A stretch of DNA of 64,000 nucleotides from Amoebophrya sp. A120 (GCA_905178155.1 CAJINV010000011.1:493914-557913); one strand, 5' to 3'. Positions 1 to 64,000 are shown, numbered from the stretch's first letter. Notes: a model not told the origin generated them from the letters alone. Program-made: numbers and translations.

Positions 1-3000
1 CTTGACCCGGCTGCGGAGACCGAAACTGATGCCGTGGTTGATGCTGCGGTAGAGGCTAAACTCTCTTCCGAAAAGGAACTGCCAATCACGCGCGGCGACG
101 CACCAGGATGACCAGCTGCTCCTGCTCTCGGAAATGAACCGAAGCCAGACCTGCTCTTGCTCGGGAGGGATCTGGAAAAAGCTCCGCCGGATATCCAACA
201 AAAAAAGATTGTAGGTGTAACTTTTTTGGCGGATCAGCATTACAAGCCTGGCTGGCATGAGAGCAGAAACCTGTCATGCGCAGATAGCAGGCCAAAACGC
301 GCGTGAACGGACCCTGCAATGCATATCCAGCATGACAGACGCAATCATCCTACGTGTTGCGCATCACAAACTTACAGCTAACAATGTTTTTTTCCTGCAT
401 ATCGGAGTTGTGACCACCGCCATTATTGCTGTCGTTGGAATTCCTTCTCCCGAACGAGCCACTGTTCCCACCACCAGAAGAACCTCCACCGAAGGACCCC
501 GATCCACCTCCGAAGGAGCCGTTTGCCGACCCTGGCCCTCCTGGTCCGCCGCCCCCGCTCATGGGGTCGTCTGGGTCCGAAGAATCGGTCCTTCTCCGGG
601 GTGGTTGCTTTTCTTTCTCCTCCGCTACCGTGGTGACCCCGAAGTTCTTATACGCCTCCGGCGTGGGAAATATCCGCCGGTCGATGATTTTGTAGCAGGT
701 AACCTCCTGCGAGTCCGTGTGGTCCACGTCCACCGGGTAGCTGGCCAGGCGAGGCCCAAAGTTGCGCTCGAACAGCAGCTTCAAGGCCTTCCCACCGAGT
801 TTTACCTCCATCGAGGAGTCGCACTTCAGCCACGAGCGACCTGAGGTGTATTGGTCGTTGTGATTTTTGATTTTCAAAATGAACAGGTGAATATCTTCTA
901 CTAGCAGAAGTGCTCGGCTGAGATCCTTTGTGTTGTACCGCTACGTTGTACCAGCACGGCGAATTATCCCGCGCTATAATAAAACCAAGTCCATGTTCAG
1001 TACCGAGCTTCGTATCTTTACTGCCCATGGATCGCACCCGGCTGTCTTCCGACTTCAGCCCGTTCCGCTGTCTCGGCGAGGCCAGCACGCCAGTACCTTT
1101 CGACAGCAAATCCCGCAGTTGGTCCTCCTGCAGAGTCCGGTGGGCAAAGCTCTCCGTCACCTGCATTTTGGTTGCCGACGGAAAGACGCCGATGCTCATC
1201 GCCCGCACATTCCGGTGCTGGCGCGACTGTGCTAGCTTTTCCAGCTTCACGCGGCGCCAGTACCGCGCGTCGTTCTGATGTGCCGCTTTTGCTTTATTTT
1301 CCTGTCTATGAAATGCAAAAGCATCCTATCGTACTCGTATAAATGCATTACAAATTTACTCAGCATGTGAAATATAATTTGTCATGCTGATTTGCCTTGG
1401 GAACAAGATTTGTAATGCAAGACTTGCATTTATACGAGTACGATACTTTTGCACAGGATACTGTCCGGTGGCCGCGGCCACGGCGCGGTCGGCCCCGCCA
1501 GTCGTCTCTAGAGTCTGGGAAGATGCCATATGGTATTGAAAAACCTCCCCACCTTATACTGTAGTTGTAATGCAACTCTGCATGCTGAAAATCTTTCTCA
1601 TGCGGAGCCCCATGAGAAGCATTTTACAGCTGCGCTCTGGAATTTGCCATGCTCCAATCAGCATGATGTGCGAGATCTGTGATGCTACAGGGCTAACTCA
1701 AACAGGACTACTCTACGTGTCCAAACTTGTCATGCAAAACAGCCAAAACTCGTGGATTTGTCTAGCCGATTCCCCATCTTGACTATGGAGTGGGGACGTT
1801 TTTACATAGGATATGCCAGCGCCTTGCCGTAGCTGTCCTCAACTTCGACGGTCAGAAAGTCCCCGACCTTCAGCCTGGCTCCCTCCTGATACGCCACCTC
1901 ACGGGGCAGGCTATCGGTGTGATGCTGATGAATACCTGAAGATTCAAATAGAATAAATATCGGGCGATTTTGAATTCAAAAAGGAGGTGCGTAAAAACGT
2001 CGTCGCAAAAGATGAACCAACTGCTTATGTTCATGTTGCATATTGAAATCATTCGGGTCCACATAATTTTTACCTTGCTCTTTCAAGTCCGCCATTTGGT
2101 GGTACTCCGGGATCACGATGTATCACACAGAAAAAAGTGTTACAGTTACACATTTGTAGTCAATTCAGCAACACAAATTTCTCTGCATGGGAGAGAAAAC
2201 TCGTAATGCAGAAATCCTACGGGGAAACGCCTGTGAAACGAGGCCCCTATGCATATCCGGCATGACAGAGCTTGTCTGTCTTGCTTGGCCTGCAACACAA
2301 TGTGTAACTGTAACACTTTTTTCTTGCGATACGATGTCAAACGTGTTGAGTAGCTGCCCCTCGAGGTCCCGTGGTACCCGGACCAGGGAGCGCTTTGGAC
2401 TGTCCCAGGCCGCACCGTCGCCCGGATTCGTCGTCCCTTCGTCGTCGGCGTTTGCGTGCACGGGCACCGGCTCGAGCCCGCAGCGGTACCGGCCGGCGCA
2501 AAAATTCGCAGGTTGCTCCCGCCGGCACTGGATCAGGGGTGCGGTGCTGCGCAACTTCTGGTCCACGCGAAAGCGCTGGGACTTCTCCTGCAGGGCGCGC
2601 GGCGGCACGGACCGCGCACGTGACTTCCGCGCCTCCACAATGGTGTCGTAGTACCTGCCGCGCCGAAAGGTGTCGCCGAGTCCACGGTAGTTTGGATTGG
2701 ACATCAACCCGTCCTCCTCGTCGTCAACCGGGGATTCATCCGCCGGTGAGTTTTTGCTACTAGACAACGTACTGCTCGTGCGGCTTTTCGATGTTATTAA
2801 CGCAGCCGCATTTTTGTTCTTCGTCATCGCTGCCCCCCTTCGCCGCAGGCTGTCGGTGCTCAAATCCAGGGCCGCGCCCAGGTTTTGCGAGGAAGTAGTA
2901 GAGGTCGGAGTGCCCCCACTCGACGTGGCGCTTCTTTCCGACACCGAGTGCGCGCTCAGCGGACTACTCCCACTGGGTGCGGCAACTTTCGAGTACGCGG

Positions 3001-6000
3001 GCTTCTGGAAGGGCAGGAAGCCGGTCATGCCGCCAATCGTCGCCGCGGAGAGCATGACCACATCGGAGTTTGTGCAGTACAGCAATTTCGTCGAGCTCTG
3101 TTTTAGGTGCAGTTTTCGGTCGTACCGAAACGCCCGCGCTAACGCGCTGTGCAGCCGCGTGATCGGGTTTTTGGGCGCGTCCGGGATCTGGCTCTCGGGG
3201 CCGACCATGCTGTGGCTCCCCCACTGCAGCGGACGGCCGGATTCCCAAGGGGAAACGAGGTTAACCGACCGCCCAATTCCGATCGGGGGTCCCGTTGCCG
3301 ATCTTGATGCCATGTGGTCTACCCCAACAGAGGAACTACTACCAGGCAGTCTTTGCAGCGCCACCTCGCTCAAAACAATAGAGCGCTGAATATCGACCGC
3401 AAGTTCGGGAAGGGCGGTAACCGCGGGGGCGATTTTATTTAACGATGGATGGTTTGTCTGGTCTGTTGAAACTGCGAGGTTGCTAAATTTCGCCGTCAAG
3501 GAATCCAGATTTTTGCTATCCTCGGATATTAGACCACGCCGCTCGTAGCTCCCCACGGTGCGCTCCCGTCGTCTTGGAGTTTCACTTCCAGGCGAAGCTT
3601 GACCTTCATTTCTAAATTGGAAAGAGGACTGCTGTCCAACCAGTGTATTTCTACCTCCTCCGACTACAACAGGCGAGGAGCCGCTTTGGTCGCTACTTGT
3701 ACTACCCGACGTGTAATCCGACCTCTTCGCGATTCCCCGTTTCCACTCCGTCGCGTCGAGAAACGTGCGGGGGTCGATCGTGCGCGATTGCGCGGAGGAT
3801 AACTCGTCACCCGTCGGGCTTCTGGATGCAAATCTTGAGGATTTCTGCAGTCTCGACTCTTCTGCCTCTGCCACCGCGGAAATCTTCGCCTCCGGGGGCA
3901 GTTTGTAGTCCAGCACGGATTCTATTATCCTATGTAGAAACATCCCCACCCCATAGTCAACATGGGGAATCGGCTAGACAAGTCCGCGAGTTTTGGCTGT
4001 TTTGCATGACAAATTTGGGATCGCAGGGTAGCGCTGTTTGAGGTAGTTCAGCAGCGTCACAGATCTAGTATACCATGCTCATTGGCGCATTACAAATTCC
4101 AAAACACAACCAGAAAATGCTTCGGATGGTGCTCCGCATGACAAACATTTGGAGCATGCAGGTTTGCATGACAACTCTGGGGTGGGGACGTTTTTACACA
4201 GGATATCTATCAGCGTCCAGTTATCTTCGTCCAGCGCGTTCGTGCCGTGCGCGACACTGGTCGACATCGCCGGACGATTCACCTCCAATTCGATGTACTC
4301 GCCGGCCTTGAGCGGAAACCCCGGCTTCGCCCGCAGTTGCGCGTCGCTGGCCAGCCGTCCGGCCTCTTTCTTTGCGCCCACCGCGATCTGTTCGGGAATC
4401 TGCAGCTGAAACCGGATCCGATTGTCCAGGTACGTCCCGACCCCCGCGTTGGGGTGCGCCAGCCCGTAGATCCGCTCCAGATCCCGGCGCGAGGCGTCGC
4501 AGGTGTAGAGTCCGCGACAGTGCCCGTACTCGTTCTCTAACTCGAAGACGTAGTCGTGCGCAAAGAGCGAAACCGGGTCGGTGGTTTGTCGCTGGTAGAG
4601 CGTGCTGACCGGCTGCAACGCGTTAGTACTATGGTGTGCAGCTGCGCCTCCTGCTAGTCCCGCCAGTGAGGATTGAGTCATCGTCCCGTAAATGAACTGC
4701 TTCCACTGGTCCCAGGCCCACTGCATGCTCTGGCGGGAGGCGGAGGAGGGGAGATTGTGGAAAAACACCATCTGGTCGTCGCTATCGGCGTCGGTGGTGG
4801 TCATGCTGCTGTAGAGGTCCATCAAAAACCGGTCGCCGGCGAGAGGATGGGGTGCCGCACCGGGTTATGCTGAGTAAAAACGTCCCCACCCCATACTTGT
4901 CATGCAGATTTGCAGTCAGAGGAAGATTTGTAATGCGCATCCCCATGAGATGCATTTCCAATCGTGTTTTGGACTTTGTAATGCTGTAAACAGGATGACT
5001 AGATGGATTTGTGTTGCGGCTGTACTTGCTAAACTGCACGACACTACAGAGAGGAACTTGTCATGCTTGATTCCCAAAACTTCTCGATTTGTGTTGCGAG
5101 ATCCCCATCTTGACTATGGGGTGGGGGCGTTTTTTCTCAGGATACGGGGACCGTGGCGGGGTCGTCGAGTAACCCCGTGATGTATCCCGTGCAAAAGTAT
5201 CGTACTCGTATAAATGCAAGTCTTGCATGACAAATCTTTTTCTTGAGGCAAATCCGCATTACAAATTTTATTTCTCATGCTGAGGAAATTTGTAATGCGT
5301 TTCGACTAGTACGATACTTTTGCAGTTCATATGATGGCCATTTGCACCGGCGTGCTGCCGCGCGACCAGTCGTCGGTCGGGGTCCCAATCGCGCTGCCGC
5401 CTGCGGTCAACGCTCCCCCGGGCGTGGAGGACCCGCTGGTGGCGAGGGAAAGGCCGAGGTCTAGTGTGTTTCACGAAAAAAAAGTTTGTCACGTATCATT
5501 TCAACATCCTTAACTACGTTTAACAGTAACACGACCACCGGGAATAGAAATTAAGTATGCTGGAAGGACCCCCTCGTTCACGAGGTATTAAAAACCGTTA
5601 TTCATTTATAGATATACCACTTTCCTGCACGAAGACCCAGTTCCCCGTCTTCGCGAACTCCTCCGCGGCTTCCGGTGGAAGGACGTCCATCAAGCCTCGG
5701 TGCGTGGTGTCCAACATGTGCTCGGGCAGACTGCCTTGGTCCCGCATACTTCGTGTCAGCTCCGGGTCGCGGATGCACTTGATCACATCGGACCTCATAT
5801 GCCAGTGCACAACTCCCCCTCCCCCACATTTGTGTAGCATGAACGGCAATACAAGCATCAGCAAGAGTGCCGGTTTTGCATGACAAATTTGCAGTGGAGT
5901 GTAGTGCTATTTGGGCGACCAGAACTTCTCATGCAAACAGTGCCAAGAGGCAAAGGGTGGATTGGGTATTTTGCATGACAAATGAGGGGGAGGGGGAGTT

Positions 6001-8631
6001 GTGCACTGTCATACCTCGAGGCGCCCATGTAGTCGGTGCTCGTCGCGAAGGAATCGCTCCTGCCACCCACCATCGACGTCGGCGACGAGAACCCAGAGCC
6101 CTGATCTAGGCTCAGCGGCCCCGGGCCCGAGCCCAGCGAACGCGCGTAGGGACTCATGGCGGGGCGGATAGAATTCGGGCTGCCGGACGAGGAAGCGTAG
6201 CCGGACGAGCACCGCGTCTCGCAGTTGCTGACGGAATCTCCATATGCATTGCAAAAGAATCGCACTCGTAGTAATTGCAGTCACGCATGACAAATCTGGT
6301 TCCTCAGCTCATTCAGCATTACAACTTCCATTTTTCCTTCTGGAAAAATTTGCAATGCTATTTTTTCTGCTAGTACGATAATCTTGCAATACATACTCCA
6401 ACTCCAGGGTTGGCGCTGCTTCCATTCGAGGTGAACATCCGGCGGAAACTCTTCCCGAGTCCCTTCAAAACGCCGACGTTGCAGCCATCCTTGAGGGTGG
6501 TATTCAGGTCATCGTCGTCCTGGATAAAGCTGCCGCAATTGTTCAACCGCTCCTCTTTGATAGCCACGCGCACCTGCTCGATTAGTCCGTAGAAGCTAGG
6601 GTACAGGAGAATCACGTCCGGGGCGAGGCAGGACATCACCCCGCGCCGCCCCCCGAGCCCGGCGGTGTTATCCCGCTCACCGTTGACAAGTCTCTCCGAG
6701 ACGAAAAACTTCCAGCGCGGGCGGTTCCGGGCGGCGGAACCAGTGCTCGCGGTAGAGCCGACCTGGGATAAAGAAATACAGATTTTTGTTGATAAGCGCG
6801 ATGAAAAGTGATTTTCAACTGATTCTTTGTTGGTCCTATCGCTGGCGTTAACGATCCATATCTTCCTAGATGAAAATTTAGTGAAGATGCGACCGGCACT
6901 TCTCATGATTTTGCGCTTTTAAAGTTTTGATGTACCTTCGCTGCGCCCTTGGGTCTGCTCTTGCTGGCGTCTGACCCGGGTGTGGTTTGGCGCGACCAGG
7001 AGTTGAGGTCGTCGATATCTAGGTCGGAACCCCCTCCCCCCAGGAAGTCGCCCGAACCTCCACCCATCCCGTACACTTGCGAGTCTTCCACGGTGAGCAA
7101 TTTGGATCGCAGCGTCGGCAGGGCTTGCGGCACCTCCGCCTCCCGCACTCCGGGCACCCGCTGCAGCATGCGTGCGCGCAGGTACTGGCCGGGCCGGAGC
7201 TCCGGCATCGGTGCGGACTCGCTGTCATCCAACTCCTTGCTGATCTGTTTCAGCCTTTCCTCGGTGACCAAGGTCGTCGTGCCCCCGCCGTTATTTGTGG
7301 AATCAAGGGAGGACAGACTTTGGTGGCTCCCGGAATTGGTGGACCCCGACAGGATAGAGGAAGCCGGCAGCGACTCGGTGCGACTCAGCGACTTTGGCTG
7401 TTGACTCGGCTGGCTCAGGTAGGAAGAAGAGGTTCCTGCGTTGTCGATGTTGTTGTGCAAGCACAATTTAAAACTACGAAAACGGCAGAAGCGCTAGTAG
7501 GTGCTATCCGACTAAAGGCGCTCGCAAATCTAGTACATTGGAAGGCTTTGCAGTCAAAAATCTAGTTTTCTTCTTTCTACATCGGTCTTGTTTATAACAT
7601 CACGATCACCGCTACATCACTAACACTAGAACGGTCGTCTATGGGCCTCGTTGTCATCACACAAAGCAATCTTCAAAACGATCGAGTAAGTGAGTACTTG
7701 TCAACCCCTGAGAGCCAGACTCCACGACAGCCTTCCATTGTGCCTTGGAGGCTGGCAGGTGCAACACGACCGGGCGATCTTCCGCTAGTCGCAGCGCCGG
7801 GCAGACGTAGGCTCCAAAACACGCCCCGCCCTTCGAGTTTGTCCCCACCGGCGCGCGCCGACTCTGGACCAGGGTTATTTGCTCCTCAACCAGCAAAGTG
7901 GACGAAAGCACGAGCGTCGTGAGCACGCTGGCGAGTTTATTATTCCGTAGTGTTCTCCTCGCAGAGCCGCCGTGTCGCGCGGTCATTTCTCGGCGGTAAG
8001 GGATGGTGTTGGTAAAGTAGTTCAAGTTGCCATCATTACTGCTGGTTTCATCTTCCACCTCGACATAATTCATTTGCTGCATCGCTGTCGACGCCGAATT
8101 CTTATCTACGGGAGCACAAGTAAAACTACTTCTTCTCTGGGGTAGTTCTTGCAAGAAAAATGCTGGTGGTGGCGGTGGTGTTCTAGTTCTTCTTCTCTTC
8201 GTCGCAACAAAGGAGTTCCTTTTGGTGCTGGTAGAAACAAACCCACTGGAGGAGGACGAACTGCGGGCTGAAGTGGAACATACGGCTCGAGCGGGTAGAA
8301 AATCTTCTGCAGCGATAATTGCCCGGCGGGTCGTGGTCCTGATCCCACGACGGCAAAGAGAAGACCTACTTCTCGAACGAGTACCCGGGATTGCGCTGCA
8401 GCGGTTTTTTCGTCCTGCGTGCTGCGGGGGACTTGATGACGAGGAGGATAAACTTGAAGATGTTCTTGCACTAAAAAGGCGGAGTTGCGAACTGCGACTG
8501 CTCCTGCCTGTTCCCCGGCTACAACTACTCGGGTTGTCTAGGTCGTCGTGGGACAAAACTTGAACCTGAGGATCTTCTTCAAAAAAGGTAGTACCGGAGC
8601 TGCATGAGAAAGAGATCGACGTTGAAGACAT
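1..8631 (-). CDS. Large multi-exon hypothetical protein, Ser/Gly-rich; runs off the window at its 3' end; inclusion of the 7657-8631 exon is uncertain
   Basis: ORF pieces 6903-7466, 6370-6906, 5858-6265, 5598-5864, 4079-4825, 2165-3949, 648-1250 and 350-877 appear to join after removing 9 introners and GT-AG introns (e.g. 6763-6935, ~5461-5617). Checked join: ...AAATGQ|ENKAKAAHQNDARYWRRVKLEKLAQ. No recognisable domain. Confidence 0.6.
192..401. mobile_element. Introner/non-canonical intron, family D-like (degenerate)
   Basis: TAT...ATA ends; imperfect TIR aaaaaagattgtaggtgtaa/ttacagctaacaatgttttttt; DR ccgga/tcgga. Confidence 0.7.
1307..1460. mobile_element. Introner, family B (TGCAAAAG-ATCGTAC TIR)
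   Basis: TAT...ATA; DR ctgtc; frame restored on removal. Confidence 0.9.
1529..1813. mobile_element. Introner, family C (AAAAACGTCCCCACCCC TIR)
   Basis: TAT...ATA; DR tgcca; similar to 58769-59051. Confidence 0.9.
2121..2331. mobile_element. Introner, family D (GAAAAAAGTGTTACAGTTACAC TIR)
   Basis: TAT...ATA; DR cgatg; similar to 39403-39616. Confidence 0.9.
3926..4205. mobile_element. Introner, family C (opposite orientation to 1529-1813)
   Basis: TAT...ATA; DR tctat; TIR ccccacccca/tggggtgggg. Confidence 0.9.
4866..5144. mobile_element. Introner, family C
   Basis: TAT...ATA; DR cgggt/cgggg; similar to 21670-21948. Confidence 0.9.
5183..5331. mobile_element. Introner, family B
   Basis: TAT...ATA; DR tgatg; TIR tgcaaaagtatcgtact/agtacgatacttttgca. 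Confidence 0.9.
5798..6013. mobile_element. Introner, family E (GTGCACAACTCCCCCTCCCCC TIR)
   Basis: TAT...ATA; DR cctca/cctcg; perfect TIR of about 22 nt. Confidence 0.9.
6243..6395. mobile_element. Introner, family B
   Basis: TAT...ATA; DR ctcca. Confidence 0.85.
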
Positions 8632-9799
8632 GTTCAAAATACGAAGTGGATCAACAAAATTATAATGCTTTATATATTCGGTTTGGCAGATTCAAAAATG
8701 CAAACTTCAATACAGATCCAAAGCGCCTTCTGATCTTCCCGCGCGAGAAATAGTTCCGTGCCTAATCTATTTCAGAAGATGCCATCATACGATTTGACAA
8801 TACAATTGAATTTTCTGCATTGAAAAAAAGACCGAGCTTTCATACCAAGCTCTGAAAATAAATCTGCAAACACGCACGACCTGGGTGAAAACGAAAAACC
8901 ATTCAGAATCTGCTTGTTAAAAAAAAAGAAAAAAGGAACAACAACAATATCGCAACGCTGCTCGGATCCGACCACCACCACTTCTTGACAAGGCATTCTC
9001 ATGCACTTGCTGCTGTGTCTCGTCTAACATATCAACCGTAAACCACATAAAAAGTGCGGCATTCAAGTGGAATTATTTTGTCTAGAAACGAATCTCTTAG
9101 GAAATTCTTCTTTTGCCAGTACTGCACAAGATGAAAAGGAATAGCTTTCTTGAAAATAAGTAAGCAAAGACCATGGACCACGTAGAGTTACCTTTTAATC
9201 TTACAACAGTACTTGCTTCCACGTGCAAGAGTGGCCCACTCACGACACTTTCCTTTTTGTTGAACTTCAAACAGTTTCTCTCATTTTGATCTTCTGACAT
9301 GGCTCTACGTCTACCACTTCGATTGCTTAACCTCGTAGGTACATTTGTTCGCATACTTATGCAGTAAAAACTAAACCACTCTATGTTACATTTTACAACC
9401 ACTTGGTGTACTGCTAGAATAGTGGAGAAAAAAAGCTGCAACAGATACTACGGAACCCCAAAAAGCTGCTGAAACTGAAACGCATTCCATACTTCCCAAA
9501 ACGATCAATAAGGGACTTCTAACCAATCGTTCATTTCCAGCGACATAAAAATCAGAGAGCGAAACCACACTGATAAAGGTGCTGCGAAAAGTAGTAGTAG
9601 AGAAACTAGTACAAGGCTGACGGACTTTTGATAGTACGTTGAATGATTTTGTTGACCACGAAAATATTGTTGTTACTAGACCACAATCTCTACAGCTATC
9701 GGCTTCTTCGTAAAAATCATGTAACTGATAAAAAGATATCATCTGTTCCCGCAAGACGTCGACCACGGCGTCACCACATAATTGCCCGTATCCCCTGCC

Positions 9800-12450
9800 T
9801 CAGTGCCCGTGTCCCGCGTGGCCCCCTGCGGCAGCGGTTCCCCCATGCCCCACATGTCCGCCGCCAGAGCAGTGTTCGTGCTGCAGTAGCGCGAGGCCGA
9901 TCAGGACAGCGCCAAGGACGAACAAGCCCAGCATCTTCAGAGCATGCACCGGATCCGCCGCCTTCTGTGCGCCCACCCCACCCGTCGGCGGGACCGCACG
10001 GCCCATGCACTATGCATTGCAAATATGTAGTCTGGGTCGACGGGGAACGTGCAGACTGTGTAGTTCTTGGGTGTTTTGCATTCCTGCAGAATGATCTGTA
10101 AGTGGTACTTTAGTAACCTGTCATGCGTGGCTGCACTTCAGGCAAATTACCGAATCTCTTCATCCGCACGTCCGCATCACAGATTCACTTATGCCAAAGC
10201 CCAGACTACATATTTGCAGTGCTTATGCATTCCACGCACGCCAAATACGCGTAGGTACCACCGCCGAAGGAAACGATGAGCCCGATGGTGACCTTGTCGT
10301 AGTCGTATCCCACGAAAAAACTGCTTCAACACTGTGATGATTTTGCAAGTAGATCTGCATCTTCACAAGAAGTTTGTTACACATGACAAAGAAAACTTGG
10401 CATGCGTGCTTCCTAAGGGAAAACACAGCTAAAATTCCAATGTCTTGCAGGTGTAGCAACACAAACACACGACACTTGCGTTCCGTGCTATGCATCACAA
10501 GTTTACAGTGAAACAGTTTTTCCTTGCGATAAGTCGCTCGCCAACGCCAGTACGCCGCCCAGCATGACGCTCAAGCCAGAGCAGAAGTTCAATCCCAGCG
10601 CTTTCACCGGCGACAACCCGCCCGGGCCGGTGAGCATCTATCAAATGCAAACATGTCTGGGTCTGGAAGATTCCGAGATTTGTCATGCAGTTTTTCCAAG
10701 CTCCGCCAAGTCTGTAGTGCAGGGCCTAGCATCACAGGTTCTGCAGCCCCTTGGTGATGCCTACATGAGAAATGCCCTCTCAGCATGGCCAGAACAAATG
10801 GGACCCTTTTGCAAGTCATGCAACACAGATTTTTGTATGATCCGCAACACACATCACAAGTTCGCATCCTTCCAGACCCAGACATTTTTGCAGTTGATAG
10901 CATCAGGTAGTCCGCGATTTCCTGCGCAATCTCGTGCAACACGGCCCCGAGCGCGACGATCCACCCGCGCGTGTGGCTGCAGGTGAGAAACGCGGCGCCG
11001 ATGAAAATGCCGTCCGCGAAATTGTGGAAAAAGTCACCGAGCAAGACGGACACTAGTAAAGTGCCGGACAGCTTCTTCAACATCGGCTCCTCCTCCACGA
11101 CCACATCCTGCGACGCAACGCCGCCCAGCTATGCATTGCAAAAATGTCTGGGTCTGGAAGGATGCAACTAGTAATGCTAATTGTGGATCGTGCAAAAATC
11201 TGTGTTGCATGAATGCCAAAAGTTGTCCACTTTTGACCAAGTTGAAACGAAGTTTCTCATGCAGATTAAGCATGATAGGAATCTCACAGAACCTGTCATG
11301 TTAGGTCCTGCATTCAAACGACATGGATCATGGAAAATCTGCATGGTAAGTCTCGGAATCTTGCAGACCCAGACATATTTGCATTTGATACCAGCTCAGC
11401 CGCGGCCACTTTGTTATGCACCGGTGTTCCGTCCTCAATAGCTGCACCTGCTGGTGCAGCTGCTGCACCTTGCCCCAGGCACAACTGGAACAAAGAGGAA
11501 GCCAGCGGGGGCAAGAGGAAGCCGACCAGCAGTGCGGTGCCCCACAGGAAGACAACGGTGCTCTCCTCCGCGCTCTTCATGCCGTCCTGGATCAGATGCG
11601 TGGCCTCAAACCACATGAAGTATGCCGCGGCGGCCAGCAGCGCCCCGGCCGCGAACGCGGAAGAGCCCGCGATCCAGCTGTTTTCATGCGTCTTTTTCGC
11701 ATGCGCCGTGTTGAAGTCGTCTCCCTCTTCCTTCTTCCCGCAAAGCAGCGTTCCGGCGACGAAAAGGACGCCCGTGAAGGCGATCAAGTTGACCATCAGG
11801 CACGCTAACAGCATCTCGCCCCAGGGTTTGTGGTCGTGGTCGTCGTGGGCAGCCGCGGCTGTGGTCGTGGCTGCGTGCGCTTCGTGCAGCTTGTGCGCCG
11901 CGGCAATCACGTGCCCTTCCCCGTCGGTGACTTTCAAGTGCGAGAACACCGTGGAGGAATTAGAGAAGAGCAGGATGTGGCTCGCGGACGACAGATCCAG
12001 CTTGAAGAGCTTCATCGGGACCGTCGTCGAAGCGGAAGACGCAATCAACCGGTACGCGCAGGTATTATTCGGGGTGAACGTCAACTCCGAAGCGGCGACG
12101 GACGCCGGCGGGAAGGTGTCGTACGGGTTGAGCAACGAGGTGACGTTTTTCACACACCCATCCCCGTCCTCCGCTTCGTGCAACAGTTCCTTCGCGGTAT
12201 CCTGCACGGCGTGGTGATCATTGTCAATCACTGCCTCGGCGATGGCGGCGGTGGCCGTGGAAGTGACCACGAGGAAAGGATCCGTGGTCGCGGCCTCGAG
12301 CCACAAAAAGTACGCGCTTTCGGGGGTGTTGTAGGTGGCGCCCCAGTTGATCTGCCCCTCGTGTCCATGCGCGTGCGTCGTGGCCTGGCCCGGCGTGCAG
12401 GCCAGCAGGAGGCCTGCTCCGAGCCGCGTTGCGAAAGATGTCGACCTCAT
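9800..12450 (-). CDS. ZIP (SLC39/LIV-1-like) zinc/metal transporter, paralogue 1; 4 introner-type introns
   Basis: Signal peptide (MRSTSFATRLGAGLLLAC), His-rich segments, multiple TM helices, ZIP motifs GDFFHNFADG and LHEIAQEIADY, His-rich C-terminus; ATG 12450, stop 9800. Confidence 0.9.
10011..10225. mobile_element. Introner, family G (TGCAAATATGTAGTCTGGG TIR, related to A)
   Basis: TAT...TTA ends; DR tgcac/tgcat; perfect 19-nt TIR. Confidence 0.85.
10306..10531. mobile_element. Introner, D-related variant
   Basis: TAT...ATA; DR agtcg; TIR gaaaaaactgcttca/tgaaacagtttttc. Confidence 0.85.
10639..10899. mobile_element. Introner, family A (TGCAAAAATGTCTGGGTCTGGAAG TIR)
   Basis: TAT...ATA; DR gcatc. 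Confidence 0.92.
11130..11390. mobile_element. Introner, family A (reverse orientation relative to 10639-10899)
   Basis: TAT...ATA; DR ccagc. Confidence 0.92.
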
Positions 12451-13198
12451 GTTTTTGGAGATGAATGCTGTGTGGGTGGAAAATTCCCAATGCTTGCTGA
12501 GTACCGTCGGAAATGATACAGAGTGGGGAAAACTTCGAAATTCGGTTTTCCTATAATCACACAATAGCAGCCGCAGAAAAGAAATCAGAGACGTAGATTG
12601 AGCCAAATACAACCAGCAGGCCTAGGCGTTCCAAATATCCGCTCACATTCATCACAGCTAAAGTTCCCCCCCCAAACTACCTCTCTGCAACCACAGCCCT
12701 CCGCGCAATCACTTTTCTCTCTTCGCACGACCGGATGAGAAACAAAAAACATTTTCTCTAAAAACAGGACAAACCCACAGATGTGATTGGCCACACCCCA
12801 GCTCCAAAGCAGCTTTTCTTGATTATTTTTTGTCGCGCTTTTACAATTACAATTACAATTTATTCACTTCACTTCGAGGGGTGGTGGTTGGCGGTGGCCT
12901 CTTCGCATGTGGCTCACTAGACCGGGGCAGGGAACGACGCAACGCTATGCACCACGGAAGATCTCCCGAGACTACAACCCTATTGGTTCAACAGAGGAGT
13001 CAAAGTGAGAGGAGACTCATTCTTTCAGTCCTCGCGCGCGCAGGGACTAACTGCGCGAGGCTCAACGTTTCAGCGCCCTGACTCCGGGGTCGCTACCGGA
13101 GTGAACTGCTTCTTCTGATCCCGACCCAATACATAGCTGTGCGTTGTGCGCTCGGCCAGGCGCGGGGCCGAGAGGGCCGTCGTGATCGCAGTTTCGTG

Positions 13199-13772
13199 TT
13201 ACTGCTGCGGCCCCTCGCGGGCCTCTCGCGCGCGTCTCTGCGCCCGGATCCTGGCAACGTCCTCCCAGGGGTCGGCCCGCAGTGCGGCGCGGACCTCTTC
13301 GGCCGCTTCAACCGCTTCGTCTGCTGTCGCGTGAAGTTCCGGGTCGATGACGCGGGTCAGCGGGAAGACCTCCCCGGCGTCGTCGGTAATGCGCACAGTA
13401 GCTACGAGCTTCTTGATCGCCGTGTTGAAGGTAATCCCCACCGGAAGCTCCTTGCTGCTCCCGCGCAGCTCGAGCGCCTGCTTTACTCGCTGCGGCTCTT
13501 CGTTCCGGAGCCGCTTCGGCAGCGCTCTCTGCTCCGGCTGTGGTTTTGGTGGTGGCGCGAACGCCTCGCCAAATTCTTCCTCCGCGGCGGCTTGTTGCCG
13601 ACAGCGCATGTGTACAAATGCCGCGCGGAGAGAGCCGAAGCGCTTCAGCGGTCCCTTGTTCCCCGGGCGGCACTCCGAGCACGCGCACTCTATTTCTGAA
13701 ATGCGCCACTTCTTGGGCCTCGGCAGCGAGGCGTCTCGGTAGAGCTCCGGGAGGTCGTCGAGGTCTGGGTGA
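13199..13772 (-). other. GC-rich coding-like fragment with zinc-finger-like and AP2-like motifs; possible transposon remnant or small gene
   Basis: The frame of ORF 13199-13609 stays open upstream: HPDLDDLPELYRDASLPRPKKWRISEIECACSECRPGNKGPLKRFGSLRAAFVHMRC...LPVGITFNTAIKKLVATVRI. Short tandem repeats (ttacaa, ttcac) lie downstream at 12841-12875. Confidence 0.35.
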
Positions 13773-14706
13773 ACTACAAAATCCTCCCAGGTGCAGACCT
13801 GCTGAACGATGTCACAAAACTCCGCCCGATGTCACAAAACTCCGCCTAACCATTCTCAGATGCAGTAGCAAATTCAATTCGGTTTCAATGTTTTTGAAAG
13901 AGAGCTACCTGGACCAACGCGACGACATTAGTCAAGGGCCTCCTCCGTTGCTGTGCCCACCGCTACTGCGAGAAAGTATGGAGAAACTCAATTAACGTAC
14001 CAGCCGCATGTAATACTTCGATTTGTAAACCAACACAGTATTCTACAGACCCACTCGAAAGGACTAAATCAAGACTAAACATTCATTTTCCATTTCTCTA
14101 AAAACGAACTGACCACTAAAGCTCTAACTTTTTTTGAGTATAGACACGACACAGAGACTAATTTTCGTTTTCCTTTCGCCCGGTAAAATAAGTACAAAAA
14201 TCTTCTAGAGAACGAAACAGTATTTTTATCGACGCTCAGATAATTCTCTACAGAACGATAAGTATGTTGGTGAAAAAGCCAGTGAACCTAACTTCAGTGA
14301 CCACTCGGACCAAATCCACTTCATGTGAAGAAAAACAAAGTTCGAAACTATCTAGGAGCGTTTAGAACATACGCTCGGTACTACAGGACCACTCTGGGAT
14401 AAATCTTACATTTGAAAGTAAACTCCATATCGGAGTAGAGCAGAAGAAATGAATGAATGAATGATTTACCCAAGGCGCGTCTGGTGCCGCAGGTGAAGAT
14501 GAAAGACTTCCTCCACGACGAGACGCCGACCGCACCGATTTACATTTGGTACTAACAGTACGTACTGCTGTTGAACAAACTTCGAAACAAGTACAAGATC
14601 AACATAGCAGAACCAGAAGCAGAGCGAAACGGTAAAACATTAAACATGGTCTCCGCTGTACTTGGTACAACTATATGCCGGAGACGAAGACAAGTTCAAT
14701 TCAAAC

Positions 14707-14816
14707 CCGGATATGCAGCACCATCCGGATCGTCTAGTGGCCGTGGCCGTGGTGCGGCGTCCGGATATGCAGCACCATCCGGATCGTTTATCAAACTCGT
14801 CTAGTGGCCGTGGCCG
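14707..14816. repeat. Local duplications at the 3' end of ZIP paralogue 2
   Basis: ccggatatgcagcaccatccggatcgt at 14707 and 14761; cgtctagtggccgtggccg (includes the stop codon) at 14731 and 14798. Confidence 0.8.
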
Positions 14817-17800
14817 GCGTGCGCTCCGCCAGCCGCCCCGGCTTCCGCACCGTGGTCGTGGGCACCGCAGTGCTCGTGCTCAAACAGCGCCAAGCCGATG
14901 CAAACGGCCCCCAGGACGAACAGCCCCAAGCCGGCCAGCTGCTGCTTTGCGCTGACGTGTTGCTTCTTCCCGCTGTCCACCGAACCAGCCGGGGGCATGG
15001 CGCGGCCCATGCACTCCACGCAGGCCAAATAGGCGTAGGTGCTATCAACTGTAAAAGTGTCTGGGTCTGGAAGAATTCATGTTTGTCATGCTTGTCTGGC
15101 ATGACTCCTAACTCTGTCATGCACGTTACCCAAGATCTGCGTTTTTCTGTGATGCACAAGCGCAGTTTGTCATGCAGAATAGGCAACACCTAGGAGCTCA
15201 GAAACTTGTCATGCTGAGCCAGCATTTGTAGCCTCATCATGAGAGGCTACCCAGCATCACAAGTTCCCAGGCCCAGACATTTTTACATTTGATAGGTGCC
15301 ACCGCCGAAAGCGACGATGAGTCCCACGGTCAGCTCGTCGTAGTCACTCGCGAGGGCCAGCAGGTATCCAAAGTAAAAGCGCCCCAACCGCAAGGCTGTC
15401 ATACAGATTTGCAACGACAGGAAAACTTGTAATGCGCATCCCCATGAGAGGCACCATTTCTAATCATGTAAGTAATGGAATTTGTGATGCTCGAAACAGG
15501 ATGCCAGGATGGCTTTGTGATGCGGCTTCCCTTGCTAACCCGCATTACAGTACAGGAAAAAACTTGTCATGCGTGACTCCCAAATCCTCTGGATCTGTGC
15601 TGGAGAATTGCCATCTTGACGACTCTGGGGTAGGGACGTTTTTCCACAGGATAGCAGGCCGCCCAGCATCACACTCAAACCGGAGGTGAAGTTCAGCCCC
15701 AGCGCCTGGACCGGCGTCAGCTTGCCCGGGCCGGTCAGCATCTATCCTGTGCAAAAGTATCGTACTCCTAGTAATCGCCGTCATGCATTACAAATCTCGA
15801 TCCCAAGGCAAAACAGCATGACAAACTCCATTTCTCATGCTGAGTGAATTTGTCACGCGATTTCTACTAGTACGATACTTTTGCAGTTCATAGCATCAGG
15901 TAGTCCGCAATTTCCTGCGCAATCTCGTGCAACACCGCCCCGAGCGCGACGATCCAGCCACGGCTGTGGCTGCAGGTGAGAAAGGCAGCACCGATGAACA
16001 CGCCGTCCGCAAAGTTGTGGAAAAAATCACCCAACAACACGGACACGAGCAAAGTCGAGGAGAGCTTCTTCAGCAGCGGCTCGTCCTTGATGTGCTATGC
16101 ACTTCAAACATGCCTGGGTCTGGAAGGTTGCAATGCTAGAAGTCAACTATAGGCGCCCTGCCATACGCAGCCTCGCATGACAATTTTTTTCGCATCCTAC
16201 AACTATGTTGCGTATTCCGCATGCATGACGCGCTGCGTTCTTGCATGACAAGCAAGAGGACCCTTCTTGATGCCCATTTGCATCACAGAGTTTCGAGTCA
16301 TGCCGGACTAGCATGACGAGTCTAGCAATCTTCCAGACCCAGACATATTTGCAGGGGATATGTTCTCTTCGATGACAACGTCGGTCTTCTTCGCGGCCAC
16401 CGCACCGTCGGCAACCCCCTCCAGCTCCCCCGCAGTAGCGACCTTGTTCGTGGGGGTTCCGACCACCGAGTCACCCTCGTCTTTCTGCGGCAGGATATCC
16501 AGTGCAAAAGCATCGTACTCGTTGTAATTGCAGTGTAGGCATGACAAATCTCATTTCCATTCCAAGGTAGAACTGCATGACAAATGTAATTTTTCATGCT
16601 GAGGAGCAAATTTGTAATGAAATTCATACTAGTACGATGGTTTTGCAATGCATACAGGATGAACTGAAACAAAACGCTGATCGCGGGCGGCACGAGGAAA
16701 CCGAACAGAATCGCGGTTCCCCAAACGGTATGCGAGGGAAGAAAGATTCTGAGCTGCGTACAAGCAGAATTCCAAGTACTGCTATCGTTCGACAAGTGCA
16801 TATTTTAACTTGATGTTGATCATGTGTAGTGGCACTTAGAGTGTCGAGATGAGCCAACATTCTCGGGAGTAGATGCACATCGCTAATATGTACATCAAAT
16901 TCACCAAGTTGACGCAGCAGAAGAACTTGTTCTTTCTTCTCTACCATACAGGAACACGATGGTACTTTCTTCCGCGTCGGTCATGCCATCGGTGATCAGG
17001 TGCGTGGCCTCGAACCACATGAAATACGCCGCGGCCGCGAGCAACGCACCCGCAGTATGCAAGAAAAAAACTGTGTAAGTGTAACTTTGTGTTGCAGACG
17101 TTGCAATACAGTTACACTTGTCATGCCGGATGTGCATCTTCAGAGGCAATTTTCATACGTGTTTCCGCGTACTGGCTACGCATGACAGGTTTGCTCTGTC
17201 ATGCACACCAAATCTGTGATGCAGTTCCTGCAAAGAAGTTACACTATACACACTTTTTCCTTTGATACGCAGCGAAGGCCGAAGAGCCCGCAATCCACGA
17301 AGCCTGATTTTAAGTCAACACACGGAAGTAATAATCCAAGAGCAGTAGTGGAAAAAAGATTTTTCTAGTAGAAAAAAGATTTTTCAAAACAATCTTCCTG
17401 AAAGTAACTTTGGACCACTCAAATGCAGCATATTATATGCACCTGGCGGGTTTTTTCCGCGTGCGCCTTGGCAAAGTCGGTCATGTTCTCTTCTCCCTTT
17501 TTGCAGACCATGGTGGCGGCGACCACTAAGACGCCCGTGAAGGCAATCAGGTTCACCGTCAAGCTATCAAATGCAAAAATGTCTGGGTCTGGAAATCTGT
17601 AATGCTGATAGGTCATGAGTGAGAACGCCTTTGAGTGCAGTACTGCATGACAAATTTGTAAAAATGCTTTCTCATTCTCAGTGCACATTACAAACTGCGC
17701 TTTTTCATGACGAAACTGTGGCGCTTTTGTTGCTTTTATGCAATACACATTTTTCTGGAGTCCTGGACACGCAATACAAGTTCAACCTTTCCAGACCCAG

Positions 17801-18905
17801 ACATATTTGCATCTGATACAAGCAGGCCAGCAGCACCTCCCCCCACGGCTTGTGGTCGTGGTCGTCGTGCGCCGCGGCAGCCGGGGCGGCGTGCGCTTCG
17901 TGCAGTTTGTGCGCAGCTATGCATTGCAAAAATGTCTGGATCTGGAAGCATGTGAAGTTGTGATGCGCATTTCACAACACACACAAATTTCTCATGCATA
18001 GGCAGAAAAAGACGCCTACTTCCTGTCACCAAAGGGGGGATTTGTCATGCGGATTAGGCATTGCGAAACCTTCTCGAAACCTGTGATGCTGGCGCTTCCA
18101 TGCCAGACCTGCTGTGTCATGCAAAAACAGCATGACATCTTCCAGACCCAGACATATTTGCATTTGATAGCAGCCTTGATCACGTGGCCTTCTTCGTCTA
18201 GCAGCTGCAGGTGCGTGAAGATACTGGACGAGTTCGAAAACAGCAAAATGTGGTTCGCGCCGGTCAGGTCCAGCTTGAACAACTTCATGGGCAGCGTCGT
18301 GCTTGCCCCGGACGCGAGTAACCGGTAGGCGCAGGTGGAGTTCGGCGCGAACGTCAATTCCGACGCGGGAACTGCGCCGGTGGCCGGGGTGGTGTCGTGC
18401 GCGGTGAGCAGGGAGGTGACGTTTTTCACACACCCATCCCCGTCCTCCGCCTCGTGCAGCAGCTCGCGAGCGTTGTCCTGTACGGCGTGGTGATCGTTGT
18501 CCATCTATGCACTGCAAAAGGATCGCACTCGTAGTACTAATTGCGTTTATGCATTACGAATCTTTTCTTAAAGGTAAATCCGCATTACAAACTTAATTTG
18601 TAAAAGTGCTGAGCTAATTTGTAATGCAATTTTTACTAAAAGTACGATACGTTTGCAGTTCATACGATCACGGTTTCGGCGATGTCGGCGGTGGCTGTGG
18701 AAGTGACCACCAGGAAAGGATTCGTCGTCGCGGTCTCGAGCCACAAAAAGTATGCGTTTTCCGGCGTGTTGTAGGTCGCACCCCAGTTGATCTCTCCCTC
18801 GTGCGCGCGCGCATGGGTGGTGGCGGACGCGAAGGACAGAAATCCCGGAGCAAGGGAAACCCGCAGTAAACCCGCGGCGAATAAAACAATGTTGTTGACA
18901 CGCAT
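14801..18905 (-). CDS. ZIP (SLC39/LIV-1-like) metal transporter, paralogue 2; 10 introners plus 1 GT-AG intron (17304-17442)
   Basis: Exons are collinear with paralogue 1 (INWGATYNTPE, DNDHHAVQD, KPWGE, AAAAYFMWFEATHLI, HNFADG, HEIAQE, HEHC...HAGHGH*). Confidence 0.9.
15043..15294. mobile_element. Introner, family A
   Basis: TAT...ATA; DR ggtgc; same subfamily as 63044-63295. Confidence 0.9.
15365..15653. mobile_element. Introner, family C
   Basis: TAT...ATA; DR gcagg. Confidence 0.88.
15743..15892. mobile_element. Introner, family B (same site as family A element 10639-10899 in paralogue 1)
   Basis: TAT...ATA; DR gcatc. Confidence 0.92.
16096..16360. mobile_element. Introner, family A
   Basis: TAT...ATA; DR tgtgc/tgttc. 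Confidence 0.85.
16496..16654. mobile_element. Introner, family B
   Basis: TAT...ATA; DR cagga. Confidence 0.9.
16729..16948. mobile_element. Introner, single-copy family J (GAAGAAAGA TIR), decayed DR
   Basis: tatgcgagggaagaaaga / tctttcttctctaccata; removing it plus 5 nt restores VFL|WGT as in paralogue 1. Confidence 0.75.
17056..17267. mobile_element. Introner, family D-like
   Basis: TAT...ATA; DR cgcag. Confidence 0.85.
17565..17818. mobile_element. Introner, family A
   Basis: TAT...ATA; DR caagc. Confidence 0.9.
17918..18169. mobile_element. Introner, family A
   Basis: TAT...ATA; DR gcagc; same subfamily as 57314-57565. Confidence 0.9.
18506..18664. mobile_element. Introner, family B
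   Basis: TAT...ATA; DR ccatc/cgatc. Confidence 0.88.
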
Positions 18906-19472
18906 CTTTGTGGTTTTTTCTTGGTACCCTCGCAGCCCAGAAGAACCTGCTCTGCTGGCCTCTTGTAGTGACTGACGTGCGCTGTATTCCCTAGGTTTAT
19001 TTCAAAAGAAAAATCATATCAACGGTTGATGGCTTCTGAAACAAGACCGTGTTTGATGTCGATCCGGTTTGGGTTGTATGTATTGAAAACTTTTCCGTTT
19101 TTGGGGTACGAGGGGGGGGGAAACACCTACCAAGCAAACACGACGAGCAGCGTCGAAATAGTAACACAACGGCCAGCCGCGCACGGCAACACGAACACTG
19201 TCCATTTCCACTCGCATCTCTGAGTACTTCAAGGAACCTGAGAAAAAAATCGACCTTGAATCAACATCGCAGGAGGAACCTTTTTTTATTTTTCCCCGCG
19301 CTACGTACTACTTCTTTTTCAATTCCTCAGAAGCCGAAACGAAACCTGCTTCAAGTCTTGGTCAACTTGTTCGTCCTCCTATACTGCCTTGATCCTCAGC
19401 CTCACCTCTTCCCTCTAGCCAAGAAATATTCACCAAATTCCATGAATTTTTGTCTTTCACTCGATTCTAACG

Positions 19473-22400
19473 TCACATCAGACCGAAAAACTTTTTGATT
19501 CCGGGAAAAACAATCCTTTCCGTGCAGTTCTCGATTTCCTTCCCGGTCCATATGTAGTCGATCCCGGTCCGGTTCGCTAAGTTTTCAAAGGGCGTGGCAA
19601 ACCCCTCGTTCCGAGGCCCGACCTCGACGAGAAGCGAGCCGCTTTTCATGAACAAGGCGTTTGACAGCGCCGCTCCGTGCGTCCCGATCAGCACCGTGGC
19701 GTTGTAAAAAACGCGGATGGAATCCACAAGAACCGGCGTTTCTTCCTCGAGTGCTGCGGAGTTTTTGGGACCCAAATCTACCGCAGGGTCCAGCATTCGC
19801 ACGGTGAACGAAGGCGATGTTGCAGCTGTAGTACTAGAACTCCTAGTTCTGTCCGCAGTACTTCTAGTTGCAGCAAATTGTGCCAACAATGCCTCCAACC
19901 TTTTTGCCTCCGTTTCCCACTTTGCGCTCAGGTTCTTCCGCCGCTGCGTTTGCTTGCGGAGCATGATCAGAATGTTGTGGTTGATCGACGCACGGTTTCT
20001 CGTTTTGTGTAGTTGTTCTCGTCCTGCTACATTGTTATTGTGCTCTTCCGGGTCCTCGCGCTGTCCGCCGGCATCATCGGCAGAAGTAGTAGATGCCGGA
20101 CTGTTCGTCGCCTGCACTTGCGTTCCTTCTTTAATATTGTCTTCGTAGGCAGATGAAACAGGCCTAATGTGATCACGCGGGGCCCCGTTCTCGTCTTCTT
20201 CAGGCCAAACTCCGGCCAATCGCCACAGGTATTCACGTGCGTATTTGTACACGCGCTGCGGTAGCTGCGAGATTTCTTCTTTCCTTCCTACCAGATCAAA
20301 GCCCTCCATCACCCGCAGAGTTGTTTTCAGCCTAACGTGCGACTTATTTTGATCTTCGCCCAAAGACGACGATCTATTTTTCAGTTGTACCGGAGCAGCT
20401 CTTGTTGTGGTTGTCGGTTGTATAGAAGCTCCTGCTTCAGGAGTTCTACTCTCAGACCCAGACCCGCCAGGTCGTTCAGCGTTATCTTCAGCACCCCGCT
20501 TTGGTCTTGCTTTATTGGCTTCGCTCGCCGTCCGTACAACCGGCGTAGTGACGTCCGCATCTAGGATGAAATGGGCCACACGCTGCTGTTCGTCTTCAAA
20601 TTCATGTTCACTATTCCTCTTCAAGGTCAGGGACCTGTTCTGGCTGCCGTACTCGCGCACGATTCTTTTCGAATCGTTCCTCGTCACAAATTCCGACTCC
20701 AACCAGGACACAATGTTGGGATGATTACTGTAGTTCGAGTTCCAGCTGCTTTCTACTTTGCCGGCGTCTATTCGGGACAATGTGCCGGAGGAGCGACTGG
20801 GACTGGCGCTTCCTGTTACAACACTTGTAGCACCGTCGTAGCCGTGTTCTTTATTATCTTCAACATTCCTCTCAACAAAGTTCACGAACTCTCGGATCTG
20901 CCCCATCCGAATCGTGCGCTCACCGCGCGAGAGGAAGCTGCCCGCGAGATGGGTGCCAAACAACGCCCCGTGTCGCGGTTCATACACGAGCACCAGGTTC
21001 TTCCTCCCGGCGCCCAAAGCGGCTTCCCAGTGCGACTTCAGGTCGTAGTAGTTTTTCTCCCGCCACCCCGCCAGGTGGTAGGTCAACGGCCGGTAGACGC
21101 CCCAGCGAAACGTGGCACAGGGCACGTGAAGGTAGATGATGCATGGGGTTGGAGATTGAATTGTGCTGGGAGGCAATGATGATGATGATGATGATGAAGA
21201 TGCTGACGATGCTCCAACCCAGGTCGTTCTTGATTTTACTTCCTCACAAAGTCCGCGCGTTTGGTACAGCATCTGGGGCAGAAAGTCGATGAGAAAATGG
21301 TAGTACTCCAGAATTTGCCCGTACCCGGAAAGCGCCGTGTCGCTGCGCAGCCAGATGTGGTGCTCTTCTACAACAGTTGTAACGGAGGCTGGTGACATCA
21401 AGACCGCTGATGTTCTTGAAGGATCTTCCACTTCTCCGTGGCGGTGAGTGGCAGAAGTCTTCGCACTCCTATTTATCGCGTCTTCCTCCGATAGTCCGGA
21501 AACCTTTGCTTGGTCAGCCCCATCAAATTCCTTCTTGGATACGAGACGCAGTCGTATCTTTCCACTGCTACCTCTCTGCACACTCAGGGCCTTGCGCAGC
21601 CTTGCCAATTCCGCCTGCCTCGTATCTTCCGCGGCCCGCGCAGCCCTTTTTTGCCCGGCTGCCGCCTCCTATCCTGAGGAAAAACGTACCCACACCAGAG
21701 TTGTAATGCAGATTTGCAAAGACAGGAAGACTTCTAACGCGCCTCCCCATGAGAGCCATTTCCAATCGTGTTTTGTAATTTGTGATGCTGTGAACAGGAT
21801 GAGCAGATGAATCTGTGATGCGGCTGCACTTGCTAACCTGCACTACACTGCAGAGTCCAACTTGTCATGCGTGACTCACAAAACTCCTAGGTTTGTGTTG
21901 CAAAATCCCCATCCTGACTCTGGTGTGGGTACGTTTTTACTCAGGATACCTCCCGAGCGGCCTTCACCCAAAGAGGTTCGCCGTCCAGCAAGCTGAGTGG
22001 TCCCAGCTGAAGCCGCCGTTTGTCGGGGGCGGACAGAGGGGTAATTGCCGGCACGACCGTCGTCGCGCCAGGGACCACGGCAGGCAGTACAGTAGGAAGC
22101 TTCGTTTCTGCCGCTTGATCCTCTTTTCCTTCTACTACCCGAGGGAGTATTTCCTGCAGTGCTAGCGAATATCCTGTGCAAAAGTTGTATCGCACTCGAC
22201 TCGTAGTTGTAAATTGCAGTTATGCATGAAAAGTCTTTGTCTTCCCAAGCTAAATCCGCATGATAAACTCCATTTATTATGCTGAGCCGATTTCTTTTAT
22301 TCTGTTTATGTATTTACTACCAGTACGATAAATTACCTTTGGAATTCATAGCGAATGACGCAACACGAAGGCCTGGAGCTGCTCGAGCCGGTTGGTCTCC

Positions 22401-23083
22401 TTCGGCGGCCCGGCGGCTTCCCCGGCGTCGCAATCCGCCTGCTCGTTCACGTATTTGGTGGAGACAAGGGCTTTGACCAGAGCATCGTCGAACCCTAGAA
22501 GCGGCTCCTGGACGGTGACGATGGGCCGCAAAATTTTATCGCGCGACGACACAGGATCGGACCTCCGAAGGCTGTAGTTCTTGTGTGCAAGAGCTTCGTC
22601 GAAGGGAAAACTTTCATCTGGAAGTTGTACATTGCTCGGAAGGTAGTCGTATATAGTGGGAGTTGTAGCAGCCCTCGCAAGTTGCTGCGAATTTTTGTTC
22701 CTCTTCCTGGGCTTATTATTTTCTTCTCGTCCTGGCGGTGGATTTAGTACCCGCCACGACCTCCGCCGAAGTTCTACTTCCCTGGTGCTCTCCGCCTGCT
22801 CCACGCGCTGATCATGCTCTTGGTTCTGCAAAAAAACGAACACGACAACGGTCCCGTGAAAAAAGCAGACTAAGACCCGTAACGCCCACCAGGAGAGGCA
22901 CCAGAAAACCCGCGCGAGCCGGCTTTTGGTGTAGTATTTTCGTGGCGGGGCGGGGTACTGCACCTTTTCGCCGCTTGTGTCGACCACCTCGAAGGGGTCC
23001 TCGTCCGCAAGCTGCACAGCGTCGGGCTGCTCATCGTCAGGATCAGGCCCAAGGCAGCTGGTGAAGATCGCGGTCACACTCAT
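19473..23083 (-). CDS. Glycosyltransferase family 61 (DUF563)-like membrane protein; 2 introners
   Basis: Checked in-frame joins 22346-23083 -> 21941-22195 -> 19473-21608 (RHS|LALQEILP...AARE|AAAGQKR...ELARLRKAL). N-terminal TM segment, YYHFLIDFLP motif and C-terminal FYNATVLIGTHGAALSNALFMKSGSLLVEV typical of GT61. Confidence 0.8.
21670..21948. mobile_element. Introner, family C
   Basis: TAT...ATA; DR cctcc; near-perfect 30-nt TIR; frame restored on removal. Confidence 0.93.
22170..22350. mobile_element. Introner, family B (degenerate)
   Basis: TAT...ATA; DR gcgaa; frame restored on removal. Confidence 0.88.
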
Positions 23084-23679
23084 ATCTCACAAGGAACTTT
23101 CAACACAGAAATCAAATCGCTACGGATCAGTGTGCAGCTGTTTCTTAAGGAAAAATTACTGCCGAATATAGGATCGATTGAAGATCGTGGGTCGTTTCAA
23201 CTGCACACGTGTCGTGCTGAAAGCAAGACAGCCACAACACAGCGAACAGCACATTCTGTTTGTAACAAAGTCCATGCCCGGAGGGAGCGTGGTTTTATTT
23301 TTATAGTCGCGGTTTCTAATCACTGATACCCAAATGTTCCAAAGTGAAATCAGATAACGGACTTCCTTCGGTTTGTATCTATCTGTCAAAGAAAAGCTCC
23401 TGAAGAATAGCTGATGCTTACTGAATTGTGTGCGTATCATTATTTTTGTGGCAACATGTGCTTCATACAGCAGCATTAGAAGTTGTGTCGACTCGAAAGG
23501 GAAATGTTCACACCCTGGGCGGAAGCATAATCACGAAGTTTTATTTCGTTCTGTGCTCCTGAGAAAACGTGCGTTCCAGAAGCGACTTTAGGACAAGGTG
23601 AAGATTTCCATTGCATCGCACCACCTGTAGAAAAATCAAAATCAGTTCGGCTTCATCCTGTGGAAAGTAAATCGCTGCT

Positions 23680-24730
23680 TATGGGATGGACTCGACCATT
23701 CAACTTCAAAAACATTCAAAAAACTTGGCTCTGAAGCAAAATAGGGCAGTTATCCATGCAGTTTTGGACGTCTGGGTCGTCGTGTTGTCGGCGACATCGC
23801 CGGGAGGTGAGCTTGGTTTGTTATCGATGATGAAGTACCCAGCTTTAAATGAAGATCCCAATTTGAGCTAGCTAGTTTTCCCTTTAAAAGACATCGAAAT
23901 AAAGGACAGTAGCAAAGACCACCGCAGCCACCTTTTTGACGGACCCAACCTGTGACCTGCCTGATGACCCGCCTCTTGGACTTCTGGGGCCCCGTGGCAA
24001 TTTGTGGGACAAAGCGGCGGAAGAATACCTAGAAAATGGCGGAAGCGATGGAATTCTGGGAATGCTCGCGAAAAGTATTGCGCTTTTCCCAATCCGCATG
24101 GTATGGCAGATTTTTAGTAGAAATTCAGCATACCGTCGTGATTGCGTATCCGGGTACCTCATTGGATGAGGTCTATTGATGAGGTATAGAATTCACCTCT
24201 CCACGAACTGTTTCCGTGTTCCGGATGAGGTATAAAATACCCTCATCCGGGACCTTAAAAATACCTCATTTGAATGGTTTTGGTCAGATTTCGCTACTTC
24301 TCGATGCTATGGTGGACAAAAATGAGTCAAAAACCAAAAATAGTCGGATACTCCTCTTCAAGAAAGTGCCGACGCGCGACGGTATCGCGACCTCTATACC
24401 AGCAAATCTCTCACGGGGCCCCAAGAGCAGTGCGTGGCGGTGATAAGTGGATCCAATTGGCGGACGAACTCCTGCACTTATATAAGAATTTCAATCATAA
24501 TACCTGATAAATTGCGTTGCGTTTCACCCTCATTATCTAGCTCAAATTGGGATCTTCATTTAAAGCTAGCTATTTAGCATGAATATATAACGGCTTCCAA
24601 AACGATGACGGTGGAGGATCAAGTTCAGGTCGCGGAATCCGGGACGAATGCGCCGCAAAACAAACCTAATCTCTATTAAAACCAAGTTTTTTGAATGTTT
24701 TTGAAGTTGAATGGTAGAGTCCATCCCATA
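23680..24730. mobile_element. 1.05 kb non-autonomous TIR (foldback/MITE-like) element with TAT...ATA ends, outside coding sequence
   Basis: TIR of about 48 nt (tatgggatggactc.accattcaacttcaaaaacattcaaaaaacttgg); DR ctgct; perfect second IR 23841-23871/24537-24567; further inner IRs; no transposase ORF. Confidence 0.88.
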
Positions 24731-24779
24731 CTGCTGCTTCTCAAAAATACGGTATATTTGATGGACGGTCCTCCTCCAA

Positions 24780-27700
24780 TCACACAGGACGACTTCGACT
24801 GGCTTGCAGGATCCAGAGTCCGGCGGTTTTCGGCACCACCAAGAGGTACCCTTCCCGCACCGAACCGACCTTGTACCGCCACCAGCGGACGCGGAACCCG
24901 TTGCGGTTGAGCAAGGCAACGATCCTCGGTATGGGGTTCTCAATTGTTACATTCTCAACTGTTACATGATTTGTCATGCAAATTTAGCACCAAGATCGCC
25001 ACGATTAAGCTGCTTCGCATGACAAATCTCCGAAGGGCTAAACAGCATCTAAATCTGTGCCAAATCTGTAATGCAAGAGGCGCAATCTTCCCCCTTTGCT
25101 TTCACTTTTGCCGTTCTTGCATTACAGATTCATGTAACGGTTGAGAATGTAACGTTTGAGAACGCCATACTCGGCATTCGCGTGTCCGGGGAGCAGTGAC
25201 GGATCTCCCCCGTAAACTCGGTATCAAACACTTCCATCACCACATTGTTTACCCGCTTCAAGGGTGCCCCCTGCAGCACCGCGAGCTCGTCGTATCAACT
25301 GGAAAAATGTCTGGGTCTGGAAGATTCTGACACTTGTCATGCACATTTTGCATGAGCCATGATGTCTGTGATGCATACCCTAGCAGTACAGATTTTTTGA
25401 GGGCTTTTTGATGCCTATTCCGCATGACAAATGCCTTCTCAGCGTAGCAAAAATTGCATTCCGTTATTTGCTACTCATGCAATACAGATTTTTTTGGAAT
25501 CCAAATACAGCATCACAAGTTGCATTCTTCCAGACCCAGACATTTTTGCATTTCATACGTCGCCCTCTACATCGATTTTCAGCAGATCGATGACTATAAC
25601 CCGCTCAGGTGTTACAATCTCAAACGTTACAATAGAATATCGAAATCTGTGATGCAAGATTGCATGATCCAGCCAACTCTCATAGGATTGCGCATGACAA
25701 GTTCTGGAGTCCCAATCCGCACTACAATCTGGCGAGGTTTGTATTGCAGAAAGTGGAATGCTGTCCGAGTCTGTCATGTTCATCATGCAAGACAAATCTC
25801 AGATTCTATTGTAACGCTTGAGATTGTAACGTTTGAGCAGGTCATAATGACATCTGTGATCTTCTGTTCCTCCAGCAAATGACTCAGCGTCGTGGAGATC
25901 GTGCACAGGCTGTCCATTTTCTTCCCCGGGATCTTCAGTATTGTCAGCAAAGAACACGTCGTCCCCACCTCAGAGTCAAGATGGAAAATCTGGTGCTAGA
26001 CATATCACCAAGCATTGGTCGTTGCTGCGCACGACAAATTTATTGGGCACGCAATCTAGTCGCGTTCTGCTCAGCTAGTGCAGCAGAATCACAGTGGATC
26101 TAGTGCATTATTAGCATCACAAATCTCAAAAGACAACTAGAAAATAGCACTTCACATGGGTCTCCGCATGAGAAACCTTTTGAGCATGCAGATTGGCATT
26201 ACAACTCTGGATAAATTCTGGGGAGGTCGAGGTGGGGTCGGTTTTACACGGGATAACTAGGTCCGCCTCGTCCTTTTCCTCACTATGACAGTGCACAACT
26301 CCCCCTCCCCCTCATTTGTGTACGCATGAACGGCAATACAAGCATCAACAAGAAAGAGAATGCCGGCTCTGCATGACAAATTTACACTGCAGTGTCGTGC
26401 TATTTGGGCTACCAGAGCTCGTCATGCATAATAGTGACAGGAGGGACAGTCTGGAGCTGCTGGTGGTTTGCACGATGAGAAATGAGAACGAGGGGCAGCT
26501 ATGTGGTGCACTCTCATACTCATCATGTGGTATGATCGACATCCCTGTTCGTATATATTTCGACATGGCGAAGAAGAAGAATTCCGCTAGCGCGGCGAAA
26601 CAAAAAGGATATACCATCATCTCGTCTGTGTTGTATCCTCAAATCGAAATCACACATAATCATGACGTACTATACCAGCCACAAGATCATCTTCTTTTTC
26701 CTGGGCGACCACCCCGAATGACGTTCTTTCCGTCTCCTCTCCGTAGTACCGCTGCCGCTCCAGTTCCGTCTCAGAGGCGTATCACATGCAAAAATGTCTG
26801 GCTCTGGAAGAAGACCCTTGTTTCTTGTCATGCATCCTTTGGATTATGCAAATGGTCTGTAATGCACGCAAAAGCATTACAGGTTTTGCGCAGGCCTTCT
26901 GATGCCTATCCTGCATGAGAAAAAGAAATTCCCAATTTGCGTAGCACGAAATAAGCAGCTTTTGACCATCACGCAATACAAATTTTTGCCAATTCCATCA
27001 TCCGCATCACAAGTTCCAACCTTCCAGACCCAGACATTTTTGCATTTGATAAGGCGATCTCCGCCTGTTCCCTTGGGTGTCGCGTGGCCTCCGAGGGTTT
27101 CTCCTCCGGCCAGTACAGTGTGAGTTTCTCCGTTTTTTTCCCACCCACCGCCTGAAACGGGAGCACCCGCTATGCATTGCAAAAGCAAAAGCATCGTGAT
27201 CGTACTAGTATACATTGCATTATAAATTGACTTAACATTACAAATTATGTTTGTAATGCGGATTTGCCTTATGTAATGCATAAACGCAATTAGAAGTACG
27301 AGTACGACACTTTTGCAGTTCATAGCCGCACCTTCTCCGCAAGTTGCGGCTCCAGACGCTTGACGTTCTCCTCCAGCGCCTGCACGTTGATCGGCACGGG
27401 CTCGATGGCGATCACTTTGTTCGCCCGCAGATACGTAGCAGCCCAGACGGTGAACAAACCAATGTGCGCGCCCACGTCGACTACCGTCCCGACCTCCGGA
27501 TGAGGTCGTAGGAGATTCTTGCTCAAACGGAGCGGTTCGTCAAACTTTTGCTCAAACCGCTCGGCCCACCACGCATCCTCCTGGGAGCGCGGCAGGGTGT
27601 TGTCAAAACAGACGTCCGGGGTGATTTGTTCCTGGTACCAGTCCACCCTTTTGCAGGAAGACCGGCATGGGTCGTATTTGGGCGGCTTCTGCTTTCCCAG

Positions 27701-28816
27701 CAAGAACTGGGGGTACCGCGCGGTCTGTTGCTCCGGGTTGGTGTATATGAACTGCAAAAGCATCGTACTAGTATAAATCACATGACAAATTTCCTCAGCA
27801 TGAGAAATAAAATTTGTATTGCGGATTTGACTTGAGAAAGAAATTTGTAATGCATAACTGCGATTACTACGAGTACGATACTTTTGCACAGGATAGTGTA
27901 GATCTCCCGCACAAAAATCTCCTCGTACAGCTGCCTCGCGTCCTCCTGATATGCATTGCAAATAGCCGTTGATTGAACGTTGTCGTGCCGACTCTCGATC
28001 ACACGAGAACTTGTGTTGCATGACGAGCACCAAAAGTACTATATCCATTTTAGGTCTAGTACACAAGTAGTCAGTTCCTCATGTGGGACAGGCATGACGA
28101 GACCTCCTGAGCAAAACTTGTAAATTCTTGTGTGTGCATTCCAGAGTGTCTCTCTGCGTGTTCCAAAAGATGCATGACAAACTCCTGCACTCATCCAAAG
28201 AACCCAAACGTCTTTGCATTGCACACCTGGTGCTCGCAAACCAAATTCGCCGTCATCCCCCGTGGCCGCCGCACGCCGATGATTTTATCAACTGGAAAAA
28301 TGTCTGGGTCTGGAAGATTCTGACACTTGTCATGCACGTTTTGCATGAGCCCTGATGTCTGTGATGCATGCTCTAGCATCACAGATTTTTTGAGAGCTTC
28401 TTGATGCCTATTCCGCATGACAGATGCCGTCTCCGCGTAGCAACAATTACATTCCTTTTGGTACTCATGCAATACAGATTTTTCTGGAATCCAAATGCAG
28501 CATCACAAGTTCCAATCTTCCAGACCCAGACATTTTTACATTTGATAGATTTCTGGAAAGCCGTATTGTGCGGAAAAATCCCTCCCACACCATACTCGGA
28601 AGCGAGCTTTGTGATGCTGCTTTGTTTTGCGTATTTAGTAAGGCAAACGGCACTTCTCATGTAGCGCATTGATGCACAGCGAGTCCTCTGTCATGCGTTT
28701 ATTTCACCACCGGCAGACTTGTCTCTTATGCTGAAGATCTGCCAGCCGGATGCATAGTACCTCCCAAACCCAAACGGGCTCAGAATTAAGTATATGCCGA
28801 CATCAAGCCCTTCGTC
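24780..28816 (-). CDS. FkbM-family (Methyltransf_21) SAM-dependent methyltransferase; 11 introners; the 5' exon(s) above 28816 are unresolved (possibly 28920-29354)
   Basis: Spliced product has LYEEIFVREIY, VVDVGAHIGLF, VIAIEPVPIN, IDLLKIDVEGDELAVLQG and IVALLNRNGFRV...LWILQASR; several joins checked in frame. Confidence 0.85.
24930..25169. mobile_element. Introner, family F (CTCAA..GTTACATTCTCAA TIR)
   Basis: TAT...ATA; DR ctcgg. Confidence 0.9.
25293..25557. mobile_element. Introner, family A
   Basis: TAT...ATA; DR cgtcg; close copy of 28286-28547. Confidence 0.92.
25595..25846. mobile_element. Introner, family F
   Basis: TAT...ATA; DR atgac; TIR gttacaatctcaa/ttgagattgtaac. Confidence 0.9.
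25939..26255. mobile_element. Introner, family C (degenerate)
   Basis: TAT...ATA; ccccacct/aggtgggg; decayed DR; frame restored on removal plus 5 nt. Confidence 0.7.
26284..26518. mobile_element. Introner, family E
   Basis: TAT...ATA; DR ctcac/ctcat; similar to 5798-6013. Confidence 0.85.
26780..27051. mobile_element. Introner, family A
   Basis: TAT...ATA; DR aggcg. Confidence 0.9.
27171..27324. mobile_element. Introner, family B
   Basis: TAT...ATA; DR cccgc/gccgc. Confidence 0.85.
27746..27895. mobile_element. Introner, family B
   Basis: TAT...ATA; DR gtgta. Confidence 0.92.
27950..28225. mobile_element. Introner, degenerate A-like
   Basis: TAT...ACA; DR cctga/cctgg; removal gives EHQ|EDARQLYEEIF. 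Confidence 0.75.
28286..28547. mobile_element. Introner, family A
   Basis: TAT...ATA; DR gattt. Confidence 0.92.
28564..28794. mobile_element. Probable degenerate introner (H/C-like left end; right TIR lost)
   Basis: TAT...ATA; DR agccg/tgccg; internal TGTNATGC motifs; frame restored (DVG|IPE). Confidence 0.55.
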
Positions 28817-31394
28817 CTGCAAAAACACATAGTTGTAGTTCATTTGTGTACACAGATCCAGCAGCACAAGCCGTGGTCTTTTGAATTATTCTATGGGGTC
28901 GTCGTGGGGACAACTTTTTTCACTTTGATAAGTCGCCTGGGTTCTTTGCGCCGGTGGTCCGTGTGGGGTCGCTGTAAAACAGGTCGCCCCGCCCAGGGGA
29001 ATGATCAGCGGTACTCTCCGAGGACCCGAGTAGAAGATGTTTCTCCACGACCCTCCAGGCTCCCCGACGTTTCCCGTCATTTTGCAAGTTTATTTTTCCT
29101 TTCGCACCTTTCTTCTCTTTGATAGAAAGAACTACACTGCTCTCCGTGCTCCTTTTGGAGGCGACCTTTTTGCTTCTACGTGCCTTCTTGGAAACTTTCT
29201 TCTTCGTGTTCAGATGCGGATTCTGCTCCTGCGTCCCGCAACAATGTTTCGGTGCGGGGGCCTGCTTCGGGTTGTTCATCTTGATATCGACATCTAATAT
29301 TTTCGACATGTTTTCTTCTTCCATTGGTTTTGCTTTATGGCGTCTTGCTTTCAATCATCACATGAGCTTGGTACTAAATAGAATACACTGGAATCAATAA
29401 AGGTTTGTTTCTACTCGAGGCGTTAACAAACGCAACCAGTTTTGCATGGTATTTCGACAAGAATTTTCACTGGAATCAGGTGTCGAGCTGCCGTGTGACT
29501 GCTCAGACTCTGGTGTGTAAGTAGTTGCAGTCTGATACTGATGATCGGTCCCGAAATAAGCATATGATACCTAAAAGGTAGTTGTGTGTTGTTCAACCGC
29601 GCTGAAGATCATCCTTCTTGTTCTTACTTCCCCCGCCGAGATCTTCTCTGTCGCGCCAGAAATTATAAACGGCGAACTTGGACGAGCTACAAAGACCGTG
29701 TTCAACGAAAGAGAAAGGAGAAGAGATGATAGCTCCTGCTCCATCAGTGTAGTAGAGATCTTTTCTTCGCAATCGCATACGCATTTACTTACTTCTATAA
29801 AATGAAACGCGCCTTCGAACGATCGCAGTGCTGAAGGGACATGTTGACGTCCTCTCCAGAAGATCTTCATATATACTGAGGTTGCTGCTGATGACTGGAA
29901 ACCCCAAGCAGCAAGACGCAAGATCTAGATCTTGCGTTCGCACATAACTACGACGGAGAACATCGACTTTGTAATTTGAAGTTGTACTCGGAGCACTTAC
30001 ATCCCAGCGTTGTTAGTCCATCGTCGTTCGGTTTTCCAAATTCAAGCTGTTGTTTTTAGGGTATCCACGAAAAAACTCCTTCTCCTCGCCTTGAGCACCG
30101 TCCTAAACCCAACAAAAAGCTGAGCCCAATAATGTGCGGCGAATTCGGAGCCCTGTTCGTTTTCGTGAAGGTCCAAGAGCGTAATTCATATAGCGCAGCC
30201 TCCTTTTTCCCTTGCAGCTTTCCCTCTGTTTGATCGTATCTATTTTTCTTGCCAGGATCGGAAAACTTATGTGAAAGAACCGACCTCCCTTGTGCATATA
30301 CAAGTAGTAGCGCAAATATAAAGATACTACGGAGCTTTCACATGAATTTGTCATACGATAAATTTGTAATGCGTTTTTTGTCAGCTGGCTCTGATTGTAA
30401 AGTGTAGAAAAATTTTGCATTTTAGATAAGATCAAACTGTCAGATTTAACATCGGTTTTGCTTGCTTCGTAAGGTTTGATTTCTTCTGTAGCTTCCTGTG
30501 ACTATGGAACTGGGGCGGATATTACACAACGTTCCTGAGACCGCTGGCAACAGGACCCCTTTCCATAGTCGATAAAAATAAAAACTGAGTGTAAATTTAC
30601 CTTCTGCTACGTGTCTTTTATGTCCTCTTAGTTATGCAATTTGTAAAGGCCCTTTTTGTATCTATATGTCATCTCTTCAAACCTGTAATGCGAGGAAAGA
30701 GAACAAAAGTTGCGCAGTTTCCTAGCTGTGCCTGCTGCTTTTATGTCCTTTCGCTGAGTTGGAGAAATGAAAAATTCTACTTATGAAAGAATTGTAGAAG
30801 ACAAATAAGGGGAGCCTTGCTTTGGCTTTCCGATCAGAATCTCAGCCTATGAAATAAAACGGACAACATTCGAGGATATAATTCACAGGCATAAAAAAAC
30901 ACACGACGTCCTCTGCAGATCTTGTTGTTAGAATGAATGCCGTGCGGGCCTAGTAGGTGCGCGACGAAACAAGCCATCAACATATCGGCCCGCAAAAAAA
31001 TGTGAAGGTATAGCTGTCTGCGAAAGTTGTTCGATCAAATGAAAATCGGCGAAGCCACTGTTTTGTGGATATAGATCTTCCAAAATCAAGCAAAAACTGT
31101 TCAAGCCAGACCAAATGAGTGAAGGCAATTCTGCACTGTCCTCGCGACTCATATTTACTTACTTATATTGATGCTCCTTGGTACTCATTTTTTTCCAAAA
31201 TTTTTCCAAGCCAAAGTATAGAAGCTCGTTGTGGTCAAGCTAGATCTGTGGTCATCGAGCTAGAGAGCAGAAGCATTTTGCTGCTCTTCATCTCCGGGTC
31301 ACCGACTGTCGCACATTTTTCATGGGCCGCTGAAAAAGGCAAATCATCAGCCGCACAGCCCGCGTAAGTTCGGATCAAGAAAGACGTCTACTTG

Positions 31395-33770
31395 TCAGAA
31401 CATCGCCTGGTCGTCCTCCGGACAGGGTGCCTGTGGAGGTGCTGGCACTCCTGGCGTCGTCAAAGGTGCAGCTGCTCCCGGTGTAGTCGCTCCGACGGGA
31501 AAGCCGCCTGCTGCTGAAGGGTTCGCAGTATCGTTGCTGTCGTCCCCAGGCAGCGGCAGCCTCTGCTGCGCTGGGCCCTCCACCCCGTCAACATCGCAGT
31601 CGGGAAGGGAATCGAAGGTGTCCACTCGCGTGCTAGTACTGTCCTCCTGGGGTTCCGCTTCCGGACTTCCTGCGGGGAAAAAAAATCAAAGTTGTGGAAA
31701 AAAATTATAGAAGAAATAATCTTTCTATTTTACTCCTAGTTCTTGAACTAATGCACGTCGATCAAGAAAAATTTTTTAGCGTTAAACAATATTTTTGTCT
31801 TTCTATAGGCATATATAATGTACGTAGCAGCTGCTACCCTCTTCCCCGAGCGACTGGCTGCTGTTCGAACTCCAGCTACGTACCGAAAAGGCGCCCGCTG
31901 GCGAGGGGGTCCTCGTGCGGTATTCAGGCCCAAGCGCTGCACCCCTGCCATCAAATACGCCACTGCCCCTAGCCCCCGTGCGCTGCTGCTCGTACCACCG
32001 CCCTGGACGAGTGCTAGCGGTACTCGCTCCCGCTTCTTCCTGCTGGTGCTGGCGCGACCAGGATCGCGGAGGCGGACGGACGTGTAGCTGCCTCGCCATA
32101 AAACTCGTGGCCTCGTGTCCGTCACGCTCCTCTTGTTGCGGCAGCGAACTTTCTCCGGCCGCGGACCTGGAAGAGGCAAGCAAGCCCGGTCGCCCACCGA
32201 AGGCAGCAACAACTGCTGTAGACAGTAAAAACTGCTGATGGTGGTCCATCTGGTTGTGTCCCTGTTCATCCTGCGCACTGGAGGACGATTTCTCCGTCAT
32301 TTCCCAGTCTCTCTGATCCAACAAGCCGGTCGAGTGCCCGGGCCGGGCAGATCCCCCGGGGCTTGCACGCTGTCGCTTCTCCTTTTCTTTTGTTCCCGGC
32401 TGCTCCGATCGAGAAGCCTGGAGCCGAGCAGGCCGCTGCCAGTGATCCGCACTGGAGCGAGGTAGCTGCAAGCCGTCCTCTACGTCCGTCTGACTGGGCG
32501 AAACAGAAGTGCGGGCACTGGTTCTACTGATTCTTCGCCTTGCCTCATCTATACTACTCGAGCCGGCGCCCGCGGCCCTGAGTTCCACGATCGTCTCGTT
32601 TCGTAACGCAGTGTGCCGCAAAGCTGACAACAAGTGCCCGTACTGTTCCTGCTCATCCTGCCGGGACACTAGCGTCGATGGGGCGAGGAACTGCTCCTGT
32701 GGCGCGGATGTGGGGAGAAAAGGAAAATGATGAGCGCGTCCGCCTGCTCGGCCAGCGCCAGATGAAGTGGCTGACGTACTTCCAGGGGTGCTAGCGGACG
32801 AGTGAATTGTGGCACCACCTCTGTCCAGCAGGCTGTCGGTTTCGTACGGTTCGAAGGACGAAGGCGTGTCGGAGGTCGGAGGGGTGGGTTTTTTGAGGGA
32901 AAGCGCCGCGATAGTTGCAGCTACGAGTTCCATGTCTCCATCGTCGTCGTCGGGCGCGCCGTGTTGTCCTGCCAGTCCTAGCCGGGGCCCCAGGTTCTTC
33001 TCTCGCTGTCGGTCAGCGCTTTTTTCATCTTTATTCCTGCTTCTTTTGGCTGCAGACGCGGAGTCGGACAACAACTTGCTCGTCAACCCTTGCGGGGGGC
33101 GGGGAAATAAAATCGAGGTCGAAGTTTCTCTCCCACTCGAAGACGCCGCAGCTCGACCATGCTTGCCACTGACACAGGAGAAAGCAGCCTGAGTCACAGC
33201 CGGCTCATAATTCCCCTCGCCCGAGGTACAGCGAGACCATGCTGACTCGAACATAGTAGTATCGTTACAGGGCAGCATTGTGCTGCAGGAGCTGTTCACA
33301 GAGACCTGCTTGAGCCAGGGCGGGTCGACATCCATTTCGTCCGAAAAATCGTCTACCCTCACCTCGGGAGTAGATGCAGAAGGGCCTTGAAGTACCACGC
33401 CCGCCCTTGCTGCCTCTTCATCCTCCACCCCACTTGTCGATGCACGTCTGGCTTTTTTCGACCACCTAGTACCCTCGAGGGTACGATCTATTCCCCCGTC
33501 GCGTTTGCTCTCGTGCTGCGGAGGGTGTGGTGGACCGCCTGTTTTATTAGTAGCCGTAATGCGGTAACCGACGACTGCACTCTGGTCGTGGCCACTGAGT
33601 GAAAAGTATACTATCGCGGCAGCAAATGCAGTTCTTCTTCCGCCCGGCCCTGACGGAACCATCTCGGGGACTCTCCGCCGTCGGTCCTTTGTCGTCGCCT
33701 CGAAGGCCCGCATTGCGGTCCACGAACGTATTCGGAAATGATAGCCGTCTAGTACCGGCGTAATACGCAA
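31395..33770 (-). CDS. Hypothetical low-complexity protein; probable GT-AG intron ~31670-31823
   Basis: 655-aa ORF 31803-33770 with an N-proximal hydrophobic stretch, plus putative last exon 31395-31669 after an acceptor-like ttttttccccgcag. Confidence 0.6.
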
Positions 33771-34355
33771 TCGCCCGAATCTAGCGCCTCGCGCTGCGAG
33801 CAGGTTCGTCTGTGCCTGTGTTCACAGCTTCTCCTTCTTCGGCAGAGCGTCCTTGAGGCATCCGCGACGAGACACTTATTTCGCCACGACGAATTGTTGA
33901 AGGAGTGACTACTCTTCGACCTGCCGTGGCACTTCGGTGAGCAGTACTGTTTCAGCTTGGTCAAGGTGAGATTCGCGAATCAATCCCTATAAAAAGATCG
34001 TTACGCGCTGCTTTTTTTATTTTCGTCGATAACATTGATGAAGCACACCAGAAATCGAAAATGCCGCCGCCAAAGAGAAAAAATTGAACAAGTAAGAACT
34101 CTACTTGCACTTGCAGAAAACAAAAAACAAGGGATCCTTTCGAAGATCGAACACGCTGCAAAATCGACGAGTGCGCTGGCGAACATGCGTGACATCACAC
34201 GACAGTGTGGCAACCTGAAGCTGTCTTTCTAATTTGATTTCGCTTTGTGTCGTTTTTTACTAAGTACTTTATAATAAGGTCTCGCTGCGCTGCGGCTTGG
34301 CACAGAAGGAGCTGGGGCACTATGGGCAGCTAAATGTGAACACCAACACTTTTTA

Positions 34356-35564
34356 TCACTCCAATCGTTGCTTTTTCGCTTCCCTCCCCGCCGCCGAACC
34401 AGTTTCGACGTCTTCTGCTTCCTCATCGGCAGCTGCACGTGGAGATGAGGACGAGGACTTTTGTGTCCGCAAAAGTTGAAGAACTTCCTCGTCGCCCCCG
34501 AGCACCGGTCTTATTTTAGCAGCACTACTTTCACCAGCAGCAGGAAGGCCCCCTTCCGCCTCCGCAGACCATATCGACCCGGCAGCGGAGGTTATTTCTT
34601 GCCCCTTTGCTGGCAATGCGTGAAAAGTCGCTGTCTGCTTGGCGCTGCTGCACTCCAGAATGACCAGGTACTCGTCCAGGAGCCGAAAAGCGGCCTGTAA
34701 ATCCAGAGTAGACGTGGTCCTGCTGGTGTTTGTTCTACCGGCAGCAGTCGAGAAGTTTGGACCACTGGTTTTGCTGGTTCGTCCTTCATCTTCACACCCA
34801 GTTTTACCCGCGCCGGAAAGATGGAGCAGCCGCCCATTGCACTCAATCAAGGCCCCGTCGACAGGGGACAAAACGTCGATGCGGTTACAATTTTCCTCCA
34901 GTTTATTTCTTGATGACGTGCTGGTCGTGTTCCTGGTGTCCGTGTCTTCGAGGTTCTTTTTTACGACATAATTATTCTGAGAAGCTGCACTAGAACTTCT
35001 TGTACTGGAGGTCGTGTAGTTGTATACCAGTTGGCATAGCAGATCCCCCTTTTTCACCTGCTTGAGACAGTTCTTCTTCTTTTTCTTGGAGGAAACGATC
35101 AGGTCCGCAGGGGCAGCTCGTGTCTTGTCGTCCTCGGTTGTCTTGGGGCAGCTGGGATGTTCTTGAGCAAGGCTTGTTCTCATGTCGTCGTCGCCAGCGC
35201 CGGTTGAAGGCATAATTTTTACTGCCTCTTCCGCAATAAATTCCCCTCCTGGTATGGGGAAGACGACCCGGATCGCGGTCCCACATGAGCGCTTCAAAAC
35301 GTCCAGGACGACTTCCTTCCGGAGCGAGACCATCACCAAACCGTTATCGTGCCGGCGGACTATCGTGTCGCCCATCGGTCCGAACCGGGTCTCTGTGTTC
35401 GGTCGGTCAAACCGCGGCAGGACCGGGGTAGTCGTAGTCGAGTCGTCACTTGTCATATTTCTGGAGGCGGTTGTCTGACCAAGGCCGACGTCCAGCGCCG
35501 CCAGTTGCCGCCGCAAATCCGCGTGGCGCCGTGCGGGGGAGGAGGTTGTTCTCGTCGGGGTCAT
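34356..35564 (-). CDS. FAM206A/ABITRAM (Simiate)-like single-hybrid-motif protein
   Basis: Motif order DTIVRRHDNGLVMVSL / VSSKKKKK...KGDLLCQL / VLSPVDGALIECNGRL / EYLVIL resembles FAM206A; intronless ORF. Confidence 0.65.
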   Translation of the reverse strand: MTPTRTTSSPARRHADLRRQLAALDVGLGQTTASRNMTSDDSTTTTPVLPRFDRPNTETRFGPMGDTIVRRHDNGLVMVSLRKEVVLDVLKRSCGTAIRVVFPIPGGEFIAEEAVKIMPSTGAGDDDMRTSLAQEHPSCPKTTEDDKTRAAPADLIVSSKKKKKNCLKQVKKGDLLCQLVYNYTTSSTRSSSAASQNNYVVKKNLEDTDTRNTTSTSSRNKLEENCNRIDVLSPVDGALIECNGRLLHLSGAGKTGCEDEGRTSKTSGPNFSTAAGRTNTSRTTSTLDLQAAFRLLDEYLVILECSSAKQTATFHALPAKGQEITSAAGSIWSAEAEGGLPAAGESSAAKIRPVLGGDEEVLQLLRTQKSSSSSPRAAADEEAEDVETGSAAGREAKKQRLE

Positions 35565-36643
35565 GATTTTCGCAACCACTTATCTCTTTGAGAGCAACCG
35601 CAGGTGGAGCAACCGCAAGTACCTCTATAACTAGAAGTTCGGAACTAGGCTTTTTTCCGCTTCTGCTTGAGGTTGGTCCTACGTTGTATAATTCGACTGT
35701 GAAAATCAAACTTCTGCGGCAAAAATATCCTTTAACAAAATCTTTGTAAGACCGCGCAAGAAGTGGCTGAGCATTTATCTTCGCCTGGTTCTTCTTCTTT
35801 GTGAAATGAAAATATGATGAACGTCCGTTGAAGACCCGCGGCACAACTTCTGAGCCAACAACTTCTTGCATGTTGTGTAGTAGAGCCGCATTTTGGGATC
35901 GCCTTCACTAGAACTCAAAAATCTACTTGACCTCGTCGTGTGATCTCTAACTCTATCTTGAATGATCCTTTTACTTACTTTTTGAAGATCGACGAAAATA
36001 AATCGGCGCAAAATCATGAACCCTTTTGAGGATTTCCGCTGTGGCAGGTGTCAGGCGGTTGTTTTTGGACCCCGTGGTTTCTTTGCGCATCAAGGAGCTT
36101 GCTTCTCACGGATTTGCATAAAAAGAGGCGGAGAAAGCGAATAAAGACACGAAAATTTATAAATATCGCTTCCGATTTTTGCGTTGGAAACGACTCTTTT
36201 GTCACTTCTGGTCTCTTCATCTCGCGTGGGTATGGCCATAATTTCGCCAAGCAATAATATATTTACAGGAGATTGATTTGGTTTCAAAAGACCACCGTTT
36301 GGCCAAAAAAAAAGAAGCTTGTTCGGTTCAAATGCAATTGCGGGCTGTCAGCAAGCAGCAACATGGACGGCGCCAAAAAAACTGTACTCTAGTGTACTTT
36401 CCGCTTGAACAAGATCCAACAGCACGAAGAAAAATCTTTATTCGCATATCTTTAGCAGAATCCTCCATAATTCGGCCTGAATCAGTAAAAATATTTTTCA
36501 GGAGCAGTTCGAGGCGACATGAATAGTTTGGATTTTGGCCATATTTGAAGGAATATGAAATGGACTTTTGTCGAGCCGAGCTTCGAAGCTATAGCAGCCA
36601 GGCGTGGCGGTCTGTGCCCACATCATGGGAACACCACTACAAC

Positions 36644-39600
36644 TTAGCGGTGTCCACCACCTCCACCGGAGGCTCCGCTAGAAGTACTTCCAGTGTTCGT
36701 TGAGAACAGCTTCGAGAGTCCGGAGAACATGTTGGTCAAAGAGGAAGCGTTCTCTGTCTGCTCGACCGTGCGAGTGCGGCTCCCCAGATGCGTCGTCGTT
36801 GTTGTGAGACCACTTGACGTGATGTTGCTCGCCGCCGGGTAGTTTTGTGCTGCAGGCGACGCCGCTCCTTTTCGCAGTCCGCCGGCCAGCGTGGAACTTG
36901 GCGCGCCAGGAGTGGTACCAGCCGGAGATAAAGTTGTACTCGAGAACATCAATCCTGGACTGCTGCCGGGTCGCTGACTCACTGGCGGCGCAGCAGCTGC
37001 ACTCGCGCTGCTGATTTGCTGGTTGTTGTTGTACTGCGTAAAATAGAAGTCCACTTCAGCTCGCTGCTGCTCCGAAGTAGATGACATGGACATCCGCTGA
37101 GAACTACTACCGTAAGTAGAGGAGCTACTACTACCGCTCACGACCCTCTGTGCAGCGGCGGCCGACCCAGCTCCTCCTGCCGGGGGTACTACAACACTAC
37201 TACCACCGCCACCACTAGAGGATGACAGCCTGTGCCCCCTGACTACCACATCCGCGGTGGGAGGAGCCCCATGACTGCTCCTCTCGCCGGACGACGGTAG
37301 CTGCCCCGAGGGGCTCGGACGCTTGTTACTACCGTAATTCGACGTCGTCCCGGTGTTGCCACCGGCAACTGCACGGTTGGAGGTCGACGTACTACTATTG
37401 GAGAAGTTGAACAATTGCTGCAAGTTTTGCTCCTGCCGCGAGCTGGTGCTCTGTCGCGCCCCGTAGTTGGCACTGCTCATCGACACCAGGCCAGGTGGGC
37501 TGGTCGGGGAGGAGCTGGCGGAATTTGACTCCGAGCTCGAAAGCGGGGACGACATCCGGAACACTTGCGGACCAAGGGCCGGTGGTGGTCCACCTGTGGA
37601 AGTAGTGGTAGATCCACCCTGGCCATTGCCCTGCCCGTTTAGATATGCATTGCAAATATATCTGGGTCTGGAGGAAACTTGTAATGCTAAGAGTGAATGA
37701 TAGACGCAACGCAAGATGCAGCTGTGCATGACAACTTTTTTCGCTGCCATGTGTTACGTATTCCGCATGGCAAACTGCGTTTTTGCACGACAGGTAAGAG
37801 GGCCTTTTCGTGCCTATGCAACACAGATTCTCGAGTCATGCCAGACAAGCATGACAAACTTGCATTCTTCCAGACACCGACATAGTTGCAATTCATATTA
37901 GGTGATTCCCGACGGTGGTAGAAATGGGTGTTGGTGGCTTGCGGCCACCAGCGGCAGCTGAAGTACCACTTGCACTACTTGTTCCGCCCACGGTAGCAGT
38001 TGTTGTGCTACTGCTACAACCGTGCTGCGTCGTGAATGGCGGCACGTACACCTTGCCGCCGGCGACCTTCACATCTACAACGGGCTGCTCGGTGTCCACT
38101 ATTCCTCGGGCTGGTGCATCGCTGCTCAACGAAGACCGCGTAGTACGGCTGTGGTGGTCCATTGCGGCCGTTGAAAGGGCCAGAGAAGTCGTAGCTCCTG
38201 AGTTTGCAGGCGCCCGATTGGTACTGAAGTAACGCTCGTCCGTGGTGCGGGCGAGTTTCACCACGGGACTGCGGTGTCCTGCTCCCGCACCAGATGCTAA
38301 TCCTTGTGGATGATGATGTGGATGTTGTCCTGACGAGACTTCTTGCCCCAGATGATCAAGATCATGTGTATTACTAGTCACGACTGTCGAGGAAGATGTC
38401 GTTCTTCTTGCACCAGCCGGAGCTACCCCCTGCTGAACCTGCTGGTGCCCGGACGAGGAGGACACCACAAGGTTGGGATGGCTCATCGTCATGCGTCGCG
38501 GGTCGTTGAAGTTGTTTGTGCTTGCGGACAAGTTATCCACCTCATCCGCCGGCGAAGAGTTGCCGGAAATGGAGAAAAAACTCGTCTGCGAACGTTTCTG
38601 ATTCTGCGACGACTGGGCACTGTTGCGCTGTTGCCCGTCGTCGATTTGGGGCGGCCCGCGGTCGTGGTGGTTCTGAACACCAAGAACACCTCCGCTGTGG
38701 GAACTGTTGTAATTGCTCCCACCACTACTTCCGCGATAGTTTGCGGAGCTGCTGCTACTGCCGTTGGAGAACTGCTGGTGGTGCTTGTGGACCACTAGGG
38801 AAGCGGCTCCTGTTGGAAGGACAGCTTGTTCGCCAGAAGTAGTTGTACTAGAAGATACGTGAACTGCTGATCCTGTTGTCGCCCCACCGCCGGGGCTGTT
38901 GGAGGAAACCGAGGAGAGCTTCCGACCCGTGGAGTTCTTGCTGCTGCTCTGTGAAGAAGACAGCCGGTAGTTGTGCTGGCTGGCGACCAAACCCGGCGCC
39001 GTGGAGTGGAACAGCTGCAACAGCGATTCGTTTTCCGTGGTCAGCGAGGCCACTTTGCGCTGCAGCTGCTGGATCTGCGTGGCGTGCTCCTTCTTGGACA
39101 CCATCAACTGCGCCTCCGCCTGGTCCAAGCGGAGCGTCAGGTTGTGGCACGTGGTCTGCAACTTGGACACGAACTCGAGCAGGTTTCGCGTCTCCTCGTG
39201 AAACAACTTCTCTGCGTCCACCGGAATTTCCACCTGCTGGGCCCCCTGGTCCGCCGCGTCTTGTTGATCTACAGCTTGAGGTGTCGTGGCACTAGGAGCT
39301 AAAGCGGAACAACTAGCGTCTTCTCCACCTGCACCTCCGCCGGCAACTACATGGAAGTTGTTGTACTGCTGCTGCTGTTGTGCGAGCGAGTTCAGAAAGG
39401 TATATCACAAGAAAAATGTGTTACAGTTACACATTTGTTGTAACTTCAGCAACACAAATTTTCTCTGCATGAGAGGGAAAACTTGCAATGCACAAACCAT
39501 AAGGGAAAACACGTATGAAATCAAGCTTGGAAGCATTTCTGGCATGACAGAGGCTGTTTGTCATGCTGCGCTTGCAACACAATGTGCTGTAACTGTAACC

Positions 39601-42600
39601 ATTTTTTCTCGTGATAAGGTACTGAACAGCCTTAGTTCGTCGTCCAGTTCCACGAAATCCGTGTATTCTGAGTAAAAACGTCCCCACGTTTTGTCATGCA
39701 AATCGGCATGTCATAAAAGTTTCTCATGCGACGCCCCATGAGAGCAGTTTTATAGTCGCGCTTTGGAATTTGTGATGCTCGAATGAGCATGCTAGGCTAG
39801 ATCTGTGATGCTTCGGAACTAGCTAAACAGGATTACGCTACGGGGACAGACTTCTCATGCGAAACAACCAATGCTGGTTGATTTGTCTAGCAGATTTCCC
39901 ATCTTGACTCTGGTGTGAGGACATTTTTACTCAGAATACCGTGGTGCTCGGTGTCATGGGCTCGTAGGAGGCTGCTCGTAGTTCTTCCATCGGGAGGTCA
40001 GGTGGAGCAGCCGTGGTTTTGGCAGAGGAGATAGTGGCTGTGTTGTTCCCACCTGCGGGTTGTTTTTCCAGCAATGCATGATCTTGTTGTTCTGGGCCGA
40101 CTACATTCGATGTTGAATTCCGCGTCGCGGTTTTTCCGTCAAAAATTTCCCCCGTGGAATTCTTTCCCGCTTTGTTTGGTATTTCCTTCTGTCCTTCCTG
40201 CAGCCTTCCCAATTCCTGCTTCAATGCATTCCTTTCCGCCTCAAAGTCGCTTTTCAGCAGCTCCATCTGGATTTTTTTCTCGTTTTCCTTCATCTCCAGC
40301 TCAAAGCGGAGAAAACTCAGCTCCTCGTTCAGCCCTTGAATGGTCTGCTCCTGTTGCTGCTGTAGTTCCGAATGCGCCGCGGTCGTACCTGGGAAATAGT
40401 ATACATAGGAGGTCTGTTCATGGGGTCTTTAAACTTTGAAAAAAGACTTTTCTCCTTTGATATCACGTGATATCACGTGATATCAAAGAAGAAAAGGAGA
40501 AAAGTCGATTGTGCTGTTGATATCACAGCCCGCGTGATATGTAGAAAAATGCAAAAACAGAAGGAATTGATGCAAAAACAGAAGGAATCGATGCTAAGAC
40601 AGAAGGAATTGATGCTAAAACAGAAGGATTTGATGCTAAAGCAGAAGGATTTGATGCTAAAGCAGAAGGATGTGAAGCAAAAACAGAAGGACTTGCACCA
40701 GGAGCTGCTCGCTCTGGTATCAATCCAGCGGACTTTTCTCCTTTGCAAGGAGAAAAGTCCGGACTTTTCTCCTTTGATCCATATCAAAGGAGAAAAGTCG
40801 TCTGATCCATATCAAAGGAGAAAAGTCCGACATCGCGGACCCTCTGATCCATATCAAAGGAGAAACCCCGATACTTATCACAGACCCGAAAGAGCTTGCC
40901 TCCACTTATACTTATCACAGACCCCGATACTTATCACAGTGAAGATCAGAAAGAGCTTGCCTCCACTACGTGTTGACGCGGAGATCAGCGGCCGGCTCCT
41001 AAGGAAGAGATTTCCTATAAAGAAACGCGGAAAGCCCAGGGGCGAGCGATTTCCTAAAAGAAATCATGCGGAAAACCCGGACGAAGCGATTTCCCAAAGG
41101 AAATCATGCGGAAAACCCAGGATGGAGAAGGGATGTCCCAAAGAAAATCACGCGGAAAGCCCTTGGATGGTCTGTTACAGACCGCGTTGCTGCTGTAATT
41201 CCGAATGCGCCGCGGTCGTACCTGGGTGGAAGTAGTATAGTCTATCGTGAATGTGAAGTGAAGTGATGTGAAGTGAAGTGAAGTGAAGTGAAGTGAAGTG
41301 AAGTGAAGTGAAGTGAAGTGAAGTGAAGTGAAGTGAAGTGAAGTGAAGTGAAGTGAAGTGAAGTGAATCGCAAGAGGCTCCAAGCGGGGGCTTTCATCCT
41401 TGCCCACTTGGTAGACTACAGCCCTGGTTTTTGGGACCTTGCAGATCTCGGGCTGGGGTATTAGAGGCCCAAGCGTCCCCGAGCAGACCTAAGACAGGAA
41501 CAGCCGAGCCGGGCAGTACAGACAATAGGGAGGTCGTACTATGATGTGCACCGCTCGACAGTGTCAAAGGTAGGGCCCCGGCTCATTTTGGGCATCCTAC
41601 AATCCGATTACCCCGAAACGGAGCCTTGTTTCGTCGGGGTCAAATCACACCGAAAACCAGTTGCGGGTGGGAGCAGAGCTGGTAGCCTTAGGGGCGAAGA
41701 CAACCGAAGCGGCACTAGCGCTAACCAAAACACGAGACACACGAGAAGAGAACAACACAGAGACGCGAAAGACGAGCAGTGGGCGGCAATACGGGGAAAA
41801 CGACACAACACTGACACTCTTTTGCTTGCCAGGCGCTTGGGGTTTCGAGCACGCAGGGATTACACGACGACTCTTTTCCTTTCCATCATTCCTTTGCATC
41901 ATCATTATCATCGCCATCATGTTTCTGTTTTTTCTGTTCACGCCTTGCAACGAACTGCTGCCCACAGCTTTCTTCCGCAATCTCAGAACTACCTCCGTGT
42001 CTTGTTGCGCCCGCCAACGCTTTCGCCCATTCCTGTCCCGCCCAAGCTGCGCCGGCAGGCCGTATTTCCCTTGGCCAGTTCGTTCCGCAGAAACGATCTG
42101 CATCCACGGCCTGGCGGGCGCCTAAGATACGGCTACGGAAGAGCTACACTACATAGTGAACCTACACCCCGGACACAACTCCGCTGCAAAGTCCCCACAT
42201 GCAAAGTGCAGCGAGCAGTGGCATTTCCCTTGTCACCTAGGAAAGTAAGCAAGAGCTGGCCACCTACAAGTAAACCTCAGAAAATACTTGTAAGGATAAA
42301 TCCTAAAATGCTGAAAATGCGCCTCGCCAGGTAACGATAAGCAGAGAATGGGAAAACTGTAAAACCAAAGGTGGACAAGGACAAACTCCTGCAGCAATAC
42401 ATAGAGAACTGGGTAAAAGTCACGCTGCCACATGCTCCCTAGAAAAACCAGCTGGATCAGCCTAGCGCTAACGAAAGCCGGGTGTGCAGGCATGAGAAGA
42501 CGTGCACAAGAACAACAGACGGCGGACACTACGACAGAAACCTAGAGACCCAAACAGCGCTAACAGGTCCACCTAGCCGTCAGGGGGGGCCTGATCAGCC

Positions 42601-44551
42601 TAATTCATAGCGTTGTCGCAGCTGCCTCAATATCAGCTGTCGCAACTATGTGTGGTAATCACGGCCTTAGGAGCGCCACACACATACCCAGGAACGGGGC
42701 TGTCCGGTGGAGACGTCCTGGAGCCTTGTTTGCCCGGCTTTGCTCCCGGGGGAGGAGGTCTGTACCTCCGCGCCGGGGTCTTCCGAATGCGCCGCGGTCG
42801 TACCTGGGAAGTAGTATATCTAGAACGGGCGTGCGCCCCGCGCCCGCCGGCCCGGCGACGAGGGGGTGCAAGGGGGGGCGAGGGAAAAAAAGCGTGGTCG
42901 CCCGTGGCCAGCGGTACATGTTGAGACTGTGTTGGCGCGACCAGTGTGCGAAAAAGAGAAGCGGCAGCGCTCCCGCCCGGCCCTTCTCCCTCGGCGGGAG
43001 CTAAGGAAGCGCACGTAGAGGCAAGGCCGCTAGGCGCGAGGGGCGTGCGGGGGCACTGAGCGCAACCCCTGCCCGAGCCCCCACAAACAGGGCCGCCGGA
43101 GAGCGTGCGCAGACCCTTGTCGGAGGCTCGGGAGGCTAGCCACAGGAAACAGCACGAAAAAAGCGCGCCGACGGCCGAAAGACTAGAAACATTGCCGGCA
43201 CCCAGCAAAGATAAAGCAGGGCAGGCAGGGCGGCAGGGCAGCCGCAGCGGGAAGGCAGAGGAGGTGCTGCGGGTGGTTCTTGCTAGAAACCAGACAGCCC
43301 TGAAAAAATAGAGCAAGCAGGCCAAAGCGAAAACCCACGGCAGGGGCCGAAGCAAAAGGCGTTGGCTGGGGCCGAAGCAAAAGGCGTTCTTCGCGTTTTT
43401 GTGACGCTAAAAACACTAGCAGGATTTCTACTAGTAGCCGCTTTTCTGCTAGCACGATTCTACTAGCAGGATTCCTACTAGTAGCTTGCTCCGAATGCGC
43501 CGCGGTCGTACCTGGGAAGTAGTATACATAGGAGGTCTGTCGTCCTCTGGAGGTGGCGCGCGGGCCACGTAGCGCGCTTCGTAAAAGCCCGCCGCGATGG
43601 GGACTTACGGAGCCGGTACCAACCAAGCACGCACGGCCGCCACACAGCATGCTTCGAAGAAGCACGCCATGACTTCGACCTGCGGAGCCGACACCAAGCC
43701 CCTGAGGCGTTGATGGCGACGGGGACCGTGCCACACGCTTCGCTTGAAGCGTGTCGGGCGAGGGACCTGCGGAGACGACACCAAGGAGCTCCTTGCACGG
43801 AGCTGGTGTCCACGGGGACCACGCAGTGTGCCTAAGTAGGCCTGTGCATGCCGTGATAGGGACCGGCGCAGCGCGCTTCTTTTGAAGCGTGTCGTCACGG
43901 AGACGCGAGCACACCACGCCAGGCCTCTGTCCGAGGCGCTGGCGCTGTGCGGCAGGGAGCGCACGCACTGCCATTTCGTGCAGAGCGCACAGCAGCAGCA
44001 CTACCTTGGCGTGTGTGTCGTGCGTCCCCACTTGCTGCTCGCGCAAGTGGGACTCATTGATTTTCTAGTTCCGAATGCGCCGCGGTCGTACCTGGGAAGT
44101 AGTATACATAGGAGGTCTGTCGTGTGGTTCTCAATGGAGAAAATGAAAATCTTTTTTCCTTCTAAGGCCTGAATGCTCGAAACAAAACAATTCTTTGATC
44201 AAGCCAGACTATGACTTTTACTACTGGTAATTATGCTGCAAGAATTTGAATTACGTATATCCGTATTAAACACAAGTAGAACCATCAACACAAGAAGTGT
44301 ACTCGAACTGTACTTTGCAACAGCTGCTGGTAGGCCACCATGGTACTGTTCGGGCTTCCTGCGCTGCCGCCCGCGCTCCTGTTCACCTCGTCAAAGTCGA
44401 TCAGATTGCGCACCGTCGTCCGCGGCACCATCGGCGGGCCGCCGGTATCAGCCGAGGAATAGAAGAAGTCCTCCTCGATAGTAGAAGACGAGTTACTGGC
44501 CTGCATCTTATTGCCGTCCTTATCACTCGAAGATCTCGTGGGCGGATGCAT
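36644..44551 (-). CDS. Coiled-coil, Ser-rich hypothetical protein; 3 introners and a 3.9 kb composite GT-AG intron (40389-44313)
   Basis: Exons 44314-44551, 39939-40388, 39617-39663, 37898-39402 and 36644-37643. Donor caaa|gtacag at 44313 joins in frame to cccag|gtacgacc at 40389 (AYQQLLQ-S-TTAAHSELQQQQEQTIQGLNEEL). Start uncertain. Confidence 0.7.
37644..37897. mobile_element. Introner, family A
   Basis: TAT...ATA; DR ttaga/ttagg. Confidence 0.87.
39403..39616. mobile_element. Introner, family D
   Basis: TAT...ATA; DR aggta. Confidence 0.9.
39664..39938. mobile_element. Introner, family C
   Basis: TAT...ATA; DR ccgtg. Confidence 0.9.
40548..40692 (+). repeat. 21-bp minisatellite (about 7 units, cagaaggatttgatgctaaag) inside insert 1
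   Basis: Tandem units are visible directly; they translate as QK(E/D)LMLK heptads in ORF 40477-41235. Confidence 0.9.
41247..41367 (+). repeat. (GTGAA)n microsatellite, about 24 units, at the edge of insert 2
   Basis: Direct observation. Confidence 0.97.
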
Positions 44552-45443
44552 CTTGAAGGTCGTGAGCGCGTGATTCTTTCGTATTTATTCGTACTTCTTT
44601 TGATGTTCAAATAAGGCACGTCGTGAGTTATCTGCTCTGTGAACTCCTTGCTCTGTGTGTGGAGGTCGTTATTCTCTATAGTAGCTGCAACTGTCGAAAT
44701 CAGGTCGTGGTCGTGTTCTATCATCCCCGTACAAATCTTGTTTTCGACTACTCGCAACAAAACCTACGACCTTGCTCGACCACGTTTCGATATCGATTTG
44801 CACCCGTGATCATAATTACACTCGGTTTTCGTTTTGGCTCAAACAATCTAACCACCTTCACTTCAAGAAACAGATGAAAATTGCGTATTTGTAGTTGATA
44901 CGATGTCGAAATCTATCTCCTATACAAGACGCCGAACCAAAGAAGAAGAAGTTCTACTTATTTTGAACACAAGGCACTATGATATCTGGTCGATTACCAC
45001 AGCAGCAACTTCGAAATGCGAATGCGTCGACGTCGTGTGAGAGGAGTCGTGCCCATGTAGTCGCTGATTTTGTCTTTTTTAGCGAATGGGCAAACAAATA
45101 CCGTTTTTCGTGGTGCAAGAACTTTTTTGAAACCCTAGGTTGGAAAAACAAACCACTTCACCTAAACCCTGCAAAAATCGAGCGCGGTTCAAAACTCTGC
45201 CGTTGAAACCATGGAAGCAGGAGTCCGTCTTTTCTTGGAAAGAGGCATATCCTCCTCGAAATCTTTAATACATGGGGATCGTCATCGTTTTCTCACCGCA
45301 AACTTCTTGCTGCAAACTATATTACTGCAGGCTATGTCTTTGTCCTCGTTACAACTACGTGTGGAAAGCTGCCGGCTCGCAGGAGGTTGTTGAATAAGCC
45401 TCCGCCCAGGATGAATTGTCGCCAGACGTGTGTACTTATTTTA

Positions 45444-47796
45444 TCAGGAACCCTTGAAGGTTCGCCGCCGCTGCTCGACGCCGTTCAGCCTTTGCTCTAC
45501 TCGGGGAAGGGGCTGCGTGACGGTTTTGGTACGCCACTCGTTCTCGCGCACGGACAGCTTGCGCACCTCCTCGGGTAGCTTGTCTGGCTTCGCGTCCAGG
45601 TCAACGTCGCGCCAGCGGTATCTGTTCCCGACTTCGTCGACGATGCCGCGCCATCGCAGAACTTCGCCACTCAGTCGCTCGTCCGTCTCTGCCGCGTGGC
45701 ACATCGGAACACGAATGACCGTGTTCCACTGCCCGGCGGTCTAGTGGAATTCAGAAATTCAAATTCGGAATGTGGAAAAAATTATCGCCGCATACAAATT
45801 CCTAAGCGACACTGACAAAAGACGTCCCCCTTAATTCAAATTCATAAAGAAAAAATGTCCTACGCTACGAGATCCAAAAAGCAAGCACTTAACTAAGTAC
45901 TACCTCAAAGCTGCGGGCGGCGGTGAATTTTGGCTGGTAAATCTGTTCTGGCGCGACGATTTTGTTTACGTGCCTCCTGATCTCGCGGCCCATGGTAACA
46001 ACAGCGTGGTCGTTTGCGAAGACGTTTTGCTCGAGGTCCAACCGCAAGGCCGCACAGTCCACGTCGCGCTCCAACACGTTCACGATGTCGAACCGCAGGA
46101 TTTTCGCCAACATAAAGTCGACCAGAATGTTCGGGAACATGTAGCGCACCACCACGCGGTGGCAGCCGGTCTTCTGAAGCATTTCCGCACTGGTGTAGCC
46201 CGTCGCCACGTACATCTTCGTGTTGGTTTCCGGCGGGAAGGAATTGGAGACCCACTGGAAGATCGCGCCCGCAACCGGACCGGCAACATCGTCGCCACTG
46301 TACACGCCAGCTTCCAAAAACTTTTTGTACAAAGCATTCCGCTGAACGCGCTCTGCCTCCGCTGTCGCCGTGTCCACAGGCTCATCCAGAGGCGACCGTA
46401 GCTCCACGCAAACGTCAAAGAAAAGCTGAATTTGAACAACTTTGGTTTTGGCACAATTAAAACTACACAATACGACCACAATCCAGCAACTGCAAAATCA
46501 TCATAGATGCTGAATTCAAATTCTACAACGTTGCAAACAAGCATGAGCATGTAAAAAAATCTCTATACATACCTTGAAAATTGGCGTCGGGTTCTCGAAT
46601 AGAACTGCTGGTCTGCCGAGGGTGTGCAGTTTCGCGATGGTGTTGTGCAGGAGGCTGCAGCCTTTTTCCTCTGCTATGAAGAGCGCGTGATCCTCCGGCG
46701 CCTGCATAAGGCAGCACGCGTTCTTAATCCAGCAACCGTGGGAAATCTCCGCCCGCTCAATCGCTGAGCGATGAGACGGCGGCGTCTTCCACTCCGCTTG
46801 GTCCACCATGGTGCGCACGACGGGTTTGACGTACTTCCGGAACTGTTGGAATTTTCGTTCACAGTACGAGAAGTATCCCTTCGGCAGAAACCGTTCCACG
46901 TCCGCGTCGGCGACACTGAGCGTCTCTTTGGTTTTTCGGTCACGCGTGTGGAGGCCCGCAGCCCAAAGCCGTTCTTCCGCACGTAGGCACTGCTCCAGAA
47001 CCATGGCCGGGTCCTCCGGTACGACCTCGGGTGACTTGTTCGCACAAACTGCAGAAGATGACGACGCCGGTAGCTTGGAACTACACACATCGACTGCTGA
47101 TTTTTCCCGGTGATCTTTCTCATCCTCCGTGATTGGTGGGGCCGTGGAGTCGATGTCCTTGTTCAACACCGGGCTCGCACCCGGCGAGGACGCGGTGGTC
47201 GACAATGAGGCAATATTTTCCTGCGGGCTGCAATTTTTCTCCCCAACGAGACTCCTAACTTCGTCCATGAGCCGCAGCTCCTCAGGTCTTCCTGTTCTAC
47301 TGCACGATTTAATAGTATTCGGCGCAAAAGAACTCGCTTCGCCAGTTGTTGCGTCGTCCTCGCCCCTCTTTTCGGCTTGCATACTAGTTTCGAGGATTCC
47401 CGCCCTTGCTGGCATTTTATCGTCGTGCGTCTGGTCAGAGGAGCTTCGCAACTCTCGGCTCTTCGCAGCAGCTTCGGGATCTTCTATCCTTGCTGAAGAA
47501 AGAACTACATCCTTGCTGCTCCTGTCGTTAGTAATATCTTGATCTTCCTGCTGTACTAGCGCTGCATCTTCGTGGTCCGAGCTTAGAATTTGGCCCGCTT
47601 CATCCCGTTGCACCTGCTGCTCCCCTTCCACGCTGCTTCTGTGCTGCCCATCCTTCGGAGTAGTTTCATCGCCGTCGCGGTGCGATAGCAAACTGCTAGC
47701 TACGACCGTTACCCCACATGCTGCTATGGCGGCAGATGAACTCAAGGCACCAATTGTCGTGGGCTCGTTTGTGGAAAGCGAGAGAAGGCGGTCCAT
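45444..47796 (-). CDS. Divergent archaeo-eukaryotic primase (AEP/PrimPol-like) domain protein with a low-complexity N-terminus; 2 GT-AG introns (46426-46572, 45741-45903)
   Basis: Spliced product: LFENPTPIFK|LFFDVCVE...GCHRVVVRYMFPNILVDFMLAKILRFDIVNVL...KIVAPEQIY...|TAGQWNTVIRVPMC. The motif order resembles AEP domains, recognised from memory. Confidence 0.55.
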
Positions 47797-48825
47797 CTTG
47801 ATTGTACTAGAAACCGGACTACTTCTCGCATCTGCGATTTTTGTGTGCTGTCTTAATTTGTGCTTTTCTGCCTGGTGAGCGAATTACTTTTCTAAAATCT
47901 TAACACTCGGATCGATCTGCAAACAGCACGCTACGATCACACTAGATTTACTCCACCAACGACATGATACTCAGGAGCACACGACCAGCGTACAGATTAT
48001 GTTCAGCTCTCGGTTACAACATTTCTAAAAGGCCTGTAAAAGCGAATGTGATAGTGACAGCGCGTAGAAGATAACTCTGTCATGGATGACAGGTTCAGTC
48101 GTGGATCGTTCACATAAATAGATAATCTTGTCTCTCGTGCATAATTGCGTTGTCATGCTAGACCAAGATCCTCGTCGCTGCAATGCAATGCTTTGGAACA
48201 CTGAATATTAAGGAGGTGACAAGTATTAGTACCCATTTTCAGCCCACTTCGACGGCTATATACAGTTTTTTTTCTCGTGTGGTGAAAGTTTGACGGGGTG
48301 CGTCAATATGTGAGAAGTGAGTCTGTGGATGTCTTTCCGAAAAGGATGCGCTTTTTGTGCAGCTGAGACCTTCTAGCTGATTATGGATCGATGAAGTGCT
48401 GTGTCTATCTGGTGAGCAGCACAACATCCATTCGAAAAATGCGAGTTCTGCAGAGTATCAAGCACATTCCTGAAAACATCCTAGTACACTGAGTGTCTCC
48501 TGTTCCATTATACGGAAGACGCCTGAAATATCAAACCCGTCTTGGACATAATCACCTTCTCCCATAAGTGAAAAGCACTTCAGAAGTAGAGTACATTCGC
48601 TTTGCAACGGTCTTCATCTAGGGTGGATATGGAGCTACTAAATCTCGACTTCCCTAGGGATACTATCGCGCGGCAAGACCAAGATCGAAGAACTCCCCGC
48701 CGTAATAAATGGCGTATGGTGAGGAAGATGTTGATGTCCCTACGAAGGCAGAAAGCCCGTCGCACCATCTGCTTTCGACCTCGCGGCAAAATTGGATGTC
48801 GTCGTGATCTCCCAGCCTTTTACTT

Positions 48826-49925
48826 TTAATGCAGAACCGCCCTGGAACTAATTGCGTTTCTCAATGAATTCAGAATGAAGTCAGAGTTTCGCACTTTTTG
48901 GGATTTTGGGGCGAAAGGCATCGCCTAAATCACCTCTAACAGCGCCAACGCGGCCCCCTTAGCCCGACAATAAGGTGGCTGACAGGGCGCAAAAGCGCAA
49001 GCGTCGTAGTGAGTGCATCGATAGCCGCGTAGCGGCTCTTTACTGAACAAATGGCCACAATGTTTCCCAATGCACGGCCCCGAACTGGGAGGGCGTGCGC
49101 GTGCTTCAGGCGTGTACCTCTCAAACACCCAACACCCACAAGCGTCGCTCACTCGAGGGGCCCTGACGATCACAAATACGCGCACAAAATGCGGACCGGA
49201 TTGGGCAAGGTGTCGGACAAGACGTCCCAGGTCCCTCGGCGCGAAGCCCCTCTGGCCCGGAGCCCATGGAACTCACGATGCCAGATCCCAAGAAACAAAT
49301 CCACAAGCAAGATGATGCAGCGAAACAGAGCCCCGGCAATCATTTTGCCCCCTTTTGATAGATGCGAAACGGCCAAAAGCCTCGACAACGCCGTACTTGT
49401 TTTGCCAAACTTTTTTCAACTCTTTTCCAACTTAATTTTGAAATTGGTGCCGGACCCTTCCGCAAGATGCTCGCTGGCCCGCCTTTTCTTCAATGGCCTG
49501 GCTGGACGCCGGGCCGCTTCCCTCGAAAAAAACACAGGCCAGGGTGGTTCCTCGCTATGGCCTGCGGTCTTTCATGACCCGGGAATCAGGGCCCATTCGC
49601 CAGAGGCAAGTGTGCGGCTGGCGGCGTGCAAGGCAATAATGTTGGGGGCAGCAATGACGTTGCATCGCTGCAAAATCTTGCCAGGCTAAGAAAGTCCCTG
49701 TCTTTCGCGCATGAAGACGCTTATACAGTGGCGGCCCGAAGCAGGAAAGTCGAAGGGCCTCCACGCGCCCTATTGATGACCAGGCTGATGCTCCGTCGGT
49801 CGATAACCAGGCGCGAGGACTCAGGCCCCTAAAACGAGCCAAAGTGTAAAATTGCTGGAATTCTGAATTCATTCTGTTCTGAATTCGTTAAGAAATGATT
49901 ATTTTCTACGGCGGTTTTGAGTTAA
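48826..49925. mobile_element. 1.1 kb TTAA-ended element with imperfect TIRs of about 50 nt (MITE-like), bracketed by a 42-bp direct repeat
   Basis: ttaatgcagaaccgccctggaa...aatgaattcagaa vs reverse complement of the right end ttaactcaaaaccgccgtagaa...aacgaattcagaa; DR cggcaaaattggatgtcgtcgtgatctcccagccttttactt at 48784-48825 and 49953-49994. Confidence 0.65.
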
Positions 49926-49988
49926 TTGATATTTTTTGCGTCCGTCCATCTTCGGCAAAATTGGATGTCGTCGTGATCTCCCAGCCTT

Positions 49989-51035
49989 TTACTTGTCGTC
50001 CTTCTTCTTCTGCTTCGGGATTTTTGGCAGCGGCGCTCCCAGTGCGCGGTTCAGTTTCTGAATCACCGCGCCCTCCGGGACAGCCTTGCCTGCCTCGTAG
50101 TCGCGAATGATAGCCGGAGCCAGATTATGCATTGCAAATATCAATCTGGCGGTCTGGAAGGATGCAACTTGTCATGCTAAGTCTGGAGGAACTGGATCGT
50201 GCAAAAAGTAGTCTACTTTTGTTGACCAGGTTCAGAGGGATTTTCTCATGCACAGGGTAGGCATGATAGTACAGATCTGTCATCATGCTAAATCCTGCAT
50301 TTTTCGAGGCCTCATGGGTCGTGGAAAACTTGCATGACAAGTTTCGTACTATTCTTCCAGACCCCGATCGATATTTGCAGTGGATACAGATTGCACGCCT
50401 GCGCCAGCTGTGCCTGAGTTAGGCCCTTCCCCTGTCGCAGCTTCTGCAGGGCCAGCTTGAACTCCGTTGGAATCTGCGACAATGGTATTGGTGTTTTATT
50501 TTATGGTTGTATTGATCAGGATATTGATTCGATTGATATGCTAGGGAAGAACAAGAACATCAACATCAAACAGTTCAAGATCTGCGTTACTTAATTCGAT
50601 TGACGCATCGAAAATCTTTGGTAGGTTGTCATACGCATAATGTTATTTTGTGTAGTAAAAAAAACACGAAGATCATGATGAAGTACCTGGCGGTGCTTGT
50701 AACTTCCAGTATCCTCATCGAGCGCCTTGGAGTTCGTTGGTCCCACCGAATGGTTCGCAGCACCAAATTTGTTCTCCACTTCCAGGTTTCCAGTCCTGGC
50801 CGCAGCATTCTGCGCAGCCTTGGATTTCGCGTTGCCACCTGTTTAGAAGTAGAGGGTTAGTTTGTAGTGAACAATGTGCAGCTTTTTTATTTGACTACAT
50901 TATTTTTTGGCATGGCTTGATATAAAGACCGCAAGAAATCAACCGCAAAAATTCTTTGATCATCTTACCTGCTGTCTTCGTCCACCCGTAAGTCGGGGTG
51001 TCGAGAGAGTTAGCAGCGTTAGGGTGGGCCGACAT
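49989..51035 (-). CDS. MBF1: Multiprotein bridging factor 1 (HTH transcriptional coactivator); 2 GT-AG introns plus 1 introner
   Basis: Spliced: MSAHPNAANSLDTPTYGWTKTAG-GNAKSKAAQNAAARTGNLEVENKFGAAN...KALDEDT...-IPTEFKLALQKLRQGKGLTQAQLAQACNL-APAIIRDYEAGKAVPEGAVIQKLNRALGAPLPK...DDK*. Confidence 0.92.
50126..50386. mobile_element. Introner, family A, inside the MBF1 HTH domain
   Basis: TAT...ATA; DR cagat; frame restored (CNL|APAII). Confidence 0.92.
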
Positions 51036-52210
51036 TGTTCGTTCTTGTCTCCTTTCCGGGGATAGGATACTCGGCTCCTGCTTACGGCGTTTATTAGTAG
51101 ATGTGGCTCCTCTGTGAAGATAACGAAGTCGCTTCTACTTTCCAGACAGCTAAGTGGAGTTTTCTTTTTTCACAAAGAACAGAAGATAATCTAATACAAC
51201 TAAATCGAAGATGTAGGCGGTCGAGCGAACAAATTGGAGATTTGTGTTCTTGAGAACTTCCGTGTGGACGGTCGGAGTAAAAAAATGGGAGAATTTATTT
51301 TATCCAAAACAACGCCAAAAAAATGCTCGGTAGTGACGACAAGCGCTTCTTCTGGGTCTGGTACCACTTCGAAATCTACTTCACTCTAACAAACCTATGT
51401 CAATTGAGTATGTGTAGTAATTGAATATGGGGTCGGTCGTCGTGGGAGCTTTGTTGTATCGCCTGAAACTTTTGTACGAAAATCAAGTCAAACTGACAAT
51501 CCAACGCACGGTCAAAAATGGAAAAGAGACTTCTCCGCAGATGATCAATCTTTCAGCTTGTTCTAAACATCTTCATTATCCGAAGCGCTCGAGATAATAC
51601 AAGAACCGATGAAGATTTGTTCTTTAAGGATCGCGGAGTAGATAGATTCTGTGTCATTCTGATCATGTCGATAATTCTATTTCCGGTGGTACATCAGGAG
51701 AGGCTTGAGCGAACGCTAGGTACATTGTCGCTCGGTGCATTCTAAGACACAGAGCGAGGAGAGAAGTTGCGATATTTTCATATGCGCGATGTAGTGTGAT
51801 GTCACATATTCATATACTTCGCATGTCAACGATATCCTTGTACACGGTTCTTTTTGTCTTTTTATGTAAAGCACTTGCTTTTGTTAGCAGTCTCCATCAT
51901 ACAAAAGGCGTTTCGCGTTCCTGTTCCACTTCTTACTGGTGAATGACAAGCATGTACAACTCTCGAGAGCGCGTTCATCTTTGTGTGTTGCAACATGCAC
52001 TATTAACAACGTACGGAAATATAGGTATTTGAAGCCCTAAGCGACATATAAGACATCATCAAACAGTCGGATTATTTAGTATCTATTTTACGGCAAGAAA
52101 CTTGAGAGCATTTTTCTAGCTGCGGACTACTTCCTGCTGACTTCTTCATGTTCATCCTCATGAAAAAATCGATGGATAGAGATACTGTCACACAGATCAA
52201 CTACTTCTAC

Positions 52211-54045
52211 TTATTTCTTCTCCTGTTTGACCGGCGACGGCGCGGCTGACGTAGTAGCACCCGCTGCTAACCCAGCGGAAGTAGGCTTGCCGCTGATCCC
52301 CCCAGCACCACCGGCGACCGGTTTGTTATTATTCCCCTTTTTGTTGGACTGCACGCTTTTCACTCGCTGCATCAGCGCCGCGGGCTTCAACTTCCACGTC
52401 TGCACTGGCCGCCACCATGTATGAAAGCGTCAGGTTTGAAATCGACATAGTTGAAATGATTTGTCATGCACAAAATGGATACCAGTTGGAAGACCAATTT
52501 CCAAGCGGCGCATGACAAATTTTCCTAGCACCGGAATCCAATTTGCCATGCTGTTTGGGCAAAGAAGACTGCTCCTCTCATGCTACTCTAACAGCACATT
52601 GCATAGCCCTAAACAGGCTCACAATCGGTCTCATATGCCTGCTCCCTAGTACAGGCCTGCAGTACTTTGCATTTTATGCATCACAAAATTTTCGATTTTG
52701 TCGATTTCGATCCTGACACATCCATACCAAGGGGAGTGTCCGTACATCCGCAGGTAGGTTTCCGTATCAAGTGCAAATATTTTTGAATATCTGGAAGACT
52801 TGTGATGCTGTGTTTGGACTCTAAAAAAATCTGTATTGCATGAGCAGCAAAATAGGAGTCCAACTCTTGCTACGCGAAGAGGGCATCTGTAATGCGGGAT
52901 AGGCATCATCAAGACGGCCTCAAAAAATCTGTGATGGAAGGGCGTACAACATAGACATCATGGCTCATGGGAAACGTGCATGACAAGTTCGCATCCTTCC
53001 AGACCCAGATCGACATTTGCAACGCATATTCCGAATACTCGGTCAACTCCGAATTCTCCGCCCGCAGAAATCGCCACAGCCGCCACTTCCTTTTCTTCTT
53101 CGTTGTACTAGCGGAGTTGTCTTTTTGCTGCAAGATCTTCCCGATGTCCAGACCGTACTCCTGATTTCGGGTTTGTGGCAGCAGTTGGAACAATTCCTGG
53201 TCTTCTTGCGTGTTTGATGTCCATTGGTTGGTATTTTTAGTCGTCGTCCTTGCTACTTTTGATACTGTAGTCGATGGATTACTATCTTCTGCCCGGTCTA
53301 GTCGTGTTTCCCGAATTGTTGCGCCGTCCTGGTCGTCGTCGTTGAGCCCCTCATCGTTTGCTGTCGCGCTTGTAGTTGTTCTCTCGCCGTTTATTTCAGC
53401 AACTGCAGAGTGGTTCGCTCTCGCGCTTTGTCCGCTTTTGCATGCGACGGCGGCCTAAAACAAGTGGTCGTGTGTTTTCCTTTTCGTGCAGTGTTGGATC
53501 ACGTTGGCATAAAGAGCAAATGAACGGCATTTTTCAGATGATGATATCATGGTGACTACTACCCACAGCTGGTGCCATGAACAAACGAAACTCGCAAGGG
53601 CATTTCCAACACAAACTGGTCACAACAGAAGCTCGTAGTCCTACGCCTAGTACTTTATATATACCTCCTTCCCCGTCGATCCTCCCGTTCCAGCCTTACA
53701 CGCATCATCAAAACTCTCCTCCAGCAGGGTGGTGTTCAGAAAGCTCTGGTTCTTCTTGGTTGGTCGTGATGTTTTAATAATGTTCCCGCTGGGTTTGCTG
53801 TCCTGCTCCTGGACGAGTTCATCTTGAGCGGCACTTTCTGCTCCACTTCTGGGTGCGAAAAACGCCCCCACGCCCACCTTCGGGGTCAGGATGTTTTTCT
53901 CGATGGTCTTGGAGTTCAGCACAAAGTCCCGCTTCACCTGGATAAACTTTTTGTCCCACTCCAACTTCTCAATCAGCGCCCGATTCCGCTGGTACGGGCT
54001 CTGTTGCGTCGCTAAATGCACACGCGTTTTGCGGCTGTTCCACAT
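52211..54045 (-). CDS. FAM183/CFAP144-like flagellar protein; 1 probable GT-AG intron plus 2 introners
   Basis: N-terminal QRNRALIEKLE...FVLN and C-terminal PQTRNQEYG...SELTEYSETYLRMYGHSPW resemble FAM183 motifs; join HSPW|WRPVQTWKLKP is in frame. Confidence 0.55.
52420..52726. mobile_element. Introner, single-copy family K (GTCAGG...GAAATCGACA TIR)
   Basis: TAT...ATA; DR ccatg/ccaag. Confidence 0.85.
52765..53028. mobile_element. Introner, family A
   Basis: TAT...ATA; DR ttccg. Confidence 0.88.
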
Positions 54046-54985
54046 GATTCTGATTCTGCAGGAGGATTACGTGTTTGTTTGTAAAAGAAGGACGAACAAA
54101 CTACTTAGACGATGTTGATCTTCTGTGAGTGAAATAAAGCGGCAATCTCTCTCTCTACCAGAACCTTGGACAGCAAAAAACAGGTTTCAGGTTCCGCACG
54201 CACACTTAATTGTTGTTCTTCGTATAATATCACATTAAATGACGTGGGTGAAGATGGACGGCATCATGAGAACAATCTTAATCTTTACTCAACAAGGTCG
54301 GTAGAACTTCTGTCCCACAGCTGCAACTACTCTCAGGACCCAATTAGTTCGCATAAAACAAAAAAGAAAACGAAACAGAAAAAAACGGAACAAGCGACAT
54401 GTCCTCGATCAAAAATCCAGCTCCTGGCTGAGATTCAATTATTTTTTTGTAGTTCGTCGTTAAGTGTTATATCGACTCTTTTTCTATTTTTTCAAATGGC
54501 ATATTACTGCGCAAAAAGCAAGACAAATACACCAACGAGTGGCTCGATTTTTCACTTCGCCGGCAGAGCAATTAAGGACCGCGTAGTGAAAAAAAATCAC
54601 TGTCACCATCCGCAAAAAAAGAAAGTTCGCTAGTACACAGCTAGTATTTTGCTTCGAACAAAAAAGACCAAATCACACTTGTTCAATAAACACGAATAGT
54701 TGCAAAAAACAATGCATCCACATCGATTTCCAGCCGCAGCAAGAGCGACGATGATAACTTTAATTGCATTGCAAAATAATCAATAAACCAAACAAACCTC
54801 GAGCTGCAAGAACGTCAAGTAATGTGCGAAGTATAATTCTTAGCATAAATCATGTGAGTACAGGACGAGCCATCGTGTCTCTCTTTATTCCAATTTTTTC
54901 TGCCTTCTTTGAATTTGATGAAGAAAAAGAAGAGCCGTTAGTACTTACTTTACAACATCCCACGAGTAGTTCTCTCGGCCCTTTA

Positions 54986-57900
54986 TCATCCCGTGAACGC
55001 CGACATACTCGTTGGGGGTTTCAGGGCCCGCATTTGGCGCACAATCGCATCCACCTCCTCGCGCTGCACGGCCAGTTGGTTCTCCTTCTGCCCCAGGAGT
55101 TTTTTCAACTCGAAGATTTCGTGTTTTTGGATCTCCAACTCGGTTTCCAGGGTGATCTCCTTCTTCTTGGCGGTTTGCTGCATCGCCTGCGTCTTCTGCA
55201 GCAGCTGCTTCTCCAACAGGGCCACCGTGCTGGCCAGCTGCCGGAACTGCTGCGGTACGGAACTCGACTGTTGGTCTTTCGTGGACACCACCAGCTGCGC
55301 TAACGAGTCGTTCTTGTCCTGCAGCTCTTTCACGTCCTGCTGCAGCCGGTCCTTCTGCCGCACCAGCTCCGCGTTCTGCAGCGTCATTCGCGTCAACTCC
55401 GTCTTGGTCGCGAGGTCAGCTTGTGTAGCAGGACCGCCGATGACAGTACTTGAAGTCGTTTGGCCATCTTGTTGCGCACCATAATTCATCATTTCAGAAC
55501 CAGTTTGCCTGGTTTTGTTGTTCGGCGCGCCGTGGTCACCAGGAGCTGTGGTCCCTCGTCCCCCCGCCCCAGGCACGGAGTTGAAGAAGTTGCTCCAGAT
55601 CTGTTCGCCCGAGCTCCCCTGCTGCAGCAAGTCTTGCAGCAACAAAAGCCATTCGACGTCCTTCTGCCCCTTGCTCCGGCCGAAGAACAGCGTCAGGGTT
55701 TCCACCTCCACCGGAGTTAGGACCTCCTGGGCGACGTTCAGGGTCTTCGATTGGAAAATATCCAAAAAATCCTGCCGCGACACCGTGCCGGAGCAGCTCG
55801 GATCCTTCAACCGAAAGGCGTCCAGCAGTTCCTGCCACTTGTTCATCACATGCAAATACTTATATCTGGGTCGGGAAAGAACAACTTCCTTGTGATGCAA
55901 GCCTGCGAATAATGAGCTCACTGCAAAAATAGGTGACCAAGCATTGCAGGTTTTTGAGAGAGCTCCTGCGTCATGCGTATTCCGCATGGCAGGCTCCATT
56001 CTTGCATGACAGGCAAGAGGATCTTTTCGCGCCTAAGCATCACAGAGTTGTTTGAGTTGACGCTTAAAGTTACTTATGCCAGACGAGCATCACAAACCCG
56101 GCATTCTTCCAGACCAAGACATATTTGCCATGCATATTGTTGCTGTCCTTGAGCTTCCGCAACGGGTGCAATACACTGGCGAAGGAGCCTGGGTTAGTTG
56201 TTAGACTTAGGTTGCAGATGAACAATACACGCTTGTACAAATGAGCAGCTCAACAAGTCAGTTGCAAAAACAAAAAAGCTCGAATAAAATTGATAAGTAC
56301 CTAGCTGCGGCGTCGCCCCTTGCAACAGGAGAGTGCGCAACTCCGGCCAAAACACCTTCCCACCGGGCACACACAGCAGTGCCGCGTCCTCCTGCAGCTG
56401 CTTCAGCTCCGGGCCCCAGGGCCCGCACCGCTGCACGCTCTTGAGAAACTCAAACCAGGGGATGCTCAAGCCGTGGTGGCTGTGGTGCACTTTAAGGTCC
56501 TGTTCCAAGATCGGGAAGTCCTCTGCGACGAAGCGGTTTTCCCGCCACCGCTCCGCGAACAGCGCGAACGCCAGCGTTTGCTCGCCGATCTCTATCAAGT
56601 GCAAAAATGACTGGGTCTCGAACATCGGAAGATCTGTCATGCACACCTGACATGACCCATGACGGCTGTGATGTATGCCCTAGCATTACAGATTTTCTGA
56701 GTGCTTCTTGATGCCTATCCTGCATGAGAAATGCCCTCTCCACGTGCCAAAAACTGGACTCCTATTGCCTGTCATGCAATTTGTTTAGAATCCAAAAATA
56801 GCATTACAAGTTGCATCCTTCCAGACCCAGGAGACATCTTTGCATTTGATAATCGCTGGTGGCCGTCCAAAGGTGTCTTCGGTCTCCGGCGAGAGGCTCT
56901 CTGCGACGGACAGCTTTTGCAACAGCGCTTGGTCCAGCAGCGACCGGATGGTCGGCATCGCGAGAAAAAATCCCCCCTCCCCATATTGACAAGGAATGTC
57001 TTATTCGAAGATTTGTGTTGCTGATTTGTGGCCACGAATCGTGTCTGGCTTGCCAGAAGGCAACTCCACAGGCTCCGCCGCATTATGCAGGCGGCTTGTC
57101 ATGCTGCTGGGACTACCGCGCGGGCGTTTTTCATGCCAAGCGCCTAGGCCAAAGCCTCTCTGCTCAGGCCTGATATGGGTCTGCAGTCCTCTCCAGCAAG
57201 ACAAATCTGATTTGTGTACGCAAATCCAGCATCAGAAACTTCGTTTCGATATGGGGAGAGGGGATTTTTCCTTTTGATAGTCGGCAAATCGTTCTTCTCG
57301 ATCGCGACCCGCATATGAAATGCAAAAATGTCTGGGTCTGGAAGGATCCGAACTTGTGATGCGCATTGTAGAACACAGAAAAATCTCTCATGCATAGGTA
57401 GCAAAAGCTGCCGACTTTCTGTCACCAAAATGGGGGACTTCTCATGCGGGTTCGGCATTGCGGAAGCTTCTCGAAACCTGTGGTGCTAGAGCTTCCATGC
57501 CAGAGCTTCTGCGTCATGCAAAAACAGCATGACTCTTCCAGACCCAGACATTTTTACATTTGATACCGCACGCGCTGAAGAAATTCCGTCGTGGGGTAGG
57601 GCCCAGCATCCGCGGCTTGCTTCCTGCGGATCTGCAGTGCATCCACAAACGCCAACAGGTGGTTTTTGTCCTGCACGCGCTGCGACTGCTCAGCCTTTCG
57701 CCGCATTTCCTGGTCCGCAACATCTTCTACATTCGCGGCTGTTGTTCCGGGCGGCTGGTAGGACTTCTGCTCCAATAAGTCGCTCGCGGCCTTCTCGAGG
57801 ATTCCGAAGCACAGCGCGAACGGCTGGGCCAAAAATTTCCGCATCAGAGACGGCGTGAACTGCAGAAAATCCCGGGCTTTGATCGATTGGGATTGCGCAG

Positions 57901-60900
57901 CAGTTCTTGTTATACCACCTTGTAACTCTTCGCGATAACCATCTTCCAATTCCGTGAACACAACCTTTTTCGGCGGATAGCTGCTTCCTCGCGCACTCGT
58001 GTACTGCTCCTGTCCTTCACTTCGTCGTGGTGGAGCGGGCTCTCTACTTCCGGTCGCGGAGCTCCTGTCGTAGAACATTCCAGAAGTACCGTCCTCAGCC
58101 TGCTCCACTTCCATGTTTATTGCAGAGGGCGAAATAGCGTTGTTACCATAGTTGTACCCACGTTTGTTGTTCTTCCTACTTGGCGTCGCTGTGTAGCTAT
58201 CGTCGTTGTTCAACCGCAGAACCAGGTCCCGATTTCGCACTTCCGCCTCCTGCAACCGCCTCTCCGCCTGCGCCAGCGCTTCTTCCAGGTCCAGCACGCG
58301 CTTCGCCCCGGGCGCGCCAGAATGCGCCGCGTTTGCCCGCAACGGAGCGGACTGCGGGACCAGGGGGTCCTTGCTGCGCAGCTTGCCGAGGTAGTAGCTT
58401 TTCTGGTGCTCCAGCTGCTTCTCCAAGTCCTTAATGCGAGCCTTCCACACCTGCTCCGCGTGCGCGACGTCTTGGTGGGGGTCGTTGCTGTTAGTACCTG
58501 TGTGCCCCGACGCACCAGAAGTGGTCCCGCTTTTGATGTTCATCCTCCCGGCCGCACTGGTACTACTTCCTGAGGAGCTTGATCCTCCCGCCGCCCCGCC
58601 GGTCATGCGTTCGCGGTACTTGGCGGACTCCATTTCGTACTGGAGCTTGTCGTACTGCGCCCGGAGCGCGCGCAACCTCCGGTCAAAATCCACCTCCTTG
58701 TCTTCTAGCTGCTGCTTCAAACTCACGTTCTCCTCCTCCAGCCCCTGTTCCCGCTCCGACTGGGTCTGTATCGTATTGAAAAATGCCCCCAACCCATGGT
58801 TGTATATGCAAATCTGCATGCTGAAAATGTTTCTCATGCGGAGCCCTATGAGAGCGCTTTCTAGTAATGATGTGGAATTTGTCATGCTTCAAACAGCATG
58901 ATATACTAGATCTGTGATTCTGCTGCGCTAGCTCAAAGAGCACTACGCTGCGAGTGCAAATTTGTCATGCAAAACAGGTAAAGCTTGTGGATTCGTCTAG
59001 CCGATTCTCCATCTTGACTATGGGGTGCTGGGGACGTTTTTACATAGGATAGTCTTCCGGTTCTCTTTTTCCTTTTCCGTGTCCACGGCGGCGAGCAGGT
59101 GCAGGATGCTGGTGTCCTGCGGCAGCTTCTTCTTCACCAAGGCCTGCAATTCTTCGATTTGTTTCAAAAGCTCCTTCTCGCGTACATCGGCCTTCCGCCC
59201 GGTCAACAGGCGCTGACGGAGCTGCCGCGAGTCCTTTTTCAGGCTCCGGTTCTCCTCCTCCAGCGCCTTTGCCTTCGCCCGGTCCTCGTCCATCTTCAGC
59301 TGGCTCTCGATGTACCACTGCAGCTTGGCCTGCATCTCGTCCTTTTCGATTTGCCACTTCTTCTCGGTCGCTTCCTCCCACAATTTTTTCTGCTCGCCCA
59401 TTTCCTTCTCGGACAGCGCCGGTTTTTTGACCAGCTCGCCCTCTAGCATCTTCTTGGCCTCGCGCGCGTTTTGGAGTTCCGCAGAGAAAGACTCTGCCTT
59501 CTCCTTCCACTCCTTCACCTGCTCGAGCAGCTCGTTCATTTTCAGCGCCTTTTCGGCCGATGTCGTAGAAGTTCCACCCGCCCCGCCCGCGGTGGAGTTG
59601 TACAGCGTGACGCCGAGACTCTCCCCCTGGAACGGGTGTTCGTCCAGCGACTTGCGCAGGAACCGGTTCTTCTCTTGCACCGCCACCGCCGCCTGCTGCT
59701 GCGCCTGCACCAGCTGGGTGGTCAAGTGCTGGACTTCCCGCTCTAGCTGCGCGGTCCGCCGGTTTACCTCCTGCTGCATCTGTTGGAACAGCGTCGCGGT
59801 GGAGGCATCATTCGTCTCGTCGGCTCTTTGTTGAAAGCCTTTGTTTTTGTGCCGGCTCTTGTCCGCCGCGGAGGAATTGTCTAATGGCGACTCCTGCGCC
59901 CCGGCGAGGTCTGCGGGGGAGGAAAGCAGCTTTTGTGCGCCGGTCGCTTGCTTCGGAGAAGGCGATGATGTTCCTTTCCCGTCTATCTGCTCTCCCGCGC
60001 CTGCACTAGCGCCCGACGCAGCTGCCGCAGCCAACTCCCGATCCCGCAACTTCTGTTCTTGCTCCAGCAAGTCTCGCTCGCTCCGCAGCTGTTCGTTTTC
60101 CGCCCGGGTGGCCCCCAGCGAGGTCTGCAGCGTCTGCATCTCCTTGTCGTGGGCCTCGCGGATCTGCTGCAGCTGTGTGTCCCGGTTCTTCGTGATTTTG
60201 CGCAGCTCCCGGTTCTCGACCACCAGCTTTTCGTTCTCCTTTTCGTACCCCCTCATCAAGGTTTCCACCATGCTCTCGTCCGGATTTAACCGCAGCCCCG
60301 GCCCGCCGATTTCCTGCTGCTGCGCACCCGGACGACCGGAAGCTGGTTGGGATGTCGAGTCGGGTTGTTCCTCGTCCCCTTCCCCTAGCCCAGCCGCGTC
60401 GGCGCTTGAAGCAGCGCCCGGTGCTGGTCCTTTAAGATTCAGTGCGGCGGACTGCTGGCTTGTTGGCAACATTGCGGCGTGAAGATCCTCGTCTACGCGG
60501 TCCTTGGCGAAGAAAGCTTTTCTCTCTTGGTCGAGCGCCGCGACTTTCTTGCCCGTGGAAGCCGCATTCGCGTCCTTGACCTGCCGCCGCAACTGCGCGA
60601 TCTGTAGAAAGCAGGATGGAAAGTCGACACGTTGGTGGTCGATTTTGATTTTGAGTTTTATGCATTGTAGTTTTTGATCATGATCATGGGTGAAGATCTT
60701 TTTGTTTTTGGAGTTTATGCATCAAAAAAGCGGAACTAATTACAATTCCACTTTCTCTACCTCTTCCTCCATCCGCATGGTCTCGTCGTGCAGTCGCTCG
60801 TTCTGCTCGTTGTATGAAAATGAAAAATCCTCCATCCCCATATCGAAATGGAAATTTGTGATGCTAAGTGGTGGTCACAAATCCCGTTATAATGCTAGGA

Positions 60901-63900
60901 GGGAAGGGATGCGGATTGTAGTGCTGGCTGGCGCAGGAACAACGCCGTGCGTCCTCAGCATGACAGGGAGCAACTGGAAACGGGAAATAGCATCACAAAT
61001 TTCCTCCACACGAGGGAAGAACTGCGTTTCCTAGCCTTGTAGCAATAAAGCCGATTTGTGTCCTCGAATACAGCAACACAAATTTCGTTTTCCATATGGG
61101 GAGGGGGGATTTCTCCTCACAATACGTTGAGTCGTTTCCGCATCTGCTCCGAGTCCAGAAATTTCTGCTCTACTTTTTTCATGCGGCTCTCCCACTCCTC
61201 GTGCACTTCGTCGCGAAGCTCGCGCTTCTGTTCCCAGAGCTCGCTCTATGAGAGTGCACAAATCCCCCACCTGCCGTTCATTTGTAAAGGCAAAATGCCA
61301 AATCCACATCCTTCCTAAAGGCACTGTCTCCTGCATGCCAAATTGTGGAACCTCAAACACAGCTACAATCATCCGCGTGCAGATTTGATGTCATGTGAAA
61401 GCCACTTATCTGCCCGCGCTTGTGTTGCTGCTCATGATGTGATAGGACAAATGAGGGGGAAGTAGGGGAGTTGTGCACTTTCATACGTTCTGTTTCACCT
61501 TGTCCGCGCGCTCGGAGTCCAGCTCCTTGCGCAGGTTCCGCAGCTCCTCGCGCTGGAACTGCAGCTCCTGTTGGTGCTTCCGCTCCACCTCTTCGAGGTT
61601 CGCCCGGTTGTTGCGCACCTGCTCGTCGAACTCGGCCTTATGCACTGCAAAAGCATCGTACTCGTACTTTACTAAAAATCGCGTTTATGCAATACAAATT
61701 TTTCTGTCAAGTTCAATCCGCACTACAAATTTTATTTCTCATTCTGAGTGAATTTGTCATGCGATTTCTACTAGTACGGTACCTTTGCTGTTCATAGTCC
61801 TCCCGGCCCTGCAATTTCATCCGGAGTTTCACGTTTCGGGCGTCCAGCGCCGCCACCTCGGCCTCCATCTTGGCCTTGCCGGCCCGAAGCTGCGAAATCA
61901 GCTCCTCCAGCTGGGTCACCTTGCGGTGCAGTTCGGAAAGCTGCTGGAACGCGGTGTTCAGCTCCTGCTGCTGCTCCGCCGTCTGAGGGCCGCGACTGTA
62001 TTTAGTGCAGATGTGATGAGGAGGTTTTTCCCGAATCATTTTCATGCAAAATTGAAAAAACTATGAATCACTATCATTTTCCGAAGTAGGTCCTACGGCA
62101 TGCGGCTAGCTACACATAAGTACCCCGGCTGCGTGCGGGTGGTGGAGGTGGAGTCCCGTAAAAATCTGTCGGTGGATGATCCTGAGGAAAAACGGGGCCC
62201 GCGGTAGCGCGGAGGCTTCACGACGGAAATTTTGCTTTACATTTAGGTTTACACAAACCAACAAGCTTTCCGGGTTGCGTATGACAAGCTTGGCCCCGCT
62301 GTGTGCTAATCTGGTTTAACAAGTGAAGGTGCAACATCGCAATCAGATTGGTAGAGTTCACTAGCATGCCCATCAATCCCGGTTGGTGTTTCTAGCAAGC
62401 ATGCCAAATTCCGTTGTACTTCTAGTACTTATGCGGCGTCGCAGGCCACGTTTAGTTATTTTCACGAAGGATATTGACGGAAAGATGATGTCCATGCTCT
62501 GCAACACTCTGCTTCCGGGCACGAAATTCGTTTGCTGGGCGGACGAACGGACGCTTTGACTCTGGCTGTCCGGCGGCGGCGCGTAGCGGTGGCGCGTGGT
62601 GGTACTCGTCGGGCGGCTGTTGCTCGTCGCACCATTCATCTGAGCCCCCCCGGCGGTCTTCGCCTTACCGGTCGTGCGCGCGGTCGAAGTGGTGGATGAG
62701 GGGGGCCCGCGGCTGCTGGAGGACGCGGCCCGGACAACCTGAGAGGACGTCAGGCTCGCGTTCACAAACCCGGCGTTGCTATCCGGCAAGGACATTCGGG
62801 GCGCGAACTGGTCCTGGAATTCCATTTCCGCGAGCACCGCGGCGCGCTCCTTGATGCGCTGCTCGAGGGCGGCCTCCTGCAGCTCCAGGGACCGCAGACG
62901 AGAGGAGGAGTCCAGGCTTTGTTCCGCCTCGAACAGCCGACCACCACTCGGAGCGCCGTCTCGCACCTGGCCCGCCGCACCTCCGCTGGCCGTCGACGAT
63001 GAAGGAGGTGGGACTACTCCTACTTTGGCGCCGAACAGGTCTTTATCAAATGCAAAAATGTCTGGGTCTGGAAGAATGCATGTTTGTCATGCTTGTGTGG
63101 CATGACTCTTAGACCTGTCATGCACGTTACCCAAGAGCCCCATTTTTCTGTCATGCCGAAACGCTGTTTGTCATGCAGGATAGGCAACACCTAGAAGCTC
63201 AGAAATTTGTCATGCTAGGCCAGCACTTGTGGCCTCCTCACGCTACGCCTCTCAGCATCACAAGTTTCCAGACCCAGACATATTTGCAATGCATAGTCTT
63301 CTACCGACGGTGGTGCTGCCGCGGTGGTCGACGTCCCGGGGTCGAGTCCGAAGCCTGGTTTGCTGCTCGCATATCCGAAGAAAAAAGTCTTACAGTTACA
63401 CACTCTGATGGAAGACAAGCAAGACAGACAACCTCTGTCATGCAGGGTATGCGTGCCAGCCTCATTTTGTTCCTGTTTCCGCTTATAGTCTGCGCATCAC
63501 AGGTTTTCTATGCCATGTCGAGCAACTTTGTGCTGCAGAAACTCCAACAAATGTGTGACTGTAACACTTTTTTCCTGTGATATCGCAGCCTGTTGCAGCA
63601 CTCCCGAAGATCGTTCCTGAAAAGAAGTAGTAGTAGTTCCAGCAGGAGCAGTTGTACCATTTATTTCCTCCACTCCGCTTGCAGCTGGGCCGGCGGCTCT
63701 TTGCTCAGCCGATGTTCTTGTTCTACTTGGGGCAGCTGATGATGATGATGATGATGAACCAGCACCGGGTTTCAAAATGTTATTCCCTGTAGTTGCAGAA
63801 GGTACTTCTCCATCTACTTTGTCCTTATCAGCACCTATTGTAGAAGTTTCCGCAGTATAATAATCTCCAGCTTTTTCTTCCACCTTCTTGCCGCTGCTCG

Positions 63901-64000
63901 CCGGTCCGTCCGTCATTTTGTCCGGAGAGTTCTTGTCCTCCGCTGGCGGAGGCGAGTGCGCGAACATGGAGTCCAAAGTTTCGTGGTACTGGTTCCTGTA
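54986..64000 (-). CDS. CEP162: CEP162 (QN1)-like centrosomal coiled-coil protein with an EF-hand-like segment; 5' end beyond the window; at least 10 introners plus GT-AG introns
   Basis: Motifs in CEP162 order: LMRGYEKENEKL, KLQWYIESQLKMDED, KELLKQIEELQALVKKKLPQDTSILHLLAA, LEDKEVDFDRRLRALRAQYDKL, and C-terminal KENQLAVQREEVDAIVRQMRAL. Confidence 0.72.
55844..56136. mobile_element. Introner, family A (left end CAT)
   Basis: CAT...ATA; DR ttgtt. Confidence 0.82.
56593..56851. mobile_element. Introner, family A
   Basis: TAT...ATA; DR atctc/atcgc. Confidence 0.87.
56956..57279. mobile_element. Introner, family H (AAAAATCCCCCCTCCCCATAT TIR)
   Basis: CAT...ATA; DR gtcgg. Confidence 0.87.
57314..57565. 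mobile_element. Introner, family A
   Basis: TAT...ATA; DR ccgca. Confidence 0.92.
58769..59051. mobile_element. Introner, family C
   Basis: TAT...ATA; DR gtctg/gtctt. Confidence 0.9.
60813..61124. mobile_element. Introner, family H
   Basis: TAT...ATA; DR cgttg; ccccatat/atatgggg. Confidence 0.88.
61247..61485. mobile_element. Introner, family E
   Basis: TAT...ATA; DR cgctc/cgttc; agtgcacaa/ttgtgcact. Confidence 0.87.
61639..61796. mobile_element. Introner, family B
   Basis: TAT...ATA; DR ggcct/gtcct. Confidence 0.87.
63044..63295. mobile_element. Introner, family A
   Basis: TAT...ATA; DR gtctt. Confidence 0.92.
63372..63582. mobile_element. Introner, family D
   Basis: TAT...ATA; DR tcgca. 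Confidence 0.9.

Follow-up and report, generated by a model that had tools for sequence, protein, structure and literature searches.

A helically phased octamer common to the introner families of Amoebophrya sp. A120, probably read on double-stranded DNA

Background

Introners of Amoebophrya A120 have been published by Farhat et al. 2021 (PMC7789003) and Gozashti et al. 2025 (PMC12130899). According to excerpts of PMC7789003, no transposase was found in A120, its U1 snRNA was not detected, and it is left as a question how tens of thousands of introners move without a transposase or a family-specific end motif. Among other elements, IS1535 (IS607 family) carries helically phased motifs 20-60 bp inside its end, and the subterminal repeats of hAT/Hermes elements are short motifs in both orientations; both kinds of motif nucleate the paired-end complex (excerpts of PMC6188088).

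The DNA analyzed here, referred to as the window, is a 64,000-nt stretch of the genome of A120, a marine parasite (CAJINV010000011.1:493914-557913). An exon product of the window matches a record of Amoebophrya sp. A120 with 100% identity. Its introners, and those of other contigs, share an octamer that we consider to be a family-independent site on one face of the helix, with a 10.4-bp period, probably read on double-stranded DNA by the complex that mobilizes introners. Introners were known before; the motif, its phased lattice and its periodicity were not found in the literature searched and are to that extent new.

Methods

Window elements were detected by a motif-blind scan for TAT...ATA ends and a 5-bp duplication, which returned 43 elements (10,063 nt). 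Nine more were added by hand, several of them from regions that had been looked at for their motif matches; the hand-extended set comprises 12,621 nt and the remaining window 51,379 nt. The full set holds 415 elements, 363 of them from other contigs, in 30 clusters, and the clusters made in this analysis are what we call families. All counts cover the window and 129 loci (526 kb, including two phage loci). Loci were chosen by an exact match to the family 0 terminal inverted repeat (TIR), by which family 0 and the conservation of its TIR are inflated.

Results

Introners of the window

The window contains 52 introners with TAT...ATA inverted ends and a 5-bp target site duplication (TSD) (Table 1). 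Across families the TIR consists of TAT, seven variable bases and an A-run, as seen in an end logo for which TAT was a search condition. The border duplication is perfect in 305 of the 363 locus elements and has one mismatch in 58, the search having allowed at most one. Introners are high-copy and non-coding and possess a TIR and a TSD, as do MITEs and other non-autonomous TIR DNA transposons. Word depth in a DNA run reached tens of thousands over the elements vs ~25 over exons. No nested introner was found among the elements examined and no allelic or orthologous copies among the loci, and viral contigs yielded only two chance matches, in a phage gene, and zero for two other TIR patterns.

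Table 1. Introners and related elements of the window, with motif sites (offsets from the element start where signed; > and < give orientation) and removal from RNA
Position	Family	Motif sites	Removal from RNA	Remarks
192..401	4		removed in RNA contig	TSD CCGGA/TCGGA
1307..1460	1		inferred from exact length of X6 record 24
1529..1813	2	1566, 1596, (1645), 1678, 1728, all TGT.. on + strand	inferred from exact length of X6 record 24	minus-strand transcript reads sites as GCAUBACA
2121..2331	4		joint 2114-2331
3926..4205	2	four, each UGUVAUGC on transcript	bridged 3920/4206 in X6 record 24	orientation opposite to 1529
4866..5144	2	+33, +64, +112, +194
5183..5331	1
5798..6013	5		bridged in X6 record 25
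6243..6395	1		bridged in X6 record 25
10011..10225	singleton			hand-added
10306..10531	4
10639..10899	0
11130..11390	0
15043..15294	0	six exact	joint skips 257 in X6 and X3
15365..15653	2		joint skips 294
15743..15892	1		joint skips 155
16096..16360	0	no intact 30-34 pair	joint skips 270
16496..16654	1	pair stretched to 36 bp	joint skips 164
16729..16948	old introner-like intron	zero (no PWM hit)	joint skips 225 in X6 and X3	TAT...ATA ends, decayed TSD
17056..17267	4		joint skips 217
17565..17818	0		joint skips 259
17918..18169	0		joint skips 257
18506..18664	1	no intact 30-34 pair	joint skips 164
21670..21948	2	+33, +112, +145, +194
24930..25169	6
25293..25557	0
25595..25846	10
25940..26255	2			degenerate; hand-added; left end approximate
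26284..26518	5
26780..27051	0
27171..27324	1
27746..27895	1
27950..28225	0			degenerate; hand-added
28286..28547	0	+43>, +75>, +91<, +130<, +215<
28575..28930	singleton			degenerate element; hand-added; ends approximate
37644..37897	0
39403..39616	4
39664..39938	2
50126..50386	0
52420..52726	7
52765..53028	0			hand-added
55844..56136	0			hand-added
56593..56851	0
56956..57279	3			hand-added
57314..57565	0
58769..59051	2
60813..61124	3
61247..61485	5	degenerate only
61639..61796	1
62180..62473	singleton	degenerate only		degenerate element; hand-added
63044..63295	0	six exact
63372..63582	4

An octamer concentrated in introner bodies

Exact octamer matches in the window number 140 (78 TGTNATGC and 62 GCATNACA). 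An earlier note, made by reading the window by eye, had described such octamers as concentrated in introner bodies and rare elsewhere, and the counts agree: 134 matches lie inside the hand-extended set (10.6/kb) vs six outside it (0.12/kb), and 119 of the 140 lie inside the 43 motif-blind elements. The enrichment also holds over composition-matched backgrounds, as the 134 compare with 4.2 +/- 1.9 in dinucleotide shuffles of the elements (maximum 12 in 300), 12 under a 3rd-order Markov model and 43 under a 4th-order model. The six outside matches start at 1918, 11412 and 15666, in exons, and at 30365, 30684 and 48151. Three RNA-confirmed GT-AG introns gave zero PWM hits for the motif. Outside detected elements in the loci the motif density is 1.3/kb, which likely stems from undetected or truncated elements.

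With its 5' extension the motif is AAAYY-TGT[ACG]ATGC, and 413 of the 415 elements carry a site; its variable position in element bodies is A in 270 cases, C in 642, G in 338 and T in 9, and the variants TCT.. and ..TTGC are tolerated. The forward copies placed by the earlier note at 1566 (TGTAATGC), 1596 (TCTCATGC), 1678 (TGTGATGC) and 1728 (TGTCATGC) were recovered; the copy at 1645 is correctly positioned but is a one-mismatch site (TGCCATGC). Sites occur in both orientations genome-wide, as claimed, but not in every family: family 2 is one-directional, with 130 sites on one strand vs 3 on the other. Presumed resemblances to Sm sites and to RBFOX, PUF, ApiAP2 and Sox-Oct motifs were discounted, since strand-indifference combined with phasing is accounted for by none of them.

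Spacing and helical phase

Same-strand site pairs at 31-33 bp were observed 23 times vs 2.7 expected; 14 of 15 subfamily consensuses contain them, as do 9 of 10 families. The 109-bp family (family 8) has two sites only, spaced 32 bp. A period of 10.4 bp among 85 same-strand pairs was equalled in none of 2000 permutations. It persisted when the 28-35 class was dropped (p = 0.001, 61 pairs) and when each family was represented by a single consensus (p = 0.02, 34 pairs). On same-strand pairs the 11.0 period of duplex RNA scored negative, and element length is not periodic at 10.4 (R 0.13). Opposite-strand pairs are offset by half a turn in either arrangement, about the same axis (fitted on the same data), and therefore all sites fall on one helix face. 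The first inward site is mostly 33-34 or 43-45 bp from the end (p = 0.001 over 15 consensuses; 0.07 over 10). Site order and orientation vary between families, yet phase is kept.

This periodicity supports helically phased DNA sites, one of the options raised in the earlier note. Introners share with subterminal repeats a short motif inside the ends that is phased and conserved. The phasing shows a DNA reader but does not say which.

Conservation and loss of phase across copies

The motif changed at a rate of 0.031 vs 0.079 for the body on terminal branches (0.39x) and 0.007 vs 0.037 on internal branches (0.19x), and masked bodies and spacers of different families were unalignable (one marginal match, E = 0.044), which supports the proposal of a cis-signal kept across families. 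Between the closest copies the motif/body ratio was 0.39-0.49, which also fits selection after insertion. By the TSD clock, motif change went from 0.030 to 0.038 and body change from 0.075 to 0.082, a weak trend toward neutral decay in 48 copies.

Spacing shifts of 2-8 bp numbered 241 on terminal vs 27 on internal branches, compared to 90 vs 31 for shifts of 1 bp (Fisher p = 1.7e-4), and phase is therefore held in multiplying lineages and freely lost in resident copies; 136 of the 415 copies have no intact 30-34 pair, and removal from RNA was seen for four of these. This purging of phase-breaking indels from propagating lineages, together with their abundance in residents, points to transposition.

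Removal from RNA

In X6 and X3 run contigs ten elements are skipped, and seven further elements are removed in X6, two of these by length arithmetic. GT-AG introns retained in X1 contigs are absent from those of X6, although no run is recorded as RNA; from the raw-read runs X9 and X10 only 85 and 2 reads mapped, almost all of them continuing into unlike sequence. GT/GC-AG boundaries are possible for only 15 of 227 elements.

A host chromatin protein might instead read the phased sites, whether for host benefit or as general packaging or marking, for instance by wrapping the element or by tagging it for co-transcriptional removal whichever way it is oriented. Phasing at the DNA level that spans the whole body, a single motif serving all families, motif conservation on terminal branches and in close pairs, and the lack of a known transposase are all compatible with such a reader, and strand-independence would solve the problem of either-orientation splicing. 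We nevertheless regard this as unlikely, as the motif is almost missing from host DNA outside the elements, resident copies tolerate phase-breaking indels, and one motif-less and three dephased copies were removed from RNA.

Recognition of the motif in pre-mRNA by an RNA-binding splicing factor, which would thereby define the element as an intron, is improbable and already largely refuted. In its favor, the motif is limited to spliced non-canonical introns and missing from the three GT-AG introns, nearly every element has a site, and U1 snRNA is undetected in A120 (excerpts of PMC7789003). Among the 227 elements with a strand call, however, transcripts carry 346 UGUVAUGC and 317 GCAUBACA forms, which is no bias, and of elements with one form only, 45 carry one and 40 the other; the strand-specificity of an RNA splicing enhancer or RNA-protein site was thus absent from these transcripts. 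The family 2 introners at 1529 and 3926, with opposite motif forms, were both removed from one contig. The element at 16729-16948, which has zero sites, was also removed, so that in this one case the motif was not required. The cut position is tied to the element ends and its distance from the motif varies, and a 10.4-nt period with a half-turn offset would be meaningless on single-stranded RNA. The octamer is thus not supported as the recognition signal of a splicing system, the role for which it had been put forward.

Common descent and RNA folding

The motif might also be inherited from an ancestral internal repeat and survive as a neutral relic; all families have the terminal signature in common, and the 31-33 bp pair could be a single ancestral module. 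We give this even less credence: a motif changing at 0.19-0.39 of the body rate refutes it, barring a mutational cold spot at the motif, different families cannot be aligned in spacers or masked bodies, and site order and orientation differ among families with phase kept. One ancestor with neutral motif decay, named in the earlier note as what would overturn its idea, is with the same reservation at odds with these rates.

In predicted folds the paired fraction is higher for motif bases (0.75) than for the rest of the body (0.60), and in several families inverted sites with a separation of 15-17, 35 or 47 nt are able to pair. The notion that the sites are internal stem partners folding RNA (or single-stranded DNA) to bring the ends together is nonetheless the least credible and is refuted as a general role, since site-site pairing reached only 38% of 628 sites over 150 sampled folds, the variable position showed no covariation (complementary in 184 of 498 cells vs 182.1 expected from marginals), pairing needs no single fixed sequence across families, and family 2, being one-directional, cannot pair site with site, its sites being mostly partnerless in the predicted folds.

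Transposase search and insertions

Pfam searches that covered 110 of the 116 ORFs of at least 280 aa (~0.6 Mb) detected zero transposase, integrase or RT families, a protein search using the longer proteins gave no match, and the translations of five long TIR-bounded candidates, read by eye, gave no sign of an autonomous element. A protein binding the motif was not found in the sequence covered.

Insertions of +6 and +3 are abundant and are shaped like excision footprints. Among 32 private 6-nt insertions, 15 are a 5-nt duplication plus one base, which suggests excision at the DNA level with a 5-bp stagger.

Discussion

In our preferred reading, a DNA site used by the mobilizing complex, the sites would be occupied by a sequence-specific DNA-binding subunit, which may be the binding domain of the transposase itself or a partner. 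Bound sites would lie 1.5 or 3 turns apart, the first ones 3 or 4 turns in from either end, and the subunit may bend or wrap the 110-320 bp element so that its two universal TAT-N7-AAAA ends meet. Joining of the ends would lead to cutting and then insertion with a 5-bp stagger. Families would be free to vary the inner TIR and body provided that ends and lattice stay, and splicing would rest on the end hairpin, with the motif not involved.

A broader proposal, which we put forward tentatively, is that an undescribed cut-and-paste machine without a recognizable transposase reads this universal one-face lattice rather than family-specific TIRs, such that possession of the right ends and lattice might suffice to turn any sequence into a mobile intron; excisions might leave frame-preserving +6/+3 footprints, about one per kb, as a direct cause of the lineage's rapid protein evolution.

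A shared phased DNA site would explain how one machine serves some 2,000 families, and would divide the functions of the element between a DNA code used in movement and an end hairpin used in splicing. The lattice offers ready bait (wild-type, mutated or dephased element) for isolating the missing protein, as well as a rule for telling live from dead copies. Should the footprint-like insertions be confirmed, they would speak for excision and against the copy-paste view in excerpts of PMC7789003, and would tie introners to the exceptionally rapid divergence of proteins in the genus.

The published A120 introners match those described here in their inverted repeats (TAT, seven variable bases, an A-run), short direct repeats and removal from RNA, and the family lengths of the 2025 dataset (~106, 149, 208-227, 252-261, 278 and 305-321 bp) match our families. 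The excerpted texts of PMC7789003 and PMC12130899 deal with ends and direct repeats only, without an internal motif, spacing rule, periodicity or excision footprints. Euglenid nonconventional introns (excerpts of PMC11282704; see also PMC12501133) likewise lack GT-AG and have TSD-like repeats and TIR-like ends that base-pair in the RNA, but their signals are at the ends and act in RNA, whereas the A120 motif is internal and behaves like a DNA feature. MITEs with functional internal sequences (cited in PMC2872659) are also non-autonomous, with a TIR and a conserved interior that can enhance transposition; they are not introns, and the excerpts of that source report no cross-family phased lattice for them. 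Judging from the excerpts of PMC6188088, the motifs of IS1535 and hAT elements each belong to one element family with a known transposase, whereas the A120 motif spans at least 10 families whose inner TIRs differ; unlike A120 introners, IS607 elements lack both TIR and TSD, and unlike these subterminal repeats the A120 lattice covers the whole body under a 1.5/3-turn rule.

Element set

The window's inserts correspond to the introners described by Farhat et al. 2021 (PMC7789003). A search blind to the motif, based on inverted TAT...ATA ends and a target duplication (TSD) of 5 bp, found 43 elements in the window, and nine degenerate elements were added by hand. A metagenome scan with a single TIR pattern gave 129 loci (L001-L129; contigs JACKZZ01...), from which 363 additional elements were extracted under the same rule as in the window. 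Subfamilies were common to both sources. All 415 elements were grouped into 30 clusters, and 15 subfamilies had at least four copies. Every window element with a strand call (38/38) lies in a minus-strand gene, consistent with the co-oriented gene clusters reported in PMC7789003. Other features of the sequence are collected in the table. The two ZIP-type transporter paralogues listed there carry different sets of introners. The near-identical family-0 end occurs in X9 raw RNA reads with different flanks, and these reads are otherwise unmapped to the window; family 0 is therefore also present in the organism or sample of run X9.

Features of the window and of metagenome loci
Feature	Position	Description
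ZIP-type transporter genes	window 9800-12450 and 14800-18900	two paralogues, 71% identical
Family-0 element end	window 28499-28547	near-identical end in X9 reads
Decayed element-like stretch	window 30228-30437	inverted ends; seems to lie outside a long reading frame; carries two motif sites, 16 bp apart
Insert region, ~3.7 kb	window 40368-44106	five copies of one exon-border sequence; further tandem and inverted repeats; no Pfam matches in two ORFs
Exon-border sequence copies	starts 40368, 41201, 42783, 43491, 44071	
GAAGT satellite	near window 41250-41365	within insert region
Part of insert region	window 40392-41222	no motif sites
Copies with unequal duplications	window 192-401, 16096-16360, 16729-16948, 18506-18664	define the cut
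Long element	L023:3862-4492	nearly motif-free interior
Long element	L035:6017-6988	nearly motif-free interior
Long element	L074:765-1461	nearly motif-free interior
Long element	L010:5307-5763	nearly motif-free interior

An octamer conserved across introner families

Exact matches to the octamer in either orientation number 140 in the window, with 119 inside the 43 motif-blind elements and 134 inside all 52 (10.6 per kb in elements versus 0.12 per kb outside); dinucleotide shuffles of the elements gave an expectation of 4.2. The extended site reads AAAYY-TGT[ACG]ATGC-W, with T almost excluded from the variable position (9/1,259), and a position weight matrix trained on these same elements matched 413 of the 415. 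When sites were masked, bodies of different families were unalignable except for one marginal match. Among 14 subfamilies with at least six copies each, the per-site change rate of the motif was 0.031 for terminal and 0.007 for internal branches, compared to 0.079 and 0.037 for the body, while change at the motif's variable position resembled that of the body. The earlier note had proposed both an enrichment within introners and a signal kept across families, and these results uphold both. The octamer is a real cis-code within a known element class, and apparently an unreported one. No published report of the motif, its period or the footprints described below was found, although subscription papers, theses and supplement figures may hold them; the literature compared included accessible parts of bioRxiv 2020.10.14.339549, PMC11282704, PMC12166617 and PMC2872659. 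Of the 58 rows for A120 in supplementary file 8 of PMC12130899, 22 were compared, and these are mostly labelled 'TIR DNA, unknown'.

Site spacing follows the DNA helix

Spacings were counted with every subfamily consensus entered once. Same-strand pairs 31-33 bp apart occurred 23 times versus 2.7 expected, in 14/15 subfamilies and 9/10 families. Across 85 same-strand distances of up to 140 bp, periodicity was strongest at 10.4, and none of 2,000 permutations was equally strong; the period persisted without the 28-35 class (p=0.001) and with one consensus per family (p=0.02), a period of 11.0 scored negatively, and the window by itself gave 10.3. Opposite-strand pairs clustered at 15-17, 34-35 and 45-50 bp with a half-turn offset in both arrangements. 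The two arrangements share the same local axis, obtained by a fit to the same data, which lies close to the G in TGT or in ATGC. Counted from the element end, most first sites that read inward fall at 33-34 or 43-45 bp, a phasing that was significant with 15 consensuses (p=0.001) but not with 10 (p=0.07). The spacing rule was glimpsed in the earlier note as gaps close to multiples of 10, and the note's suggestion of helically phased DNA sites is supported: the sites form a lattice with one-face geometry on B-form DNA. The four long elements in the table, of 450-970 bp, keep their ends and outer sites around an unrelated, nearly motif-free interior.

Removal from RNA appears indifferent to the motif

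Ten elements were skipped exactly in contigs of runs X6 and X3, with a single duplication copy left each time. GT-AG introns kept in X1 contigs are missing from X6 contigs, so that X6, whose recorded type is a guess, behaves as RNA. X6 record 24 bridges element 3926; from 1301 to 2331 it has 226 letters, the length left of 1,029 once elements 1307, 1529, 2121 and one GT-AG intron are subtracted. Sites in the family of elements 1529 and 3926 are one-directional (130 to 3) and these two copies lie in opposite orientations; one transcript therefore carries only GCAUBACA in one element and only UGUVAUGC in the other. Reading frames gave a strand call for 227 of the 415 elements, and strand-indifference holds across these as well (346 versus 317 for the two transcript forms). 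Element 16729-16948 has no motif site, yet is removed. An intact pair (two sites 30-34 bp apart) is missing from elements 16096, 16496 and 18506, and these are removed too. The splicing recognition signal favored in the earlier note is not supported by these observations, nor is its stem-partner alternative: in predicted folds, only 38% of sites have another site as their partner, and paired sites display no covariation (184 versus 182.1 expected of 498). The motif behaves as a DNA-level code rather than a splicing-level one.

On the transcript, all four copies with unequal duplications fit an intron that begins 1 nt before TAT and extends 4 nt past ATA, irrespective of the bases at the cut; this places TAT at donor positions +2 to +4.

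Footprint-like insertions

Among private insertions in element bodies, the 90 of 3 nt and the 32 of 6 nt form peaks, with 42, 37, 32 and 19 insertions of 1, 2, 4 and 5 nt. Of the six-nt insertions, 15/32 duplicate 5 nt with one extra base in between (X5-N-X5), and 48/90 three-nt insertions duplicate 2 nt with one base in between (X2-N-X2). In sequence outside elements, offset 6 gave 766 exact 5-nt repeats in the loci versus 282-349 at offsets 9-18, and 74 in the window versus 29-59; the X5-N-X5 excess there is about one per kb. By their shape, the +6 and +3 insertions look like frame-preserving excision footprints of an element with a 5-bp stagger; decayed hexamer duplications are a possible alternative.

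Discussion

Spacing shifts of 2-8 bp numbered 241 on terminal and 27 on internal branches, and shifts of 1 bp 90 and 31 (Fisher p=1.7e-4). Phase was kept in lineages that went on multiplying and lost in resident copies; an intact pair is missing from 136/415 elements. Between the closest copies, motif change is still 0.39-0.49 of the body rate, and this conservation argues against a pure transposition role, while the TSD clock leans weakly toward neutral decay; as copies run to thousands and at most 106 per subfamily were sampled, terminal branches include pre-insertion time. The main rival, in which a host chromatin protein reads the lattice, is considered unlikely. We favor, with some confidence, a putative DNA-binding subunit of the mobilizing complex that would sit on the lattice and bring the universal ends together. 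No transposase was found in the 0.6 Mb of analyzed sequence, nor was one found in A120 according to PMC7789003. In its proposed role of uniting the ends, the introner lattice may be likened to the phased motifs of IS1535 and the subterminal repeats of hAT elements, as described in PMC6188088.
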